Below are positions 1 to 64,000 of a stretch of 64,000 nt of DNA, in pieces. A program made the translations under genes and the position numbers. This DNA is from Bilabrum cf. latius. Its lineage: Eukaryota. Each line of letters begins with the position of its first letter. Position 1 is the first letter of the stretch. The DNA is taken from NCBI GenBank assembly GCA_965178125.1, contig OZ237775.1, positions 1 to 64,000 of the forward strand. The letters are read 5' to 3'. Below the pieces are notes generated by a model. The model was not told where the DNA came from, made no database searches, and saw only the letters and a list, made by a program, of their open reading frames with translations.

Positions 1-894
1 CCCTAACCCTAACCCTAACCCTAACCCTAACCCTAACCCTAACCCTAACCCTAACCCTAACCCTAACCCTAACCCTAACCCTAACCCTAACCCTAACCCT
101 AACCCTAACCCTAACCCTAACCCTAACCCTAACCCTAACCCTAACCCTAACCCTAACCCTAACCCTAACCCTAACCCTAACCCTAACCCTAACCCTAACC
201 CTAACCCTAACCCTAACCCTAACCCTAACCCTAACCCTAACCCTAACCCTAACCCTAACCCTAACCCTAACCCTAACCCTAACCCTAACCCTAACCCTAA
301 CCCTAACCCTAACCCTAACCCTAACCCTAACCCTAACCCTAACCCTAACCCTAACCCTAACCCTAACCCTAACCCTAACCCTAACCCTAACCCTAACCCT
401 AACCCTAACCCTAACCCTAACCCTAACCCTAACCCTAACCCTAACCCTAACCCTAACCCTAACCCTAACCCTAACCCTAACCCTAACCCTAACCCTAACC
501 CTAACCCTAACCCTAACCCTAACCCTAACCCTAACCCTAACCCTAACCCTAACCCTAACCCTAACCCTAACCCTAACCCTAACCCTAACCCTAACCCTAA
601 CCCTAACCCTAACCCTAACCCTAACCCTAACCCTAACCCTAACCCTAACCCTAACCCTAACCCTAACCCTAACCCTAACCCTAACCCTAACCCTAACCCT
701 AACCCTAACCCTAACCCTAACCCTAACCCTAACCCTAACCCTAACCCTAACCCTAACCCTAACCCTAACCCTAACCCTAACCCTAACCCTAACCCTAACC
801 CTAACCCTAACCCTAACCCTAACCCTAACCCTAACCCTAACCCTAACCCTAACCCTAACCCTAACCCTAACCCTAACCCTAACCCTAACCCTAA
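1..894. repeat. Telomeric repeat tract (CCCTAA)n, i.e. TTAGGG telomere; left chromosome end
   Basis: Perfect CCCTAA hexamer repeated from base 1 to 894 (149 copies). Confidence 0.99.
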
Positions 895-896
895 AA

Positions 897-1215
897 GCAT
901 GGCGCTGTGCGGGTGGCCGGTTGGGGGAGCGGCGGATGGCGGGTAGAGTGTGCATGGCGCTGTGCGGGTGGCCGGTTGGTGGAGCGGCGGATGGCGGGTG
1001 GAGTGTGCATGGCGCTGTGCGGGTGGCCGGTTGGGGAAGCGGCGGATGGCGGGTAGAGTGTGCATGGCGCTGTGCGGGTGGCCGGTTGGGGGAGCGGCGG
1101 ATGGCGGGTAGAGTGTGCATGGCGCTGTGCGGGTGGCCGGTTGGGGGAGCGGCGGATGGCGGGTGGAGTGTGCATGGCGCTGTGCGGGTGGCCGGTTGGG
1201 GGAGCGGCGGATGGC
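897..1215. repeat. Subtelomeric G-rich minisatellite, 55-bp unit, ~5.8 copies
   Basis: The unit gcatggcgctgtgcgggtggccggttgggggagcggcggatggcgggtagagtgt recurs at 897, 952, 1007, 1062, 1117 and 1172 with few substitutions. Confidence 0.95.
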
Positions 1216-1853
1216 TTGAACAGCACCGGGAGATGCTCTTCACCTTGGCTGCGCATGGCACGCCCGCGCAATGTTCTCGGCCGATGCACCGTATTCCATC
1301 CCAGCTCACCCTCGGTCACCATCTCGCCAGCCCTGCGACCCACGATGGGCACACCCGGGATCCCATCCGTTGTCTCATCGGTGAGGATCCTCACAAGCCA
1401 GTCGTTCTCAAGCACGGCGCGTGCCCTGCTGTAGGCCTGGAAGGGGACGGTCACGCTCCTGAACTCGATGCCCTCCTTTTCGAGATCGAGGTTTAGGGAT
1501 GGTATCGTAGTTCGCGTACCCGGTCAGCGCCGCGATGTTGTCCTGCGGCGATGCCCTCCTCCTCCGCCTTGTGGGCCAGCACGGGTCATGGATCGGGTGG
1601 GCGTTGCGATGCGGCAGGTAAACGCTCAGAGTTACTTGATCCGGCATCTCTATGCACTGCATGCATGCGATAGTACAGTCGGTTCTAGAAAGTTGTTGTA
1701 CTGCCAGTGTGCTAATCTTCATGTTTTGCGACCAACCGTTGCGATCTACGCAACAGTGCAATGAATCGACGCGCACAGCCGCTGTGCACTTGATTTTCGG
1801 AGCGGAATTCGCAAAACTCGTGACAGCTCGTAGGGCTGCGCACGCCTTCACAA

Positions 1854-4800
1854 ATGCAGGATTTCCATATTGCGAATCCTCTGCATGCCAGTGGTAGTAT
1901 CAAGGGCCACAGCGTTGATGGAGTAAGGCCACTTGGTACCTCCACCCGCCATGAAACGAAGACGTCACAGATTTCAGCTGATGGAAGCTCTGGAGCGCAC
2001 TTTAGCATCGATGGCCAAGCGAAGCTGACCGACAAGCCAGGTATGAAGCATGCGGCAAGCCGATCGATTCTCTTGCACGAAGAGCGCTAGGGTTAGGTAG
2101 ATCTAGGGAAGCCTTCGACCGATGCGGGCATTCCAATGGATACGTGGTTTTGTCCGATTCTGTTGCTAGCTTCGGCAGCTGCCGTCATAGCAGTTATTGC
2201 AGCTTGTGTTGCAGTCTTTGCTCTTCGGGAGCCGTCTGCTGACCCTTCCAACGGCTTGGTAGGTGACCTCAACACAATGCCTGAGGTGGCGCCGACTGCT
2301 TTCGTTGTCAACGAAGGTGGCGATTCGAACGTTACCGTACTAGCAGAGTCATCGCAGTGTGAACTAGAAGTACTTAAGAACCTCCTTGGTTGGACTCAGG
2401 ATGCACCAAGTTTGGCATTTGTTGTCGCTAGGGTGCCCATTTTGGCCCATTAGGAATTTTCAGGTGACGGCGAGTGCGTAATGGCTCAAGAAGTTTCGGA
2501 TGCTCTTCTCTGCACGATTAGGGATATTGCCATCGAGCATGAAGCTGGAGTTCCAGCCGATATTACGGTCCTGCCGGACGATTCAGGCGCGTGGTTTGTT
2601 CCGCTAGCAAACAATAGCTTCGCTGCATCTCCCGATTCTATGGTGGACAGGCAAGCTGCTGTTTTGCTTGTGTACTATGGCAGTAATAATGCAACAGCCC
2701 GTGCTTTCGCTGCTGCGCAGTTCTTTGGTGAGGCAGTGCGTCGCCTTGCTACTTCCCCGCCCAGAACAGCGTGTGACGGCTCGGGGTCGGGCGAAGACAC
2801 CATCGGCATCCAATTTCGCGTAGGTTAGGAAGATCGGCCCGACGCAGACCATGGAGGCGTGCGCGGCACCCCTGGGCCAGACGCCGGGGATAGTCTTGCG
2901 TCCTTCCCGGACCTGCTCGTCACTGTCAGTGGACTGGGGGAGGCCCGCCCCAGCACCAGCCCAGGCCCCTACTCGCAGGGTCAGGTTTCTCCACAGGTAT
3001 CTGCGTCCGCCGTTGCTGCTGTGTCGGCCTCGTCGTTCCCCTCGGTAAGACTAGGACCCGGCCGATTGACAGATACCGAGGCCGATGTGCCATGCTAGTC
3101 CTTTGGTTCCCCACCACCCCTCCGTCTCCTTTCCGCTTGACCACTCTTGACCCCGCCCGCAGAGCGAGCCGTCACCATCATCGAGCGCATCAACTAGCGG
3201 TACAGCTACAGCAACAGCGAGTCCAAGCTCGAGCCCCACTTCCAGTCCCAGCTCCAGCTCCAGCTCCAGCTCCAGCTCCAGTCCCAGCCCAAGCCCAAGC
3301 CCAAGCCCCAGCAGTGCTGCGAGCTCAACTTCCATGCCCAGCCAAAGCTTGGCGCCTAGCATAAGCTCCAGCCCGAGTCCGAGTTCTAGCGCAAGCATTA
3401 GCCCAAGCCCAAGTCCCAGCACGACTGCGACTGCTGAAGCCAGCCCCACACCGAGCCCCACATCCAGCGCCACGTCAAGCAGCTCGGCCAGCCCCACAGC
3501 CAGCAGCAGCCCGTCCGCGAGCACAACCGCAAGCCCGTCCTCGAGTTCATCACCAAGCAGCAGCCCCAGCACGAGTAGTTCCCCGTCCAGCAGCCCCTCT
3601 TCGTCCTCTACCACAGTGAGCCGGATTGTCCAGCTTGCTGCACCCCCATGTTGCACCCCTCCCTCAATCTCCCTGCCCCATGCACCCCTCCATCTCCCTG
3701 CCCCATGCACCCCTCCCTCAATCTCCCTGCCCCATGCACCCCTCCATCTCCCTGCCCCATGCACCCCTCCATCTCCCTGCCCCATGCACCCCTCCATCTC
3801 CCTGCCCCATGCACCCCTCCATCTCCCTGCCCCATGCACCCCTCCATCTCCCTGCCCCATGCACCCCTCCATCTCCCTCCTTCGCAGACGCCGAGCATCA
3901 GCAGCACGACCACCGCGACTCCGAGCCCTTCCACCACTGTCTCGCAGTCTAGCGTGAGACTGCAGAATAGCGCGTGCCATGCGTGGATCATTCCAATTCC
4001 GAAGCCAATCTCCCTGTTTCGCACCCCCTCTCACCCTCCGCGCAGACTCCATCGCCAACACCGTCGCACACGCCGTCCCCGTCTGTCACCCCGAGCTCAT
4101 CGCCCTCGCCCTCTGGCCCCCCAAAGGCGGTCCGCGTGTCGAGTATCCGCCCAGGCACGATCAGTTCCAACATCAAGAGCCCCGCGGTATTCGACGGCAA
4201 GCTCTTCTTCCAGTCGGACGATAGCTTGGGTGACTCGGAGCTGTGGTCCTGTGATTAGAACAACACCTGCAGCCAGGCATACGAGATTGGGCCGGGATGG
4301 ATCGAGGGCAAGCCGGAGGAGATGATTGTATTCGACGGCAAGCTCTGGTTCTGGGCAGAGTCCTCCAGCACCACTGGCAGGGAGCTGCACAGCTGCTCCG
4401 CCAGCATGGACGACTGCACTATCGTGCAAAACCTGTACACCGGTGCGGGAGACGCGCAGCCCACAGACCCGTACAAGCAGATGGCGGTTTTCAACAATCG
4501 GCTGTACTTTGCCGCACATGACGGCAAGAACGGGGAGGAGCTGCACAGCTGCACCTCGGCGGGAGTCATCTCCCGCATCACCGTCGACTCGTCCAGGACA
4601 GCGGGGTCCCTGCCACAGTTCCTGACGGTGTTCAATAGCAAGCTGTATATGGTGGCCTATGTCACGGGGAGCGGCAGGGAGCTGGTGGCGTGTGACACGA
4701 GCCACTCGTGCTCCGTTGTGGTGGACCCCAATGGGAACTACCTGTCCAGCGAGGTGAAGCACCTTACTGTGTTCAACGGCAAGCTTTATTTCACCGCCAA

Positions 4801-5263
4801 GGACTCCAAGGGGCAGGAGCTTTGGTCCTGCACCACTGCGGATGTCTGTGCCCGCGTGAACGACCTCAAGACCGGGATTCAGGGGTCTGACCCGGACGAG
4901 CTGGCGGTGTTCAACAACATGCTCTGGCTTGTTGCGCCATCGACAGACACAGAACCGAACGAGCTGTGGGCGTGCACCACTGCAGACGTTTGCACCCTCC
5001 AATACAGCGTGACGGGCTTTCGCTCGCTAGGGCCGCAGTACTTCACCGTGGCGGGAAGCAAGGCATACTTCGCTGCAGTTACTTTTGGGGAGGGCAGGGA
5101 GCTGCACAGCTGCGACTCGAGTGGGTCCTGCGGGCTGGAGCTGGACCTGTGGCCGGGCAGAGACAGCTCTGTCCCTCAGAGCCTCATCGAGTATCGGGGC
5201 TACCTCTACTTTGTGGCCAAGGACGCCACGGAGGGTTACGAGTGGTGGAAGACTACTGCTTGA
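1854..5263 (+). CDS. Membrane-anchored surface protein with Ser/Pro/Thr-rich stalk and C-terminal ELWxxDGT-like beta-propeller repeats (multi-exon, TAG=Gln)
   Basis: ORFs at 1854, 2136, 2481 and 2859 share a frame and are separated only by TAG. There is a hydrophobic segment (PILLLASAAAVIAVIAACVAVF), probable GT..AG introns (~3044-3162, ~3617-3887, ~3954-4045) and SPSPS stalk exons. The C-terminus has repeats of the form VFNGKLYF.A.....G.ELWSC and ends at TGA 5261-5263. Start codon uncertain (1854 or 2043). Confidence 0.7.
3645..3880. repeat. Intronic C-rich minisatellite (~25-bp unit cccctccatctccctgccccatgca)
   Basis: Tandem copies are visible between the GTGAG donor at ~3617 and the CGCAG acceptor at ~3887. 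Confidence 0.85.
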
Positions 5264-5765
5264 GAGCTCAAGCTAGGTTGTTAACTAGAAGGTGCTACGC
5301 GAGGTGCCATGTGTCATGACAGCGAGCACCTGTGCTGCTGCGTGTCCACTGCGGTGTTGAGTTTTGGCCTCGACTCGCCGGACTCGGAATTGCGTGATGT
5401 GTCGCCGTCGGCGCAAGACTCTTGGTTATTTCCTCACAGTTCGCCAAAAATAAGGAGAAAATAGTTCAAGCCTTTGCGACACGGCATACCTACAAAACAA
5501 CGGCATACTTGCAAAACAACTTTTGTTGACCTCGTCTTTCCTTGACCTGAGCTTGTACTCCGTATGGAACCCCAGTTGAAAGCACCACCTGCTACAATTG
5601 CAGCTCGAGCATCGAAATGCATAACCTCCTACACATGCGTAAGATTAAATACAAATACGCCTTGTTGATGGTAGCGCAGGTCCACTGTGTCATGCCAGCG
5701 AGAGAGATATTTAGTATTTCCGTTATCCCGTTCGGCTTGCGGAGTATTCTATTTCCTCTTCGCAG

Positions 5766-6409
5766 TGCATATGCAGCGGCGTCATCGTAGGCGTCTTTGT
5801 GACCATGGGAATTTTAGGAGCATTGAATGCTATATCGCTGTCCGATCAGTCTGACTATGATGTGTGGCTCCGCAATGAGCGTGAGATGATAATTTCCCCG
5901 CGCTGCTTGGTAGTACAATTTAGTGCCAGCCCTGCGCACTCACCCATCCTGAATGCAATTTCAAACGTGTTCAAACCACATCTCTCCCAACTGCCCGCAG
6001 CCGAGGTCGAGCAGCGCCAAGCGGTTGAGCGCGCTCTGGCGTAGCTTACGTCAGGCGACGGTAGCGGCACCGCGCTCCGCCAGCCGCAGCAGACTGCAGA
6101 CCCCGTGGAGCTCGACCTGCTGGTTATGTCTTACAGCAGAAATGGAGATGCCCTGTCAGATAACAGGGCACTTCAGGAATTCGCCCAAGCTACCGCCGGC
6201 ATCGTGTCAGACCCGAATTTCCCGGACACTTGCCACGTCCTCAACGCCACGACAAAGGTGTGCGCCCCTCCCCTCACTTTCCTGGAACTCAACTACGGAC
6301 CTGAGGTGCAACTCGGGTCGAGCGTACAACTCGACGTGCCTCCGCATTCCCCTAGTGCCGGCCTAGACCAGTCAGCCACCCTCCGCCTGGCCCCGCCCTC
6401 AGCGCCTGC
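5766..6409 (+). CDS. 5' part of a Dispatched/Patched-family (RND, sterol-sensing domain) gene, interrupted by the virophage
   Basis: After a probable acceptor at ~5765 comes a TM helix (CICSGVIVGVFVTMGILGAL), an in-frame TAG at 6042, and sequence running to ...PPSAPA. This joins in frame to PAHLRHD... at 23327 when the element and one TSD copy are removed. First exon not identified. Confidence 0.75.
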
Positions 6410-7421
6410 GGGGGGACAACAGGTGGTGGTAGGTACACCAAGCGTTTAGGACGAGGGCTACGCTACGCTCGCCCCTCCTTTAAAGGCATATTTAGCAACT
6501 CAAGTGTTTCCCCTATAAACCTAAATGATTTCACAGGGGGTTCCCCAAGAACCCCTATAGAACCCCTCTATGTACCCATTTTCAGATATAAAATTTACTC
6601 CTACGAAGTAGGGGTAAATTGAAGAATTCTAATATTTAACCCCCTTATAAACTCTAACAGCAAAGACAGAGATGTTTTAGTAAAGTAGGAAAAAATGAAG
6701 AAATTAACCAAGTGTCCAAAATATCTCTGTGTTTGCTGTAGGAACGGAAGGATGAATTCCCAAGAGACCAAGAGACCAACCGAGGATTTCCCCAAGAGAA
6801 CAAGGTATTTTATCAAGAGACCGAGGTATGTTCCCAAGCGACCGACCGATGAACCGACCGATGAACCGACCAAGGATTTCCCAAGGATTTCCCAAGCGAC
6901 TAAATTGTTCTCCGAAGCAACCAAACCGATTACCCAAGAGATGATACATTATAAGGAAAACGAAAACAAATTATAATTGTATTTTAAGTCCCTTTGGAAA
7001 AGTCCCCCAAAAATTGAGAGATTTTACAGGTCAATTTTAAGAGACTTAGAAATATTAAAATTAAGTTCCCAAGATGCTCGGGCTTTGCCCTCCGCTCTTT
7101 TGATATCTTTTTCAAAGATTAAAATTAAATGTTGTAATTCCTATGATGCCACCATAAAAATTAAAAGGAAAATAAAAAACAAATTATAATTGTTTTCCAA
7201 CTCCCTAATTAAAAACACAAAAATTGATGGAAAATAATATAGGATACAAAGAAATATTAAAGTTAAGTTCCCTATTAAAATTAAATGTTGTAATTCCTAT
7301 GATGCCACCATAAAAATTAAAAGGAAAATAAAAAACAAATTATAATTGTTTTCCAATTAAAAACACAAAAATTGATTGAAAAATTTTGACAATATAGGAT
7401 ACAAAGAAATATTAAAATTAA
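6410..7421 (+). repeat. Left terminal inverted repeat of the virophage
   Basis: Reverse complement of 22388-23326. The outer ~560 bp look identical except for micro-repeat copy number, and the inner part is a mosaic of shared blocks. Confidence 0.95.
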
Positions 7422-7461
7422 GCAAGGAAAAGCATACCTCTATTAAAGAACTATATAGCAA

Positions 7462-8517
7462 ATGAGTAGCGCCTTTGAAAGAATATTACAATCCCTAAAC
7501 ATTTATCCCAACAGTCGTATTGTAAATTTAATGAAACGACCAAAACGACCCAAAGGAGTAAATCGACCCCACGTAAATGTACCAGAACCTCACCAAGTGG
7601 TACAAATGGATTTATTATCATTACCCCACGACAATAATTATAAATACGCATTAACTGCTATTGATTTACATACAAAGTAGGCCGATGCTGAACCGCTCAA
7701 AACCAAGCGTTAGAACGAAGTATTAAAGGCATCAAAAAAGATTTTCAATCGTGGTAATGTCCAGAAACCGCAGCACCGTTTGGAAATAGATAATGGAAAA
7801 GAATTTAACGCTTTACAAAGATATTTAGAAGAGAGCGATGTATTTGTACGAAGAAATAAAGCAGGTCGCCACCGACAACAAGCATTAGTGGAAAACCTAA
7901 ATAAAACGTTGGGAAAAGCCATATTTACCCTATAGAACGTTAATGAGTTAAATACAGGTAATGAAAGCGTAGAATGGGTGGATATGCTTCCAAACATCAT
8001 TGAAAACTATAATGAATATCAACTAGAAAAGTATATAGAAGAACCACCTTTACCCCCAGAACACTTCGACTTTACGTAGTGTAAAGGAGACGCTTGTAAT
8101 ATATTGGAAGAGGGTACAAGAGTTCGTATACCATTAGAAGAACCCAGAAAGGCTACAAATTTACAGCAAAAATTATCCGGAAATTTTCGTGCTTCAGATT
8201 TACGCTATAATCCAGAAATCAAAACGATAACTAAAGTATTATTAAGACCGAGACAACCACCCTTATATGTTGTGGATTAGGATGATTTAGTGGCTTATCC
8301 AAAAGAGGAATTACAGATTATCGACTTTGATAATGAGGACAATAACCGAGATGCTCAGACAATCTTTCTGCCAAAAAAAATAAAATCCGAGAACGAAACA
8401 GAATATCAAATAGAATGGAAAGATTTTCCAGAACCAGAACATTGGACGTGGGAACCAAAGAATAAAATCCAAGAAATTGCTCCTAATTTAATTTTGGAGT
8501 GGGATATAGAAAATTGA
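7462..8517 (+). CDS. Retroviral-type (rve, DDE) integrase with C-terminal chromodomain, 351 aa with TAG=Gln
   Basis: Single frame with 5 TAGs (7678, 7711, 7933, 8077, 8278) and no TAA/TGA. DDE triad: QMDLL, EIDNGKEF, QALVENLNKT. Chromodomain: EYQIEWKDFPEPEHWTWEP. Ends in TGA. Confidence 0.93.
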
Positions 8518-8574
8518 GATGCCCCGTATCGTACCTTAAGGATTATTTTCGTATTCTATAGTACAACAACAAAA

Positions 8575-10233
8575 ATGTCATTCACTCTGCCGACTAAAGC
8601 GTATTCGTCAAAAAGCCTTATGGACCTATGTAATGCCGGAAAACAAGAGGAATGTATTCAATACCTTAAACAATACTTCTACCGCACCCACGAGCAAGGT
8701 GGCGGGGTGTATTTTCTAATAGCATCTGAATTAAATCGGAATAATATAAGTGATGACGAACCCCAGAAACCAGTCTGGTAGTTCCTTACGAATAAAAATA
8801 TTACTGAAAATTACCTGATTGGGGGACACTGTATTTACGCGATTGTGGGCAACAAAAGAGTAAAGACTTGGTCAGCACGAGACTGGTTCTTAAATGAGAA
8901 TACCGACGTATTTACGATTGTAAGAAAATTTAATTCACCTACCGTGGATTACGACAATCAAACAATTAACGTTATGGGTTCACCTATACTTACACGGGAA
9001 AACTGTGGAAACATAGAGGATTTATCCGAAGACGCAAAAGCAGGCGCGACTATGATTTATGAACATATCCAGAAGGTGTGGACTTCAGAAGACAAAGAAT
9101 AGTGTGATTTTGTGATGAAATGGTTGGCTCACGTTATTGTGGGCGGAAAGAAGTTGGGTACAGCACTATATTTGAAATCTCCACAAGGAACTGGTAAATC
9201 GATGATTATTACCTTCCTTATGAGAAAACTACTCGGATATACCCTTACACTATAGACGCTTACACACAAGATGCTTCAACCCGACGCCTTCAACTCAATT
9301 CTGGACGGGAAACTATTAGTCAATTTTAATGAAATTCCAAAAGCCTCGCCAACTATTTGGGACGCCATGTAGGCAACACTAAGAAATCTTATTACGGAAA
9401 AACACTTTTCCTGTAATGAGAAGTTTGTCAAATCCGAAAGTCGTCCCAACACATTCAATTTAATTATTGATACGAATGATAGTCCAATCAAAATCACCGA
9501 GGAAATCCGTAGATATTGTGTTTTGGATGTGAATACATCTAAGAAAGGAGACAAAGAATACTTTACAACACTAAAACGTTTTACAGAAAATCCAGAAGTG
9601 GCTAAGGCATTTTATATGCTATTGGTTGAAATCTATGATACATCACCAGACTTTACAGGACAATTCGCACCAAAATCAAAGAATTTTTACAAAGGAATTC
9701 TTGATGGCGCACATCCGGTTTTAAAAATTCTAAAAGAAGAGTGGCTGGACGAAGGCAGAGATTTTAAAATGACAGTCTTGGAATTCCGCAATTATCTAAA
9801 GTAGGAACTGAACGGTAGAGTGAAGAACCTTGGTACACCTATGATTAAAACACTATTGTCAGAGGTGGGTGTTCATTCAACGATGAACAAATAGAGAAAA
9901 CAAGAATTTAATGTGAAACACGCAGACTTACTAAAAGGCTTCCAATCTAAATTTTAGGCACTTCGTCATTCTGCTGAGATGGAAAAAGCAAAATCCGAGG
10001 TGGATGTTCTTCGAGAATAGATTAGAGAACTACAGAAACAAGTCGCATAGCAGTAGGAAACGATTGAATAGATGGAATTGGAAAAGGAGATTACACCGAC
10101 GGAAAAAGTCCATAAGAAAATCCAGAAACAATTGAGTGTTGAGAATAGCATCGCTATTCAAAAATGGATAGAAGAAAACCCTCCAAACAAAAAAGGAAAA
10201 CTTTCCAAATTCCTCTGTAAAATTGAGAAGTGA
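8575..10233 (+). CDS. Superfamily 3 (D5-like) helicase, 552 aa with TAG=Gln
   Basis: Continuous frame with ~11 TAGs. Walker A SPQGTGKS, Walker B-like LVNFNEI, motif C LIIDTN, RRY arginine finger, and a C-terminal coiled coil. Ends in TGA. Confidence 0.9.
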
Positions 10234-10290
10234 GTGAGTTCGTACCTTAAGAATAATTATCGTATTCTATAATATATTAGATACTATAGA

Positions 10291-12132
10291 ATGCCCGAAA
10301 TCGATTTTACGGAACCCCAAAGAACCAAATTGCGTCTTAATGGGAAACCAATATGGAGTATGCGATTTGAGAGCGAGGACCTTATCACCGTAAAAGATGT
10401 CTTGGAATTTATTCGTGATTACGACGATGGTGGTGAAAATCCGTTTGATGACTTTAAATTTAAGGTGAATATCAATTACCAAGATACAGGTTGGCGAACA
10501 AGAAGCACTTGGATTACTACAGATGATTTAGAATATCAAGATAGTTTATGGGCGGGCTACGAAGACGACGATGACGACGAATATAGAAAACTGAATTCTT
10601 TTGAACTACTGCTTATTAGAAAGCCAGAACCAGAAGGCGGTGCTGACGAACATAACGATTGTTTATATAACGCTATAAAACAGGCTTTTCCTTTTTCAGT
10701 TGGTCGTAAGGTAAATGTAAAGAGCGCAAAAGGCAAATGGAAAACTACTATTAAAAGATTGTCGAAGTCCGACCTCAAAGAACTCTTGAAAATTGGACGT
10801 GATGACCCCGTTGATTACAGAAGAATACCAGAGATAGAAGACGAACTTCAAGTACGCATTCATGTTGTAGGCGACTTTGAATACACATCTGGAAAAACTC
10901 ATTTTGACCGTCTTCTAACTGTATCATTAACAAATGGGCATTACAAGTATGTTCCCCCCATTAGTTAGAAAGAATTATTTACACCGCCGTCTAAAGAACC
11001 GTGTACGCTAATTACCCGCTTGTATCAATCCGAGAATTCTTATTTACTATTTGATGGAGACCGTGAGTATCAATCAGAAGGCATTACATCAGTTTCCAAG
11101 GATAAATTCATCTTTGAAGTCAAGTCCAAGGAAGAACTAAGAACAAAACACGAAGAACGGATGAAAAATGTAAGGGCATTAGCGAAGGAGACGGGTGGAT
11201 ATATGGATTTATCACGATTTATGTTTAGAACATCCCTATTTGTAAAGTCGTATTTCAGTAAGTTTTCCAAACTTTACCCTGCCGACCCGATTGACCAAGT
11301 TGAAGCACTATGGATTTCAAGAGCATCAGGTGGTGGATTGAATTGGGCAAACAAGAATACTACATTAAAAAACGCATACCAGTACGATATTAACTCATTT
11401 TATCCAAGTATTATGAAGGGTACATTTACATTTCCGGTTAGAAGGGGTAAGTTCGTACAATTTAAAGTACCATCCAGTGGGTTCTATCCGTACGGCATTT
11501 TTAGGGTACATATTGAAAATCTCAATTCTAAATTAGTACAAAAAAGAAAAAACAATTATTATACCCAATATGACATTAACCGAGCGATTGAGACGGGCGC
11601 TTAGGTGTCTCTGATTGAAGACGGTGAAGCCAACGCTTTACTTTACGATGAGACAACAAGGGTGAAGGCAAATGGACTGTTCAAAACGATGATTGAGCGA
11701 TTGTACGGTTATAAAAAATAGGGATTGAAGTGTGCGAAGGAGATACTAAATAATATTTGGGGTTCTCTATGTTAGAAAAACACAATCACAAAAACACTCC
11801 GAGATGGTGATTGTATGAATTTTAGACAATTAAAGAACGCGTATCCTAAAGCATCTGGACGACTTGTATCGGGTATACTATATGACGAAGAGTACGATTA
11901 CAAAACAGCCTACGCAAGAATGGGCCCCTTTCTGACTGGACTTGGACGAAGTAAATTGTCCAAAATGATTGAGCCATATCTTGAAAACATTCACTATGTC
12001 AACACGGATGGTTTCATTAGTGAGAAAGAATTACCTCTAAAGTTAACAACGAACCTTGGGGGTATGAAGTTGGAGCAATCAGGTGAATGTCAAATTATTC
12101 ACAGTAAGAAGAAAATTTTTAGAAAAGATTGA
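10291..12132 (+). CDS. Protein-primed family B DNA polymerase (pPolB), 613 aa with TAG=Gln
   Basis: Motif A YDINSFYPSIM, motif B KEILNNIWGSLC(TAG)K and motif C YVNTDG. TAGs at 10966, 11602, 11719 and 11773. Ends in TGA. Confidence 0.93.
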
Positions 12133-12188
12133 CCAAAGCACCGCAGTTTACCGGCGGAACGGCATAAAAGTGTTTAGAAAAGATTGAA

Positions 12189-12461
12189 TTAAATAGTCTG
12201 CTTTTCCTTTAGTCTCTAAATTTCCTATCGCAAACTATCAAGTTCATCCATAATATTAATTTGTTCCCTTTTTGTGTCTTCCTCTTTTTGAAGCCAATCA
12301 AGGTGTTTTTTGGTTCTACAATGATGTGATTTATTGTACTTCTTATATACACCACCACAGGAACACTTTATCTATTCTCCAAGTTTTTCCTTGTTTTTCC
12401 GGTAGTATTCACGGGCATACAGCTTATCCTGTTCTTTTCTTTCTGAATGACTGAGTGTCAT
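12189..12461 (-). CDS. Small C2H2-like zinc-finger protein (90 aa)
   Basis: MTLSHSERKEQDKLYAREYYRKNKEKLGE(Q)IKCSCGGVYKKYNKSHHCRTKKH..., with 3 TAGs and a TAA stop. Confidence 0.75.
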
Positions 12462-12502
12462 TTTTGTATTCTATAGTATTATACTATAGAGTTAGATTTA
12501 AG

Positions 12503-13144
12503 TCATACATTCTACCAAGCAATTTTTAGAGCATCACTTTTCCCATATCCTCTACCTCTTAACTACTGAGCGATTTTCATTGCTAGTTTTGCTTTTGGGT
12601 TTTTCCGACGGCGCCTCCCTTTTCCAGTTTTTTGTGGTTTAAAACTCTACTTCGCTCTTTCGCTCGAGCCCCAATCAGGCACTTCACCACCCATTCGCAT
12701 TATTCTAGCCTATCTCGATGATAATAGTTCTTTCTAACTGTTTCCCTTCTCTCTAGCATCAAAAAATTCACGCATAGTATCTCTCCGTTCTGACGCATAT
12801 TTTCTATGAATTGCCTAATTAAAATCATCAAGTGTTGTGTCGTGTTGCTCGTGTAGTGATGGTGATAAGAATTTTAGTATACCCACGTCATAATCACCAT
12901 CACTATATTTGTCAATTCCTAGCGTATCAAATTCTTGTTCGGTCTTTTCGGCGAGCATTTCCATCATTTCCCTTTCCTAAGGGTTTACATATACACGATT
13001 AGCGTACTTTTCCCCTATACTCTAGTGCTTCCTCAATCCTTTCAAAATTGCTAGTGCTTGTCTAGCGTCTTTCCCCAAACTCTGATGTGGCTAACTAGCC
13101 AGTAAATGTAGTTGTTCTTCGGTATAATCATCAACACCCGCCAT
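12503..13144 (-). CDS. Hypothetical virophage protein (213 aa) with basic C-terminus; probable core/virion protein
   Basis: Open frame apart from TAGs. Ends ...TGKGRRRRKNPKAKLAMKIAQ(Q)LRGRGYGKSDALKIAW(Q)NV-TGA and is preceded by a TATAGTA motif. Confidence 0.7.
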
Positions 13145-13164
13145 TTACTATACACAATCATAAA

Positions 13165-14442
13165 TTAATCATACGCAAACATTTTCCAAGCCTACTTAAG
13201 TGCTGTCTTCTTGGATATTCCTTTTCCTCTTAAAATGGACGCCATTTTCATAACTCTTGAACGTTTGGTTTCACACTGACATTGACCTCCAAATATTTCC
13301 AGATACATACCCGATACTGGGTCATTCGTATGCGAATGGATTTCTTTCATAATTGGTCTTCCAACTGTATTAGTTGCTAAATCCCAACCTTCCTTAAAAT
13401 CTTGTCCAAAATCCCTTTCTGTGTTCTACTTATGCTTTTCCTAATTTTTTCTTAAAGCGTTTCTTACATCTTCCGGTAAATCATCTAAGCCTCTCCCAAA
13501 CCATTTGGAAAAATAACCAGCCACATCAGTAGCAGCATTAGCCACTCTCTTAGTAAATCCCGATACGTTCTTAGCAATACTCTCTACATCCTACATAATA
13601 AATTGGTTTAAGGGTGGTGTCAAAAACCCATTTGTGCGCAGAACATCTTGGATAAATTTTTGGCAGTTCAGACTAAAAGCACGGTACTGATAAAAGTTGT
13701 ATTCTCCAATTTTCTGTAAAGTGGTTTCATATAATTCCCTTACTGTTTTCTAAGGTTTTCCATTAATATTTACTTCCATAGTTTGTGTTTTCTTGTTGGT
13801 GGAAAATCTTGAGGACAAATTAACCCTCTCATTCTTCTCAAGATAAATCTTTTTTCCACCTCCAAGGTTCAACTCTAAGGCTAAGTGAAAAAAATCATTA
13901 TATCCGTGTTTATTTTTTAACTTTTTCATTTTTCCAAGGGTAATCCAGTTAAGCAACCGATTAATCGCGCCACTAATGGGGGTTCTAATTACTTTCATAG
14001 CGATAATTGTCCTATCCCCGTACTGTTTAAGATTTCTCTGGACTTCGTTCGTATTTCCATACACTACTCCACCCTTAAGCTGTTGCGCCAGCTAACTGCG
14101 CCGAGAGGGGGTGCTTCGCAAACCATCTTTAAGCTGGCTTCGCGGACCATCTTTTAAATACTAATGAAGTGTGTTGGATTGTGTAGGTTTCTTTGCCTTG
14201 GGTTTCTTCGTTTTTCTTTTCGGCAGACCATCTTTAAGCTGTTGCGCCAGCTAACTGCGCCGAGAGGGGGTGCTTCGCACACCATCTTCAAACTTAATTG
14301 CTTTTTCAAGGGCTTCTTTAGAATAAGGATGTTCACTTTTCCATGTCCTTGTTGTTTTACTCTTTGGTTCTTTGACACTAATGTACGTCTTAACAAAACC
14401 AGAATTCATTTTTCCGCCACTAAGTGTATAAAAACTATCCAT
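13165..14442 (-). CDS. 425-aa protein with a putative permuted papain-like (NlpC/P60, PPPDE/LRAT-like) domain and basic termini
   Basis: ORFs 14251-14442 and 13750-14064 share a frame that stays open through TAGs to TAA 13165. Motifs FFHLALEL, LEKNERVN and YRAFSLNCQKFIQDVL give a His followed by NC. The family call is by motif only. Confidence 0.65.
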
Positions 14443-14467
14443 TTAGTATAGGCTTGTATTAAAAAAC

Positions 14468-15085
14468 TCATAGACGACTTCCAAGACCGAAGGTTTTCCG
14501 GACGAATTCCTCCAGTTGCTAAAAGGATGAATAGACACAGTACTAACCCTAATGTAATCCAGCGATTAAATTCGTTCTTGAGCGTTCTACAGACAATAAG
14601 TCCCCCGATTTTTTCCCTTCACGGATTTCCTCAAAAAGACTGTGAGAAGGCACACAAACAAAAATTGAACTTTCCTTAAATAAATCTTTCGCTAATTCCA
14701 ACGAACCAACCATAACAATTAAACGCCTGGATTTCTTCGTGAGCCAATCCGCTTTAATTTTTTCATACACTAATCTTGACTAAGAGTAATAAAAGAGGCG
14801 GTGGGTGCTCTCATCACCGTCAACCAACATCTTCTCCATTTTCTATTTTTCCTGTCCTGAGATTTGAGCATTTACGCATTCGTCTAAATCAATAATTAGC
14901 GTGTCCTTATCCACCGCTTCTAGGGAACGACACAAAGTAGTTTTACCGCTTCCTTTTGGAACAACCACGCACGATTTCTGTTTCTAAGTTCCGTCTTTCG
15001 TCCACCAAGAATATAGACACTTACTTCCTGTATAAGCTAACGGGGCTAACGTACCAGCAACCATTACAGCAGTTGATACTGACAT
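14468..15085 (-). CDS. P-loop NTPase, nucleotide/nucleoside kinase-like (205 aa)
   Basis: Walker A VVVPKGSGKTT, then LIIDLD. Hydrophobic N-terminus. Open with TAG=Gln and ends in TGA. Confidence 0.7.
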
Positions 15086-15140
15086 TGTTTTGATATACTA
15101 TATACCAAGACAAATATTTATTGGTTTACTCTTTTCATAC

Positions 15141-16907
15141 TCAAGCTTGGAGCATAGCGAGTAATTGATTGCGAGAAAGAGATTTACCACCTGTTAAGCC
15201 CGAGCCTAACTTGGCACCTGTTAAGCCCTTGCCTTTCTTGGTAGTTTTTCGGGGTTTCCTTTGGCGACCCATTCCAGCCATTTCACCCACCATTTTAGCG
15301 GTGTCAAATACCTACTTACCATCCTTTAATACTTTTTTGAGATTGCCTTTCTTTACCCAATCAGCGGTTTTGTGTGCGAACTTTTTTAAGGCGTGTCTAA
15401 TCTTTTTCCCAAGACCGCGACCGTGTAATCCTGATAATTGACTTTCATATACCACGGGTAGTTTAGAGGCGGACAAAACGTCTGCTCGTGAGATGACACC
15501 CTGCTAATACTCGAACTTAGACCCATCAATCAAATTTAATACTCCTTCGTATAATCCAATCACAACACACTACACATTATCGTAGCCCACATCATCATTA
15601 TTCTTCACTCGTAGGGTTATAGACAGTTGGTTAGACCCGTTGCTACCATTTGTCTAATCCACATCTAAGCTTAAGTCCTTGGCGGGGTCAATACATAACA
15701 GACCACCTGATAGCACCCTATCCCCGAATTTACGCATAGCCCATTCATTATATTGCTATTCAAGTCCGTTGCTTCTGGATAAGTCCCATAACTGCTGTGG
15801 CGATGCGTCGGCGAGTAATCCACTATGGTTATTCATCTCTATACTAATTCCATCAATTGCCATGAATGTGTTTCCCTAATCTACTGAAAGGGTTGTAGGT
15901 GAGCGACGGGCAAACACAAATAAACGACTTGGAACTGAATTACTAAGCTTAATATTGTTATTGTAAAGAGTTGCTGTAGTACCTGCGGCAATTGTTGGAC
16001 TATGACTTTGGGTATACGAAGTCATCTCAAAAATATCATACGAGACCTATTTAGGAAGCACAAATCCTGTTTTAGGTGTAATCTATTCAAGGTATAGGAC
16101 TGGTTCTTGGACATCTACCGACTAAATGGTAGCAGTTAAGCCCTATTGTGGAATACGAGACCACACGGTTCTACTCAGTTGAGACCAATTAATATTTAAG
16201 GAGAGTGTTTGAATTCCGTATATAGCCGTTTGTTCCTATTTACTTTCGTAGTGGAAAGGTGGACATAATACCGCCTCAGTGCATTCAAAAACAAGAACAC
16301 GATTTTGAGTTTGACCTGCGGGTACATCAGTATTATCCATTTGATACAAATTGTAAAATCCACTTCCTCGGGCTGGTTGGTCCTAAAGCACGTCCTCATA
16401 CGAAGCAAGAGCGTTATTCGTAGACTAACTCATCATCGCGTATGAAGGCACATTATCGCGTCTATACACACTATCAAGGCAATTCACACGGTGGACATCA
16501 TCATCTAGTAAATGGGACAGAGCGTCCATTAGTTCGCCGTTGTTCTGGGTATAGCGAAGGTTATTAATGCCAACTGTCTATGTTGCGATGGAGCGATTAA
16601 GTGGATAGGAGCGTGGAGCATCGTAATCTGGTCTAAAGGGTGCTAGACCACCTGCGGTTTGATTATTCACGGAAAAGGTGATAGAAAATCGGCATGAGAC
16701 ATAGGCGCGGCGGCACAAACCTACACCTGAAGGCATACTAATATTCCAGTTGACCCCGCTGTTGTAGTTTCCGGCAGAACCAGATGGGTTGTATTTACGA
16801 AACGTTCGGTTCTCATAACCTTCTTGAACTTCATACGGCTTCGGTTGTACATCTAGTGTTGCGGGTGATACTTTGACTGGCTGAAGGGCAAAGGTATTCA
16901 ATGACAT
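15141..16907 (-). CDS. Virophage major capsid protein (double jelly-roll), 588 aa with TAG=Gln
   Basis: Continuous frame with ~14 TAGs and a TGA stop. Virophage MCP motifs: DAPRSYPL, EAVLCPPF, VPSRLFVFARR, NNHSGLLADASPQQLWDLSRSNGL, GGLLCIDPAKDL, YEGVL. Basic C-terminal tail after HGRG. Confidence 0.93.
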
Positions 16908-16985
16908 TTTTGTTTTCCTTGTATATTATATACAACGAATAAAATTCTATGGGGTCGCGTCCCCATCCGACGAATTATCATTTTT

Positions 16986-18101
16986 TCAAAGTCCTTTCCG
17001 TTTCTTAAATAAAAACTTCACACTCACACTTCCGTGGCGTAAATAAAGAGGTCTTAGATTTGAATAATTGTCTTTCCAATATAGATTAAACTAAATCCTA
17101 TCTACTGAATGTGTATCTAAAAAATCAATTTCGTGGAGAATATGGGGCTGGTATTGAAGAACCTACTAATTAACTGTTTCAGTGTCATCTAATACACAAT
17201 CCATATCCACTAATAAACTCTCTGTTCCAGCACCTGAATTTTGAACTGTATTTGTTGACTGTCCATAGGCAGATTTCTAGGATATTGCCTCACTCCTCAC
17301 TGGAAGACTTGAAGATGTGAAAACTATTCCACGGAAAACCTAAAACTACACTAAACTCCCTCGTTCCTAGGTCATCATTAATCTGTAGTCTCCTGATGGA
17401 TTTCCCTCGAAGTATGCCTAAGGTTCATATTTTCCAACAGAACTGCCATCATCAAATAAAACATTCGTTCCTAAGGTTTTGAATAGAATACTGGCGTATA
17501 AGTCGTCATCTTGGATATCCATTCGTTCCATAGGAAAACCCGTCATCAGTTCGTTAAGGGCTTCATTCAACACTAATTTAAATTTCTGTCCTGAGTTTTC
17601 CTCGTCGTAATCGGGGTTTGCTACTAAAGAAAATTTACCATCTTTAAAGAGTAAAACCGGAACTGATGTAATATCCGCTGACAAAGCGTTCTATAGGGTT
17701 TCGTTGAATAAATCAACAAAATGCTACACGGAATACATATAATAATAAGGAACAAACTACATAGGATTGGAAAATGATGGTTGGTTTTCCCCTGTTAACT
17801 AGGGTCTCCACTGAATGCTTGAGGTCCACAAACTTACTCCGTCTTCATCTGTAATGCTTATTCTATACACTGTTTGATTAGGATTTGAAGATGGATTTTT
17901 CACTTTATCGGTTTCTATGTGTGGAACCCATAAAGGTATTGAATTGGTGCTTATGGAAAACCGGAATACTGACATCGTATAATCACCAACATCCTTATCT
18001 AATAATGGCTACTTGCGGGTTTCGCTATAGGTCGCTGGTTGGAAAGTATCTTCGTTATTTCGTATGTTTGCGGTAATGTAAAATCGGTCTGGAGAACTCA
18101 T
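16986..18101 (-). CDS. Virophage minor capsid protein (penton), 371 aa with TAG=Gln
   Basis: Motifs YSETRK(Q)PLL, YTMSVFRFSISTNSIPLWVP, YYYMYSV(Q)HFVDLFN, MT(Q)E...IVFTSSSLPV and FNLYWKDNYSNLRPLYL...KFLFKKR. Lies directly upstream of the MCP gene. Confidence 0.9.
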
Positions 18102-18157
18102 TTTACTATAGACGTTTATAATTATGGGGTGGGTTTGATTACTTTTCTAAAGTATAA

Positions 18158-18649
18158 TTAAGATGGTGTAATAAGTGAACCTGACACTAAGGATTTCCAA
18201 CTAGATGTAGAAGAACTGCCAATCGCCACATAGACATCGTTGTCGCTTCCATTATACACTAAAGCGCCCTTGAACTTTCGCTCTGCTGACGTATTAATAG
18301 GGGTAGAAGCGTCAGCCAATGTAGCTCCAGCAACCTCACTCAGCCCAACAACACCCTCTTGAGAAGTCTTGAATGAACCAACTAGTGAAATATCGCATCT
18401 TTCTCCTTCTTCGCTCATACTGAACTGACAACCAGCAGACGCTCCGTTTTTTCCAAACCGTAGAACAGTTTCACCCCACTCCATATAAGGCTCTCCGTCT
18501 TTGAATTCAATACTTGGATTGCCTATGACTGCTCCCGTAGAGTTAGTAATTGCGGACACTTTAATTGCGTCGCTACTCACAACATTACACGTAATAGTTT
18601 GAGACATAAGGTCTAGACTGTTCTTAGATAGAAGATTTGAAACTGACAT
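18158..18649 (-). CDS. Putative fiber/spike protein (163 aa)
   Basis: Clean ORF ending in TAA. The N-terminus MSVSNLLSKN.. resembles the capsid-anchor N-termini I recall from virophage fiber proteins. Gly/Ser-rich beta-type body, adjacent to the penton gene. Confidence 0.55.
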   Translation of the reverse strand: MSVSNLLSKNSLDLMSQTITCNVVSSDAIKVSAITNSTGAVIGNPSIEFKDGEPYMEWGETVLRFGKNGASAGCQFSMSEEGERCDISLVGSFKTSQEGVVGLSEVAGATLADASTPINTSAERKFKGALVYNGSDNDVYVAIGSSSTSSWKSLVSGSLITPS

Positions 18650-18714
18650 TTTATAGTATATCCACAGAAATAATTTTTATCAGGTTGCCAAAAGATGTAA
18701 ATAAGAGGTTTTGG

Positions 18715-19896
18715 TCAATCTTTTCCTAAAAGATGTAATAGTTCCATAGCAACCTAATGATGAATATCTTTATCGGCTCCTTTTACTTTCTTGGCTACAT
18801 TCATTGCTGTATCATAGATAATCCTTTTTCCACCTCGTAATCCTTTCCCCTTTTTTGGTTTTCCACTTTCTTCTACAGTCATTGCGCGTGATGGTGGGTC
18901 TTCTAAATCAGGCTACTAAATTCCATAGGGCGGACTAAACCCCGTAAATCGCTACACAGGTCTAGTAGCACGTTTTCCAATTCCCTGCTCAATTTCTATC
19001 CTACTCGGCATATCATAGTACTCACCAGTTTCTGGGTCCCACGCCCCCGGAGTGCTTCCTTGCGGTAGTGGTCTTTCATTGCTCGCTGCGGCTAATATGG
19101 CATCTAAGTCTTTTGATGTTTTTGACGCATTACTACTTGAACCCTCTTGAAAATGCTAAAACATATTTGTCTGCCCCTGTGATGTTCTTTGTGAGAAATT
19201 CTTTCCCTATTCTAAATCCCACGCTATTCGTTGTTTTTCAGTTAAGGGTCTGTCTTGTTGTATTCTTTCTCTGGCTCTTTCCAATAACTATTTATACGCA
19301 CCCGAAGACCTTTTTGGAAGCTGTACTTGTGTTGGAGCGGAAAACGTGTTTCTTCTTGTTGTTCGAGCAGGTGTTTGTAAAGATGTTGGCTACTAATCAA
19401 TTCCCAACATTCCCTACGGTATTCGTTGTCCGGATGCCTCCTATATAACTTTCCCTAATTCTAAGAGTTGTTTTCTGTCTTCAGCTGGAACTCTCTGCAG
19501 TCCTTCGTAGCCTTTCCTTTGAAATCTCTCAATATTTACGTATTGACGGGCTAGTTGTTGCTTCATTTGTGGAGACATATTGATATTACCAACAAAATCC
19601 TTCAATGCTTTCACTGCTGGACTTACATTTTTACCCTCAATAATACCTTTCATTATACCAGATATTGACTTAGATATGATTTCCTCGTTGCTTTGGTCTG
19701 CCTATTTTCTCTACGCTGGAGTTCCATACCTTCCACTTTCTTTTAATCGTTCAATTTTTGCCCTTTTCCTTATAAAATCACTATATTCTGTTTCTAAATC
19801 TACGTCGTCCCTTGCCTGTAAATCTAACATTTTAGCATTGTCCAGTTCCCTTTCTAGGGCTTGCTGAATAAGAGCATTCACTTTAGCAGTTTTCAT
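18715..19896 (-). CDS. Hypothetical virophage protein (393 aa), Gln-rich, with KGKG/LRGG near the C-terminus
   Basis: ORFs 19711-19896 and 19441-19653 share a frame, which continues through TAG codons only to TGA 18715. Confidence 0.75.
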
Positions 19897-19959
19897 TTAC
19901 TATAAGCTTTTATAAAAAGCTTGACCAAAAAATAAAAAAAAGTGTTTGTGTATAGTATA

Positions 19960-20199
19960 ATGGATATTGATAAGTGGATTATATAGAGAACCAAACAACT
20001 CGCGCTATAGAAAGAACAAGACGCTTTAAATAGAGTTAAAAACAAACATATTAAAGTTGGAAAAGGCCGTAGTAAGCCTAAGCGGAAAGTGAGCGCCAAA
20101 ATGAAACGCCGCAATAAACTTGTAAAAATGGTGATGTAGTAGACTGGTATGAGTTTACCTCAAGCAAGTCGGTATATACGAGAATAGAATATTATTTAA
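19960..20199 (+). CDS. Small basic protein (79 aa), probable DNA-binding core protein
   Basis: MDIDKWII(Q)RTK...VGKGRSKPKRKVSAKMKRRNKLVKMVM(QQ)TGMSLPQASRYIRE(Q)NII-TAA, with TATAGTA upstream. The C-terminal R..LVK.VM...G.SL..AS.Y motif is familiar from virophage proteins. Confidence 0.7.
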
Positions 20200-20228
20200 A
20201 GAAACTTTTATAACAAGTTTGACCAAAA

Positions 20229-21131
20229 TTACATAAGGTAAGCCTACTTTTCTCCTAATAAATACCTCGGGTAATTCCTGTGGACACATACCCACCTAGA
20301 AGGCATTTTTAAGACTTTAGAGATTTCTTGTTTCTCAAGTCCTATATAATTTTTTAGTAAATACCTTAGAGAATGTGCGGAAGAACACTAAGGGAATATA
20401 ACGAACTTATGACTTTCCGCAAGAATAATTCGGGTACTTTTATAGTTGGTAGATAAATGACTTGTGATTAATACAGAAGTATTCGAATGTCTTCCAACCT
20501 ACAATATTTCATCCTGTAAATGATTGAGGGCTTCCCTTAACTTCTTATCTTTGATTGTATCAATATCATCCAAGATTACTAAGGCGTCCCTTAATTCCTA
20601 ATGAATATCAATCGGGTTCTCCACCAGTTCCTCATTTAAAATAATCCTTTTCAGTCCTTTCACTTCATCTAAGACTTTATCCTACTATACTCGTGAAAAT
20701 AAAATAATTCTCCTGTTTGGAAACATTCTGTGATAATTCTTAGCATATTTGGAAACCCAAGTAGACTTCCCAGCACCTGATGGTGCGGTGATATAAATGA
20801 CCTCTCTTCCTTTTGGATTTGGTAATGATTGGAATTCACCCTATTTTAATGTAATCTCTTTATGTTTCTTTTCCTATGCTTTTTCATACAAGTATTTGAT
20901 GTCTTCGTCTAGGGGTTCGACCTGTTTGATTAAGTGTCGTGCTAATAAATCCATTTTCCTCTGCGGAAATCGTTTCCCTGTAAGTGATGATACTTGAAAA
21001 TCCTAGAATGATATACTATCATCTCCAAATTGGTTGTCTGTCTTTTCCGCTGTGTATAAAATACGTTTTCCGTGTGTGTCATATGCGATAGGTGTTGATT
21101 TTGTAGTTTCCTTCCAAGAAAAATGTGCCAT
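20229..21131 (-). CDS. Virophage DNA-packaging ATPase (FtsK/HerA/A32 family), 300 aa with TAG=Gln
   Basis: Walker A YITAPSGAGKST, Walker B LVILDDID, IL(Q)VGRH, ITSH, TRIILAESH, and SRWVCVHRNYPRYLLGEK(Q)AYLM followed by TAA. Confidence 0.93.
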
Positions 21132-21321
21132 TTTAGTGTATTTACTATATGTTTTTATATTTTCTAAAGTGTTTTGTCTTTTTGTTGAAAACTTATTTTG
21201 AATGATTGTCTTTTATGCTATCCACAAATTCCAAAACGGATTTTGTAGAAATACTTCTACGCATAAATAATGGTTAAGAGATGTTTTTATCTCCCCCAAT
21301 ATATATGTATATAATAAATAT

Positions 21322-21858
21322 ATGGATTATGCTCTTAGCGATAGTGATATTCGTGTTCTCCTCCAAAATCCACCAAATATTAAGGCATTTCTTCCTACGT
21401 CGGTAAACATCGTTCCATATACAGAATTAGGATAGTACAATAGTATTGATGGATTATTTAGTCGTTGTAATTGTTGTATCATTCTATACCAAGAAGAAAT
21501 AAACTCTGGACACTGGGTCTGCTTATTTAAGCGTAATAAAACAATATACTTCTTTGACAGTTATGGAATTCGTCCTGATAGGCAATAGCACACAATGAGT
21601 GAAAGCGTGCGGAAACGTTTTTATGAAGACCCTGAGTTAATTTATTTAATGTATCATTCTCCGTATAAGATTGACTATAACCCATATTAGTTTTAGGCGG
21701 ATGGAATGGATATAGCAACCTGCGGGAGACATTGTATAGTTCGTCTTTGGAATAGAGCGAAAAACGCTGATTAGTATAAAAAGTGGGTGGATAAGGTTTG
21801 TAAGAAACATACATTAAATCCTGATGAATTAGTGTATTTATTGACGTGTCATTTATGA
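21322..21858 (+). CDS. Adenain/Ulp1-like maturation cysteine protease, 178 aa with TAG=Gln
   Basis: Catalytic His in GHWVCL, Asp in FFDSYG, Cys in TCGRHC. The oxyanion-hole Gln position (YNPY*F*ADGMDIATC) is a TAG at 21694. Confidence 0.93.
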
Positions 21859-22137
21859 ACTCCAAAGGTAAAAATGTGAGAAGAACTTTGGGGTTCTTGG
21901 TTTTACTTCGATACCGTGTCGTTTGAAGTATCTAAATTGGCGGTCCGTATCTAAATGATTTAAATGGCTGTAATACCCTATTCTATCGTAAAATTGCTAA
22001 TACCGCCTATCACCAAACGATGTAATATATTCATCATTTTCGTCAAAAACATCATACTTCTTATTCTTGCGTCTTGAGGGTGCTTTAAATAGAAAATTCT
22101 CAACAACCTTTTCAAAATCGTAGGTATGTAGCTTCAT
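21853..22137 (-). CDS. Small protein resembling DUF5754 (found in giant viruses and Polinton-like viruses), 94 aa
   Basis: SRRKNKKYDV...FGDRRY(Q)QF...H.D..R..RY..RH....TPKFFSHFYLW followed by TAA. Family call from a remembered motif. Confidence 0.65.
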
Positions 22138-22168
22138 AAGTACTTTATAGTATAGTCTTCTACTTATA

Positions 22169-22282
22169 TCAAAGCCCGAGCTTCTTGTATTCCTTTAGTT
22201 TTTCGTGTAATTTTTTCCAAATACGTGGATTAATTTGCTTGACAATATGCTCTATCATCAACTCCTTTAAAAATGGGTTCAT
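22169..22282 (-). CDS. Possible 37-aa micro-protein
   Basis: MNPFLKELMIEHIVKQINPRIWKKLHEKLKEYKKLGL-TGA, preceded by CTATAGTAAATG like other element genes. Confidence 0.35.
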   Translation of the reverse strand: MNPFLKELMIEHIVKQINPRIWKKLHEKLKEYKKLGL

Positions 22283-22387
22283 TTACTATAGTGATATAGA
22301 ATGGTCTTAATTATCATCTCTTGGGAAATCCAATCTTTGAAAAAGATATCAAAAGAGCGGAGGGCAAAGCCCGAGCATCTTGGAAAA

Positions 22388-23326
22388 TTAATTTTAATAT
22401 TTCTTTGTATCCTATATTGTCAAAATTTTTCAATCAATTTTTGTGTTTTTAATTGGAAAACAATTATAATTTGTTTTTTATTTTCCTTTTAATTTTTATG
22501 GTGGCATCATAGGAATTACAACATTTAATTTTAATCTTTGAAAAAGATATCAAAAGAGCGGAGGGCAAAGCCCGAGCATCTTGGGAACTTAATTTATTTT
22601 TTCTAAGTCTCTTATAATTGACCTGTAAAATCTCTCAATTTTAATCTTTGAAAAAGATATCAAAAGAGCGGAGGGCAAAGCCCGAGCATCTTGGGGGACT
22701 TTTCCAAAGGGACTTAAAATACGTTTTCGTTTTCCTTATAATGTATCATCTCTTGGGTAATCGGTTTGGTTGCTTCGGAGAACAATTTAGTCGCTTGGGA
22801 AATCCTTGGGAAATCCTTGGGAAATCCTTGGGAAATCCTTGGGAAATCCTTGGTCGGTTCATCGGTCGGTTCATCGGTCGGTTTATCGGTTTGTCGCTTG
22901 GGAACATACCTCGGTCTCTTGATAAAATACCTTGTTCTCTTGGGGAAATCCTCGGTTGGTCTCTTGGTCTCTTGGGAATTCATCCTTCCGTTCCTACAGC
23001 AAACACAGAGATATTTTGGACACTTGGTTAATTTCTTCATTTTTTCCTACTTTACTAAAACATCTCTGTCTTTGCTGTTAGAGTTTATAAGGGGGTTAAA
23101 TATTAGAATTCTTCAATTTACCCCTACTTCGTAGGAGTAAATTTTATATCTGAAAATGGGTACATAGAGGGGTTCTATAGGGGTTCTTGGGGAACCCCCT
23201 GTGAAATCATTTAGGTTTATAGGGGAAACACTTGAGTTGCTAAATATGCCTTTAAAGGAGGGGCGAGCGTAGCGTAGCCCTCGTCCTAAACGCTTGGTGT
23301 ACCTACCACCACCTGTTGTCCCCCCC
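22388..23326 (-). repeat. Right terminal inverted repeat of the virophage
   Basis: Reverse complement of 6410-7421, ending ...CCACCACCTGTTGTCCCCCCC. Confidence 0.95.
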
Positions 23327-26158
23327 CCTGCGCATTTACGCCACGACATGAACGCAAGCGAGCGACGTAGCGTCTTGTACCGATATGCAGATCCTGCTGG
23401 AGCAGCGAGCCGAGGAGTCATAGGGCAGCAAGAAGTCCAGCAGTACAGCCGGTTTGCCCCTCTCTTCTTTGACAGGGACTTTGGCCGGGTGCTTGAGGAT
23501 GGTGATGCCGAGCTAGAGGAGCAGCGGGCCCGCGGGGAGGACTACGGCGTGTCGCTGCGGTCCAGGTACATGCGAGTGCGGATCACGCAGGGCGCGCCTT
23601 TGGAAGGCTTTGAGAACGAGGAGGACCGGCCGGTGGAGCAGAGGGCGGAGTGGGGCAAGCTCATGGGGGACGCAGTTGACGAGATCAACATTGACCGATT
23701 CAATCAGGAGGAGCCCCCGGCTGGGCTGGAGATCGTGGCGTTCAGCTCTGCAGTGGTGGAACTTGAGATCGGCCGGCGCATCGGACAGGACCTCACGTGG
23801 GCTCTTGCTTCTATCCTGTTCGTCTTCGTTTACACGTGGTTCCACACGGGCAGCATCATGCTCGCCGGGTCTGGGCTGCTGATCATCCTGTCGGCCATGC
23901 TGTATGGGACCTTCATCTACCGGGTGATCTTCCAGGTGCAATTCCTCCAGACACTGCATGCTCTGTCTATCTTCATTCTACTCGGTCTATCCGCAGACGC
24001 CGTCTTCTTGGTGCAAGACTCGTGGCAGCAAGCGCCAACACCTCCTCAGGACGCAATCGAGCAGCGCATGCACGACGCGGAGCTGGCAGAGTTTGTCAGG
24101 GATCGCATGTAGGACGCGAACCCTGATACGGAAGTATCGCCTACGATGGAAGAGCGCGCTGCGTTTGCTGCGCAAGACAAGCGGGCCGTAGAGCGAGCAA
24201 GTGAAGCTCTCCAACAGTCGCTTCAGCAACGAATGGAGTACACGTGGGGTCGGGCCTTCGTCAGCTTGTCCGTAACGACTGGCACTACTGTCGTGGCATT
24301 CTTGGCCACCGCACTGAGCCGCATCGTTCCGATCTCTACATTTGGTATTTTTGCCGCCACGATCGTGTTCGTCAACTACTGCCTGGCCTTGACGCTGTAC
24401 CCTGCCGCCATCGTGCTCTGGGAGCGCAACATGAGGCCGTGCGAGGCATCGTGCGGCGCGTACATCTGCACGCTGTGTGGACAAAAAGAAGGCGAAGCGT
24501 CCCCTTCCAGGCTGTCCAGCAGCACGCACCTGTAGAAAAGCCCGGTCGCCACAGCGACAACTGACGCTGTGGACCGCCGTGCATCCGCGAGCGCCAGTAT
24601 CGCTGCCACTGCTGTGGCACCAACGCTCGAAATCAATGGGGATGCGCATGCATCAGAAGGAGAAGCGCAGCATCGGCCCATCGAGATATTCTTTCGGGAC
24701 TACTGGAGTGAGTGGATTCGAGCTGGGCGCTTCCCGATTCTAGCAGGGTTCGGAGTGCTTCTGGCTGTGTTTGCGTACTTTGCGTCCACAGTGGGGCCCA
24801 ACAGTGACAGCGAGCGATTCTTCCCGAACTATTTCTACGTTGGGCGTGCGCTGGGATGGCTTGACTATGCGTTTGGGGCCTCAGATCGTGACAGTACCGT
24901 TGAGGTCGACATCACGTGGGGCGTGGCTGGGATCAACCGGGACGGCACCACCCGATTTGCGCCAGCCAATCCCGGGAACGCCGTCTGGGACGACTCCTTT
25001 GACCCATCTTCCCCGGCTGCACAGCAGGCCATCCTGGATACCTGTGCAAAGGCTGCGTTTGATCTCGGCACCTTGCCTGGGTCGGATGACAGGTACTTTA
25101 AGGCCAACGTGTCGTGCTTCATGCAAGACTACGCCGACTGGCTCAGGAACGAGCAGGGGGGCACTTTCCCGTTCGTGGCACAGGTACAAGGCGGTACCCC
25201 TGCACCTGCCAGTGAGCAGCAGACCCAGTTCCTTGCTTCTCTGGAGCAGTACTCGCAGCAGAGCCCGGCTGGCCAGCAGCAGCGCGCCGCCAATTTCATC
25301 GGGTTTGATCCAGTCGGAAACTTGAGGCTGCTGTAGGTCTCGTTCGCGCTCCGCCTGGCTCAGTTCGAACCGTTTGCGACCAACGAGCCTTACTTGGATC
25401 GCATGAATGCCTTCATGCAGGAGAGGAACCGGGCCGCGCCCGAGGGCCTGAACCGAGGGCTGCAGACATCCGCCACCTGGGCGCAGATGCAGACGGAGAG
25501 AGAGCTGCTTCGGACTGCTCTTCAGGGAATGGGCATCTCCATTGCAGTCGCCCTGGTGGTGCTTGTGATATCCACGACCAATGTCATCGTTGGAGCGTTG
25601 GCTGTACTGTCGATGACGTGCATCATCGTCGTGGTGCTGGGCGCGTTCGGAATGCTGGGTTGGGACCTGGGTATCGTGGAAAGCGTAGCATGCGTGATCC
25701 TAGTGGGCTTCACGGTGGACTACAGCGTACATCTAAGCGTGCACTTCGTCACGTCCAAGCAGACCACGGCGGCCCTTAGGGTCAAGGACAGCCTCACTGA
25801 GATGGGCGTCTCGATCGTGGCGGGGGCGGCCACCACCGGTGGAGCGGGCGTGTTCCTCTTTGCCGGGGTCATCCAGTTCTTTTTCAAGTTCGGAGTGACG
25901 CTCACCGTGTCTATCGCAGCATCGCTCCTGTTCTCCCTGTGCTTCCTCCCCGCGGCTCTGTGTGTGCTTGGGCCCGACAATGACACGGGCAGCATCCTTC
26001 CTGCGCTGGATGCGATGGGGATCGGGTGGATCGTGCCGGGGAGAGACGAATAGAAGGGCACTAGTGGAGCAACTCGCAATGATGGCACTGTGGAAGTCAA
26101 GGCAGTGCAGGTCAGCCCCGCGTCAGGCCTCGCCCAGCCCAATGCTGAGGTGGCATGA
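23327..26158 (+). CDS. 3' part of the Dispatched/Patched-family RND transporter gene (TAG=Gln)
   Basis: ORFs at 23294, 24146, 24569 and 25394 are one frame separated by TAGs (24110, 24533, 25334, 26051), ending at TGA 26156. Two sterol-sensing-type TM bundles with GLSADAVFL and GFTVDYSVH motifs. Confidence 0.9.
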
Positions 26159-26617
26159 GCCGCAGTGGGCAGATGCGAATTGGATCTACATGCTATGCTT
26201 CTGATGCTCGCTAAGATGGGTTGTACACGAGGCAAGCGCTGACGAAGTGCTTCGCAGAGGTCGGAGGTCGGTCAAGCGGCGGGCGGCCACCAGGGAGCGG
26301 ATGGTGGCGGAGGCAAAGAGGCAGCTCGTCATGGGGCTGGAGGCGGTGGGTGCAGGTCCCGTGGTGGCTCAGGACCCATGGCGGCACAAGTGCAGAGTGA
26401 TGGGAACGGGGGCGCGGTCGATGGGGGGCCGGCGCAGTTGCGGCTGGCTCTTGTGGCGGCGGAGGCAGAGTATCATTCCGAGCACAGCACGCCCGGTTCA
26501 TTTTTGCTGGCAGGATCCATCGTGTCCAAAATGTGTTTTTGCATTGGTATGCCTGTTTTTCACATGAATCGGTCTGCTCACTCCGTACATGTTCACTGGC
26601 CGAACGAGATAGGCAGC

Positions 26618-27406
26618 TCACTCCGTCCACGCTCGCTTGCCGCACGAGTCTGGGATGCCGAGGTACCCGGTGGCCTCGCGCGCATATGGCTTCTACCCGT
26701 CCTACATCCCGGGGAGGGCGCGCTCGTCGACAGACCCGTCCTCCTTTGTCCCAATGACTTTCGGGTCGGCGGCGTCGAAGCAGGCCGAAAGCTCGAGAGA
26801 GACGAGGCCGGCCTGCTCGCTCCCTGCGGACCACAGGACCTCGCCCTGCCCATCCACAACGAGTAGCGACTGCTCCGAGGCATCACCGGCGGCAGGCAGC
26901 ACGAGCTGACAGTCGTGACTTTGCCCAAGCGTGTCACTCGACCACACGGTACGCCGAATCTGGCGGTTCGAGGCCTTCGCCTGGTCGAACGTGGGCAGCA
27001 GCTGACCACCGGCATCGTGCTCGAGTGTATCCGGCAACGCGCGCCCAGCCTTCGCCGAGCGCTCGTAGAGAACTGCATTGCAGTCATCTTGCATCACGAG
27101 CTCATACCTCGTGAAATCCACCCAGCGGTACTTGCGGTTCTTCTTTTTGCCCTTGCGGACACCGGCTATGTCCTTGTAGATGCTCTCACCGGGCCCCAAG
27201 CGCTCGCCAGCCCTCACAGCGGCAGCTCCGTTCGCACTTGTGTACGTGGTAATGTCACCCGTGAACGCTGGGCCCCCTTTACTGGCAGGTTGGAGCACTT
27301 GCTGCATGTGTAGTTGCTTGTGCCTGATGCCACCACGGCGAAGCCCTTGCAGGCCCACGACTGCATGCATCATTAAAACACTGGAGGCAATGGAAAACAA
27401 CAGCAT
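26618..27406 (-). CDS. Secreted protein with bulb-type (GNA/B-type) lectin motif
   Basis: Signal-peptide-like N-terminus and MQDDCNAVLY, which matches the QxDxNxVxY mannose-binding motif. Extends through TAGs to TGA 26618; the 3' end may be spliced. Confidence 0.6.
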
Positions 27407-27613
27407 TATGCTTCAGCAGTTCGAGTCGCGAAGGCCGCGATAGCTGCGGGTATTCCCGAGTAGCCAAGTAGAAGTAAGCAAGTCATGCTTTCTTTCCTAT
27501 ACCAGAATTATTTGTAAGGTAAACTTGAAGAAACCACGCAGCAGCCGAATTGGGCTGATGCTCGCGATGATAGCGCACAAAACTCTCCTCATCAATCAGA
27601 CACGGCAAATACC

Positions 27614-30183
27614 TCACGACGCCCCCCCACTGGCGGCGACAGGCGTCTCCCCGTCGGCCCCTGGTCCACCCTCCTCGGCATGCGCCGCTGCCTCTGCCAG
27701 CATGGCCTTCTCGGCAATCCTGGCCTCTGCCACGTCCCTGAGCTTGATGGCCCTCGAGCCACCGATCTGGTGCACCCTGGCTTTGCCCTCCTGCCCCGAG
27801 GGCCCGCCCTCCAGCCCGGCCCCCGCGCCCTCGCCCGCCTCCGTCACCAGGGACCCACTCGAGGCCATGAGGGCAGGGTCAAAGGACGCGCTCGTGTCCC
27901 CGCGCATCACTGGGGCCACGCCGTACCCGGCCCCCGCCGCGGTGGAGGACAGGATGGACGGGATGTGCGTCGCTCCCGAGACGGGTCCCACCGGCATCTC
28001 GCCACCCTTTTGGGTCGCAGGGGCGGACTCGGCCCCGTGAGCGTGCCCCCCTGCAATGGACGACGGCGCCACGCCGCCCCCTTCCCTGGCTCCCGCGCCC
28101 CCCTTGGCTGCCCCCGCACCGTCCTTGCCCTCGGCGCCCCCTTCCTCGTGCCCATCCATGCCATGCCCGTGCCCATGCCCCCCCAGCGAGGTCGATTCGC
28201 CGCCGTGCGCCAGCTTCTCCTTGCGCACCCGCATGCGCACCGCCACTGCGTTGGGCTCTCCCAGCACCTCTTCCACCTTCTGCGTGCCCCCACTGCGCAC
28301 CGCGGCCAGGAACTCGTGCCAGTCCAGGCGTCCATCCCCCGCCGAGTCCGCCTCCGCGATCATCTCCCTGAGCCCCGCCTCTCCCCCGATGGAGGCCAAA
28401 TCGTCCCCCAGCACCTGCCTCAGGTTCTCAGGGGTAACGTATCCGGTCCGATCCACGTCGAGCCGCTCGAACGCGTCCCGGATGCGCTTCTCGTCCTGGT
28501 GGAACCGCTGGCTGAGTGCGGCCGCGAGGAACTCCGAGTAGGACACCACCTGGCTCTTGTCCTGGTCCATGGCCTTGAAGAGGTCCAGCGCCTGCTCCTC
28601 GGTCATGCCACCCTCCTCCTTTAGCACCTGAACCACCTCCCGCATCGAGAGCACGCCCGACCGATCCACGTCCAGCCGCTCGAAGGCCCCCCGCACGTTC
28701 ACGATCTCCTTGGCAGACATGCGGAAGGCGATCGTCTCCAGGGCCAGCCGCTTGATGCGAGAGAACTTGCTGAAGTCCCTGAGAGCAGCCACCACCTCGG
28801 TGGAGATAGGCATGTCGCTCAGGTCCATGCCCTCGGTGGCGTGCCGGCCCATGCTGCGGCTGTCCATGCGGCGGGCCTCCAGGCCGCCTTCTCGGCGCAC
28901 CAGCCGGATCCACTTGTGGTCCAGAAGCTGCTGCGCGGTTGCTCGCTTGGCTGGGTTGTACACGAGGCACGCGCTGACGAAGTGCTTCGCATCCTCGCTG
29001 ATGCCCCGCCAGTACTTGGGCGCGAACTGGTACTCTCCCCGCAGCACGCTGTTCTAGATGCCGCGGCTGCCCTTGCCGTGGAAGGGGGCGCGGCCAGACA
29101 GTAGCATAAATGCAATGACACCGAGCTGCGCGGGGAATGAACAGGGAAAGGGCTCAGTAGGGGTAGGATCGGCAAGGTCTCGCCCAGCATTTGCCAGTTG
29201 GTGCACGACTCTCACGGACCAGATGTCGCATGCCTGGGTGTACGGACAAGTCTCGTCAAGCACCTCTGGGGCCTGGTAGTAGGACGTGCCCACGGAGCTC
29301 TCCATGGTGGTGATCACCCCACCGTCCGTGCCTCCTCCGCTGACAAGGTACTTGCGGCTGAGCCCGAAGTCGATCAGCTTCAAGTTGGAATCCCACCGGT
29401 TGGATTCGAACAGAAAGTTCTCCAGCTTGAGGTCCTGCGGTCAACGAGCAATTGGAAGCAGCGCCAGAAGGAGACTAGTGCGACTGGCTACCAGAGGCAC
29501 CTCGGGTGCGCTGCGTGTGTGTGTGACGAAAAAACAAGACGACCATGTTGCACTCACCCTGTGCGACACTCCTTGACTGTGGCAATACGCCACAGAGGCA
29601 AGCATTTTACTTATCAACCATGCGGCATAGGGTTCAGTAAACCTGGGAGATTGGAATTCACGGAGGGTTCAAGATCTGACGAAGTGGAAGGCACTTGACG
29701 ACGCCACGAACGGGGCATGCTGCAGCGCAGACACTCTCACTTGTCCCCTTTCTGCGCCTTCAGACGCTCGAACAGCTCCCCGCCCTCAAGAAGCTCAAGC
29801 ACCAAATAAATACTGGAGCGAGTCTCGAAGAACTCGTAGAGCTTAATAACGTTCGGGTGATCGAGCACCTTAAGCAGCGCGATCTCGTTCCGTAGGTCAG
29901 CCAGAAGATCATCATCGAATCGATCCTTTTCCATTGCCTTCAGAGCATACATATCCCCTGTCTAGCGGTGTCGCACGAGGTGAACATCTCCAGACATACC
30001 ATGCCCTAGTACTTTTACCTTCTCATACACCGTGTACGGGTCTCGAAGGTCTCTCGTAACAAGCCCGGCCCGAACACCCTTCTTTCCAGCCTCACTGGCT
30101 GCTGATGATGTTCGAGCAGGCAAAGCGCCTTTACTTCCACCTAGTCCCATGTCAGCCGGCTAGCTAGAGACTCCGCAGCCCAT
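27614..30183 (-). CDS. Calcium-dependent protein kinase (CDPK), multi-exon
   Basis: MGCG myristoylation start, LGHGMSG, YALK, DLKLENF, DFG, APE, four EF-hands (DVDRSG, DQDKSQ, DVDRTG, DSAGDG). In-frame TAGs at 30160, 29962 and 29054. Confidence 0.92.
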
Positions 30184-30456
30184 TAATTACTGATGCAGAC
30201 TCTCCGAGCCGTCAGCAAGACGCCTATAAGTTCGAACCGCGAGCTCAGTATTATATAATGGGCAATAGCGGTGTTGTGTTCGACCGGATAGTCTATTCTT
30301 ATGCTCCTGTGAGGGGTGGTCGTGCACGATTCCGTGAACCGTTCCGAAATGTACACGTTACCCGATTAAATAGGAAATACCGTTCGGTCATTCTGGGAGG
30401 CGCAGCCTTCAACTTTGGCAAGTTAGCCAGCAGTCAATCTACAGTTGATCACCTAG

Positions 30457-31872
30457 TCACCAGCTTGGGGCGGTCCAACGCTGTACGTCCACATTGGCAC
30501 CATCGAGTCGGAGCATCCTGGCAGAATGGCTCATCACCTTCACCCCGACGCTGTCGCTGGCCGTGCCCATGTCCTGCCCTGTCCATAGGTCGGTGACGCG
30601 CACCTGCTGGCCCGGATCCAGGCCAAGCTGCTGGAAAGTCACGGCGATCTCCACTGCCGAGCCCTCCCCTCGGTTCAGGAAAACAACGGCCAGGGAGGGG
30701 GCAGTGCCGGTGCTGCTAGTGGGCGCATCGCCTTGCAGCGGACGAGCAAACACCTGCTCCGTAATGGTGTCCGACCGGACCACCGTACTATTGGTGACCT
30801 GCTTCGCCAGCCGAGCGGGGTGCATGCCCGGGTCCTGGTTCACGGCGAGCACCTGCTCGTTGAGGAGCATGGCCATGCACTCCGGGTGCTCGAGCGGCAT
30901 CGTGCGGAAGTCCGCCGAGTGGATGAGCGGCGAGCCGAGCACGACCCACACCGAGTAGGTCGCCTTGTACTCATCAAAAGTCATGCCCTCACCCCGGGGG
31001 GTGCTGCCCTGGCCAAAGGTGCACACCTGCAGCATGTCCAGGTCGGTGATGGACCCAACCGCCGAGTAGTTGCCCTGTGCGAAAGAAACCCAGGAGTCGA
31101 TGTTTGTGATGATGCCACCGGGAGGGGAAGAGGGCCCGTAGGAGTGAGGCTTGTACCAGAAGTCGAGCGTGTTCACGAACTCCACGAGCAGGCTATTCGC
31201 CAGTTCGTGCCGCTGAGGGGCCGTCCACGCGGACGGAGGCGCGTAGGAGAGGATGGTTTGGTACTCGGCGCCTGGCCCCTCATCCTTGGCTTTGGTATGG
31301 GGGCAGATGGAGTAGTAGATCGGGACTCCGGTCGCATTGAGCGCATCACGAAGAGCTGCCCAGTGCTTGTACTGCGGGTCGGGATCCGGCGAGACGTACC
31401 GAGCGCCACAGTAGTCAACCTTTAGGTATGAAGCTTTCCAATCGTTCACGATCTAATCGGCATCTTGCTTGTAGTGCCCAAGCGAGCCCGGGCCAAGGCC
31501 ACACGAAGCGTTCGTGATGTCTGTATATACTCCGAGGCCGAGTCCGACCTTCGCGAGGCGTTCCGACACAGACGCTAGCCCCGAGGGAAACTTGGTTGCA
31601 TTAACAACAAGCCGGCCTTTGGCGTCACGTTCTCGTTCCAAGTAGCCAGCGTCAATGTTCAACGAAGGTCGCGATCCGCCGGACGCTCGGGTCCACACAT
31701 CAACAAGACCAGTCTTTGCCATAGCCTCTGCTACCTCAATCACGACAGATTCGTTTATGTCCAGTGCGAAATAATTCCAAGTGGAGTACGCCAGTGGTGG
31801 ACGCTTGCCGAGGCCATTATCGAGGGCAAGTGCACCTGCCGCAGCTGCAAGGGAAATGACGATGCCAATCAT
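30457..31872 (-). CDS. Alpha-galactosidase / alpha-N-acetylgalactosaminidase (GH27)
   Basis: Signal peptide followed by LDNGLGKRPPLAYSTWN, IDAG, YLKVDYC, DLDML and AVNQDP. The two ORFs are joined by TAG 31453. Confidence 0.92.
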
Positions 31873-32028
31873 GCTGTATGCCCCCTTTGGACAAAAATAA
31901 AAATAAATGTATGCGGGCTTCAAGGAATTCTGGCTGCCGACTGGATTCCCGGTACAAGTGAAGAGGGATCGGGCTGCCTGTGGATCCGTTCCGATGTGCC
32001 GATCCGGTCTGCCAGAGCTAGTCCACGT

Positions 32029-33930
32029 TTACAACACGATGTTGCGATCAACATCAACCCACGGGCCCCAGTGCCCGTCATACTGCTCCAGCGCAGACTT
32101 GCAAGCGGCAGGATCTGCCCTTCCCCTCTGCGGCGAGAACACAGATTCACTGATAGCCCCGATCCTCTCTCGCAGCTGAGCTGCTACCTGGGGCATGCTC
32201 GTGGATAGATCTGTGTGTTCCCCCGGGTCTGCCTGCAAGTCGTACAGACAGCCCCCCTACCCGCACTTGAGGTGCAGGGTCTCGAAGGGGGGCTGTGTGG
32301 CCGTGGTGGCGTTGGGGAAGGCAGGGCCGGTCCATACAGGCTGGGGCACATCGCCGAGCAGCAGCTTCATGGGTCTGCCTTCCATGCCGGTCACGTCGGT
32401 CTTGATGAGCCCTTGCACTGTGGTGCGAGGGGTGTCAGTGGTCGGGTCACCCTGCCTGGCCCCGGCAGCAACCTCCATCACACTGCCAGGGCCAGAGGAT
32501 GCAGGGGTCCCAATGGCTAGCTCATGCCTGGGAGAGTCCTCACTGTCGCCCATGATGTAGTCAAGCATCGACACAGAGTCTACTGGGGGTAAACCAGCCC
32601 TGGCGGCTCGCTCATCCCCTGGATCCACCCCCGCCAGCTCGCAGAAAGTGGCCCACGTGTCCCACACGGCCATGAGCCCGTCCAGCCGCTTGCCCCGCAT
32701 GTGCCCCGGCAGCACGCCCCCCGTCACGAAGGCAGGCACCCTAATGCCACCTTCGAAGTTGCTGGCCTTGCCCCCCCGCAGCGGCCAGTTGTTGCTGCCG
32801 TCCCTGCCCCGGCCGTATATGGCTCCTCCATTGTCCGACGCTGCGAAGCACTCGAGGGAATGGGCAGGATGAAATGTGCATGGAAAGTAGCAGCGGCGCA
32901 ATATATATGTAAACGGTGGCATGCACGGACAGTGAGGTATGACAACGGGCGGCATGCACGCCCAGCGAGAGCACATGCCTCACCGAACCAAAGCAGGGTG
33001 TTATTCCACTCGCCTGTTCGCTTCAGCGCGCTGGTTACCCGGCCCACCAGGCTGTCCAAATACGAGACCATGGCGTGGTGCCTGCGTCTGGGCTCGAATT
33101 CAATGGTGGAAAAGTTCTCGTACCACTCTCTGGGCATCTCTAAAGGGGCGTGCACGAGGTGAGGGGCCCAGTAGAGGAAGAGCGGCGGGCGCGTGGGGGA
33201 GGCGTGCGCCTCGAGCCGGCGCACCACCTGGTCCGCTAGCCTTTCGTCTAAAATGGTGCAACCGGATTCGTTGCGTGGGAATGGAGGGGCGCTGTAGTTG
33301 GGGAAGGAGCTCATGTTCTGCACCCAGCAACCGCTCGGGTTCTGCCACTCGGTTGGGGCGGGGGACCAGCGGGGCGCAGTCGGCTCAGCACTGTCACTGC
33401 TGCCAGTGGCATTGTTGCCCCCGAGATCAAGCATGTATTTCGAAACCGAGTTCATCGATTCGTTGGCGGTTTTGCACGCCCCCATCTGGCCAGCTCTCCA
33501 GCCGTCGACGTAGTGGTGAAAGTAGCCAATCCATGAATCAAACCCGCGCCCCTCAGGCGTGTGATCATACGTTGCCATACCAGCATCGAACTTACCCACA
33601 CCTGCTGTTACATACCCTGCTGCTTTCATTTTGGACGCTAGGCCGGTCATATTCCTCGGAATGCCCGCAAAACCGCTCATTGTATCGGCAGGGTTTCGGA
33701 TATTCGGGTCCGCATTGATGACATTGACGTGGATGGGGTTCCTGCCACTTAGCACAGCAGATCGGGTCGGACTGCAGTACTGGAACGCGTACAACCTATC
33801 TAATATCGCACCGCTCTATGATAGCTACTGGAGCATTGGTGTGTGCACGTCCCCGCTGCTGCGATTTGGACGATTCCATGACACCTCAGCCCACCCCAGA
33901 TCATCCGCAAGGACAAAAACTATACTGCAG
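32029..33930 (-). CDS. Arylsulfatase B-like sulfatase, multi-exon; first exon upstream not defined
   Basis: VLADDLGW, CSPTRSAVLSGR (CxPxR), GKFDAG, HLVHAPL, SDNGG and NWPLRGGK. TAGs in HTPMLQ*LS*SG. Ends in TAA. Confidence 0.9.
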
Positions 33931-34187
33931 TGCATCACGAACACGGAGGATGGGGTCCGGCGGGAAATAGCTCGTTTGGGTATTGCAACGTTCACCCTGT
34001 CAAGAATGTACCCTGGCTTACTTCGGTTTTTTTGAAAGGCCTACGCAAGAAAATACAATCGCAGCACACCACAGTTTCTGCCACATGGGTGCAAAAGAGC
34101 ACTTTCGGGCGTGGAAGTTGGATCGCTCTGTGTCGCACAAGACCACATCGCCGCGCACTGCAATGATGACAGCGGAACCATAGTGGG

Positions 34188-37100
34188 TCAGCCATGCACG
34201 GCCCCGCCAAAGTCAACGGCTTCTCTGTGAGCACTCGGCTCTGCTCGCGAGTCCCCGCCCTCGGTTTGGTGATTTGCACCCTGTGAAACACCCCGGAGCC
34301 TGTCCAACTCGGCTTGTGGCACCTCGCCGCCAGCAGCACTGGCAGCCCCCACGGCGCTCAGTTGCGCACCCTCCAGGGCCTCTTCCCCCACTACTCCTAG
34401 CCTGCGGCCAGCTGAAGCGGACTGGCGATGGCCTGCAGCGACACCTGCATCACCTCCCTACCTGCCCATCCCTTCAACTGCTCCCATTCCACCTGGCCCG
34501 CGGCGACCACCAGCCCCGGCCCCGGCCCCGGCCCCAGCCGCGGTCTCGGCCCCGGTGTGCCCGCGCAGTCGCATGGGCAGCAGCGCCGAGGACGATCTCC
34601 GCTGCTTGGCGTGGATCACGTGAGCCACAGCTCGCCTCGCGAGGGCAGCTGCGGTCCGCTGCTGCTGCTGCCCCCCCGCCCCCGCACCTGCCCCTGCCAG
34701 TCGGGAGGCGGACGATCGCCGGCCCCCGGGCCCGACGTCTATCGATTTCCGCAGCGCGCTGGGCCCGGGGTGCTGGGGGGGAGAGGTGCCGGGCCCACGC
34801 CGAGCCCCAGCCAGCGCTGACCCCAGCGGACTCCCTCTGTACGGCCTGCTGGCAGGAGGAGCCCTCCGCAGACGTAGGCCGCCGTGGGTCAGCGCGCCCT
34901 CGCGTGCCTCCAATGGGGCAGTGCCTGGCTCTAGCACGGGACCCGCCCCGTCACGTGCCCCTCCCATGCTAGTCCGGCGCGGTCCTCCCATGTGCAGTGG
35001 CCCGCTGGCTGCAGTACGGTGAGGGTGAGGGCGAGGGTGAGGCGGGTGGTTGGACCCCCTGCGCGAGAGGCCCCCGGCTTTCATGGCCCCGCTGGCTCTT
35101 CTCCCGGGCTGGCCCCGAGCGTGCCATTGCTCCACGTCTCCCTCCTCCTCTTCCTCGGACGAGTAGACAGTGTATGCCCCGTCTGCCTGGAGCTCTGCAT
35201 CCAGCAGAGACACGGCTCGAGCTGACCGAGGCACCCGCAGCCGGATCGAGTCGCTGCTGTCCAGCCGACGAGCCCTCACTAGTGCTGCTCCCCGGGGTGG
35301 GCCATGCGGGTGAGGGGACGAGTGTCCCGAGGCCGTGCTCGAGGCTCGGCTTCGCTTGCCTGCCTCGTGCACGGACCCGGCAGGACCCCTGCTGTCCTTG
35401 TCCACCGCGCCCTCAATTTCGCATTCACCCTCACCTTCACCTGCGAGCCGCCGACTGTCAGAGCGCCGCTCCCGGTCTTCTCCCAGTAGGTGAGGCCCTG
35501 CCTGCTCGCCGGGCCCGAGGCCGTACATAGGGCGGGGTGGCGACAGCCCCATCAAGCTCCCGGCCTCCTCCGTCTCCTCCTCCTCCTCATCACCAGCTGC
35601 AAGCCCCGGTCCATCTCCCAGCCCCAAGCGCCCACCTGCCAGTGCAGCCTCCTCCGCTTGCCTGAGCCTCTCTTCGGCCTGTATGGCGTGCTCGGCGTCC
35701 CTCCGCTCGGCCTCGCCCTCGCCCACCAGTCGCCACACCCTCGTGCTGCGAGCTGCTCGCAGTGTGACGATGGCAGCTGCCACCGCGGGCACCCTACTCT
35801 CCCCAAATGCCCAGTGAAGCGCCACCAGCACCACTGTGCACAGCACCACCAGGGCGTCCAGGACCTGCAGCCACTTGGGCATTGATAAGGCCTCCCCAAT
35901 GTTGGCCATGCACGACCACAGGGCACCGCCGCAGCAGGCCCAGTGGAAGCAGCAGGCACCAATCTGGCTGCAGCACGAAGGTCCCCCCGCCCTGCTTCGG
36001 CGCGACCTTCTCTTCGTGCTGCTGCCCTGCTGCACCCCGGATGTGCACAAGCAGCAGCAGGGGCAGCAGCACGTCCCTTCGTCCCTTGTGCCAGCCGGTG
36101 CCTCGCAGCACCGCAGCCGGTGCACCCCGCCCTCTGCATCCTCCTCCTCGCTGTCCGCCTCCCAGCCGCCCTCCTCGGCCCCGCTTCCATCGCTGTCATC
36201 TGCACCCACGTTTACCACCAGGGTGGAGGCGGGCAGTGGACAGCACCACCGAGCCAGCGCATCGAAGCACCCTGTCGCGATGGTCCCGTCCTCCTCGTCA
36301 GAGCCCTCGCTGTCGCTGATGGCCACGGACGCATCGCTCTCACTCTCGGTCGAGTCGTGCTCCATGAGGGTCTGCGCGCTGCCCGTGCGTCCCAGCGCGT
36401 CCTTGGCATCAGGGTCCTCCGTCTCGCTGGCAGGCGGACTGGCAGGGGGGACGGCCGCGGGCTGGACCCCTGGGGGAACTTCCACTGCTGCCTTGCCGCT
36501 GTCGCTGTCCTCGCGCCGGGCTTGGTCCTCGCCCTCCACCCTCTCCAGCTCCTCCTGCGCCTCATGCAGCGCCTGCTCCTCCAGACTGGTCCCGTGGCAG
36601 AACATGTAAGCGCAGCTGCCCCCCGACATGAGCCGCAGCCACAGCTCAACCACAAAGAACGCAGCCAACACAGTCTCGGCGTGCAGCGCCACCAGCCGCA
36701 CTCGCTTAGAGAAGGAAGGATTCGAAGTCACTGCCACCAGGAAGAAATCTGTCGCGACGCACACGGACACGGCCGTGGCAAAGGCTGCGCTGTGCACAAG
36801 CAACCAGCTCCAGGAGCCCCGGCCCGAGACACCCTGCGAGCACGAGAGCGCCGGCTCGCTGGGCCCAGGTCCGTGCCCATGCCCGTGCCCGTGGGCCCCA
36901 TCACCATCACCGTGGCAGCACCTCATCTGACACCTTTGAAACGCAGCCCCACAGGCTCCTGCGTCATCCACGCAGCATAGGCTCCTCCAGACCACCCTAG
37001 AGCACGCGCCCTCTGCCTGCACGCCGCCCTCTGCCCCGCTCGACCGACCCCCGCCGGCCCCCATCGACTCGGTCCTGGCTACCGCATGCGAGGCAGCCGA

Positions 37101-39914
37101 AAGGATGCGGCCTGTGGGCGCATGACCGGGGACACCTGCGTCATGGTGCATCTCGGCCTCCCGGGCGTTGGCTCGGTGCGTGTCAGAGGCGTAGCGCAGG
37201 GCATCAGAGAGCTCCCTCAGGGTGAGGCCGCGGGCCTGGGCGGCTGCTCCCACAAGCCGCAGAGTGTCGGCCGCGCGCTGCTCCAGTGTCCCTGCCCGTA
37301 GCACTGGCACCTGCAGGGGCTGGTACTCTTCGTCCCTGCGCGCTGAGTCATGGACCATGCCTGCGCCCGGTTGATGCTCCTGCTCGACAGCCAAGGGTCC
37401 CTCCGTCTATCGGCGTGGGGGAGAAGCCGATCCAGGGCCAGAGACTCCATCCTTGGCCCCCTCCCTATCCCCGCGGGCTGCAGGTGACTCGGCTCCTAGC
37501 CCTCTATCGGAGAAGAAGAAGGTCGAGGTGTCCATTCTCGAGGCTCGGATGCGGGAGAGCGGGGATGAACCCGGGGGGCCCGGCTGCACAGGCTTGCTTG
37601 CTGTCCCGACTGCCGCATTAGACACTCGCGCGTCAGCCGGCCTGTCGGATCCCTTGTATTCGAGGGCGATTTGGTTGGCATCGGCAGGGGGCTATGCCTC
37701 CTATACTTCGCGAGGCGATCGAGGTGCCATGGGGGATGGTCCGCCCTCTGCGTCGGCCTGTTCCCCCCTTTCGACTGTCCCGCCCAACGCATCGTCCAGC
37801 TCGGGCGCCCGCAACACTGCCGCCAAGCGAGCCGCCACCTTCGCCTTGGCCTTCCTGTAGGCCCGCCTCAGCAGCTCTTCGTCCTCCAGCTCCCCGATGT
37901 GTGTGCTCACCACGTACAGCGGGATCACGTCGCGCAATGAGGCAGTCAGTACCGCCACGCTCCCTGCGAATGCCGCTAGCAAGCCGATCCCGACCCACAG
38001 CCTTTGCCTCCCCGCGGGCCCCTCCAGGAGCGCCTCCTCGCCCTTGATCAAGAACGGGGGCAGGAACTAGACCAGCATCGCCAGGCACGCACCAGCCACA
38101 AAGACAGCCCCTTGCAGCAGGTGGATGATCAGCCGGGGCTCGCCCAGCCAGAATAGCTCCCGCTGCCTAAACACGAACACGAGCTGTTCGGCGACTCTCT
38201 TCTTGTGCTGCTGCACTCTTCTGACAGTGCTCTTGCTGCGTCGCGCGGGCGAAGGGGGCCCGTGCTCGGGGTCTTGCCCAGCACCGTGCTCCGCATCGAT
38301 TGCAACCGCAGCGGCACCGTCTTGCTCGTTCGATGCGTCGGCTTGCAGGGGCTGCTGCCTCTTACGACCACCCTTGCGCTTGCCTGCGTGTCTATCCCTG
38401 CCCGCCCCAAGCTTAGAGGCCCCATGGGCCCCGCGCCTGGCTCTAGAGCCACCCCCCGTTCCACCTTCAGTCGCAACCCGCACCACCAGCGCCAGGGAAG
38501 ATGACCGTTTCCGGGCAACTATGTGCCCGCCTCCGGGGGACGAGGGCCGGGATCCCCGGGCACTTGCACGGAGTCGAGCCAGTGCGGGAGAGACTAGGGG
38601 GCTCGCCCTTGGTGCGGTGGCCCCGCTCCCCACGGTCCTTGCTTTGGACATGTGGGCCGGGGAGTCGACCGCACCGGCATCCCTTGTGCCATTCGCACCC
38701 CCGGGCACACCCATCGACACTGACCGAACGCTGGCAATTGGTGTGGGGGCGGGAGACAGCTGCATGTCACTGGAGTGAACCGCTCCGGCGAAGGTCCCGC
38801 CCACCCCTAACTCGGGGTCCTGCCGCGCCCCTGGGCCAGTCGTCTGCGAGGGTGACGTGCCCGCGCCCCCCTGCCCCTGCTCCTGCTCCTGTGCCCCTCG
38901 TGCGTCCGCTGAGGAGAGCGCTTTCTCGATCTTGGCCTGCAGCGGGGCGGGGGCAGACTGCCCAAGCGGCATGGATCCCTCGAATCCACCGGCGGCGTCC
39001 TCAGTGAACTCTAGTCTGAGCCTCGGGTCAGTGAGTGTGTCGTAGATGGCCCTCACCTTGGAGGCGAGCACGACCGAGACAACCACCACCACGCCGCAGA
39101 GGGGAAGCACCGCCTGCAGCAGGGCCGCCCCCCTTGAGGAGAAGTACCCCGGGACTGCCCCCCGCAGCAGCAGGTCCAGGGACAGGAACCAGGCCAGCGT
39201 CACCCACGCGCTGTCCGGCACCTCAACCAGCTCCAGGAAGATGCGCTGTTTGGCCACGCGCAAATAGGTCGCGAAAGGGAAGTCTCGGGGTAAGTGATGG
39301 TGCCGCAGCACCGTGCGCCGCACCTCAAAGAACCTAATGCGTTCTTCCAGCTCGCTGTAGCGGGCCCACAGGTCGCACCGCCAGCAACACCATGGCGGCG
39401 GTGCGCGGCTGGGCCCAGTGGAGCGGTCCTCGGGTTGGTGATTCGCACTGGTGCCATCCATTCCTACATGGATATCATCTGGGTCATCTGGGGGCAATCC
39501 TCGGAGCATACGAGCGATTCTATGGCGCTCCAGTCGGTCGTCAGCGTACTGGTCTGGTGTTGCAACCACCTCCATGTGCTCCCAATGCTTGCCTATCTGG
39601 GAGCTGAATGCAACTAGTAGAAGAACAAACAAGAAATACGCAATTGCCACCAAGAACAGCGTAATGTGGACCACCTCAAACGTGTGCCGATCGTCTTTCT
39701 CAATGTGGACACCAGAGGCTTCGAAGACAAACAGGGCAAATGAGACTACGCCGAGGATCATCAATTCCTTATAAAGTGCATGAAGCATGTCCTGTAGGTG
39801 CCTATGCCCATGGACAGCGTGCTCGACCCATCTTGCAATGGCCTGCAGAAGTGCTACGGCAGCAATCGTGAGCACCGCTAGTGCCTCAGCACCAGCAATA
39901 TTAGTTTTGGCCAT
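34188..39914 (-). CDS. Large (~1900 aa) MLO-family membrane protein with a downstream voltage-sensor/ion-transport-like TM region
   Basis: ORFs at 38067, 37701, 37407, 34458 and 34188 are one frame linked only by TAGs. MLO motifs LYKELMILGVVSF, VHITLFLVA, DFPFATYL and FWLGEPRLIIHLLQ. Later segments: ETVLAAFFVVELWLRL, LDALVVL, LRAARSTRVWR. Confidence 0.7.
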
Positions 39915-40069
39915 CGCAGCAAGGTGTTACAAATTATACAAGAAGGCGGAAATATACGCCAGTGAACGAACACGTGATGATATACGCCTGGTAGTGGAGT
40001 TTGCAAGCAAGCGGGTCCAGCGAACTATCATCGAAGGTTCGTTCATCGATGCAAACTGCGCAGGCCCAT

Positions 40070-41015
40070 CATCAAGATGCTAGTGAGCCCTTCGGCATGG
40101 GCAGTGGATCAAGCCGGATACTGCGAGGACACGATGAGAGGCCGCGGACAACCGAATGGGAGAGGTGGATGTGTGGAAATTCCTGCAGGAGGTCGCACGG
40201 CAGCGAGGCAGCGAGGCGGCAACTCACGCCAGTCGTGGTGGAATCGGCAGTTCCAGCATGACAGTTTCGATGGCAGCAGCCGGGCCGCCCCTCCTCCGGA
40301 CCACCACGGGGAGGGTCTGCCCGCCGGACCGCTGCGCCAGTGCCGCAATGGCCCCCAGGGGGAAGGCCCCCTCCTTGCCACCCGACCCACCAGCAGCACC
40401 GCCCGCCCCCAGTGTCGCCAGCAGGCCATCCGCATCGATCTCTCCGAAGGCGAGCACGCAGTCTCCGATGCGCAGCCCAGCGCGAGCCCCGGGACCGCCT
40501 GGCTGCACCTGGCCGATAGTGGCGAAGGCCGCCCGGGAATCCGTCGCAATTGATTTGGGTGGCACTTCCTTGTACGTTGATACCGCGGCTTCACCAGATT
40601 TATCTCCTGCAGCGGCCGATCGGCTCGGGGCATCTGCTCCGGCACCGGAGGACGCCGATTCGTCTGCAGCACTTGCGGCATGTAGAGCCAGCAGACCTTT
40701 CTCCATCATTTTTGTTGCATTCGAGTAATCTGTGCGAAGCATTGCGTGCCGATGTCTGGCAGCTCGTACCGCAGCAACGTCCACGTCTGCTCTCGGAAAC
40801 CCTTCCTTGTCCACCAGAGGCTCGCTTAACCCAACCTCCCCCAGCGATGCCATGAGTGTATCCATCTCTTCTTCCATCATATCCCTTTTCCCAGCTATTG
40901 CTAGAACAAGATCCCTGGTCCACTAAACCCTGCCCGCATCGACATCTTCAGCGCTTGGTAATAAATCGATCGAGGCTGGTGAAGCCGAAGCACTTGCCCC
41001 GCCAGACGCCGCCAT
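40070..41015 (-). CDS. PSMD9: 26S proteasome assembly chaperone p27/Nas2 (PDZ domain)
   Basis: EPLVDKEGFPRADVDVAAVRAARHR motif plus a PDZ region (VQPGGPGARAGLRIGD). In-frame TAG near the start; 3' end probably spliced and approximate. Confidence 0.85.
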
Positions 41016-41268
41016 TCTAGTCCAATTCGATATTCGGATTGACTTTCAGTGGTACTAATTTGCTGTTGCTTTTCGAAGTAGCTGAAAATGAGCTTGGCCG
41101 CACCAAACACCACCCGCATGTGACGAGTTTTATAGCACGGAGCGAGCACACACTGCTGCACACGCATGCATGCTGGTGGTCTTGGTGGTACGTGCCATTA
41201 GTGGCACGGTCGCGTGACAACATAGCCATGGGGGTGCCTGGCACATGTACTCAAAGATTCTAGCTAGT

Positions 41269-42597
41269 TCATCGCGCCGGTCTGCGTCTCGTAGACCGCT
41301 TGTGCCCAGGGTTGGAATCACCCACCTCGCTAGCCGCACCACTGTCCACCTCTTTCCCACCTTCCCCTTCCCCTTCCCCCCGCCCCTCCTCTAATTCAGC
41401 TGGCTCGCCTCCTGACTTGCTCTCGCTGGCCCCCGCAAACCCTGCCATCTCTCCGTCTCCCCCTGCCAGTGGCACACCCCCCTCGCTCTCCCTCCCCTCC
41501 CCGTCCCCCCCCGGCACACCCCCCTCGCTCTCCCTCCCCTCCCCGGGCCCCGCGGCACTAGCCTCAGCACCCTCCTCCAGAAGGCCCCCGGCTGCCTCCT
41601 ACGATCCACCCACCTCGGCATCGTCCCACCACTCCACGCACCCGAGCCCATCATCCGCCATGCTGGCAGTCACCCGCATCGGGGCCCGGTGCACGCCACC
41701 GGCCCCGGGCCCCTCGCCCCCGCCCCCTGCCTGCACGGCACCGGGTGGCTTGTCAGCTGAGGCACTCGCCGCCGCACCGGAGGCACCGCTCGAACCAGTC
41801 TTGTCGCCCCCGCCTTTGGTGGTGCTACCTGCCGACGCGCCCGGCGCCCCTCCCTCAACCTTGCCTCCTGGGGCGGCAGGTGATGCAGCTGCAGCAGAGG
41901 CTGCGCTGCTTGCTGCAGGGACCGTCATGCTGGCCAGGGCCAGGGGCTACCCCGTGGCCGCAGCTCGCTCCGCAATGGCCTTCATACCCCCTCTCCTGTC
42001 CCGGAGGGCGTCGCCTCCGCTTACGCCGGCCTCGGCAGGGGACGCCCCTGACCCTGCCGTGGCACCCGTGTCCTTCAAAGAGGATGGCGGAGCCACGTCG
42101 AAGAAATCTACTGCCGTCACTAAGCATCTCACTCTTGCGCCAAGCCGGTACTGGAAGTCGCTCCAGCCCTCGCTTTGGTCCGCGTCGCCGCTTTCGCTAT
42201 CTGGTCTCCACACCCATGTGCCTCGATCTTCATCGAACTACGACCCAGGCTACAGCATGTCCGGGGGTACCATTATATCAGAGAAAAATTCTACGCTCAA
42301 CCGGAGACCGTCTTTCTTCGAAGAGCCAACTATTTTCGCTTCGATCACCTCCCTTGCAAATGGTCTGAAGACGATTTCCCGAAATATTACGTCTACATGC
42401 GACCTAGCGTCGCCTGGAAACAACATAGACTCTCCTATGTGTTCCAGCTGCAGCACTGAAATGCAGAGTCCCACGTTTGGGACAACCCTATTTGTGAAAT
42501 GCCGGTCAAGCTGCTCAACCAGAGCATCTCGGATGTCCTGACCAAGTGCAGCGGGATGCAGCGGCACGGTGTCTCGCAGAACAACCACAACGAACAT
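41269..42597 (-). CDS. POLR3H: RNA polymerase III subunit RPC8/RPC25 with low-complexity insertions
   Basis: NRVVPNVGLCI, VFRPF, GLRLSVEFFSDI, L*PGS*FDEDRGTWVW and C-terminal DGLGCVEWW. Same-frame ORFs joined by TAG; ends in TGA. Confidence 0.88.
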
Positions 42598-42818
42598 GGC
42601 GGTCTCGTTCCACCTGCGTCGTTCCTAGTTTTGTCTACCTATCGTCGTTCTGCTCTCTGGAGTCCTATCTTCATCTTTAGAATATTGAAACGGTTGCAAC
42701 CGCGATTTCGACCAGCCAATCGGCACCTGTATTCTCGTCTTGCTCGCAATATCGCGATTTCGTGGCGCTGAAAGAGATCCGAAAGCAATTGAAACCTACA
42801 TAGTATCCGTTTGGGACC

Positions 42819-44714
42819 ATGTCAGGCGCAGGATCTTCTGGTAAGGCGAAAAGCATTAAGTTCTCGATCAAAACCACCATCCAGCCACGCCCGTCTCACC
42901 TCAAACAACCACTAAGAGTATTCGCAGACTCGGCAGATTTATTTGCTGACCTACAGTCTTTCCTGGATGGAGGCGATGCCGGGGCTGAAGATCCAGCGTT
43001 GTTACTCGGCGGCGGCGCAGACGCTGACTTCGGCTTGGGCCTTGGATCTAGCCTTACGGGAGTATTCGGCGAAGATGAGGCGACTTAGGCAGCCGAGCCA
43101 GCTACAACGTAGGATGCGTATCCAAGTGCATCGGATGCGGGCGAGGAAGCCCGCTAGGACGGCAACCCAGGGCAGGGGGACGAAGGAGCCCCTCCTGGCG
43201 GTGCACCCGACATGCTCAACGTGGCCGGGTATCTGCTGGACGACGAGGACGCGCCTGATAGCCCCGCCGTGCCAGCATCTCTGTCAGTGCAAGCACAGCA
43301 ACAGTCGGTCGCTGGCCAGTCGGCTGCAGCCCTGGAGCACGGGGCCACCGTGCACGACGAGCCGCTGGCCTACTCGCACCCGCAGCGCATGCCGGTCGAC
43401 ATGATCCCCGTGCACCCTGGGGCGCCCGCGACCACCCTCGTCTTCCGCTCTCGGCCCCCGGTGCGCATGAGCGGCAAGGCCATGCTGCCCAAGGACGTGG
43501 GCCACGTGGTGAACATGCACTACCGGCAGCTGCAGCAGAGGGACCCGGTTTCGGATGATTTCTATGCCAACGCTCTTCGGGTGCGCCGGGCCCACCGGAT
43601 CCTCAGGGCACACCGGCAGAACCCCCACATCCCCCCTCCTCCGCAGGAAGCTCTGCAGATGCCGCTGCCCGCCCCCGCCGTGGTAGAGGCCGCGTCCACG
43701 GTGCAGCAGCTGCTGCGCCAGGCGGCCAAGCGCGCCTCCGACTGGGCCTCTGCCCACCACGTGCTGGGGAGGCACCGGCACAAGGCGCTGGGTGCTAAGC
43801 CCCAGATGGCACTCGGGGCGTCTTCCGTCGCGCCCTCCTCGGGGGCTGGAGAGGAGCCGGGGGCGCAGGCGGCACATGACGAGCGCAGCGCCGTCTACTC
43901 GGCTCGGTTCGCGATCGAGCACGGGCACTCTGTGCTGGCGGCGCTGGCCGAGAGCCAGCTGTAGCGGGCGGCGCTGCTGAACAGACAGCCCCCGCCCGGG
44001 GAGGCAGAGGTGAAGGGGGCGGGCACCGCAGTGGAGGCGGCTCGGCTCGGCGTTGCACGGGCCATCGGAGCGGCCAGCGGGGCGGGCCCTCTAGGCGCGT
44101 CGACGGGCGGCGAGGGAGAGGGAGAAGGTGCCTCAGGGCCGGACGGGGACGCGGACGCAAAGCTGCTGCTGCTGGCCTCATTGCCCAAGGGGAAGAGGCT
44201 GCTGGCGCGTGCGGGTGCGCAGCTCCGGCCGCATGACCTGTGCGGGCTCGTGCGGGCGTGCTTCCGCAGGCTCGTGTTCGTGGTTGCTTCGCAGGTGGCC
44301 GGCTGGGAGTCCGAGGCGGCCGATGGTGAGCTGTCGGACCGGCTGTGCCAGTGGGTGCAAGGGGCCGTGGTGCCAGGGCGGGATGGCAATCCGATGGGGA
44401 AGGGCGCTCGGTCTGGGCTGAGTCTCTGTGTGGATTGGCTGCAGGCGCTGGCCGACAACACGGACAGCGCAGTGCTCGCTGAGCTGTTCGCGCACCCAAA
44501 GGGGCAGGCGGCCATGAGCGCGCTGCTGGGGAGGGGGGAGGCAGAACGCCAGCGGTCCGAGGCAGAGGGACCCGCGGGGGGACCCCCCAGTGCGGGGGCG
44601 CAGTTCCCCCCGTGTCCCGCCCCCAGCAAGGAGGACCTCGCCGCGTGGAAGACAGTCACCGAGGCGCTGGACAGGGCCATCACAGAGGCTTCCGGGCCTG
44701 GGCCACAGGGCTGA
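42819..44714 (+). CDS. PAT1-like mRNA decapping activator
   Basis: Same-frame ORFs at 42819, 43212 and 44010 joined by TAGs. MLPKDVGHVVNMHYRQLQQRDPVSDDFY and LPKGKRLLAR resemble Pat1 motifs. Confidence 0.7.
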
Positions 44715-44882
44715 TGATGAGCACCAGCGCGGGCTTGTACCGGGACTTTCATCTTGATGGCACGGTGCGGTTCTACGTTGGCTTCTCGTTGTGGCGCCGC
44801 GCGCCACTAGGTTCCGCAGAGTTCCGTTTGGCAATCTCACTCATCGCTTCTTTTTAACTATTCCAAGCTGTCTGGGGACATC

Positions 44883-45680
44883 ATGGCAGCATCTGGTGGC
44901 GCAGCGACAGGCAGCACTGCAGCGGATGGCGGCTCCGGCGCACCGAAAGACTTGACTTCTGTTGGAGCCGCGCTTGCTGGGGAAACGGATGCATTCGCCT
45001 CCGCAGACCGTGCCGTGACCACGTTTGCGACATTTGAGGATTATCTTAGCAGCCAGATCACTGAATTGGATATGTTTTATTTGGGTGATGAAGAGCTGGC
45101 TCGAAAGCTCGTTGAAATGGGGCAGCGAGGATTTGGCGATACGATGAAGCGCGAGGATTTCGAGGCTCGCAAAAAGGCAGAGAAAGAAAAGCATATGCAC
45201 CGGGATGCTGCGCCATAGCCATTGGCATCAGTAGGCAAGGATTTGTCCGGCAAACCTCTACTATAGGAGTTGGCGTCTCGCGAGGAGCTAGTGCGAAATG
45301 GCAAGCTCACGTGCATTCTGTACATTCGTGACAAGAATGCGCGAGGTCAAGAAATATCCGGGTACGTTGACCTGACGCAACGACTACGGACGGAGAGCTT
45401 TGAGCCATACTTTTCGGGGAGGAAAAGGCTCCTCCCACGCCCGACCGACCTGTCGTTCTACAATTTCGATACACAGGCGTCCACAAGCAACAGCAGCCCC
45501 ACCTTCCAGGTGATTGCCGACAACGAAGCGGGACTGATGTTCAAGAACAAGCGCGACAGGAAGGTGATTAATGTGGACCCCGACTCCAATCCCGGCGACA
45601 ACACGACCAGGCTAGAGGTTACGGACGCGTCCTACACGCACATAGTGATATACGACCACTTTACTAGAAGGAAAGGATGA
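44883..45680 (+). CDS. CFAP299: Cilia/flagella-associated protein CFAP299 (C4orf22/DUF4464)
   Basis: FATFEDYLSSQIT..DMFYLGDEELARKLVE, LL*ELASREE, GQEISGYVD, LLPRPTDLSFYN, FKNKRDRKVINVDP and YDHFTRRK. Confidence 0.9.
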
Positions 45681-45781
45681 TTGGGATCAATAAGTATAGT
45701 ATACCATCAGACCAAGCGGTCCATCCGAAGCCACGGCATGTCCCCGCCCACGAGCGATGCCACTCTAGTCGAACCTAGGCA

Positions 45782-48700
45782 TCACTCATCGTCCAGTTCA
45801 GCAGCGAGCGGCTCCTGCTCCTCCTCGGTGAGCAGAGCTCCCTGGGGCACAAACACGAGCCGCGGGAATGCGCCGGGCCCCGCGTCCTCGCCGCTGCCCT
45901 CCTCCTCCTTCTCGCCATCGCCACTCTTTCCGTCGTCGTCATCATCCTCCTCGTCATCATCTTCCTCACCCTGCCTCAAGATGTGCAGCGTGACCTGCCG
46001 CAGCCCCTTCCACCAGTCCAGGCCCCGGCCCCTCTTCTCGAGCACCTCCCGCACCAGGGCCTTCTCGGCCTCCTCCTGCAGCTCGTCCTCGTCCGCATCC
46101 TCGTCCCCCCTCTCCCGCTTGAGGTCTGCCGCCCTCTCCTCCACGGCCTCCTCGGGCAGCTCCCCCTGACTCGCGTCCATCAGCGCCTCCAGGCAGCTCG
46201 CGCCCACGCTGGCCTGGTCCTCCTCCCCCGCCTCCTCCCGATCGTCCCCGTAGCTCGCCATGATTCCGTCGAACATGAGCGCGCTCAGGCTCTCATCAGG
46301 TGCCCCCGTCAGCGCCCCGCTCTCCAGGTGCCCCCACAGCCAGGCCAGCAGGGCAGGCATGCCCCTCGCCCTCGCCAACTTGCCCTCGTCCTCCTCGCCA
46401 CCATCGCCTGCGGCCTGGCCCTGCATTGCCACGATGCTGTCCCACGCACTGCACTGCGGTGCACCTTCCTGCTCGCCCTCCCCGGGCTAACCCCCCACGG
46501 GCCCGCTCATCGCGGGCCGAGGCTCGAAGTAGTGCGCCTGGTTCAGAGCCAGGTTCACGTTGTGCTGATCAAAGGCGGCCAGCAGCTACTCAGTGGCAGG
46601 GATGGGCCGGGGACCATCTCCGCCCGCCCCCCCTGCCGCGGCCTCGGGTTCTGCCCCTGCCTCTGCCTCCTGGGGAAGCATGGAAGAGACGGGCGGTGCG
46701 ACGGAGACCAACGGCCTCGCGATACCTCCCCTGATCTGGCCCTTGTCCTTGCCCGCATCCTCCCCGAGCCACTGCAGGTGCTGCATCGAGAGGGCACTCC
46801 GCCCCAGCCGCCTCAGCTCTCCCGGGGGAACACCCCCCTCTTTGCCCACGAGCGCCGCCTCTCCACCCTTGGCGATGGTCGCCCGCACGGCCCCCTCGAG
46901 TCGGATGACCTTCAGGAGCTCCAGCCCAACCAGGGCAGTGGCCAGCGCAGTGGTGGTTGCAACCGCGGGCACGATCCGCCCCACGACTTTCTTGGCCCGC
47001 AGCCTCTCCACCACTGGGATCCCGTACTGCCTGCTGCGCAGGTTGCCGCATGCCGCCACAAAGTCCGCATGCATCCCCGCGTCATCGTCCTTGTCGAAGG
47101 GCTGGGGGGACAGTTGGAAGCCCGCCGCGCTGGCCCCCCGCAGGTCGGCCGCCCCCGGCAGTGCTCCCGCCAGCTCGTCCACCTCTTCGTCCATGGACTG
47201 CCCCGCCCCCGCCCCCGCCCCCGCGCCTACATCGTCATCCTCGCCGTCCTCCCCTCCGGCGCCCCCCTTCGCCTTGGCCATCGCAGCGGCCTCCTCCTCC
47301 GACGCAGCGATCTTCTCCCCGGAGGGCACCCAGGCCGGCATTTCAGCCTCTGCCCGCTCCAGCGCGGCGGTGATCGAGACCGGCAGACCGGCAGCCAGCC
47401 CCGCGGCACCCTCGGCCAGCTTGCCTCGCTGGTCGAGAGCAGAGGCCGCCTCGGCTGCCCGGCGCGCGGCCTGCTCCTCTTCCTCGCTGACAGGCACCCC
47501 GTGCGCCCTCGCCCTCACGAAAGCACCCGACAGCACGAAGGCGAGGCTCAGAGGATCCTCCGAGTCGAACAACGCCACGGCGGGGGGCCTCTTCTTGGCC
47601 GTCCAGAACGGCTGCCCGTCCCCGGTCACTTTGTCCGCAGGGTGCTGGTGCAGAAGGTCCCTGATCGAGTGGGCGAACCTGCGCTCGTACAGCTTGCGGG
47701 CCCACCGCACGCAGTCCCCGAAGGAGCTCGGCCTCTCGGCAGGAGGCAGCTTGGAGCCTCCTGCCGCCCCCGCCGCCCCCCCATCACCCACCGGAGCCCT
47801 AGTCTCCCGCAGTACGGCCTGTACCCTCAAGACAGCCCCCTGCTGCCCCTTGCAAGCCCGCACCCACCTGCGCCTGCCCTCCTCCTCCTCCACTCCGCCC
47901 TCTTTGGCCTCGCCCACGGCCCCCACGGCCTCGGCATAGTCCCGCGCAGCCTCTGGGTGCTTGACGAAGACCTCCTCCCACACGTCCCGGGCCCACTGCA
48001 GCGTGTGCTCGGGCAGGTGGGGGAAGCTCTTGAGCGTGCACACGGGGATGGACGACCCATCGTCTTCGCCCTCCGCGGGTCCCATGCTGTACGTCTCCGT
48101 GAGTCCAGGCAGAATGGTCTGCGTGGAGCACTTGAGCCCCAGCGTGCCGCTCTCCAGCAGCGGCAGAGAGTGCTCCACGCACTGGTCGTCCACGTACCTC
48201 CTGGCCTTCACGTTGTCCAGCGCGTTGACCACCACGGAGAGACTCCTCCAGAAATCGTGAGGCAGCACAGTCTCCGTGTGCGGTGCCACCATGGTCTCCA
48301 GCGGCTCCACAGTTAGCGAGGGGTTGATCTCCTGCGCTGCCTGCGCCGCGGCGGTGCTCTTGGGCTGCCCGATGTGCCGGTCCCTGAAGAGGAACTGCCG
48401 GCTCAGGTTGGACCGCTCGATCCGGTCCATGTCAGTCACCAGCACACCGGCTCGATCCAGCCGCGCCCCCTCGGGCCCCGCGCGCAGGGTCTCCCCCTCC
48501 CCCAGCGGCCCCCCCGCGCCGACCCCCATAAGCGCGAAGGCCTTCAGGAACTCGCACCCCAGTGCCCCGGAGCCCACGAGGAACACGCGGGCCGCCTCGA
48601 GCTGCGCCTGAAACCCGCGCCCAAACACTGCCACCTGCCCGTCGTATCGGTCCCCCGTGGGGCCCGCCTCCGCGGCGCTGGGCAGCTGGGGCAGCGCCGA

Positions 48701-50189
48701 GGTGGCGTCGTACAGCCACCACTGGGACAGGGGAGTGAACCGGCGAGTCACCAGCTTGATGGCCTCCTGGCCGGCAACCGCCCCCGCGGCCGTGCAGCAC
48801 GGCGACAGCCGCCCCACGGCCGTCCCTGCAGCCCTGGTCAGGGCGCTGACGTCAGCGCTCGAAGGGGCCCCGCCCTCACCCAGACTCCCCGCAGCTGCCC
48901 TGGCAATGGCACCGGCTGCTTCTGCATCGCCTGCCGCCGGCCACCCCGCGCACTCGGGATCCAGGGGGCGCCCCTCTTCCTGTTTCCCTGCCTCTGCCCC
49001 TAGTGACGCCTTCCACCTCGCTGCCCAGAGGGCCCGCAGGAGCGCCAGCAGCTGCGTGGGCCTGCCCCACCTGCGGACATCCAGGTGGCCCTCTGCCTCG
49101 GGGCACGGGCCCGCCCCATCGGATCCGATCGACCCGAAGAACTCCGAGGCTGCCTTGTGACTCACCGTGGTGGCCCGCTTGACCTGCTGAAAGTACCCCC
49201 CTCGGGTGTACCCCGCCCCCGCGCAGCACCCCGCCGATGCCTCCGCCTCGGCCCACCTAGCCAGCGCCTCTGGCCCCACATCCACTGCATGCGGGCTGGG
49301 CACCGCCCTGACCTCTAGCACGGGGCCGGTATCCGCGCTGCCGTTCAGGGCAGCCACAGCGGGTCCCTCCAGCCCGCTCAGAGTCAGTGCATCGCCCTTC
49401 TCCAGCCCGTGCCTGACATCAGGGTCCAGCTCGAGCACCAGCCCGGCCTCTCCCCCCTTGCCCTCAGATGCCGCCACCCCCCGCCTGACGCCTACCACCA
49501 GGCCGGATTTGGGGTCCTCTCCGTCTGCATCCTCCACGGGCACTTCCTCGCCGCCGTCCACGAAGCACCAGGACAGGAGGCCGGGCGCTCCACACGCAAC
49601 TAGGGCCACTCCGCGGGCGCGGCAGGCGGCTCCCAGCGCTGCAAGAGCCGCACCATCCATTCCGCAGGCGACTACCACCTATCGTCCTTCGAGCGCAGAC
49701 TCTGGGACATCCAGCCCAATGCCCGCCACTCCGGTAGAAGCGGCCAAACCTTCGCCGCCCCTGGCAGGAACCTCCACGACAACCTGACAAGCGTCGTTGA
49801 GCTCCTACAACCTTGGGGCCGTGGCTTCTGCGCGAGATATCTTTGCATCAACATCCCCCTGGGTAAGAAAGCAGTTGCTGGCGAGATCTATACCTAGTGC
49901 AGGCCTCGGATCGAGGAGCCCTACACGTTTCACTCCCGCCAGAATGATATTCTTGGCAGCTTCGGCACCCTCTCCTGTTAAGCCAACAACAAGCACCGAT
50001 GCTGCCCCAAGTCGAACTTGGGCACCCTTTCCGTACACGTACAACTGGCGGCTGCGAGCAGTATTAAGATTCACCAGGGCGAGCACACATTGCTTCATTC
50101 TGAAATGCATCCGTCATGGTACACAGATTTGCACAAGGCACATACCTGTAAAGTTCTTCATCTACTTTAGACTCAGCAGATGCGCTCAT
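45782..50189 (-). CDS. UBA1: Ubiquitin-activating enzyme E1, multi-exon
   Basis: VDEELYS/RQLYVYG, DRYDGQVAVFG, LVGSGALGCE, DMDRIERSNLSRQFLF, catalytic IPVCTLKSFP, FDKDDD and GRIVPAVATTTA. In-frame TAGs at 49805 and 46586. Confidence 0.93.
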
Positions 50190-50380
50190 AATATCTTCTT
50201 ATCCTTTCGCAAGGTGTGTTCTCGGCAAGTACTACAGACCCCCACCGAGTTGGGGGCACCGGCGGGGGGGGAAGCTCCCCAGCTGGGGGCTCTATGTTGC
50301 GGTCAACTGCAACTCGCAAACAATGCAAGTAAGTCTAGTTTTGCCCATCTATCGTTCGATTCGATCGAAATAACCCAATT

Positions 50381-52015
50381 ATGGCACAGTGTCGACATAA
50401 GAGCTCTGCAGCAGGCTTGTATCCCCTCTCTACACTACCGCAGAGTTCGAGCGTCAAACACTGGACGCTTTCACGCAATGGCGCTATATGTGCACTAGTA
50501 ACTGTAATTGCGGTAGTAATTGTAATTGTGTCAGCCAGTCTGCGACTGTTATTCGTCGGCAATCCACTTGGCCACTAGATGCAGGTTGCCGCGAAACACT
50601 CGGAAGAGCAGTACGCAGTGCAGCACTTGGCAGGATAGCAACCACATCAATACGGTATTGCAAAAATCTGGAACAGAGAGTTGGACAGCCACAGCCGTAC
50701 CGATTTTTCGGTGTGCATCGCCAGCAAATCTGGAAGGATAGCAGGCAAACTTGCAGAGCTACAGGCGAACAAGCTCTTTTCAGTCTGGCTGGTAAACGGA
50801 GATGCCTACGAGGATTATGCATACAGGGCAGAGCCGTTCTTTGACAACTCACCGCTCGCCGAGACAGGGCTCACGTGTATTTTTGTCGAAGGGTACAGAC
50901 CAGAGGAAAGAAACAGGAACAATTCGATGTACGTCGCATTTCGCTGCGAAATTCCGATTGCTAAAGACAAGTATCCAGATATTGGGTGCGATTTTACTGT
51001 GCGATCGCGGGTGTCGCGCTCCACAAGGGCATTCCCAAGGCGGCAATCGATTAGCCTCCAGTACTCGGCAGGGCGACGAACTGCCCCTCAAGATATACCA
51101 CTGCCACCTGCATCTCGATTTATACCTAATGAGGTTGTTGCGAACCCTGTTTAGTACTCGGAAGACTATAAGAACTTTAAGAACATGGACGGGTTTGGCC
51201 ACTTCGACCGGGTGGTCGGCTCCAACTCTTCCACGATTGCGATTCAGACGCACCTTGGACTTGGAAATCAGTTGAGAGTTGTGGCCGCGTTTGCTAAGTG
51301 GGCGAAGATGGCGAGTAAGAACCTGGTTGTCTACTGGAATTCGAGCAGGGACTGCGACGTTGAATTCAGCGACCTGTTCGAGAAACCTAGAGACCCGTGG
51401 GGCAGCGTAGAAGTGTATCCATACAAGTCTGCCGTCCAGAAAGGAGCTACAATAGACCTTCTGACTATTTTCCCTATCTTTGATAAGAATAGGCTGATAG
51501 ACTGCTTTCCCGACCCAGAGGGCTTGCTTCAGCCCCTGCCTGCGATTGTTGCTGCAGTGCGGGAGCAGCTGGCGAAGTTGAGGGAGTCCATGGGCACCGA
51601 GTACTTCTTGGCAGCCCACGTTCGAGGGACCGATCTCGGTCACTACCTCTCGGGAGACGATGTGATGGAGTGGGTCCGCAGGGCAGACCCATCCGGCACG
51701 CTGCCAGTCGTAGTTAGTACCGACAGCGCGGCAACACGCCAATCGCTCACCGAGCGACTGGGGTCCAGGGTATTTGTCATTGAGCACGAGTGGCGAAAAG
51801 GCCAACTCCGACAAACCAGCGTCCAAGCAGCTCTTGTGGACCTGCTGGTTGCCAGTCTGTCGCATGACTTCCTGCCGACCTGGGCCAGCTCGTTCTCTCG
51901 AATCATCATGGCTCTGCGACAGCGTAGAGCTTCAACCATGCGCATTCTAGGGCTATCACAGTGGGCAGGAATCTAGCTTGGCTCGACACAGGCCCTACCT
52001 GATGCCTCGTCATGA
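50381..52015 (+). CDS. Type II membrane glycosyltransferase, fucosyltransferase/NodZ-like (GT-B)
   Basis: N-terminal TM segment, then GLGNQLR, AHVRGTD, VVVSTD and ALVDLLVASLSHDFLPTWASSFS. Same-frame ORFs joined by TAG. Confidence 0.7.
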
Positions 52016-52199
52016 CCATGAGCCCGCATTGCAGCACAGGTCACTCTCGATGTGCGCAGTCCAGGCACGCACAGGAACCCCAGCTCACCCCACCATGCAG
52101 GCAGTGCAAAGCGGGAACGTACAGGTCTTCACGCTCAGCCCAAGCGGGTAGCGACTCGCCACTGGTGTTGTGATCTCATTACTTTATCCGGATTTTCAT

Positions 52200-53035
52200 T
52201 TGGTGGGGCCGGACCTCGACCCAGGCGGCCCCCGCGGCGCACGCCATCCAGCGCACGAGCAACCAGGCCAGGAGCTCTGGAGCTCAGCCGGCAGACCTTC
52301 GACGTCTACAAATCCGTGCACAACAACGACCTGGCCCTGGCCATCGACGCTAGCAGGGCGCTGCAGTCAGAGGGCCGGGAGCCAGCCGTGGTGCTCGCCC
52401 GGGAGAGCCAGGACTCGAGTGGGTGCGTGCTCGTGCGGGTCGTCAACCTGGACCGGCCCCCGGCCGTGTTTAGTGTCCACTCGTACCGCCTCGAGCAGCT
52501 GCAGGCTGGGACCGACCCGAGAGCTGGTGCAGCCGCCGGAGGAGGGCGGCGAGGGCGCGACCCGGCCGCCGAGCACGCGGGAGCTGATGGCGGCGATGCA
52601 CGCGTCCTCGCGTGCTGGTGTGCCTCCAGCGCCTGCAGGCTTAGGAGGGCATCCCGCTCCTGGGTACCACCATCACCTGCAACCCGTCGTTCGAGTACTC
52701 GTCCGAGGCATCGCACCCCATCTACTACAACCTGCTCACCGACCCGCAGCAAGTCGACTACCACGGCGATTTCAACCACCCCCGCACGGCCATGGTCACG
52801 GACTGTCAGGTGGCGCGCTCGGGGTACCGGGGCCGGGGCACGGGCTGGGCGCGCAGGGGGAAATGCTTGGGCTGAACCCGTACACGTTTCCCGGGTGCGT
52901 CGACCCGGGCACGCTGTACGAGATGAGCCTCTCCTTCTCCGCGGCCTCCGCGGGGGACCTGGAGATTCACGTGTGATGGGGACGGGCCTCGTGTGGGTCG
53001 ACGACTTCGAGGTCAGGTACACGGGCACGAGGTGA
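52200..53035 (+). pseudogene. Coding-like fragments in shifting frames; degenerate or heavily spliced gene of unknown family
   Basis: Protein-like segments (QTFDVYKSVHNNDLAL; TITCNPSFEYSSEASHPIYYNLL; GTGLVWVDDFEVRY) fall in different frames. Confidence 0.3.
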
Positions 53036-53655
53036 GGGCAAGCCCGCCAGAGGAAGGAAAAGATGAAATGGGAGAAACGAGGGAAACGAGCATCTGGGGG
53101 GGGGGCGGAGCGGTCAAGGGGCGGTGCTGCATTGAAATGCGTTTTCGAGGTTGCATGTGCTGCCCGCCGGCAAAACCCGGGCGGGGCCGGGGAAGCGGGG
53201 AGCAGGAGCAGGTGCACCCTGCGAATCGAAAGCACCAGTGAGTGGGGGCACGGTGCGGCTGCTTGAGTGCCGGGGGTCCCGCTTCGGGCCTTGCTTGCTA
53301 GACCTAGACCAAAATCCGACCTGATCCCAAGGCTTGCAGCGGCTCGCTGCTTTGTCGTTACTTTTGACTTCATTGCCGGCCACGAGCACGTGCAGCAGCA
53401 GCAACCCGCCCCAGGCAGTACGGAGGAGTGCTGCGGACACGAGTCTCGGGCACGGGAGCAATCGAATCGGGTCGTCCTTGCGCATGCGCCCGCCGCGCAC
53501 GATGCCACGGTTCCGTATTGATTGCTCCGAGTCGAAAATCAAGATTCGTTCATTCGTTCATTCATTCTGTAGTAGCTCCAAGGCTTTACACTAAGCAATT
53601 TAGGGAATAGGACTTGTGCATTGCTGCTGTATTTGCTGCTTTTGAATCGGGCCTG

Positions 53656-55449
53656 TGCATGATGCAGCTCAACCCCCCCTGTTGGAGGGTTTGCAGCACA
53701 TTCGGAATAGCGTCGGTCTTGCTGCTTGCCTCGATTGACGCCTCGCATGCTCAAGCTGCAGCGTCCGACAAGTATTCATGCTCTGGAGGGTTCTTTAATT
53801 CAACTGGCGGGCTTGCTTTGCATGTAAAGGGCTGCGTGCACGTGACGGGCGACCTAACGATCGCCGATATCGCGAATGTTGCTGCCCTACCGACTGCTCT
53901 TCGCTCCATCCAGCTGATTGACGGCACGCTGCAGGCTAGGAACATGAGCAACCTAACTAGCCTGGGTGCATTTGCCTCATTGAAGTACGCCGGAGGCCTG
54001 GTGGTGCGAGATCTCCCCAAGGTAGGCTTGCTCGCCTTTCCGAATGTACTGCTTGTTCAAGGAACGCTGCAGGTTTGTAATCTGCAGTCCGCTACAGCAG
54101 TGGAATTTCCATCGCTGCTGAATGTGACAGGGGGCGTCAAACTCGGTTACAGCGAAGCTAACGATGACTGCAGCCTGCCAAATCTTGTCAAGGTCGGAAT
54201 GGATCAGTTGCAGGCAGTCAGCGAGGATCTAGACATCTCAAATTGCGGCAGCATGTCATCGCTTCCCGCGTTTTCGTCGCTGTACAGCATCGGTGGCAGC
54301 TTGTGGCTGGGTTCGCTGGATCAGCTCCGCACCGTCGGCGGCTTCGCTGCCCTGGAGAGCGTCACGGGGAATCTAGCGTTGTCAAGCTTGGCAGAGATCG
54401 TCAAGATAGGCTCGGCCGCCTTCCCCAAGCTCACGTCAGCGGGGGGCTTGAGCATTTCTTCGCACAAGAGCTTGACCGGCATCGCAGGATTCAAGTCGCT
54501 CCGCAGGATTCAGGGTGCGCTGGCCATCCTCGGCAACCCAGCCCTTCAAATTTTGGCTGGGCTGCCCCGCCTCAGGTCCGTGGGGGCAATCTATGTAACG
54601 CAGAATCCTATGCTTGCCCAGACGAAACGCATGCGGCGACTTACCAGCGTCCTTGGAGACATCAGGTTGGACACAAACCAACAACTGGCCGACCTTGATT
54701 TCCTTAGCGCCGTCACTGACCTGTCGCATGGGGGCATCACTGTCACCTTCTGCGGAATCACAAATGTGGACGGCCTCAGCCAGGTAACTGATGTCCTTCA
54801 CTCCGTGAGCTTTACTTACAATGGCCAGCTTAGAGACCTGAGCGGGTTCCGCTCTCTCGAGACGGTCGGCCTGGACTTTTTTGTGATGGGACTTGGGGAG
54901 GAGCAGGCTGGCGAGCTGGCGCTGGACGGGCTGAAATCCTTGCGCAGCGTGGGGAGACAATTCTACTTGGGCGGTTTCCCGACGCCGAATTTCGACGCCC
55001 TGGGGTCTCTCGAGACGGTCGGAGATATTTTCAAGCTGCAGGCTGTGAGGGGACCCAGCAGCCTCGACGGGTTTGGCAACCTGAAAACGATCGGCGCCCA
55101 GCTCGTGGTGCAGCAGATTGAGGGCATGCGTGCGATCACAGGATTCAATGCTCTCAAGTCGATCGGGGCACAGGCTGTCATCAACTTCAACCCCAACCTG
55201 ACTTCGGTCTCTGGGTTTGAGTCCCTTGCCTTCGTGGGCGGCGACCCGTCGGTCGTTGCCTCCCTTGCCGTGGTAGGGGACTCCATTGAGTCCGTGACTG
55301 CCTTTGTGGCCGTCTCAAACATGACGCGCTCGCCCTTTTTCAGCGGATCGGAGATGGTGATCTGTGAGAGCCTCAAGGATAGCCTGACCGAGGCGGCCGG
55401 AACGGACAGGAGCCTCTTCCAAGTGAAGGAGGTGGATCCGTCCTGCTGA
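53656..55449 (+). CDS. Secreted receptor L-domain/leucine-rich-repeat-like protein
   Basis: Signal peptide followed by repeats of the form (F/L)xxLxxVGGxLxI. Ends in TGA. Confidence 0.8.
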   Translation, partial: CMMQLNPPCWRVCSTFGIASVLLLASIDASHAQAAASDKYSCSGGFFNSTGGLALHVKGCVHVTGDLTIADIANVAALPTALRSIQLIDGTLQARNMSNLTSLGAFASLKYAGGLVVRDLPKVGLLAFPNVLLVQGTLQVCNLQSATAVEFPSLLNVTGGVKLGYSEANDDCSLPNLVKVGMDQLQAVSEDLDISNCGSMSSLPAFSSLYSIGGSLWLGSLDQLRTVGGFAALESVTGNLALSSLAEIVKIGSAAFPKLTSAGGLSISSHKSLTGIAGFKSLRRIQGALAILGNPALQILAGLPRLRSVGAIYVTQNPMLAQTKRMRRLTSVLGDIRLDTNQQLADLDFLSAVTDLSHGGITVTFCGITNVDGLSQVTDVLHSVSFTYNGQLRDLSGFRSLETVGLDFFVMGLGEEQAGELALDGLKSLRSVGRQFYLGGFPTPNFDALGSLETVGDIFKLQAVRGPSSLDGFGNLKTIGAQLVVQQIEGMRAITGFNALKSIGAQAVINFNPNLTSVSGFESLAFVGGDPSVVASLAVVGDSIESVTAFVAVSNMTRSPFFSGSEMVICESLKDSLTEAAGTDRSLFQVKEVDPSC

Positions 55450-55773
55450 TTTTGGGGCGTGCCCGCAGCATGGACTTCGTTGCGCGCCCTGGGTTGTACC
55501 TCAACCGGGGGTGAGTTGTACGGGCGTGACTCTGTGCTGGAGCTGCAGTACTTGCTCTCTCGCTGCGGGGGTACGATGGCTGCGCTCGACCAAGATGGGG
55601 ATGCTCTGACCCTGCGGCCTGGAGCTAGGTGCTTGCCTTGCTGCACTGCCGGTCCAATTCATGATTCCTGCATAGCTGGGATGGTTTGCGCATGTTTATT
55701 TGACTTGTTAGAGTTTCTAACCTTTAACTCACATTGATCCAGGTTTAGGCCTATGCGCTGGGGCATACACTCG

Positions 55774-56103
55774 TCACACTGTATCAGGAGCAGGACTCTG
55801 CAGGAGGCCAGTCATGGGACTCGGACCAAGAGCAACGTGGCGAGTTGGCGAGTACTGTGCCCAGCTCATTGTAGCTTTCTTGCCTCCCGCGGGTCCGATG
55901 GCCAAGATACGCGCACACTGGTTCATCACGTCTTTGTCCGCCACCCTGTCAGCATCCAGCACCGCGTTGCACAGATTCTCTCGCAGCATCTACTCCCGTG
56001 ACTCTTGAGACAGTTTCTTAAAGACAACTGCATGCTTCTACCTATCAGTAATAGATGTGGTTTTCTTCTTCTTTGCTTTCTTTGGTGCAACGACGCCGGC
56101 CAT
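55774..56103 (-). CDS. Hypothetical protein (possibly a first exon)
   Basis: MAGVVAPKKAKKKK... continues through TAGs into the ORF at 55774-55989. Confidence 0.35.
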
Positions 56104-56883
56104 CGTTGTGGTTGCTCGAAAGTTGTTATCATCATCTTCAAAATAATGGGGGTGCCAATGTTGGCACCCCTGTAGGGGCACCCCTCCCTGGTAACCCCTT
56201 GGCGGGGTCTGATCCCCTCCGTCGAATTCCAATCAGAGCGAGGATTCATTTCCAGTCACGTGCTTTTAAAAAAAATCGGTAAGATATGATAAGACTTTAT
56301 CATCAAACTATGTATGGATGTCAGTGGTACCTTGGAAGGCTCGAAAATTGCGAAAGCGTGTGTTCTTTGAAATGCCAAATGAGGAATTTGTGTCGACGGG
56401 CGGACAGATGCCCCTAGGGCTGTGGTGATTGTCGACTTCGCCTTTGTGTACAAACTTTCGGCGTACCTGATGGCTCAAGAACTACATGTGTTGCTTAAGC
56501 TTGCTATGCACGGTGTCTGTGACGATGGCATATTCCAGTCGCTTCCTCGTGGGGCGTCCCGATGTATGGTGGGGACACGACACTTTGTGTCTGTGGTTAG
56601 GATACCGAGACATGATCGTGCATAGTATGAGAGTTTTTGGTCTTGGCTGTGACAATGATGATTGCCGCTCGCGCGGCACTCCGCTGCTGACGCCCGCCCA
56701 TTCGCCTGGTGCGGAACCCTGGAGCCGCGAACTTCCTTGGAAGTCTGAGTCAATTATACCAAGATTAAGTGGTTAATTTGTGGATCCCAATCTGCGGGGC
56801 AACTACGCTGCATTCATCAGACACGTGTGTATCGACCCTTTCCTGTTCCCCTGTCGCAGCTGCTGACCGTCTCCTGGCGGGAC

Positions 56884-59004
56884 ATGCGAGCAGCGATGCG
56901 GTGTCGTCGGATTGCCAGGGGCATGGAGCACGCTGTGCTGCGGCGCATGGGTCCTGTACCCGCGCTGGCGCTCTAGCCCCCATCCCTCCCTCAGCCGCTG
57001 CCGCACGGCCGGGCCCTGTCGTCCACCGCAGCAGGAGCGGGCTCCTCAACCGAGCCCAGCTCTTCTTGGCCCCGGGTTGACACCAAGCCGAGCAGCACCC
57101 AGTCCACAGAGGGAGTTGAGCAGGACCGTCGATCTGCCCTGCTGCGGCAGGTGAAACAGGCCGCCGAACGGTGCAGGCACGAGGGCAGGCCCGTGCGGGT
57201 GGTTGTGCTGGGAGGGGGCGTGTCTGGGCTTGTGCTGGCGCGGTAGCTGCGGGAGGAGTATGCCCGGGTGCTGATGAGAGCGGGCGATTCTGCCTCTGGC
57301 TCTGTGGGGCTGGAAGTGGAGGTGCTGGAGGGGGCCTCTAGGGCCGGGGGCTGGCTGCACACGGAGCACGTGCCCTCCAAGAGCGCGGGCCCGGGGTACA
57401 TTTTGGAGAGAGGGGCCCGTGGGGTGAGGCCGCGAGGGTCGGGCAGGCGAGCCCTGCGACTCATCGAGTCCCTGGGCCTGCGGGAAGAGGCCCTGTGGAC
57501 GGCCAAGGAAGGGGAGGCGAGGTGGGTGCTGCACAAGGGGAGGCCCCACCAGCTGCCTGCCTCTGCCATGGGACTCGTCACGGGGCTCCCCATGGTGCCC
57601 AGTCCCCTGAGCACATTCGGGCTCGAGTTCACCAGAGCGGCGCACCCCGACAGCGCGGCCAAGGGTGGCCCCGGCACTCCGGACGAGAGCGTGCACTCGT
57701 TCTTTTCGAGGAGATTCGGGGGCCCTGCCCTGGCTGACTCGCTGCTGGACGCCATGGTGGCAGGGGTCTGGGCAGGGGACGTGCGCAAGCTGTCGGCGCA
57801 ATCGCTGTTTCCCTTGCCCACTGCGTGGGAGGACGCTGCGGGCAGCATCCAGGCCGGCGCCCTCGCCTCCATGGCGCACTCGGTGGGGGTGCCTCTGCCG
57901 GCGAGCATGCGCGACAGGCTGGACGCAGCGGGAGGATCGCAGAAAGCCGCCGCCCTGGGCGCCGCCCTTGAGGCCCAGGACATCAAGGAGGGCCCTGCCT
58001 CTTCCTTCGTGCGAGAGGCCTCGAGGGCAGCCAGCGTGAGCTTCAGGGAGGGCATGGGGACTCTGCCGCGGGCCCTGGTGCAGGACCTGGGTGGGGAGCA
58101 GGGGTCCTGGAGCGAGGGCAAGGGACAGGGGGCGCGGAGCAGAGTGCGGCTCGGTACTCGGGTCTCTGCCGTGCACGAGCATGCAGCTCCCGCTGCCTCG
58201 TCCTCGTCGGGTGGCTCTCCTCCATTCGTGGTCAGGTGCCAGTCGAGCAGCCAAGGCGCCTTGGACGTGCCGTGTGACGTGATTGTCTCGGCTCTTCCCG
58301 CGGGAGAGCTCAGCGACGTGCTTGAGTCCTCGCTTGGAGGAAGAGGAGGAAGAGGCGATGCCACCAGCACCGGGTGGGAGGGCCTGGGGCGAGCGACCGG
58401 GGCCCTGCGGGATGTGCCCTACGAGAGCGTGGTGAGCGTGAGCTTTGGGCTGGGCGAGGAGGCGGCTGCAGTGGCACTGCCCCCCAGCCGGCGCGGGTTT
58501 GGGTACTTGTGCCCCAGCCAGGAGGAGGAGCGGGTGCTGGGCTGCGTGTGGGACTCGTGCGCATTCCCCGGGCAAGACCTAGGAGCCAGGGAGCAAGGGA
58601 AGGGGGCAGCCGAGAGTGCACCTGGCCAGGCCCGGCTGTCTGTGATGATGGGAGGGGCGAGGTGCCCTGGACTCGTGGACGCCAGCGATGCAGACGTGGT
58701 GGAGGCTGCGTGTGACGCCCTGCAGCGGCACATGGACCTCAACCTGGGCGAGGGAGCCAGGTTCGCGGATGGGGTGCTCGTGTCGAGGGCCAAGGGGGCC
58801 ATCCCCCAGTACACGGTGGGACATGCAGAGCGGCTCCGGGTGCTGGATCGGGCGCTGTCGGAGGCCAGCGCGCCTGCCCTTGCGCGTGGGCTCGTTACGA
58901 TTGGGAACTGGAGGGGCGGGGTCGGCGTGGCTGACGCAGTGGCGCAGGGCGAGGAGCTGGGAGTGGAGCTGGCGAGGTGCATCGGGGCAGGGGCGGGGCA
59001 GTGA
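56884..59004 (+). CDS. PPOX: Protoporphyrinogen oxidase (HemY type) with probable mitochondrial presequence
   Basis: VVVLGGGVSGL FAD motif upstream of TAG 57244, then LEGASRAGGW, ERGARG, DESVHSFFSRRFG, GFGYL, AIPQYTVGH and GVGVADAV. Confidence 0.92.
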
Positions 59005-59085
59005 ATGTGGCTCGCGTATATGGATATACCACGTGTTGTGGTCGATCTATCGAACGATTGATCTGATATTTTTGTATCAAGTACT

Positions 59086-60081
59086 TCACTGGAGCTCTGC
59101 CTCGGCCACATTGTCGGCACACGTTACCTCTCCCATATTCATCCAAGGGTGCGCCAGGGCGGCATCGAGGGTCATCCGCTCGTCCTGGTCCACTGTCAGC
59201 AGGGCCTTGATGAGGTCCTTAGCCTCGTCGGAGGCATCTTTCAGGACCTCGTCGAACCAGAGCAACTTGCCCGCCCGCACTTGCTTGAGCAGCTCGGTCT
59301 CGGACTCTGCGTAGAAGGCAGGTGAGGCCGACAGCATCACGTAGAGCAGCACCCCGCAGGACCACAAATCCACTTCCCCACCGTAAGGCACTTGCTTAAG
59401 CACCTCGGGGGCGACATATCTGCAAGGAAACTCTATTGGCGGGTGCAGGGAACGGTGCATGTGGGCACACGTGCATGCAGCTGGCAAGTTGCATCGACCT
59501 GAGCTGGACAAGCAGGTGTTCGTGGTTCGTGCTCACCCTGGCGTACCAGAAGGCTGTCTCTTCTTGCGCTGTCCTGGCGTGTAGCCCGTGTCGCAAAGGC
59601 CGAAACCTCCAACCCGACAGTCGGTAAGGGTATCCTTTGACATGATCATGATGGCCTCAGGCTTGATATTCCTGTGCAAGATGCCCGATTCGTGGCACGA
59701 CCGTACAGCTGCAAGCACTGTCCCCAGGATCGGACGGGCTTGGTCCTCCGAGAGCGATTCGTTCTCTTCGATGCACGAGAATAGATCGCGAACTCCGCCC
59801 TTACTACCCTTCCATACAAAGTAGTACGACTTGGGGGTCTGCAGAGCGTCCAGGAATTCGAGAACGCTTGGTTCACCTTGCAGCCGCTTTGCCGCCTTCA
59901 CCGTCTCATCCATGCCAAGAGTATCCAATTTTGATAGTCCTTCCTTTGAGCAGACCTCAATCAAGACAGGAGCTTGGCTTGAAGCCTCGAGGCCCTAGTA
60001 TCCCAATGAGCCCATGTCTTGAAATATCACCTTCGTATCGTCGCTATCGTCAAAGCGGTACATTTTTCGGATTTCCTCCTG
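59086..60081 (-). CDS. CAMK-family kinase, probably a pseudokinase; 5' exon not defined
   Basis: HRNIKPEAI, VGGFG, GTPG/YVAPE (split by an intron), VDLWSCGV and AKDLIKALL. Confidence 0.8.
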
Positions 60082-60958
60082 CAAAACATCCAATGATATC
60101 TACCAAAGGCTATTTAAGCAATATGGACGGGTAAAGCCATGAGCTGTGCTTGCCAGGAATTCGGTGCCAAACGCTCACCTCCGTAATCTCTGTAAATAAT
60201 TGCTCGGGTGGTGCGTCTACACTGCCTTCGATAGCTGCCCTGCGCGCTTGCAAACTCTAGGCTCACTCTCATCGGGTGCAGACAACCATACGGAGCGTAC
60301 ACTGAACAAGAATTGCAGGAACGGTCGCAGAACACAGGGCAGCTGGAGGCTCCCAACTACTCACATTTCCGCGGTATCTCTACCAACACTGAACGGAAAT
60401 ATATAGAACCTGCTAGACCAATTGGGCTAACGGGCCAACTTGGGGATGAAGCTCCATCCGGATCCATCCATGGATTGCTCATGAAAGATTCCGGATGATC
60501 GAGCAACAGTAACCACCACACGCCATCCATCCATCCAGCCAGCCAGCACCCAAAACTGGCAGGCTGCTTGCTGGACGGGTGTGCAAGGCCACGAGTGCTG
60601 CTCTGCAGATTCCCTTGCAGCGTACGAAGTTCTCAAGGTAGGTGGCAACTGGTGGATTGGGCTCATCAGGACAAGAGATGTTCGCGTTGCGCTAAATCGG
60701 CTTGAGACTGTAGCAAGTTTCCGAGCAAACACACGGTCCAGGCAATGCCCGTATTGCAGCGAATGCAACCATCTAGCTTGCCGAACCAGCCTACCCCGGG
60801 TCCAAAGAAATGCAAGCAGACCTAGGCTCCCACAGCGGCTCCCGCTCGCCCACTGGCAGACAGCGCATACCCCTAGCATCCGGATGCTCCAAGCTCAAGC
60901 TGATCGCACAGGAGACGTCCAGCCCCCCCTCCCATTTCCCCTTGGCTGTAAACTCGAT

Positions 60959-63528
60959 TTACTGCTTCTTCTTGGCATCGGCTGCCTCGGCTGCCTTGCC
61001 CTTGCCCCTGCCCGCCCTGCCCACGCCGAGCAAGCGCCAGAGCATCCCGAACAGCGGACCCGCCACGAGCACCGCAATCATGAAGGGGTGTAGGTAGTAC
61101 CCCGTCATGGTGTAGAAGCCCAGGCCCCGGTCCAGGTACAGGAGCGGGAATGGCGCCATCGAGTAGTTGAGCACCATAGACACGAGGAAGCATCCGATGG
61201 GCACAGCCCACATGGGCAAGTGCGGCCTGTCGGGGTTCATCCTCGGCTGCTTGTACGTGGTGAGCCCAACGAAGGAGCCCAGCCAGGTCAGGAAGGTCAC
61301 TCCGTCCACGCCCTGGTTGTTGGCGCCAACCAGCAGCGGCTTGAACACCTTGTACAGAGCCGCCTGCGCCTCCTGCGCCAGGATCACCTAGAAGAAGCCC
61401 ACGTAGTAGCCCGAGTAGAAGCCGTGCCACAGCGCGGACGCCCCGATGGTCGCGAACTTGGCCATGGCAGACCCGGGGGGAAACCTCCCGTACACGTCTT
61501 TGAGCAGCCACCCCTGCACCTGCTTGTTCCAGTTGCGGATAATGGTGGAGAGGCTCGGGGAGAACTCGCACTGCAGCACGTCGATGTTGCTGATGCCCGT
61601 CCAGGAGCCCTTGGTGATGGCACCCCCCTGAGAGCCAGTGCCCGGCCCGATCTTGGTACCAGGGGCTGCTCCCCGCTCCGAGGGCGCCGAGGAGGTCGAG
61701 GCAGAGGCGGACAGCGAGCTCCCGGGGCCCCCCGTCACGCTGGGCGGCTGCCTGCCGGACACGGGCCCCACGCCCGCGCCCTGGGCCGTGTGCGGCCCAG
61801 CCTCGGCCGGATCAGCGGCCATCTTGGCAGCCTTGGCCCCGCTGCCCCTGTCCTTGACGAACCCGAACCCCTGCGCCACGCCGGCGCCCTCTGCGAGCAG
61901 CCACACGCCGTAGTACTGGAAGCGCACGGCCACCAGGGCGATGTACGTGAGCAGCGCGAAGACGGGCAGGTCGCCCCGGGTCACGCTCGAAGGGGGGGAG
62001 CCGCTCGCTTCCTCGATGGCGAGGTCCTCTGCGGAACCACCGGCGCCGCGCACGGTGTAGCCCAGCACTCCGAGGAGAGGCACCGGCGTCTTGGGGTTGT
62101 AGAGCGACTCGAGCGGGACGTAGGCCGTCATGGGCGCGTTGAGGCCGAGGAAGAAGAGGCCCGAGAGGAAGAGGAAGAGCACGCGCGGGATGCGGGTGGG
62201 CAGCACGCTGAATGCCGTGCTGGGGTTGTCCAGCCGCTCCACGGAGCCCATGGTGACCGTGTAGGCGGCCTGTCCGTTGAGGTACATGACGGGCTGGAAG
62301 GAGGGTCCCACCAGGGCGGTCTGCGGACACAGGCAGTAGCCCATCGTCTCGAGGAAGGAGGGCACCTGGGGCAGGCACGTGGCCAGCCGCTGGTCGGCGA
62401 GGCGGGCCGACTTCGAGAGCGCCTTGCTTGCCTTGACCTTCTTCTCGGTCTCCTGCTTCAGGGCCGGGTCCATCTTGTACGTGTCGTGGGCTGCCTTGGC
62501 GGCGTGGGCGGAGCCCTTGGCCTCCTTGGCGGCCTTGGAGATGGCCCGCGCGGCTGCCAGCTCGGGCTTAGAACCGTCGTACGCAGCGAATGCGAGTGAC
62601 GTAAGCTTGACCACGAGCACCATCTGTGCCGCGCAATCGTCAATAGCATCGGTGGCCGCATCGGGGCGCATGATGTGCCTGTAGAAGAGGAAGAAGAAGG
62701 CCACCGAGCAGCCCGCCAAGTGCCACCAGGGCGTCTTGCCCAGCTTGGGCAGATCCGAGTCCGAGTCCTCCTTCTGCTCCTTGCGGTCCTTGAACGTGGG
62801 GAGGCTGATCGTGAGGGCCAGCCAGGTTAGGGCAGCGCTGATGGGCACGTAGATCCAAGCCCCGCCGAAGACGAACTGCAGCAGCAGAGACCCGAAGATG
62901 GCGTCGCACAGGTGCCTCGTCACACCGCGGGGCAGCATGCAGCCGATCATGGCCAGCGGGTATGTGCCCAGCAGGGCGAGCAGGAATTTGAGGGAACCCT
63001 CAGGGAGGCCAGAGGCGTTCACAGCTGCGGTGGGATCATGGGCGCGGCGAGCAGGCGATGCGGAGGTAGTTTGGGCCGGGCAGGCAAAAGAGGGTCTGGT
63101 GGGTCTCGGGCCCAAAATAATTAAACTTGCCGAGGAGGACGGAACCATACAAATCGATTCGATGATAGAGGTGCCGCATGCCATGGGACCTCATCGCAGG
63201 GCAAGTCGAGAAGTAGCCTGGACACGCGGCCGTTGCTCCCTAGGCCAGTTCCCCCGAAATCCTGCCATTTATTGAGTAACGAGCACGGTGCCAGCTTGCT
63301 CTCACCTTCATCCAAATATGGCTGAACTGGGGCAAAATCCCAAGCAGCATGCTTCAACAGGGGCTGCTCTACAGCAGCGATTTGCGAGAGCACTTCCCCG
63401 AAGGCAGACTGAGCAGTGCCCAGTCCGGCAGGGATGGCCTGACCAACGGCCTTGACCCCCGCCTCGATATGTGTCGAGAAGTCAACCTTCAGCAGCACAT
63501 CCGTCACCGATCGAGTGACGGCCTGCAT
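60959..63528 (-). CDS. MBOAT lysophospholipid acyltransferase (LPCAT3/ALE1-like), multi-exon
   Basis: QMVLVVKLTSLAF, LVGP, QYYGVWLLAEG, RNWNKQVQGWL and SALWHGFYSGYY. In-frame TAG at 61388; ends KKKQ-TAA. Confidence 0.9.
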
Positions 63529-63740
63529 GGAGAAACGACAGATTGATTGACTGGATCGCGGTCGAGCGGAACCTTTGGACTTGGCCCGGCGCCGCGCACA
63601 ACCTACCAGTCTAGACTAGATGGCCCTGGTTGAGCCTGCAGCGTAGTCTGCATTGCTGTTTGAATCGATACTGTCTCAAATCCACGGTGCAATCGGTCAC
63701 ACACTGCAGCAGGCCACCGCTCCGCCCGTTCGGCCCCGTC

Positions 63741-64000
63741 TCACGCCAGCCCCGCCTTGGCCCTCTTCTTCTCGTGCCCGTTCATGGCCTTGGCCAGCTT
63801 GTTCCTCTGCCCCTTGCTCAGTTCATTGCCCTCCCCGTCATGCGTGGGCACCCCCTTGTCGTCCCACTGCGAGAACTTGCCCCTGTGCTCCGCGAACGCA
63901 TCGCTCGTCCCCTTGAACATCTCCGCACCGGGCACTGCCAGCTTGGCCTGCTTGAGGGCGGCCGCCCGCTCCCTCTCCTCCGCGGCCTTGCGCTTGGCGG
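63741..64000 (-). CDS. CARS: C-terminal end of cytosolic cysteinyl-tRNA synthetase (runs off the window)
   Basis: FSQWDDKGVPTHDGEGNELSKGQRNKLAK matches the eukaryotic CysRS C-terminus. Confidence 0.8.
   Translation of the reverse strand, partial: AKRKAAEERERAAALKQAKLAVPGAEMFKGTSDAFAEHRGKFSQWDDKGVPTHDGEGNELSKGQRNKLAKAMNGHEKKRAKAGLA

What the first reader, a model, noticed from the sequence alone, without database searches (positions are those of the whole stretch)
1854..63528. Host nuclear code uncouples the two UAR codons: UAG=Gln, UAA and UGA=stop
Conserved host genes contain in-frame TAG at Gln-like positions: RPC8 (L*PGS*FDE), CFAP299 (LL*ELASREE), CDPK (VRHR*TGD), GH27 (DAD*IVNDW), and also UBA1, PPOX, MBOAT and Dispatched. 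Genes end in TGA or TAA: MBOAT KKKQ-TAA, the sulfatase, and the virophage ATPase, which ends with TAA at its canonical C-terminus. Established knowledge: most eukaryotic Gln reassignments change UAA and UAG together, and UAG-only reassignment is rare (e.g. the fornicate Iotanema spirale and some ciliates). The host here is GC-rich with TTAGGG telomeres and a flagellar gene, so it may be an independent case.
Basis: partly seen in the sequence, partly recalled or inferred. Interest (0 to 1): 0.88.

Follow-up and report, generated by a model that had tools for sequence, protein, structure and literature searches.

The report
Amber codon read as glutamine
A GC-rich flagellated microbe, and a virophage integrated near the end of its chromosome, read the stop codon TAG as glutamine while keeping TAA and TGA as stops, which is a rare but already known kind of genetic-code change.

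Summary
The window is a chromosome end: 149 CCCTAA repeats, GC-rich host genes, and a 16.9-kb low-GC integrated virophage.

- **TAG is a sense codon.** Sixteen in-frame TAGs in host genes sit inside ungapped alignments to homologues. The 12 virophage ORFs hold 99 in-frame TAG, 0 TAA and 0 TGA in 4420 codons. All three triplets are common in the other two frames.
- **It codes for glutamine.** I compared the element with three syntenic metagenomic virophages that also carry in-frame TAGs. Gln is by far the best fit (log-likelihood +92.7; next is Glu at -20.4; Leu is excluded). Close host relatives show Gln or CAG at 3 of 4 of our TAG codons, and one relative's ORF stops opposite our CAG.
- **TAA is not glutamine.** There are 0 in-frame TAA against 105 CAA in the AT-rich element. 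TAA ends three of its ORFs; I checked the ATPase, which stops at a conserved C-terminus. TAA also ends the host MBOAT gene after KKKQ.
- **TGA is the main stop.**

This is the NCBI table-15 type of code, known from Iotanema and three ciliates, here in a GC-rich non-ciliate. No tRNA(CUA), eRF1 or peptide evidence could be obtained, because no genome is held. The host was not placed, so an independent origin is untested. Verdict: new member of a known kind.

The parts
1..894 (.). Telomere: 149 perfect CCCTAA units. It is followed by a 55-nt subtelomeric repeat at 897-1215.
6402..23333 (.). Integrated virophage, about 37% GC in a 57-71% GC host. It is bounded by composite inverted repeats of about 1 kb (6402-7421 and 22332-23333).
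7462..8517 (+). rve integrase with chromodomain. 5 in-frame TAG, ends TGA.
8575..10233 (+). Primase/helicase-like protein (DUF5906; PHROG DNA primase). 11 in-frame TAG, ends TGA.
10291..12132 (+). Protein-primed type B DNA polymerase. 4 in-frame TAG, ends TGA.
12503..13144 (-). ORF of unknown function. 9 in-frame TAG, ends TGA. Only its C-terminal 40-50 residues match the related loci.
13165..14442 (-). ORF of unknown function, conserved in the related virophage loci. 8 in-frame TAG, ends TAA.
14468..15190 (-). Conserved virophage ORF with a weak AAA_24 hit. 7 in-frame TAG, ends TGA. The alignment to relatives reaches residue 240 of 240.
15141..16907 (-). Major capsid protein, Sputnik type. 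14 in-frame TAG, ends TGA.
16986..18200 (-). Penton (minor capsid protein V18/19 type). 14 in-frame TAG, ends TGA.
18715..19896 (-). Conserved virophage ORF of unknown function. 13 in-frame TAG, ends TGA.
20229..21131 (-). Packaging ATPase-like P-loop protein. 9 in-frame TAG. It ends in TAA at the C-terminus shared with relatives.
21322..21858 (+). Conserved virophage ORF. 5 in-frame TAG, ends TGA.
23156..26158 (+). Patched/Dispatched-like host gene, ends TGA. TAG at ORF residues 319, 460, 727 and 966. Two further TAGs at residues 4 and 39 lie in the virophage repeat arm and are not coding sequence.
27614..30183 (-). Calcium-dependent protein kinase with at least one intron. TAGs at VRHR-TAG-TGD and SS-TAG-PAD in exon 1 and at GI-TAG-NSV in the kinase C-lobe. 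Ends TGA.
30457..31923 (-). GH27 alpha-galactosidase. 1 in-frame TAG (residue 157), ends TGA.
32724..34181 (-). Sulfatase. TAGs at residues 47, 119 and 122. The 3' end of the ORF is not verified.
34188..39914 (-). Long membrane protein ORF of 1908 aa. 5 in-frame TAG, ends TGA. TAG 616 aligns to Gln in an 81% identical relative. A 96% identical relative's ORF stops opposite our CAG 106.
41269..42600 (-). RNA polymerase III subunit RPC8/Rpc25. TAG at ORF residues 184 and 188 inside the conserved domain, ends TGA. Codon 184 is CAG in two related runs.
44883..45680 (+). CFAP299 (flagellar protein). TAG codons at 45216 and 45264. It ends in TGA within one residue of the homologues' C-termini.
45782..50051 (-). 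Ubiquitin-activating E1-like enzyme. TAG at ORF residues 102, 144, 1175 and 1208, ends TGA.
56827..59004 (+). Protoporphyrinogen oxidase-like gene. TAG at residues 50 and 140, ends TGA.
60959..63184 (-). MBOAT acyltransferase. 1 in-frame TAG just after the WHG motif. Ends KKKQ-TAA.

Best explanation
The host nucleus uses a variant genetic code of the NCBI table-15 type. UAG is an ordinary glutamine codon, and UAA and UGA remain terminators, with UGA preferred.

The integrated virophage is translated by the same machinery and has adapted fully. About 40% of its Gln codons are TAG (99 of 248), against about 9% in host genes (27 of 313).

Inferred mechanism, not shown here: a tRNA-Gln with anticodon CUA pairs with UAG but not UAA, and the eRF1 has lost UAG recognition while keeping UAA and UGA.
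For: **TAG is sense**
- The 12 virophage ORFs tile 92% of 7462-21858. They hold 99 in-frame TAG, 0 TAA and 0 TGA in 4420 codons, while all three triplets are common off-frame.
- Pfam capsid, penton, integrase, polymerase and primase matches need read-through of TAG.
- Sixteen host TAG codons lie inside ungapped alignments to homologues.

**TAG is Gln: virophage evidence**
- The comparison used three non-redundant syntenic metagenomic virophages (L001, L004, L005). It gave 8144 aligned pairs at 53% identity.
- Residues opposite our TAGs: Q 37 of 167, then E 18, T 14, K 13, S 13.
- Our residues opposite their TAGs: Q 23 of 93.
- TAG lies opposite TAG 29 times.
- Log-likelihood: Gln +92.7, Glu -20.4, Lys -40.3.
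- Gln is also best with each locus taken alone: +21.9, +39.8 and +10.4. The same test recovers 20 of 20 known amino acids.
- Gln stands opposite TAG in 23% of cases, like the 27-29% self-identity of CAA/CAG codons.
- Ten close capsid fragments give Q 17 of 49, with log-likelihood +17.2 for Gln, -3.4 for Glu and -171.8 for Leu.

**TAG is Gln: host evidence**
- RPC8 codon 184 (TAG) reads CAG in two relatives about 7-9% divergent.
- UBA1 TAG 1208 is Q in a 96% identical relative.
- TAG 616 of the 1908-aa ORF is Q in an 81% identical relative. A 96% identical relative's ORF stops just before our CAG 106.

**TAA and TGA are stops**
- The element has 0 in-frame TAA against 105 CAA and 44 CAG. My arithmetic: about 236 TAA would be expected if TAA were Gln at the same ratio.
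- 3 of its 12 ORFs end in TAA and 9 in TGA.
- In the three relatives, 25 homologous ORFs end in TAA 18 times and TGA 6 times; 1 runs off a contig end. ATPase alignments run to the last or next-to-last residue on both sides.
- Host MBOAT ends KKKQ-TAA. CFAP299 ends in TGA within one residue of four full-length PDB homologues.
- 10 homology-supported host ORFs (8253 codons) hold 27 TAG, 0 TAA and 0 TGA. Nine end in TGA and one in TAA.
Against: - **Distant homologues do not give Gln on their own.**
  - A column score on the capsid against 150 representatives recovered 31 of 31 control codons.
  - For TAG (13 columns) no amino acid scored positive: T -3.3, Q -5.3.
- **Some TAGs sit where distant homologues conserve other residues.**
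  - Capsid 110 is L/I/M/V, 161 is G and 275 is Y/F.
  - CDPK 110 is Leu in 5 of 5 displayed PDB kinases, several of them the same protein.
  - GH27 157 is Thr in 3 of 3.
  - PPOX 140 is His in 3 of 3 variants of one protein.
- **One close-relative comparison disagrees.** UBA1 TAG 1175 is Arg in the 96% identical relative.
- **Direct host evidence for the amino acid is small.** It rests on five close-relative comparisons.
- **No mechanism or peptide evidence.** There is no tRNA gene in the window or the related loci. No genome is held, so tRNA(CUA) and eRF1 were not seen, and there are no peptide data.
- **A circularity.** The zero counts of in-frame TAA and TGA in host ORFs are partly by construction, because the ORFs were delimited by those codons.
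Confidence: 0.85

Rival explanations
1. Both UAA and UAG mean glutamine (the common code 6). UAA is simply rare in a GC-rich genome.
For: - Host genes use CAA rarely (48 against 238 CAG).
- By my arithmetic only about 5 in-frame TAA would be expected beside 27 TAG.
- Host ORFs were delimited with TAA as a stop.
Against: - The AT-rich virophage, translated by the same ribosomes, has 105 CAA, 44 CAG and 99 TAG but 0 in-frame TAA in 4420 codons.
- TAA ends 3 of its 12 ORFs, and 18 of the 25 homologous ORFs in relatives. The ATPase and several other alignments run to the last or next-to-last residue on both sides.
- Host MBOAT ends KKKQ-TAA.
Confidence: 0.03
2. UAG is a sense codon but codes for another amino acid. 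Candidates are Glu, Lys, Leu as in the rhizarian exLh, Ser as in Scotinosphaera, or Tyr.
For: - Distant-homologue columns are not Gln-rich.
- CDPK 110 aligns to Leu.
- Capsid positions 175 and 275 align to Tyr/Phe.
- Glu is the second-best fit.
Against: - Gln beats Glu by about 113 log units with three relatives, and is best with each relative alone.
- Leu is the worst fit (-171.8). Leu stands opposite only 4 of 260 TAG observations.
- TAG and CAG interchange in close host relatives.
Confidence: 0.05
3. [quoted passage not shown]
For: Only about two dozen ORF ends could be examined in one window. The eRF1 is unseen.
Against: - None of the 12 virophage ORFs, the 10 host ORFs counted, or the 24 complete homologous ORFs in related loci needs TAG as its terminator.
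- Where it was checked, the conserved C-terminus coincides with TAA or TGA.
Confidence: 0.06
4. The TAGs are not translated. They would be decay of pseudogenes, be removed as tiny introns, or be edited in the mRNA.
For: None specific. The kind of the runs that hold the sequence is only guessed.
Against: - Decay would also create TAA and TGA. There are none in 4420 plus 8253 codons.
- Alignments to homologues pass through TAG positions residue for residue, without the insertion an intron would leave.
- Contigs of two other runs cover RPC8, CFAP299 and UBA1 with no differences. They skip only 87 and 94 nt stretches with GT..AG ends elsewhere.
Confidence: 0.01

Closest known systems
NCBI translation table 15 type nuclear code: Iotanema spirale (fornicate) and the ciliates Hartmannula sinica, Trochilia petrani and Protocruzia tuzeti (passages of PMC11687900 and PMC5304391 read)
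   Same: UAG alone is reassigned to glutamine, and UAA and UGA stay terminators. TAG is used widely inside genes.
   Different: - This genome is 57-71% GC with TTAGGG-type telomeres. From recall, that is not ciliate-like.
- It carries a PPOX gene.
- TGA is the main stop (9 of 10 host ORFs). The two phyllopharyngean ciliates use UAA for over 90% of stops (PMC11687900 passage).
- TAG is about 9% of host Gln codons here, against 18.5% and 31.8% in those two ciliates.
Code 6 (UAR = Gln) of many ciliates, ulvophycean green algae, Hexamita, Streblomastix strix and Amoeboaphelidium protococcarum (PMC11687900 passage)
   Same: A stop codon of the UAR pair is read as glutamine.
   Different: UAA is not a sense codon here. 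It is absent in frame and ends ORFs.
UAG = Leu codes of the rhizarian exLh and uncultivated phyllopharyngean ciliates, and UAG = Ser in Scotinosphaera (PMC11687900 and PMC5304391 passages)
   Same: UAG is uncoupled from UAA.
   Different: The amino acid differs. Leu is the worst fit here. Ser scores -90.0 against +92.7 for Gln.
Endogenous virus elements of Streblomastix strix that follow their host's variant code (PMC10120064 passage)
   Same: An integrated virus-like element uses the host's non-standard stop-codon meaning. This indicates a long association with such hosts.
   Different: Here the element is a Sputnik-type virophage and the code is UAG only. The element belongs to a clade with free-standing metagenomic relatives that share the recoding.
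Amber-recoded (code 15) bacteriophages such as crAss-like phages (search listings and abstracts only)
   Same: TAG is read as Gln in viral genes.
   Different: In those phages the host keeps the standard code (abstract listing). Here host genes themselves contain in-frame TAG, and no tRNA gene is found in the element or its relatives.

Membership tests
Table-15 type nuclear code (UAG = Gln; UAA and UGA = stop) | In-frame UAG inside conserved protein-coding genes | tested here: met
   16 host TAGs lie inside alignments to homologues. There are 99 in the virophage ORFs.
Table-15 type nuclear code (UAG = Gln; UAA and UGA = stop) | UAG corresponds to glutamine | tested here: met
   Substitution-profile likelihood: Gln +92.7, Glu -20.4. 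Gln is best with each of the three loci alone. Close host relatives show CAG or Q at 3 of 4 TAG codons, and one ORF stops opposite our CAG. The column test with distant homologues was inconclusive.
Table-15 type nuclear code (UAG = Gln; UAA and UGA = stop) | UAA remains a terminator and is not a sense codon | tested here: met
   0 in-frame TAA against 105 CAA in the element. TAA ends 3 of 12 ORFs here, and 18 of 25 in relatives with alignments running to the last residues. MBOAT ends KKKQ-TAA.
Table-15 type nuclear code (UAG = Gln; UAA and UGA = stop) | UGA remains a terminator | tested here: met
   There is no in-frame TGA. TGA ends 9 of 12 virophage ORFs and 9 of 10 host ORFs. The CFAP299 C-terminus lies within one residue of its homologues.
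Table-15 type nuclear code (UAG = Gln; UAA and UGA = stop) | UAG is not also used as a terminator | tested here: inconclusive
   No ORF end examined needs TAG, but only one window was available.
Table-15 type nuclear code (UAG = Gln; UAA and UGA = stop) | A tRNA-Gln gene with anticodon CUA | not testable with these tools
   There is no tRNA in the window and no genome is held.
Table-15 type nuclear code (UAG = Gln; UAA and UGA = stop) | eRF1 with changed stop-codon recognition | not testable with these tools
   eRF1 is not in the window. The search of the window's own genome was answered 'no whole genome is held'.
Code 6 (UAA and UAG = Gln) | In-frame UAA at sense positions | tested here: not met
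   0 of 4420 virophage codons and 0 of 8253 host codons.
UAG = Leu code (table 16 type) | UAG aligns to leucine or other hydrophobic residues | tested here: not met
   Leu stands opposite TAG in 4 of 260 observations. Its log-likelihood of -171.8 is the lowest of the 20 amino acids.
Virophage (Sputnik/mavirus-like element) | Sputnik-type double jelly-roll major capsid protein, penton protein and packaging ATPase | tested here: met
   Pfam Sputnik_MCP_1st (1.2e-23), MCP_V20_C (9.5e-26) and V18-19 (1.2e-08), plus a P-loop ATPase ORF. 2309 capsid relatives were found at E up to 0.001.
Virophage (Sputnik/mavirus-like element) | Cysteine protease for capsid maturation | not tested
   No ORF was assigned to a protease by Pfam or PHROGs.

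The most novel reading that the evidence does not exclude
This may be an independent UAG-to-Gln reassignment in a GC-rich, flagellated, non-ciliate eukaryote lineage. That lineage has several sequenced relatives and a chromosome-level assembly.

An environmentally distributed clade of virophages has co-adapted to it, and by implication so have the giant viruses they parasitise. These virophages use TAG for up to about 40% of their Gln codons, so they could not express their genes in standard-code hosts. On this reading the code change acts as a barrier that partitions virus-host networks. It also offers a system in which the uncoupling of UAA from UAG by eRF1 can be tested.
Probability: 0.45. 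Interest if true: 0.78.

Novelty: new member of a known kind. Interest (0 to 1): 0.64.

Why it matters
- **Rarity.** UAA and UAG almost always change meaning together. Passages of PMC11687900 name only four eukaryotes where UAG alone became Gln.
- **Mechanism.** A case outside the ciliates, in a GC-rich genome that prefers UGA as its stop, widens the conditions under which the two codons can be uncoupled. It also gives a comparison point for eRF1 and tRNA(CUA) evolution.
- **Annotation.** Standard-code gene calling truncates these genes. The relatives in the protein libraries appear as fragments that end exactly at TAG positions.
- **Viruses.** The virophage result shows that mobile viral elements track the host's code. 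Amber-rich virophage contigs in metagenomes may mark hosts with this code.

Tried and rejected
**Searches that found nothing**
- ARAGORN found no tRNA in the window or in the six related loci.
- Rfam gave no match at gathering thresholds.
- Two scans of viral contigs found no relative: the capsid alone and alignment A3.

- The window's own genome is not held, so tRNA(CUA), eRF1 and genome-wide codon statistics could not be done.
I made no taxonomic placement by that route and did not try again.

**Analyses that were inconclusive**
- Codetta-like column scoring of the capsid against 150 distant representatives was inconclusive for TAG. Columns with under 50% occupancy were dropped, leaving 13 of 14 TAGs.
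- Single PDB homologues were mostly uninformative at TAG positions.

**Limits of the sequencing runs**
- No RNA holder is listed. X5 and X6 are 'RNA?' guesses, and the tool marked X5 'probably DNA'. Their contigs with GT..AG joints are only a hint of transcription.
- The table of other letters was cut (520 rows not shown). Only RPC8 codon 184 could be read. Codon 188 shows no change common to both relatives, but a change in one of them cannot be excluded.

**Ideas considered and dropped**
- An aphelid host, prompted by runs filed under other organism names and an 'algae metagenome'. I did not pursue it. It has no support beyond that, and from recall a kinase plus EF-hand CDPK is not an opisthokont trait.

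**Literature**
- Searches for a published description of this case found none in the held library. Supplements were not opened.

Full report
**What the window is**

Bases 1-894 are 149 perfect CCCTAA units, so this is a chromosome end. Most of the window is 57-71% GC. Between about 6.4 and 23.3 kb the GC content falls to 34-45%.

That low-GC block is bounded by composite inverted repeats of about 1 kb, at 6402-7421 and 22332-23333. When TAG is read through, it encodes:
- an rve integrase with a chromodomain;
- a DUF5906/primase-like protein;
- a type-B DNA polymerase;
- a Sputnik-type major capsid protein (Pfam 1.2e-23 and 9.5e-26);
- a V18/19-type penton;
- a P-loop ATPase.

It is an integrated virophage.

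The GC-rich part carries ordinary eukaryotic genes:
- Patched/Dispatched-like;
- a calcium-dependent protein kinase;
- a GH27 alpha-galactosidase;
- a sulfatase;
- RPC8;
- CFAP299;
- a ubiquitin-activating E1;
- protoporphyrinogen oxidase;
- MBOAT;
- a receptor-L-domain protein.

**Checking the observation**

The 12 ORFs of the element cover 92% of 7462-21858. They contain 99 in-frame TAG, no TAA and no TGA in 4420 codons. The two other frames of the same ORFs contain 104 and 156 TAA, 79 and 169 TGA, and 88 and 62 TAG.

Only reading TAG as sense gives a compact viral gene map. Summed ORFs of at least 150 aa in 6500-22500 are:

| Reading | Summed ORFs (aa) |
|---|---|
| Standard code | 773 |
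| TAG as sense | 5225 |
| TAA as sense | 2378 |
| TGA as sense | 1484 |

In ten homology-supported host ORFs (8253 codons) there are 27 TAG, 0 TAA and 0 TGA. I left out the sulfatase, three ORFs without clear homologues, and the N-terminal stretches of RPC8 and UBA1.

The zeros are partly by construction, because the ORFs were delimited by TAA and TGA. The independent point is that 16 host TAGs lie inside alignments to homologues that continue on both sides without a gap. That also rules out tiny introns at those sites.

**Which amino acid: distant homologues**

Distant homologues are weak witnesses. For the capsid I built a column score against the 150 best of 2309 representatives. It called 31 of 31 control codons correctly. 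For TAG (13 columns) no residue scored positive: T -3.3, Q -5.3.

In host genes, Gln appears in at least one displayed homologue at 5 of 12 TAG positions. CDPK 110 aligns to Leu in 5 of 5, GH27 157 to Thr in 3 of 3, and PPOX 140 to His in 3 of 3.

**Which amino acid: close relatives of the virophage**

Close relatives are decisive. Ten capsid fragments at 48-75% identity were picked from the 155 capsid hits. Opposite our TAGs they show Q 17 of 49, E 7, T 5, Y 4. I estimated a substitution table from the same alignments. With it, Gln scores +17.2, Glu -3.4 and Leu -171.8.

Four of these fragments end exactly one residue before one of our TAGs (at 383 and 417). This is what a standard-code gene caller would produce if they carry TAG there too.

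**Which amino acid: related virophage genomes**

A scan of metagenome contigs with a small capsid alignment returned six loci. They are syntenic virophage genomes of 38-48% GC. Their capsid genes hold 3-10 in-frame TAGs each and end in TGA.

I used three non-redundant loci: L001, L004 and L005. L002 and L003 give the same alignments as L004, L006 is short, and the query 12503-13144 was dropped because only its tail matches. The result was 8144 aligned pairs at 53% identity:
- Our TAGs face Q 37 of 167, then E 18, T 14, K 13, S 13, R 11.
- Their TAGs face our Q 23 of 93.
- TAG faces TAG 29 times.
- Log-likelihood is Gln +92.7, Glu -20.4, Lys -40.3.

Gln wins with each locus alone (+21.9, +39.8, +10.4). 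The same test recovers 20 of 20 real amino acids, although that control uses the table it is tested on.

The 23% Gln opposite TAG matches the 27-29% self-identity of CAA/CAG codons. It far exceeds Gln opposite any other residue (at most 6.5%). TAG/TAG pairs (13, 11 and 5) are close to what independent codon choice among Gln codons predicts (9.1, 7.4 and 4.5). So TAG behaves as a synonymous Gln codon.

**Which amino acid: direct host evidence**

Direct host evidence is small but consistent.
- Contigs of two runs that are 7-9% divergent show A>G at 42252, which turns RPC8 codon 184 from TAG to CAG. The neighbouring change is a synonymous CTG to CTT.
- A 96% identical relative of the E1 enzyme has Gln at our TAG 1208 but Arg at TAG 1175.
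- An 81% identical relative of the 1908-aa protein has Gln at TAG 616. A 96% identical fragment stops just before our CAG 106.

**TAA and TGA**

The AT-rich element is the sharp test, because there CAA outnumbers CAG 105 to 44. If TAA were Gln, about 236 in-frame TAA would be expected beside 99 TAG (my arithmetic). There are none.
- Three of the 12 ORFs end in TAA and nine in TGA, and two of the three TAA ends are followed within 7-14 codons by further in-frame TAA stops.
- In the three relatives, 25 homologous ORFs end in TAA 18 times and TGA 6 times; one runs off a contig end.
- The alignments reach the ends on both sides. For the ATPase, ours reaches 300 of 300 (TAA); theirs reach 319 of 319 (TAA), 327 of 327 (TAA) and 308 of 309 (TGA).
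- In the host, MBOAT ends KKKQ-TAA. From recall, this looks like a C-terminal dilysine motif.
- CFAP299 ends in TGA within one residue of the ends of four full-length PDB homologues.
- Nine of the ten host ORFs counted end in TGA.

**Rivals**

- *Code 6* fails on the TAA evidence.
- *Another amino acid* fails on the likelihoods. Leu, the known alternative for UAG-only codes, is the worst fit.
- *Decay* would also make TAA and TGA.
- *Introns or editing* are contradicted by ungapped alignments.
  - More weakly, contigs of two further runs cover RPC8, CFAP299 and UBA1 without a difference.
  - Those contigs skip only 87 and 94 nt GT..AG stretches elsewhere.
  - The kind of those runs is only guessed, and no RNA holder is listed.
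- *A dual sense/stop meaning of UAG* cannot be excluded from one window, but no ORF end here needs it.
- *A suppressor tRNA supplied by a virus* would not explain TAG in host genes. No tRNA is encoded in the element or its relatives.

**Mechanism (inferred)**

A tRNA-Gln(CUA) would read UAG but not UAA. This principle is described in a passage of PMC5304391. It would be paired with an eRF1 that no longer recognises UAG. Neither could be looked for, because no genome is held.

**Comparison with what is known**

Passages of PMC11687900 list UAG-only Gln in Iotanema spirale, Hartmannula sinica, Trochilia petrani and Protocruzia tuzeti. They list UAG = Leu in a rhizarian and some ciliates, and UAG = Ser in Scotinosphaera. 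The code is NCBI table 15.

The present case meets the four sequence-level criteria of that code. It differs in three ways:
- a GC-rich genome with TTAGGG-type telomeres;
- TGA rather than TAA as the main stop;
- a lower share of TAG among host Gln codons, 27 of 313.

A precedent for integrated viral elements following a host's variant code is Streblomastix strix (passage of PMC10120064).

Seven literature searches found no description of this case. The library is incomplete and supplements were closed.

The host was not placed phylogenetically, so 'independent origin' remains a hypothesis. A kinase plus EF-hand CDPK and a flagellar gene fit a flagellated protist outside the opisthokonts, but that is inference from recall.

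**Verdict**

It is a new member of a known kind of code. The added result is an amber-rich virophage clade that shares the code.

Noticed in passing
window 6402-23333: An apparently intact 16.9-kb virophage is integrated about 5.5 kb inside the telomere repeats. It has composite terminal inverted repeats of about 1 kb (the 475-nt arms are 98% complementary) and an rve integrase carrying a chromodomain.
   Followed up: partly
L001-L006 (metagenome contigs): These are syntenic virophage genomes of 38-48% GC that also carry in-frame TAG. L001, L004 and L005 hold 129 in 9088 codons of homologous ORFs and end their ORFs mostly in TAA (18 of 25). In the representative library, the 5 capsid hits above 50% identity are all fragments of 133-270 aa. 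The remaining 145 hits are 24-32% identical and mostly full length.
   Followed up: yes
window 7462-21858 compared with the host genes: TAG makes up about 40% of Gln codons in the virophage (99 of 248) but about 9% in host genes (27 of 313). This is as expected if AT pressure favours TAG over CAG.
   Followed up: partly
window 897-1215: A 55-nt subtelomeric tandem repeat (5.8 copies, 97% matches) lies directly behind the telomere.
   Followed up: no
window 42840-42926 and 50052-50145: Contigs of two other runs skip 87 nt (GT..AG) and 94 nt (CT..AC on the + strand, that is GT..AG on the minus strand). These are likely short introns. The second would remove the start of the long E1 ORF, so the true first exon lies upstream of 50146.
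   Followed up: partly
runs X5-X7: Runs filed under two other coded organism names hold 72-89% of the sampled words. The two that were laid (X5, X6) have long contigs with no or almost no differences over these genes. Runs labelled 'algae metagenome' and 'protist metagenome' hold small shares. I did not interpret this further.
   Followed up: no
window 12503-13144 and 13165-14442: Two neighbouring virophage ORFs end with similar C-terminal motifs (G-K/Y-G-x-S-x-x-x-A-L-K-x-A-W). The related loci carry the same tail on two ORFs each.
   Followed up: no
window 28904-29383 (-): The CDPK kinase domain is interrupted between DIWS and LGVIAF by about 26 codons that have no counterpart in PDB kinases. 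This is probably an intron that happens to be open in frame.
   Followed up: no

What the first reader, a model, noticed from the sequence alone, without database searches (positions are those of the whole stretch)
6410..23326. Intact endogenous virophage written in a reassigned genetic code (TAG=Gln)
Under the standard code the element looks like scrambled pseudogenes. Reading TAG as sense restores about 15 full-length genes with no internal TAA or TGA despite the AT-rich composition, which random decay would not produce. TAG sits at positions where homologs normally have Gln: the protease oxyanion-hole Gln (21694), pPolB motif B WGSLC*K (11773; cf. YGKFGQ), penton MT*E and SV*HF, and the helicase coiled coil LRE*IRELQKQVA*Q*ETIE*. 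TAG is used heavily (about 14 in MCP, 11 in the helicase), so this virus could only be translated in a TAG=Gln cell. Inference: a virophage adapted long-term to an alternative-code protist, which implies a helper giant virus that must also tolerate this code. I am not aware of a described virophage with this code, but I cannot search.
Basis: partly seen in the sequence, partly recalled or inferred. Interest (0 to 1): 0.97.

Follow-up and report, generated by a model that had tools for sequence, protein, structure and literature searches.

The report
Integrated virophage written with TAG=glutamine
A 16.9 kb virophage genome sits intact near a chromosome end of a GC-rich protist and, like its host and its relatives in metagenomes, reads the stop codon TAG as glutamine.

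Summary
Window 6410-23326 is a 37-41% GC island in a 57-71% GC eukaryotic chromosome end, which starts with a (CCCTAA)149 telomere. The island has about 1 kb terminal inverted repeats and a 5-bp target duplication (CCTGC).

Read with TAG as sense, it gives 15 ORFs (4621 codons) with 106 in-frame TAG and no in-frame TAA or TGA. All 15 end in TGA (9) or TAA (6).

The genes are a Sputnik-type major capsid protein, a penton, an rve+chromo integrase, a DUF5906 helicase, a protein-primed polymerase, a packaging-type ATPase and a putative cysteine protease.

Five metagenomic contigs carry syntenic relatives (MCP 48-58% identical) that also have in-frame TAG. In codon-by-codon comparison with them, Gln is the best meaning for TAG by 53 and 29 log-likelihood units. 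A sister copy in public runs has CAG where this copy has TAG.

Host genes (UBA1, PPOX, alpha-galactosidase, CDPK) also carry in-frame TAG inside conserved blocks, so the host reads TAG as sense. Its amino acid is not settled from host data alone.

The element is multi-copy, and its variants are mostly synonymous (26 of 39).

Dependence on a giant virus, and that virus's code, remain inferred. The nearest precedent I found is the Streblomastix polinton-like elements that use TAA/TAG=Gln.

The parts
1..894 (.). Telomere repeat (CCCTAA)x149. It marks the window start as a chromosome end. The element lies about 5.5 kb inside it.
5805..6409 (+). Host ORF piece upstream of the insertion. It is in frame with the ORF that resumes at 23332 and has a coding-like GC1/2/3 of 0.66/0.47/0.64.
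6405..6409 (.). Left copy of the 5-bp target site duplication CCTGC
6410..7421 (.). Left terminal inverted repeat. The outer 475 nt are 98% complementary to the right end, and the inner part is made of repeated blocks.
   Evidence: (I1-I13)
7462..8517 (+). Integrase: rve core plus C-terminal chromodomain; 351 aa, 5 TAG
   Evidence: (PF00665 E 3.8e-9; PF00385 E 6e-6)
8575..10233 (+). DUF5906/VapE-type helicase with C-terminal coiled coil; 552 aa, 11 TAG
   Evidence: (PF19263 E 3.5e-15); 57% identical to an ORF of L005
10291..12132 (+). [quoted passage not shown]
   Evidence: PF03175 E 3.2e-5, 23.5 bits, below the 25.8 cut-off; 61% identical to an ORF of L005
12189..12461 (-). ORF of 90 aa, 3 TAG, unknown function, conserved in L003/L004/L005
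12503..13144 (-). ORF of 213 aa, 9 TAG, unknown function. Its basic C-terminal tail resembles that of the next ORF.
13165..14442 (-). ORF of 425 aa, 8 TAG, unknown function, with an internal repeat; conserved in L002-L005
   Evidence: (D3)
14468..15085 (-). ORF of 205 aa, 6 TAG, with a P-loop motif. The only Pfam match is a weak AAA_24 hit. Conserved in L002-L006 (56-59% identity).
15141..16907 (-). Major capsid protein, virophage (Sputnik V20) type; 588 aa, 14 TAG
   Evidence: PF21915, PF22031; 3j26 E 2.7e-31; mavirus 6g45 E 3.1e-8
16986..18101 (-). Penton (minor capsid) protein; 371 aa, 13 TAG
   Evidence: (PF21507 E 1.6e-10)
18158..18649 (-). ORF of 163 aa, no TAG, no homologue in the related loci
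18715..19896 (-). ORF of 393 aa, 13 TAG, unknown function. The N-terminal 156 aa are conserved in L003-L005.
19942..20199 (+). Small ORF (85 aa from GTG, 5 TAG). Its true start is uncertain. The C-terminal part is conserved in L003-L005.
20229..21131 (-). P-loop ATPase at the position of the virophage packaging ATPase; 300 aa, 9 TAG
   Evidence: generic AAA families only; 38% identical to an ORF of the standard-code virophage contig L001, and that ORF scores 22.5 bits against Pox_A32, whose cut-off is 22.8
21322..21858 (+). Putative cysteine protease; 178 aa, 5 TAG. The residues GHW, FDSYG, a Gln column and CG occur in that order.
   Evidence: No Pfam hit. Homologues in L001-L005. Alignment.
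21853..22137 (-). ORF of 94 aa, 1 TAG, unknown function
22332..23326 (.). Right terminal inverted repeat
   Evidence: contigs of other copies leave the element at 23326/23327 (table 7)
23327..23331 (.). Right copy of the target site duplication CCTGC
23332..26158 (+). Host ORF resuming after the insertion: a Patched / sterol-sensing-domain membrane protein with 4 in-frame TAG
   Evidence: (PF02460, PF12349)
45782..50113 (-). Host ubiquitin-activating enzyme E1 ORF with 4 in-frame TAG, 2 of them inside conserved blocks. This is the main evidence that the host reads TAG as sense.

Best explanation
This is an apparently intact, recently mobile provirophage. It has a mavirus-like gene set (rve-chromo integrase, protein-primed polymerase, helicase) and Sputnik-type capsid genes. 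It is integrated 5.5 kb from a telomere of a GC-rich eukaryote, inside a host reading frame.

Shown here:
- The element's structure: TIRs, a 5-bp TSD and 15 open frames.
- TAG is a sense codon in the element, and TAA and TGA are its only terminators.
- Gln is the best-fitting meaning of TAG.
- The host's own genes contain in-frame TAG.
- Relatives in metagenomes are recoded in the same way.
- Several copies exist, and they differ mostly at synonymous sites.

Inferred:
- The host supplies a UAG-reading tRNA-Gln and a release factor that ignores UAG. No tRNA gene lies in the element.
- The integrase inserted the element with a 5-bp duplication, and its chromodomain may steer it towards subtelomeric chromatin.
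- A shared motif TATA[GC]TA lies 8-27 nt before 10 of the 15 starts. By analogy with mavirus, it acts as a promoter read by a co-infecting giant virus, which would wake the element.
- That giant virus would have to express its genes in a cell where UAG is Gln.
For: Structure:
- GC island.
- TIRs, with the outer 475 nt 98% complementary.
- TSD CCTGC on both sides.
- Telomere at 1-894.

Gene identities:
- Pfam matches.
- PDB 3j26 at E 2.7e-31.

Code in the element:
- 106 in-frame TAG, 0 TAA and 0 TGA in 4621 codons, against 271 TAA and 264 TGA in the off-frames.
- Terminators are 9 TGA and 6 TAA.
- TAG makes up 106 of 263 Gln-type codons; CAA 111 and CAG 46 are sums of the per-ORF counts.

Recoded relatives:
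- L002-L006 are syntenic. The L005 ORFs hold 50 in-frame TAG and the L004 ORFs 42. The standard-code virophage contig L001 holds 0.

Meaning of TAG:
- Against L005, 19 of our 71 TAG codons that face a standard codon face CAA or CAG. 7 of their 33 TAG face our CAA or CAG. Log-likelihood is Gln -262.4 against the next best, Lys, at -315.5.
- Against L004 the counts are 16 of 62 and 6 of 27. Log-likelihood is Gln -254.8 against Glu -283.7.
- As a control, our CAA/CAG codons face Gln most often (38, with Glu next at 16).
- With about 140 distant standard-code MCPs, Gln ranks first for the 13 usable TAG columns, but only 0.3 units ahead of Glu. The same method recovers 19 of 20 ordinary amino acids.
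- The protease TAG at 21694 lies in a column that is Gln in L001 and L005.

Copies and selection:
- Of the 40 best-supported differences listed, out of 393 in all, 39 are coding: 26 synonymous and 13 not. One is TAG to CAG at 9802.
- Contigs in 4 runs of 2 studies leave the right end at 23326/23327 into different flanks (table 7).

Host code:
- 12 in-frame TAG in 5474 codons of 7 homology-supported host ORFs.
- UBA1 TAG 103 and 145 sit in aligned blocks.
- A 96% identical orthologue, P0158, has R and Q at two further TAG positions.

Promoter-like motif:
- 29 matches in the window against 4.0 expected, 26 of them in the element.
- It lies upstream of 10 of 15 ORFs, while only 2.5% of 40-nt windows in the element hold it.
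- It also sits just before gene starts in L002 and L005.
Against: - No RNA or peptide data were seen.
- No tRNA gene of any kind is in the window or in L001-L006. No whole genome is held. The decoding tRNA and the release factor are therefore unseen.
- Host residues aligned to host TAG are mixed. At UBA1-103 the 119 homologues have A 76, S 15, T 7, Q 7. At UBA1-145 they have S 40, T 39, Q 12. Alpha-galactosidase has T and PPOX has H.
- The CDPK site faces L and F at a position that is hydrophobic in both PDB relatives shown. This fits Gln poorly.
- Distant-homologue evidence on the MCP alone does not separate Gln from Glu.
- The protease has no Pfam family and the ATPase matches only generic AAA families. 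The pPolB match is below Pfam's cut-off.
- "Virophage" is a statement of homology. No giant virus was seen.
- P0001 and P0002 in the protein library already carry Q at TAG positions, so their gene caller assumed this code. Counts that include them are partly circular.
Confidence: 0.85

Rival explanations
1. The element is a decayed provirophage, and its TAG codons are nonsense mutations that accumulated after integration.
For: Under the standard code every large gene is broken, and the longest ORF is 225 aa. Bellas et al. 2023 (PMC10120064, passages read) report many endogenous elements that look broken.
Against: - Decay would also create TAA and TGA. There are none in 4621 codons, against 535 in the two off-frames.
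- Relatives from metagenomes share TAG at some of the same codons, for example MCP 110, 161 and 418.
- Differences between copies are mostly synonymous, 26 of 39.
- ORF lengths match those of the relatives.
Confidence: 0.01
2. TAG is a sense codon here but stands for a residue other than Gln, such as Glu, Lys, Leu or Tyr.
For: - The host CDPK TAG faces L and F.
- With distant MCP homologues Glu is only 0.3 log units behind Gln.
- Several MCP TAG columns are hydrophobic or aromatic in distant homologues: 110 is L/I/M, 262 is I/V/L, 275 is Y/F.
Against: - Codon-level comparison with two recoded lineages puts Gln 53 and 29 log units ahead of the runner-up. Leu and Tyr are not among the best six.
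- One sister copy has CAG where this copy has TAG.
- The Gln column of the protease is conserved.
Confidence: 0.07
3. Only the virus is recoded, as in code-15 phages. The host would use the standard code, and a suppressor tRNA would come from the virophage or its giant virus.
For: TAG is used far more in the element (106 in 4621 codons) than in host genes (12 in 5474). Recoded phages in standard-code hosts are known (PMC9523058, search listing only).
Against: - Host UBA1, PPOX, alpha-galactosidase and CDPK carry TAG inside blocks that align to solved homologues.
- No tRNA gene lies in the element or in 5 related contigs.
- The difference in TAG use follows base composition. The AT-rich element also prefers CAA to CAG, while the host prefers CAG.
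Confidence: 0.04
4. It is a Polinton/Maverick-type self-synthesising transposon or a polinton-like virus that spreads on its own, not a giant-virus-dependent virophage.
For: The pPolB, rve integrase, TIRs and TSD are the Polinton hallmarks. The element is multi-copy in the genome. No giant virus was seen.
Against: The capsid genes match the virophage-specific families rather than generic ones: Sputnik_MCP_1st, MCP_V20_C and V18-19, and 3j26. Nearly every gene is preceded by a short shared motif close to the start codon. I recall this as typical of virophage genes read by a giant virus's transcription machinery. Mavirus carries the same Polinton-like genes and is a virophage (recalled).
Confidence: 0.15

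Closest known systems
Mavirus and the endogenous mavirus-like elements (EMALEs) of Cafeteria
   Same: An element of about 17-19 kb with long TIRs, an rve integrase, a protein-primed polymerase, a helicase, and the MCP-penton-ATPase-protease module. It is integrated in several copies as an AT-rich island in a GC-rich host genome, and short shared motifs precede the genes. Gene set. The comparison with mavirus and EMALEs is recalled; the Cafeteria genome preprint 10.1101/751586 was seen only in a search listing.
   Different: This element is written with TAG=Gln, whereas mavirus and its host use the standard code (recalled). By sequence its MCP is nearer Sputnik V20 (E 2.7e-31) than the mavirus MCP (E 3.1e-8). 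The upstream motif is TATA[GC]TA, not the TCTA late motif I recall for mavirus/CroV.
Endogenous polinton-like elements of Streblomastix strix that use TAA/TAG=Gln (Bellas et al. 2023, PMC10120064; passages read)
   Same: An integrated double-jelly-roll-capsid virus written in its host's non-standard nuclear code, which the authors take as a sign of long association.
   Different: Those elements belong to a 'Metamonada' MCP group seeded by a Trichomonas MCP, and both TAA and TAG are reassigned. Here the capsid is of virophage type, only TAG is reassigned, and TAA still terminates 6 of 15 genes. Free relatives with the same recoding occur in metagenomes. I could not see that paper's supplementary tables.
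NCBI translation table 15 (TAG=Gln; TAA and TGA stop), as used by recoded phages, and the nuclear UAG=Gln code recalled for the fornicate Iotanema
   Same: The same codon change with the same two remaining stops.
   Different: Here the code belongs to a GC-rich eukaryote with TTAGGG-type telomeres and to a eukaryotic virus. The Iotanema case is recalled from memory and was not checked in a paper.
Giant-virus genomes from metagenomes that annotate better under alternative codes (PMC13524828; passages read)
   Same: They suggest that viruses of protists can follow host code changes. One Imitervirales genome there goes from 13% to 93% coding density under code 6.
   Different: Those are giant viruses, mostly inferred from gene-calling scores. 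The word 'virophage' does not occur in that text. No link to this element was tested.
Virophage clade with an ochre-reading tRNA (Paez-Espino et al. 2019, PMC6905037; passage read)
   Same: An earlier hint that some virophages live in hosts with reassigned stop codons.
   Different: That hint is a tRNA with anticodon TTA (for TAA), not recoded genes. This element has no tRNA, and TAA is one of its stops.

Membership tests
Virophages (class Maveriviricetes) | Virophage-type double jelly-roll major capsid protein | tested here: met
   PF21915 E 8.1e-25 and PF22031 E 1.6e-27, both above their cut-offs. PDB 3j26 V20 E 2.7e-31. 2274 library proteins at E<=0.001.
Virophages (class Maveriviricetes) | Penton (minor capsid) protein | tested here: met
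   PF21507 Sputnik V18/19, 40.8 bits against a cut-off of 27
Virophages (class Maveriviricetes) | FtsK/HerA-A32-type packaging ATPase | tested here: inconclusive
   Only generic P-loop families match. The ORF is 38% identical to an ORF of virophage contig L001, and that ORF scores 22.5 bits against Pox_A32, whose cut-off is 22.8.
Virophages (class Maveriviricetes) | Cysteine maturation protease | tested here: inconclusive
   No Pfam hit, and the PDB hits are spurious WD40 repeats. Homologues lie in the same place in L001-L005, and the H, D, Q and C positions are kept. The reading of these four as the catalytic residues is recalled from Ulp1/adenain-type proteases.
Virophages (class Maveriviricetes) | Replication depends on a co-infecting giant virus | not testable with these tools
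   Only indirect evidence: a shared motif before 10 of 15 genes
Polinton/Maverick-like integrating elements | Protein-primed PolB together with an rve integrase | tested here: met
   rve scores 37.2 bits against a cut-off of 32.6. PolB_2 has E 3.2e-5 but 23.5 bits against a cut-off of 25.8. The polymerase ORF is 61% identical to its counterpart in L005.
Polinton/Maverick-like integrating elements | Terminal inverted repeats and a short target site duplication | tested here: met
   TIRs of about 1 kb and a 5-bp CCTGC duplication. The usual sizes, 6 bp in Polintons and 5-6 bp in mavirus, are recalled.
Genetic code with TAG=Gln and TAA, TGA as stops (NCBI table 15 pattern) | TAG is read as sense in the element | tested here: met
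   106 in-frame TAG in 15 ORFs whose lengths match those of their relatives
Genetic code with TAG=Gln and TAA, TGA as stops (NCBI table 15 pattern) | The residue encoded by TAG is Gln | tested here: met
   Gln leads by 53.1 and 28.9 log-likelihood units in two lineages. One sister copy has CAG for TAG. The distant-homologue test is only marginal.
Genetic code with TAG=Gln and TAA, TGA as stops (NCBI table 15 pattern) | TAA and TGA still terminate | tested here: met
   0 in frame; 9 ORFs end in TGA and 6 in TAA
Genetic code with TAG=Gln and TAA, TGA as stops (NCBI table 15 pattern) | The host nucleus uses the same code | tested here: inconclusive
   TAG is sense in the host, with sites inside aligned blocks of UBA1, alpha-galactosidase, CDPK and PPOX. 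The aligned residues are A/S/T/Q, T, L/F and H, which do not fix the amino acid. The tRNA and eRF1 were not available.

The most novel reading that the evidence does not exclude
A protist lineage that reads UAG as glutamine carries its own closed virus community. This would include a clade of virophages already fully written in that code, seen both integrated here and free in metagenomes. By implication it would also include giant viruses that express their genes under the same code. The code change would then act as a barrier that isolates this host, giant virus and virophage triad from the standard-code virosphere.
Probability: 0.45. Interest if true: 0.85.

Novelty: new variant of a known kind. 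Interest (0 to 1): 0.72.

Why it matters
Endogenous virophages are thought to act as inducible defences against giant viruses. This one looks ready to work, and it can only be translated in a cell that reads UAG as Gln.

- It ties a whole virophage clade to one kind of host. About 40% of all Gln-type codons are TAG (106 of 263), so a jump to a standard-code host would truncate every large gene.
- It predicts a giant virus adapted to the same code. That virus can be searched for in the metagenomes that hold the relatives.
- It flags a rare UAG-only reassignment in a GC-rich eukaryote.
- It has a practical lesson. Standard gene callers break such elements into fragments. The IMG/VR scan found only one distant, standard-code relative, while raw metagenome contigs held five recoded ones.

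In five full-text searches I found no paper describing a virophage written with TAG=Gln. Papers behind paywalls and supplementary files were not searched.

Tried and rejected
- Whole genome of the window: none is held. No search for tRNA-Gln(CUA), eRF1 or further copies was possible.
- tRNA and Rfam scans of the window: nothing. tRNA scan of L001-L006: nothing.
- Distant MCP homologues (150 representatives): most TAG columns are variable and say little. The likelihood version puts Gln first only marginally.
- IMG/VR scan with the MCP alignment: 1 distant standard-code locus, from 79 pattern matches.
- PDB search with the protease: only spurious short WD40-repeat matches.
- Protein search with the host Patched-like ORF downstream of the insertion, meant to find an uninterrupted allele: no hit at my cut-off of 1e-20. 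An empty site is therefore not shown. No contig joining 6409 to 23332 was listed either (table 5).
- Expression: no RNA holder was listed among the runs.
- Depth: in contig data the element is 5-10 times deeper than the host flank (table 2). The tool warns that this is no copy number, so I rely on the differing flanks instead.
- Junction contigs: they reach only about 30 nt into the TIR (records 1, 7 and 23). This is what repeat-broken contigs do, and it is borderline for 'bridging'.
- Host identity: the nearest named UBA1 homologues are only 33-36% identical and come from green algae and diatoms. No lineage can be named. The CDPK and Mlo-like domains and the TTAGGG-type telomere are the only other hints.
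- Structure prediction and complex prediction were not used.

Full report
**What is there**

The window begins with 149 perfect CCCTAA repeats (1-894), so it is the end of a eukaryotic chromosome. From about 6.4 to 23.3 kb the G+C content falls from 57-71% to 34-41%. The low-GC stretch is bounded by inverted repeats. The outer 475 nt are 98% complementary, and further inner blocks bring each arm to about 1 kb.

Reading both ends base by base puts the element at 6410-23326. The same five bases, CCTGC, lie directly outside each end, at 6405-6409 and 23327-23331. In contigs of other public runs, sequences leave the element at 23326/23327 into different flanks (table 7). This fits the same right boundary and shows several insertion sites.

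The host reading frame that ends at 6409 and the one that resumes at 23332 are in the same phase once one CCTGC copy is removed. Both show a coding-like GC pattern. The downstream part carries Patched / sterol-sensing domains. The element therefore seems to have landed inside a host gene. I could not find an uninterrupted allele.

**The frames**

Under the standard code the longest ORF in the element is 225 aa. With TAG read as sense there are 15 ORFs, the largest of 613, 588 and 552 aa. Together they hold 4621 codons, with 106 in-frame TAG and no in-frame TAA or TGA. The two other frames of the same DNA hold 271 TAA, 264 TGA and 158 TAG. Nine ORFs end in TGA and six in TAA. Only TAG has changed meaning.

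**Gene identities**

From Pfam:
- Integrase core plus chromodomain (7462-8517).
- DUF5906/VapE-type helicase (8575-10233).
- Protein-primed polymerase (10291-12132). E is 3.2e-5, just under the curated cut-off.
- Both Sputnik MCP domains (15141-16907, minus strand).
- Sputnik V18/19 penton (16986-18101, minus strand).

The MCP matches the solved Sputnik V20 chain at E 2.7e-31 and the mavirus MCP at 3.1e-8.

The ATPase (20229-21131) matches only generic P-loop families. Its counterpart in an ordinary virophage contig (L001, 38% identity) scores 22.5 bits against the poxvirus A32 packaging ATPase family, whose cut-off is 22.8.

The 178-aa ORF at 21322-21858 has no Pfam family, and its PDB matches are spurious. 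It has homologues at the same place in L001-L005 and keeps His, Asp, Gln and Cys positions in the order I recall for Ulp1/adenain-type cysteine proteases.

Seven further ORFs have no assigned function. Most are conserved in the related contigs.

**What TAG means**

The protein library already holds a 100% identical MCP fragment and a 59% identical full-length MCP with Q at our TAG positions. Their gene caller must have assumed this code, so they cannot serve as proof.

I therefore fetched DNA. One scan of metagenome contigs returned five loci (L002-L006) with MCPs 48-58% identical. Their MCP genes each contain 3-6 in-frame TAG and no TAA or TGA. The longer contigs carry the same genes in the same order, with 50 (L005) and 42 (L004) in-frame TAG in the homologous ORFs. 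The ordinary virophage contig L001 has none.

I aligned our ORFs codon by codon to L005 and to L004 and counted only partner codons that are standard.
- Against L005, 19 of our 71 such TAG codons face CAA or CAG (next: Glu 9, Lys 8). 7 of their 33 TAG face our CAA or CAG.
- Against L004 the figures are 16 of 62 and 6 of 27.
- I used substitution profiles taken from the same alignments. Gln is the most likely meaning, at -262.4 against -315.5 for Lys (L005) and -254.8 against -283.7 for Glu (L004).
- Our own CAA/CAG codons behave in the same way (Gln 38, Glu 16, Ser 12).

A profile test with about 140 distant standard-code MCPs also ranks Gln first. The lead over Glu is only 0.3 units on 13 columns, although the method recovers 19 of 20 ordinary residues. 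That test alone would not decide.

Two single sites add weight. The protease TAG at 21694 lies in a column that is Gln in L001 and L005 and TAG in L004. A sister copy in all four laid runs has CAG where this copy has TAG at 9802.

**Is it alive?**

Four runs from two studies hold the element. Of the 40 best-supported differences listed (353 more were not shown), 39 fall in ORFs. Twenty-six are synonymous under TAG=Gln and 13 are not. Random change would give roughly one in four synonymous, so the copies have diverged under selection for these frames.

ORF lengths agree with those of the metagenomic relatives. The near-identical TIRs, the intact TSD and the several insertion sites point to recent movement.

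**The host**

Seven host ORFs supported by homology hold 12 in-frame TAG in 5474 codons, next to 30 CAA and 175 CAG.
- In UBA1, two TAG lie inside blocks that align with solved E1 enzymes. Among 119 homologues these columns are A 76 / S 15 / T 7 / Q 7 and S 40 / T 39 / Q 12 / A 11.
- A 96% identical orthologue, P0158, has R and Q at two other TAG positions.
- The alpha-galactosidase TAG faces T.
- The PPOX TAG faces H.
- The CDPK TAG faces L and F.

The host clearly reads TAG as sense. The residue cannot be fixed from these few sites, and the CDPK site fits Gln poorly.

The host has introns. An in-frame insert that starts with a GT-initial codon and ends with CAG splits the CDPK kinase domain. 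The TAG sites used here lie in aligned exonic blocks.

I could not name the host. The nearest named UBA1 relatives are only 33-36% identical and come from green algae and diatoms.

**How it probably works**

No tRNA gene lies in the element or in its relatives. Translation must therefore rely on the cell's own UAG-reading tRNA and a release factor that ignores UAG. This is inferred.

The motif TATA[GC]TA occurs 29 times in the window against 4.0 expected, 26 of them in the element. It sits 8-27 nt before 10 of the 15 start codons, while only 2.5% of 40-nt windows in the element contain it. It also sits just before the penton, MCP and next ORF of L002 and before the polymerase gene of L005.

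By analogy with mavirus, whose genes carry the late promoter of its giant virus (recalled), I read this motif as the signal by which a co-infecting giant virus switches the element on. That step, and the existence of a giant virus working under this code, are not shown.

**What is known**

- Bellas et al. 2023 report that endogenous polinton-like elements of Streblomastix strix use that host's TAA/TAG=Gln code (PMC10120064, passages).
- Paez-Espino et al. 2019 note an ochre-reading tRNA in one virophage clade as a hint of recoded hosts (PMC6905037, passage).
- A 2026 catalogue reports giant-virus genomes that annotate better under alternative codes and does not mention virophages (PMC13524828, passages).
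- Three other papers that came up in the searches turned out to be about other matters (PMC11502894; PMC12480563; PMC12220804).

Five full-text searches found no description of a virophage written with TAG=Gln.

I therefore rate the finding as a new variant of a known kind: a known type of element, a known kind of code-matching, but a new code, a new virus group and a recoded environmental clade.

Noticed in passing
window 1-1215: The window starts with a perfect telomere, (CCCTAA)x149 at 1-894. It is followed by 5.8 copies of a 55-nt GC-rich subtelomeric repeat at 897-1215.
   Followed up: partly
window 5805-6409 and 23332-26158: The virophage appears to have inserted into a host coding frame, a Patched / sterol-sensing-domain protein. 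The two halves are in phase across the empty site. No uninterrupted allele was found.
   Followed up: partly
window 27614-29440 (minus strand): The host calcium-dependent protein kinase ORF contains an in-frame unspliced insert in the kinase domain. The insert begins with a GT-initial codon and ends with CAG, so the host has introns that can be read through in this GC-rich DNA. Long host ORFs in the window should not be taken as finished gene models.
   Followed up: no
window 12503-13144, 13165-14442 and 15141-16907 (minus strand): Three virophage ORFs, including the MCP, end in similar basic tails with a short conserved helix-like motif (...G.G..K..AL..AW... and ...SRNQLLAMLQA). This may be a shared C-terminal signal or a processed segment.
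   Followed up: no
window 50001-52000: A second, smaller dip in G+C (0.53 against about 0.62 around it). It overlaps a 560-aa ORF (50333-52015, 5 TAG) with no Pfam match and might be another foreign insertion.
   Followed up: no
window 18158-18649 (minus strand): This is the only sizeable virophage ORF without any TAG, and the only one without a homologue in the related metagenomic contigs. It may be a recent acquisition.
   Followed up: no
P0010 and P0088 (protein library): Two MCP fragments (68% and 55% identical in the pairwise alignment) end exactly one residue before MCP column 384, where this element has TAG and other relatives have CAG. They look like further recoded relatives cut short by standard-code gene calling.
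   Followed up: partly
window 45228-45703: Three further TATA[GC]TA matches, two of them an overlapping palindromic pair, lie in the short AT-richer spacer just downstream of the host UBA1 gene and outside the element.
   Followed up: no
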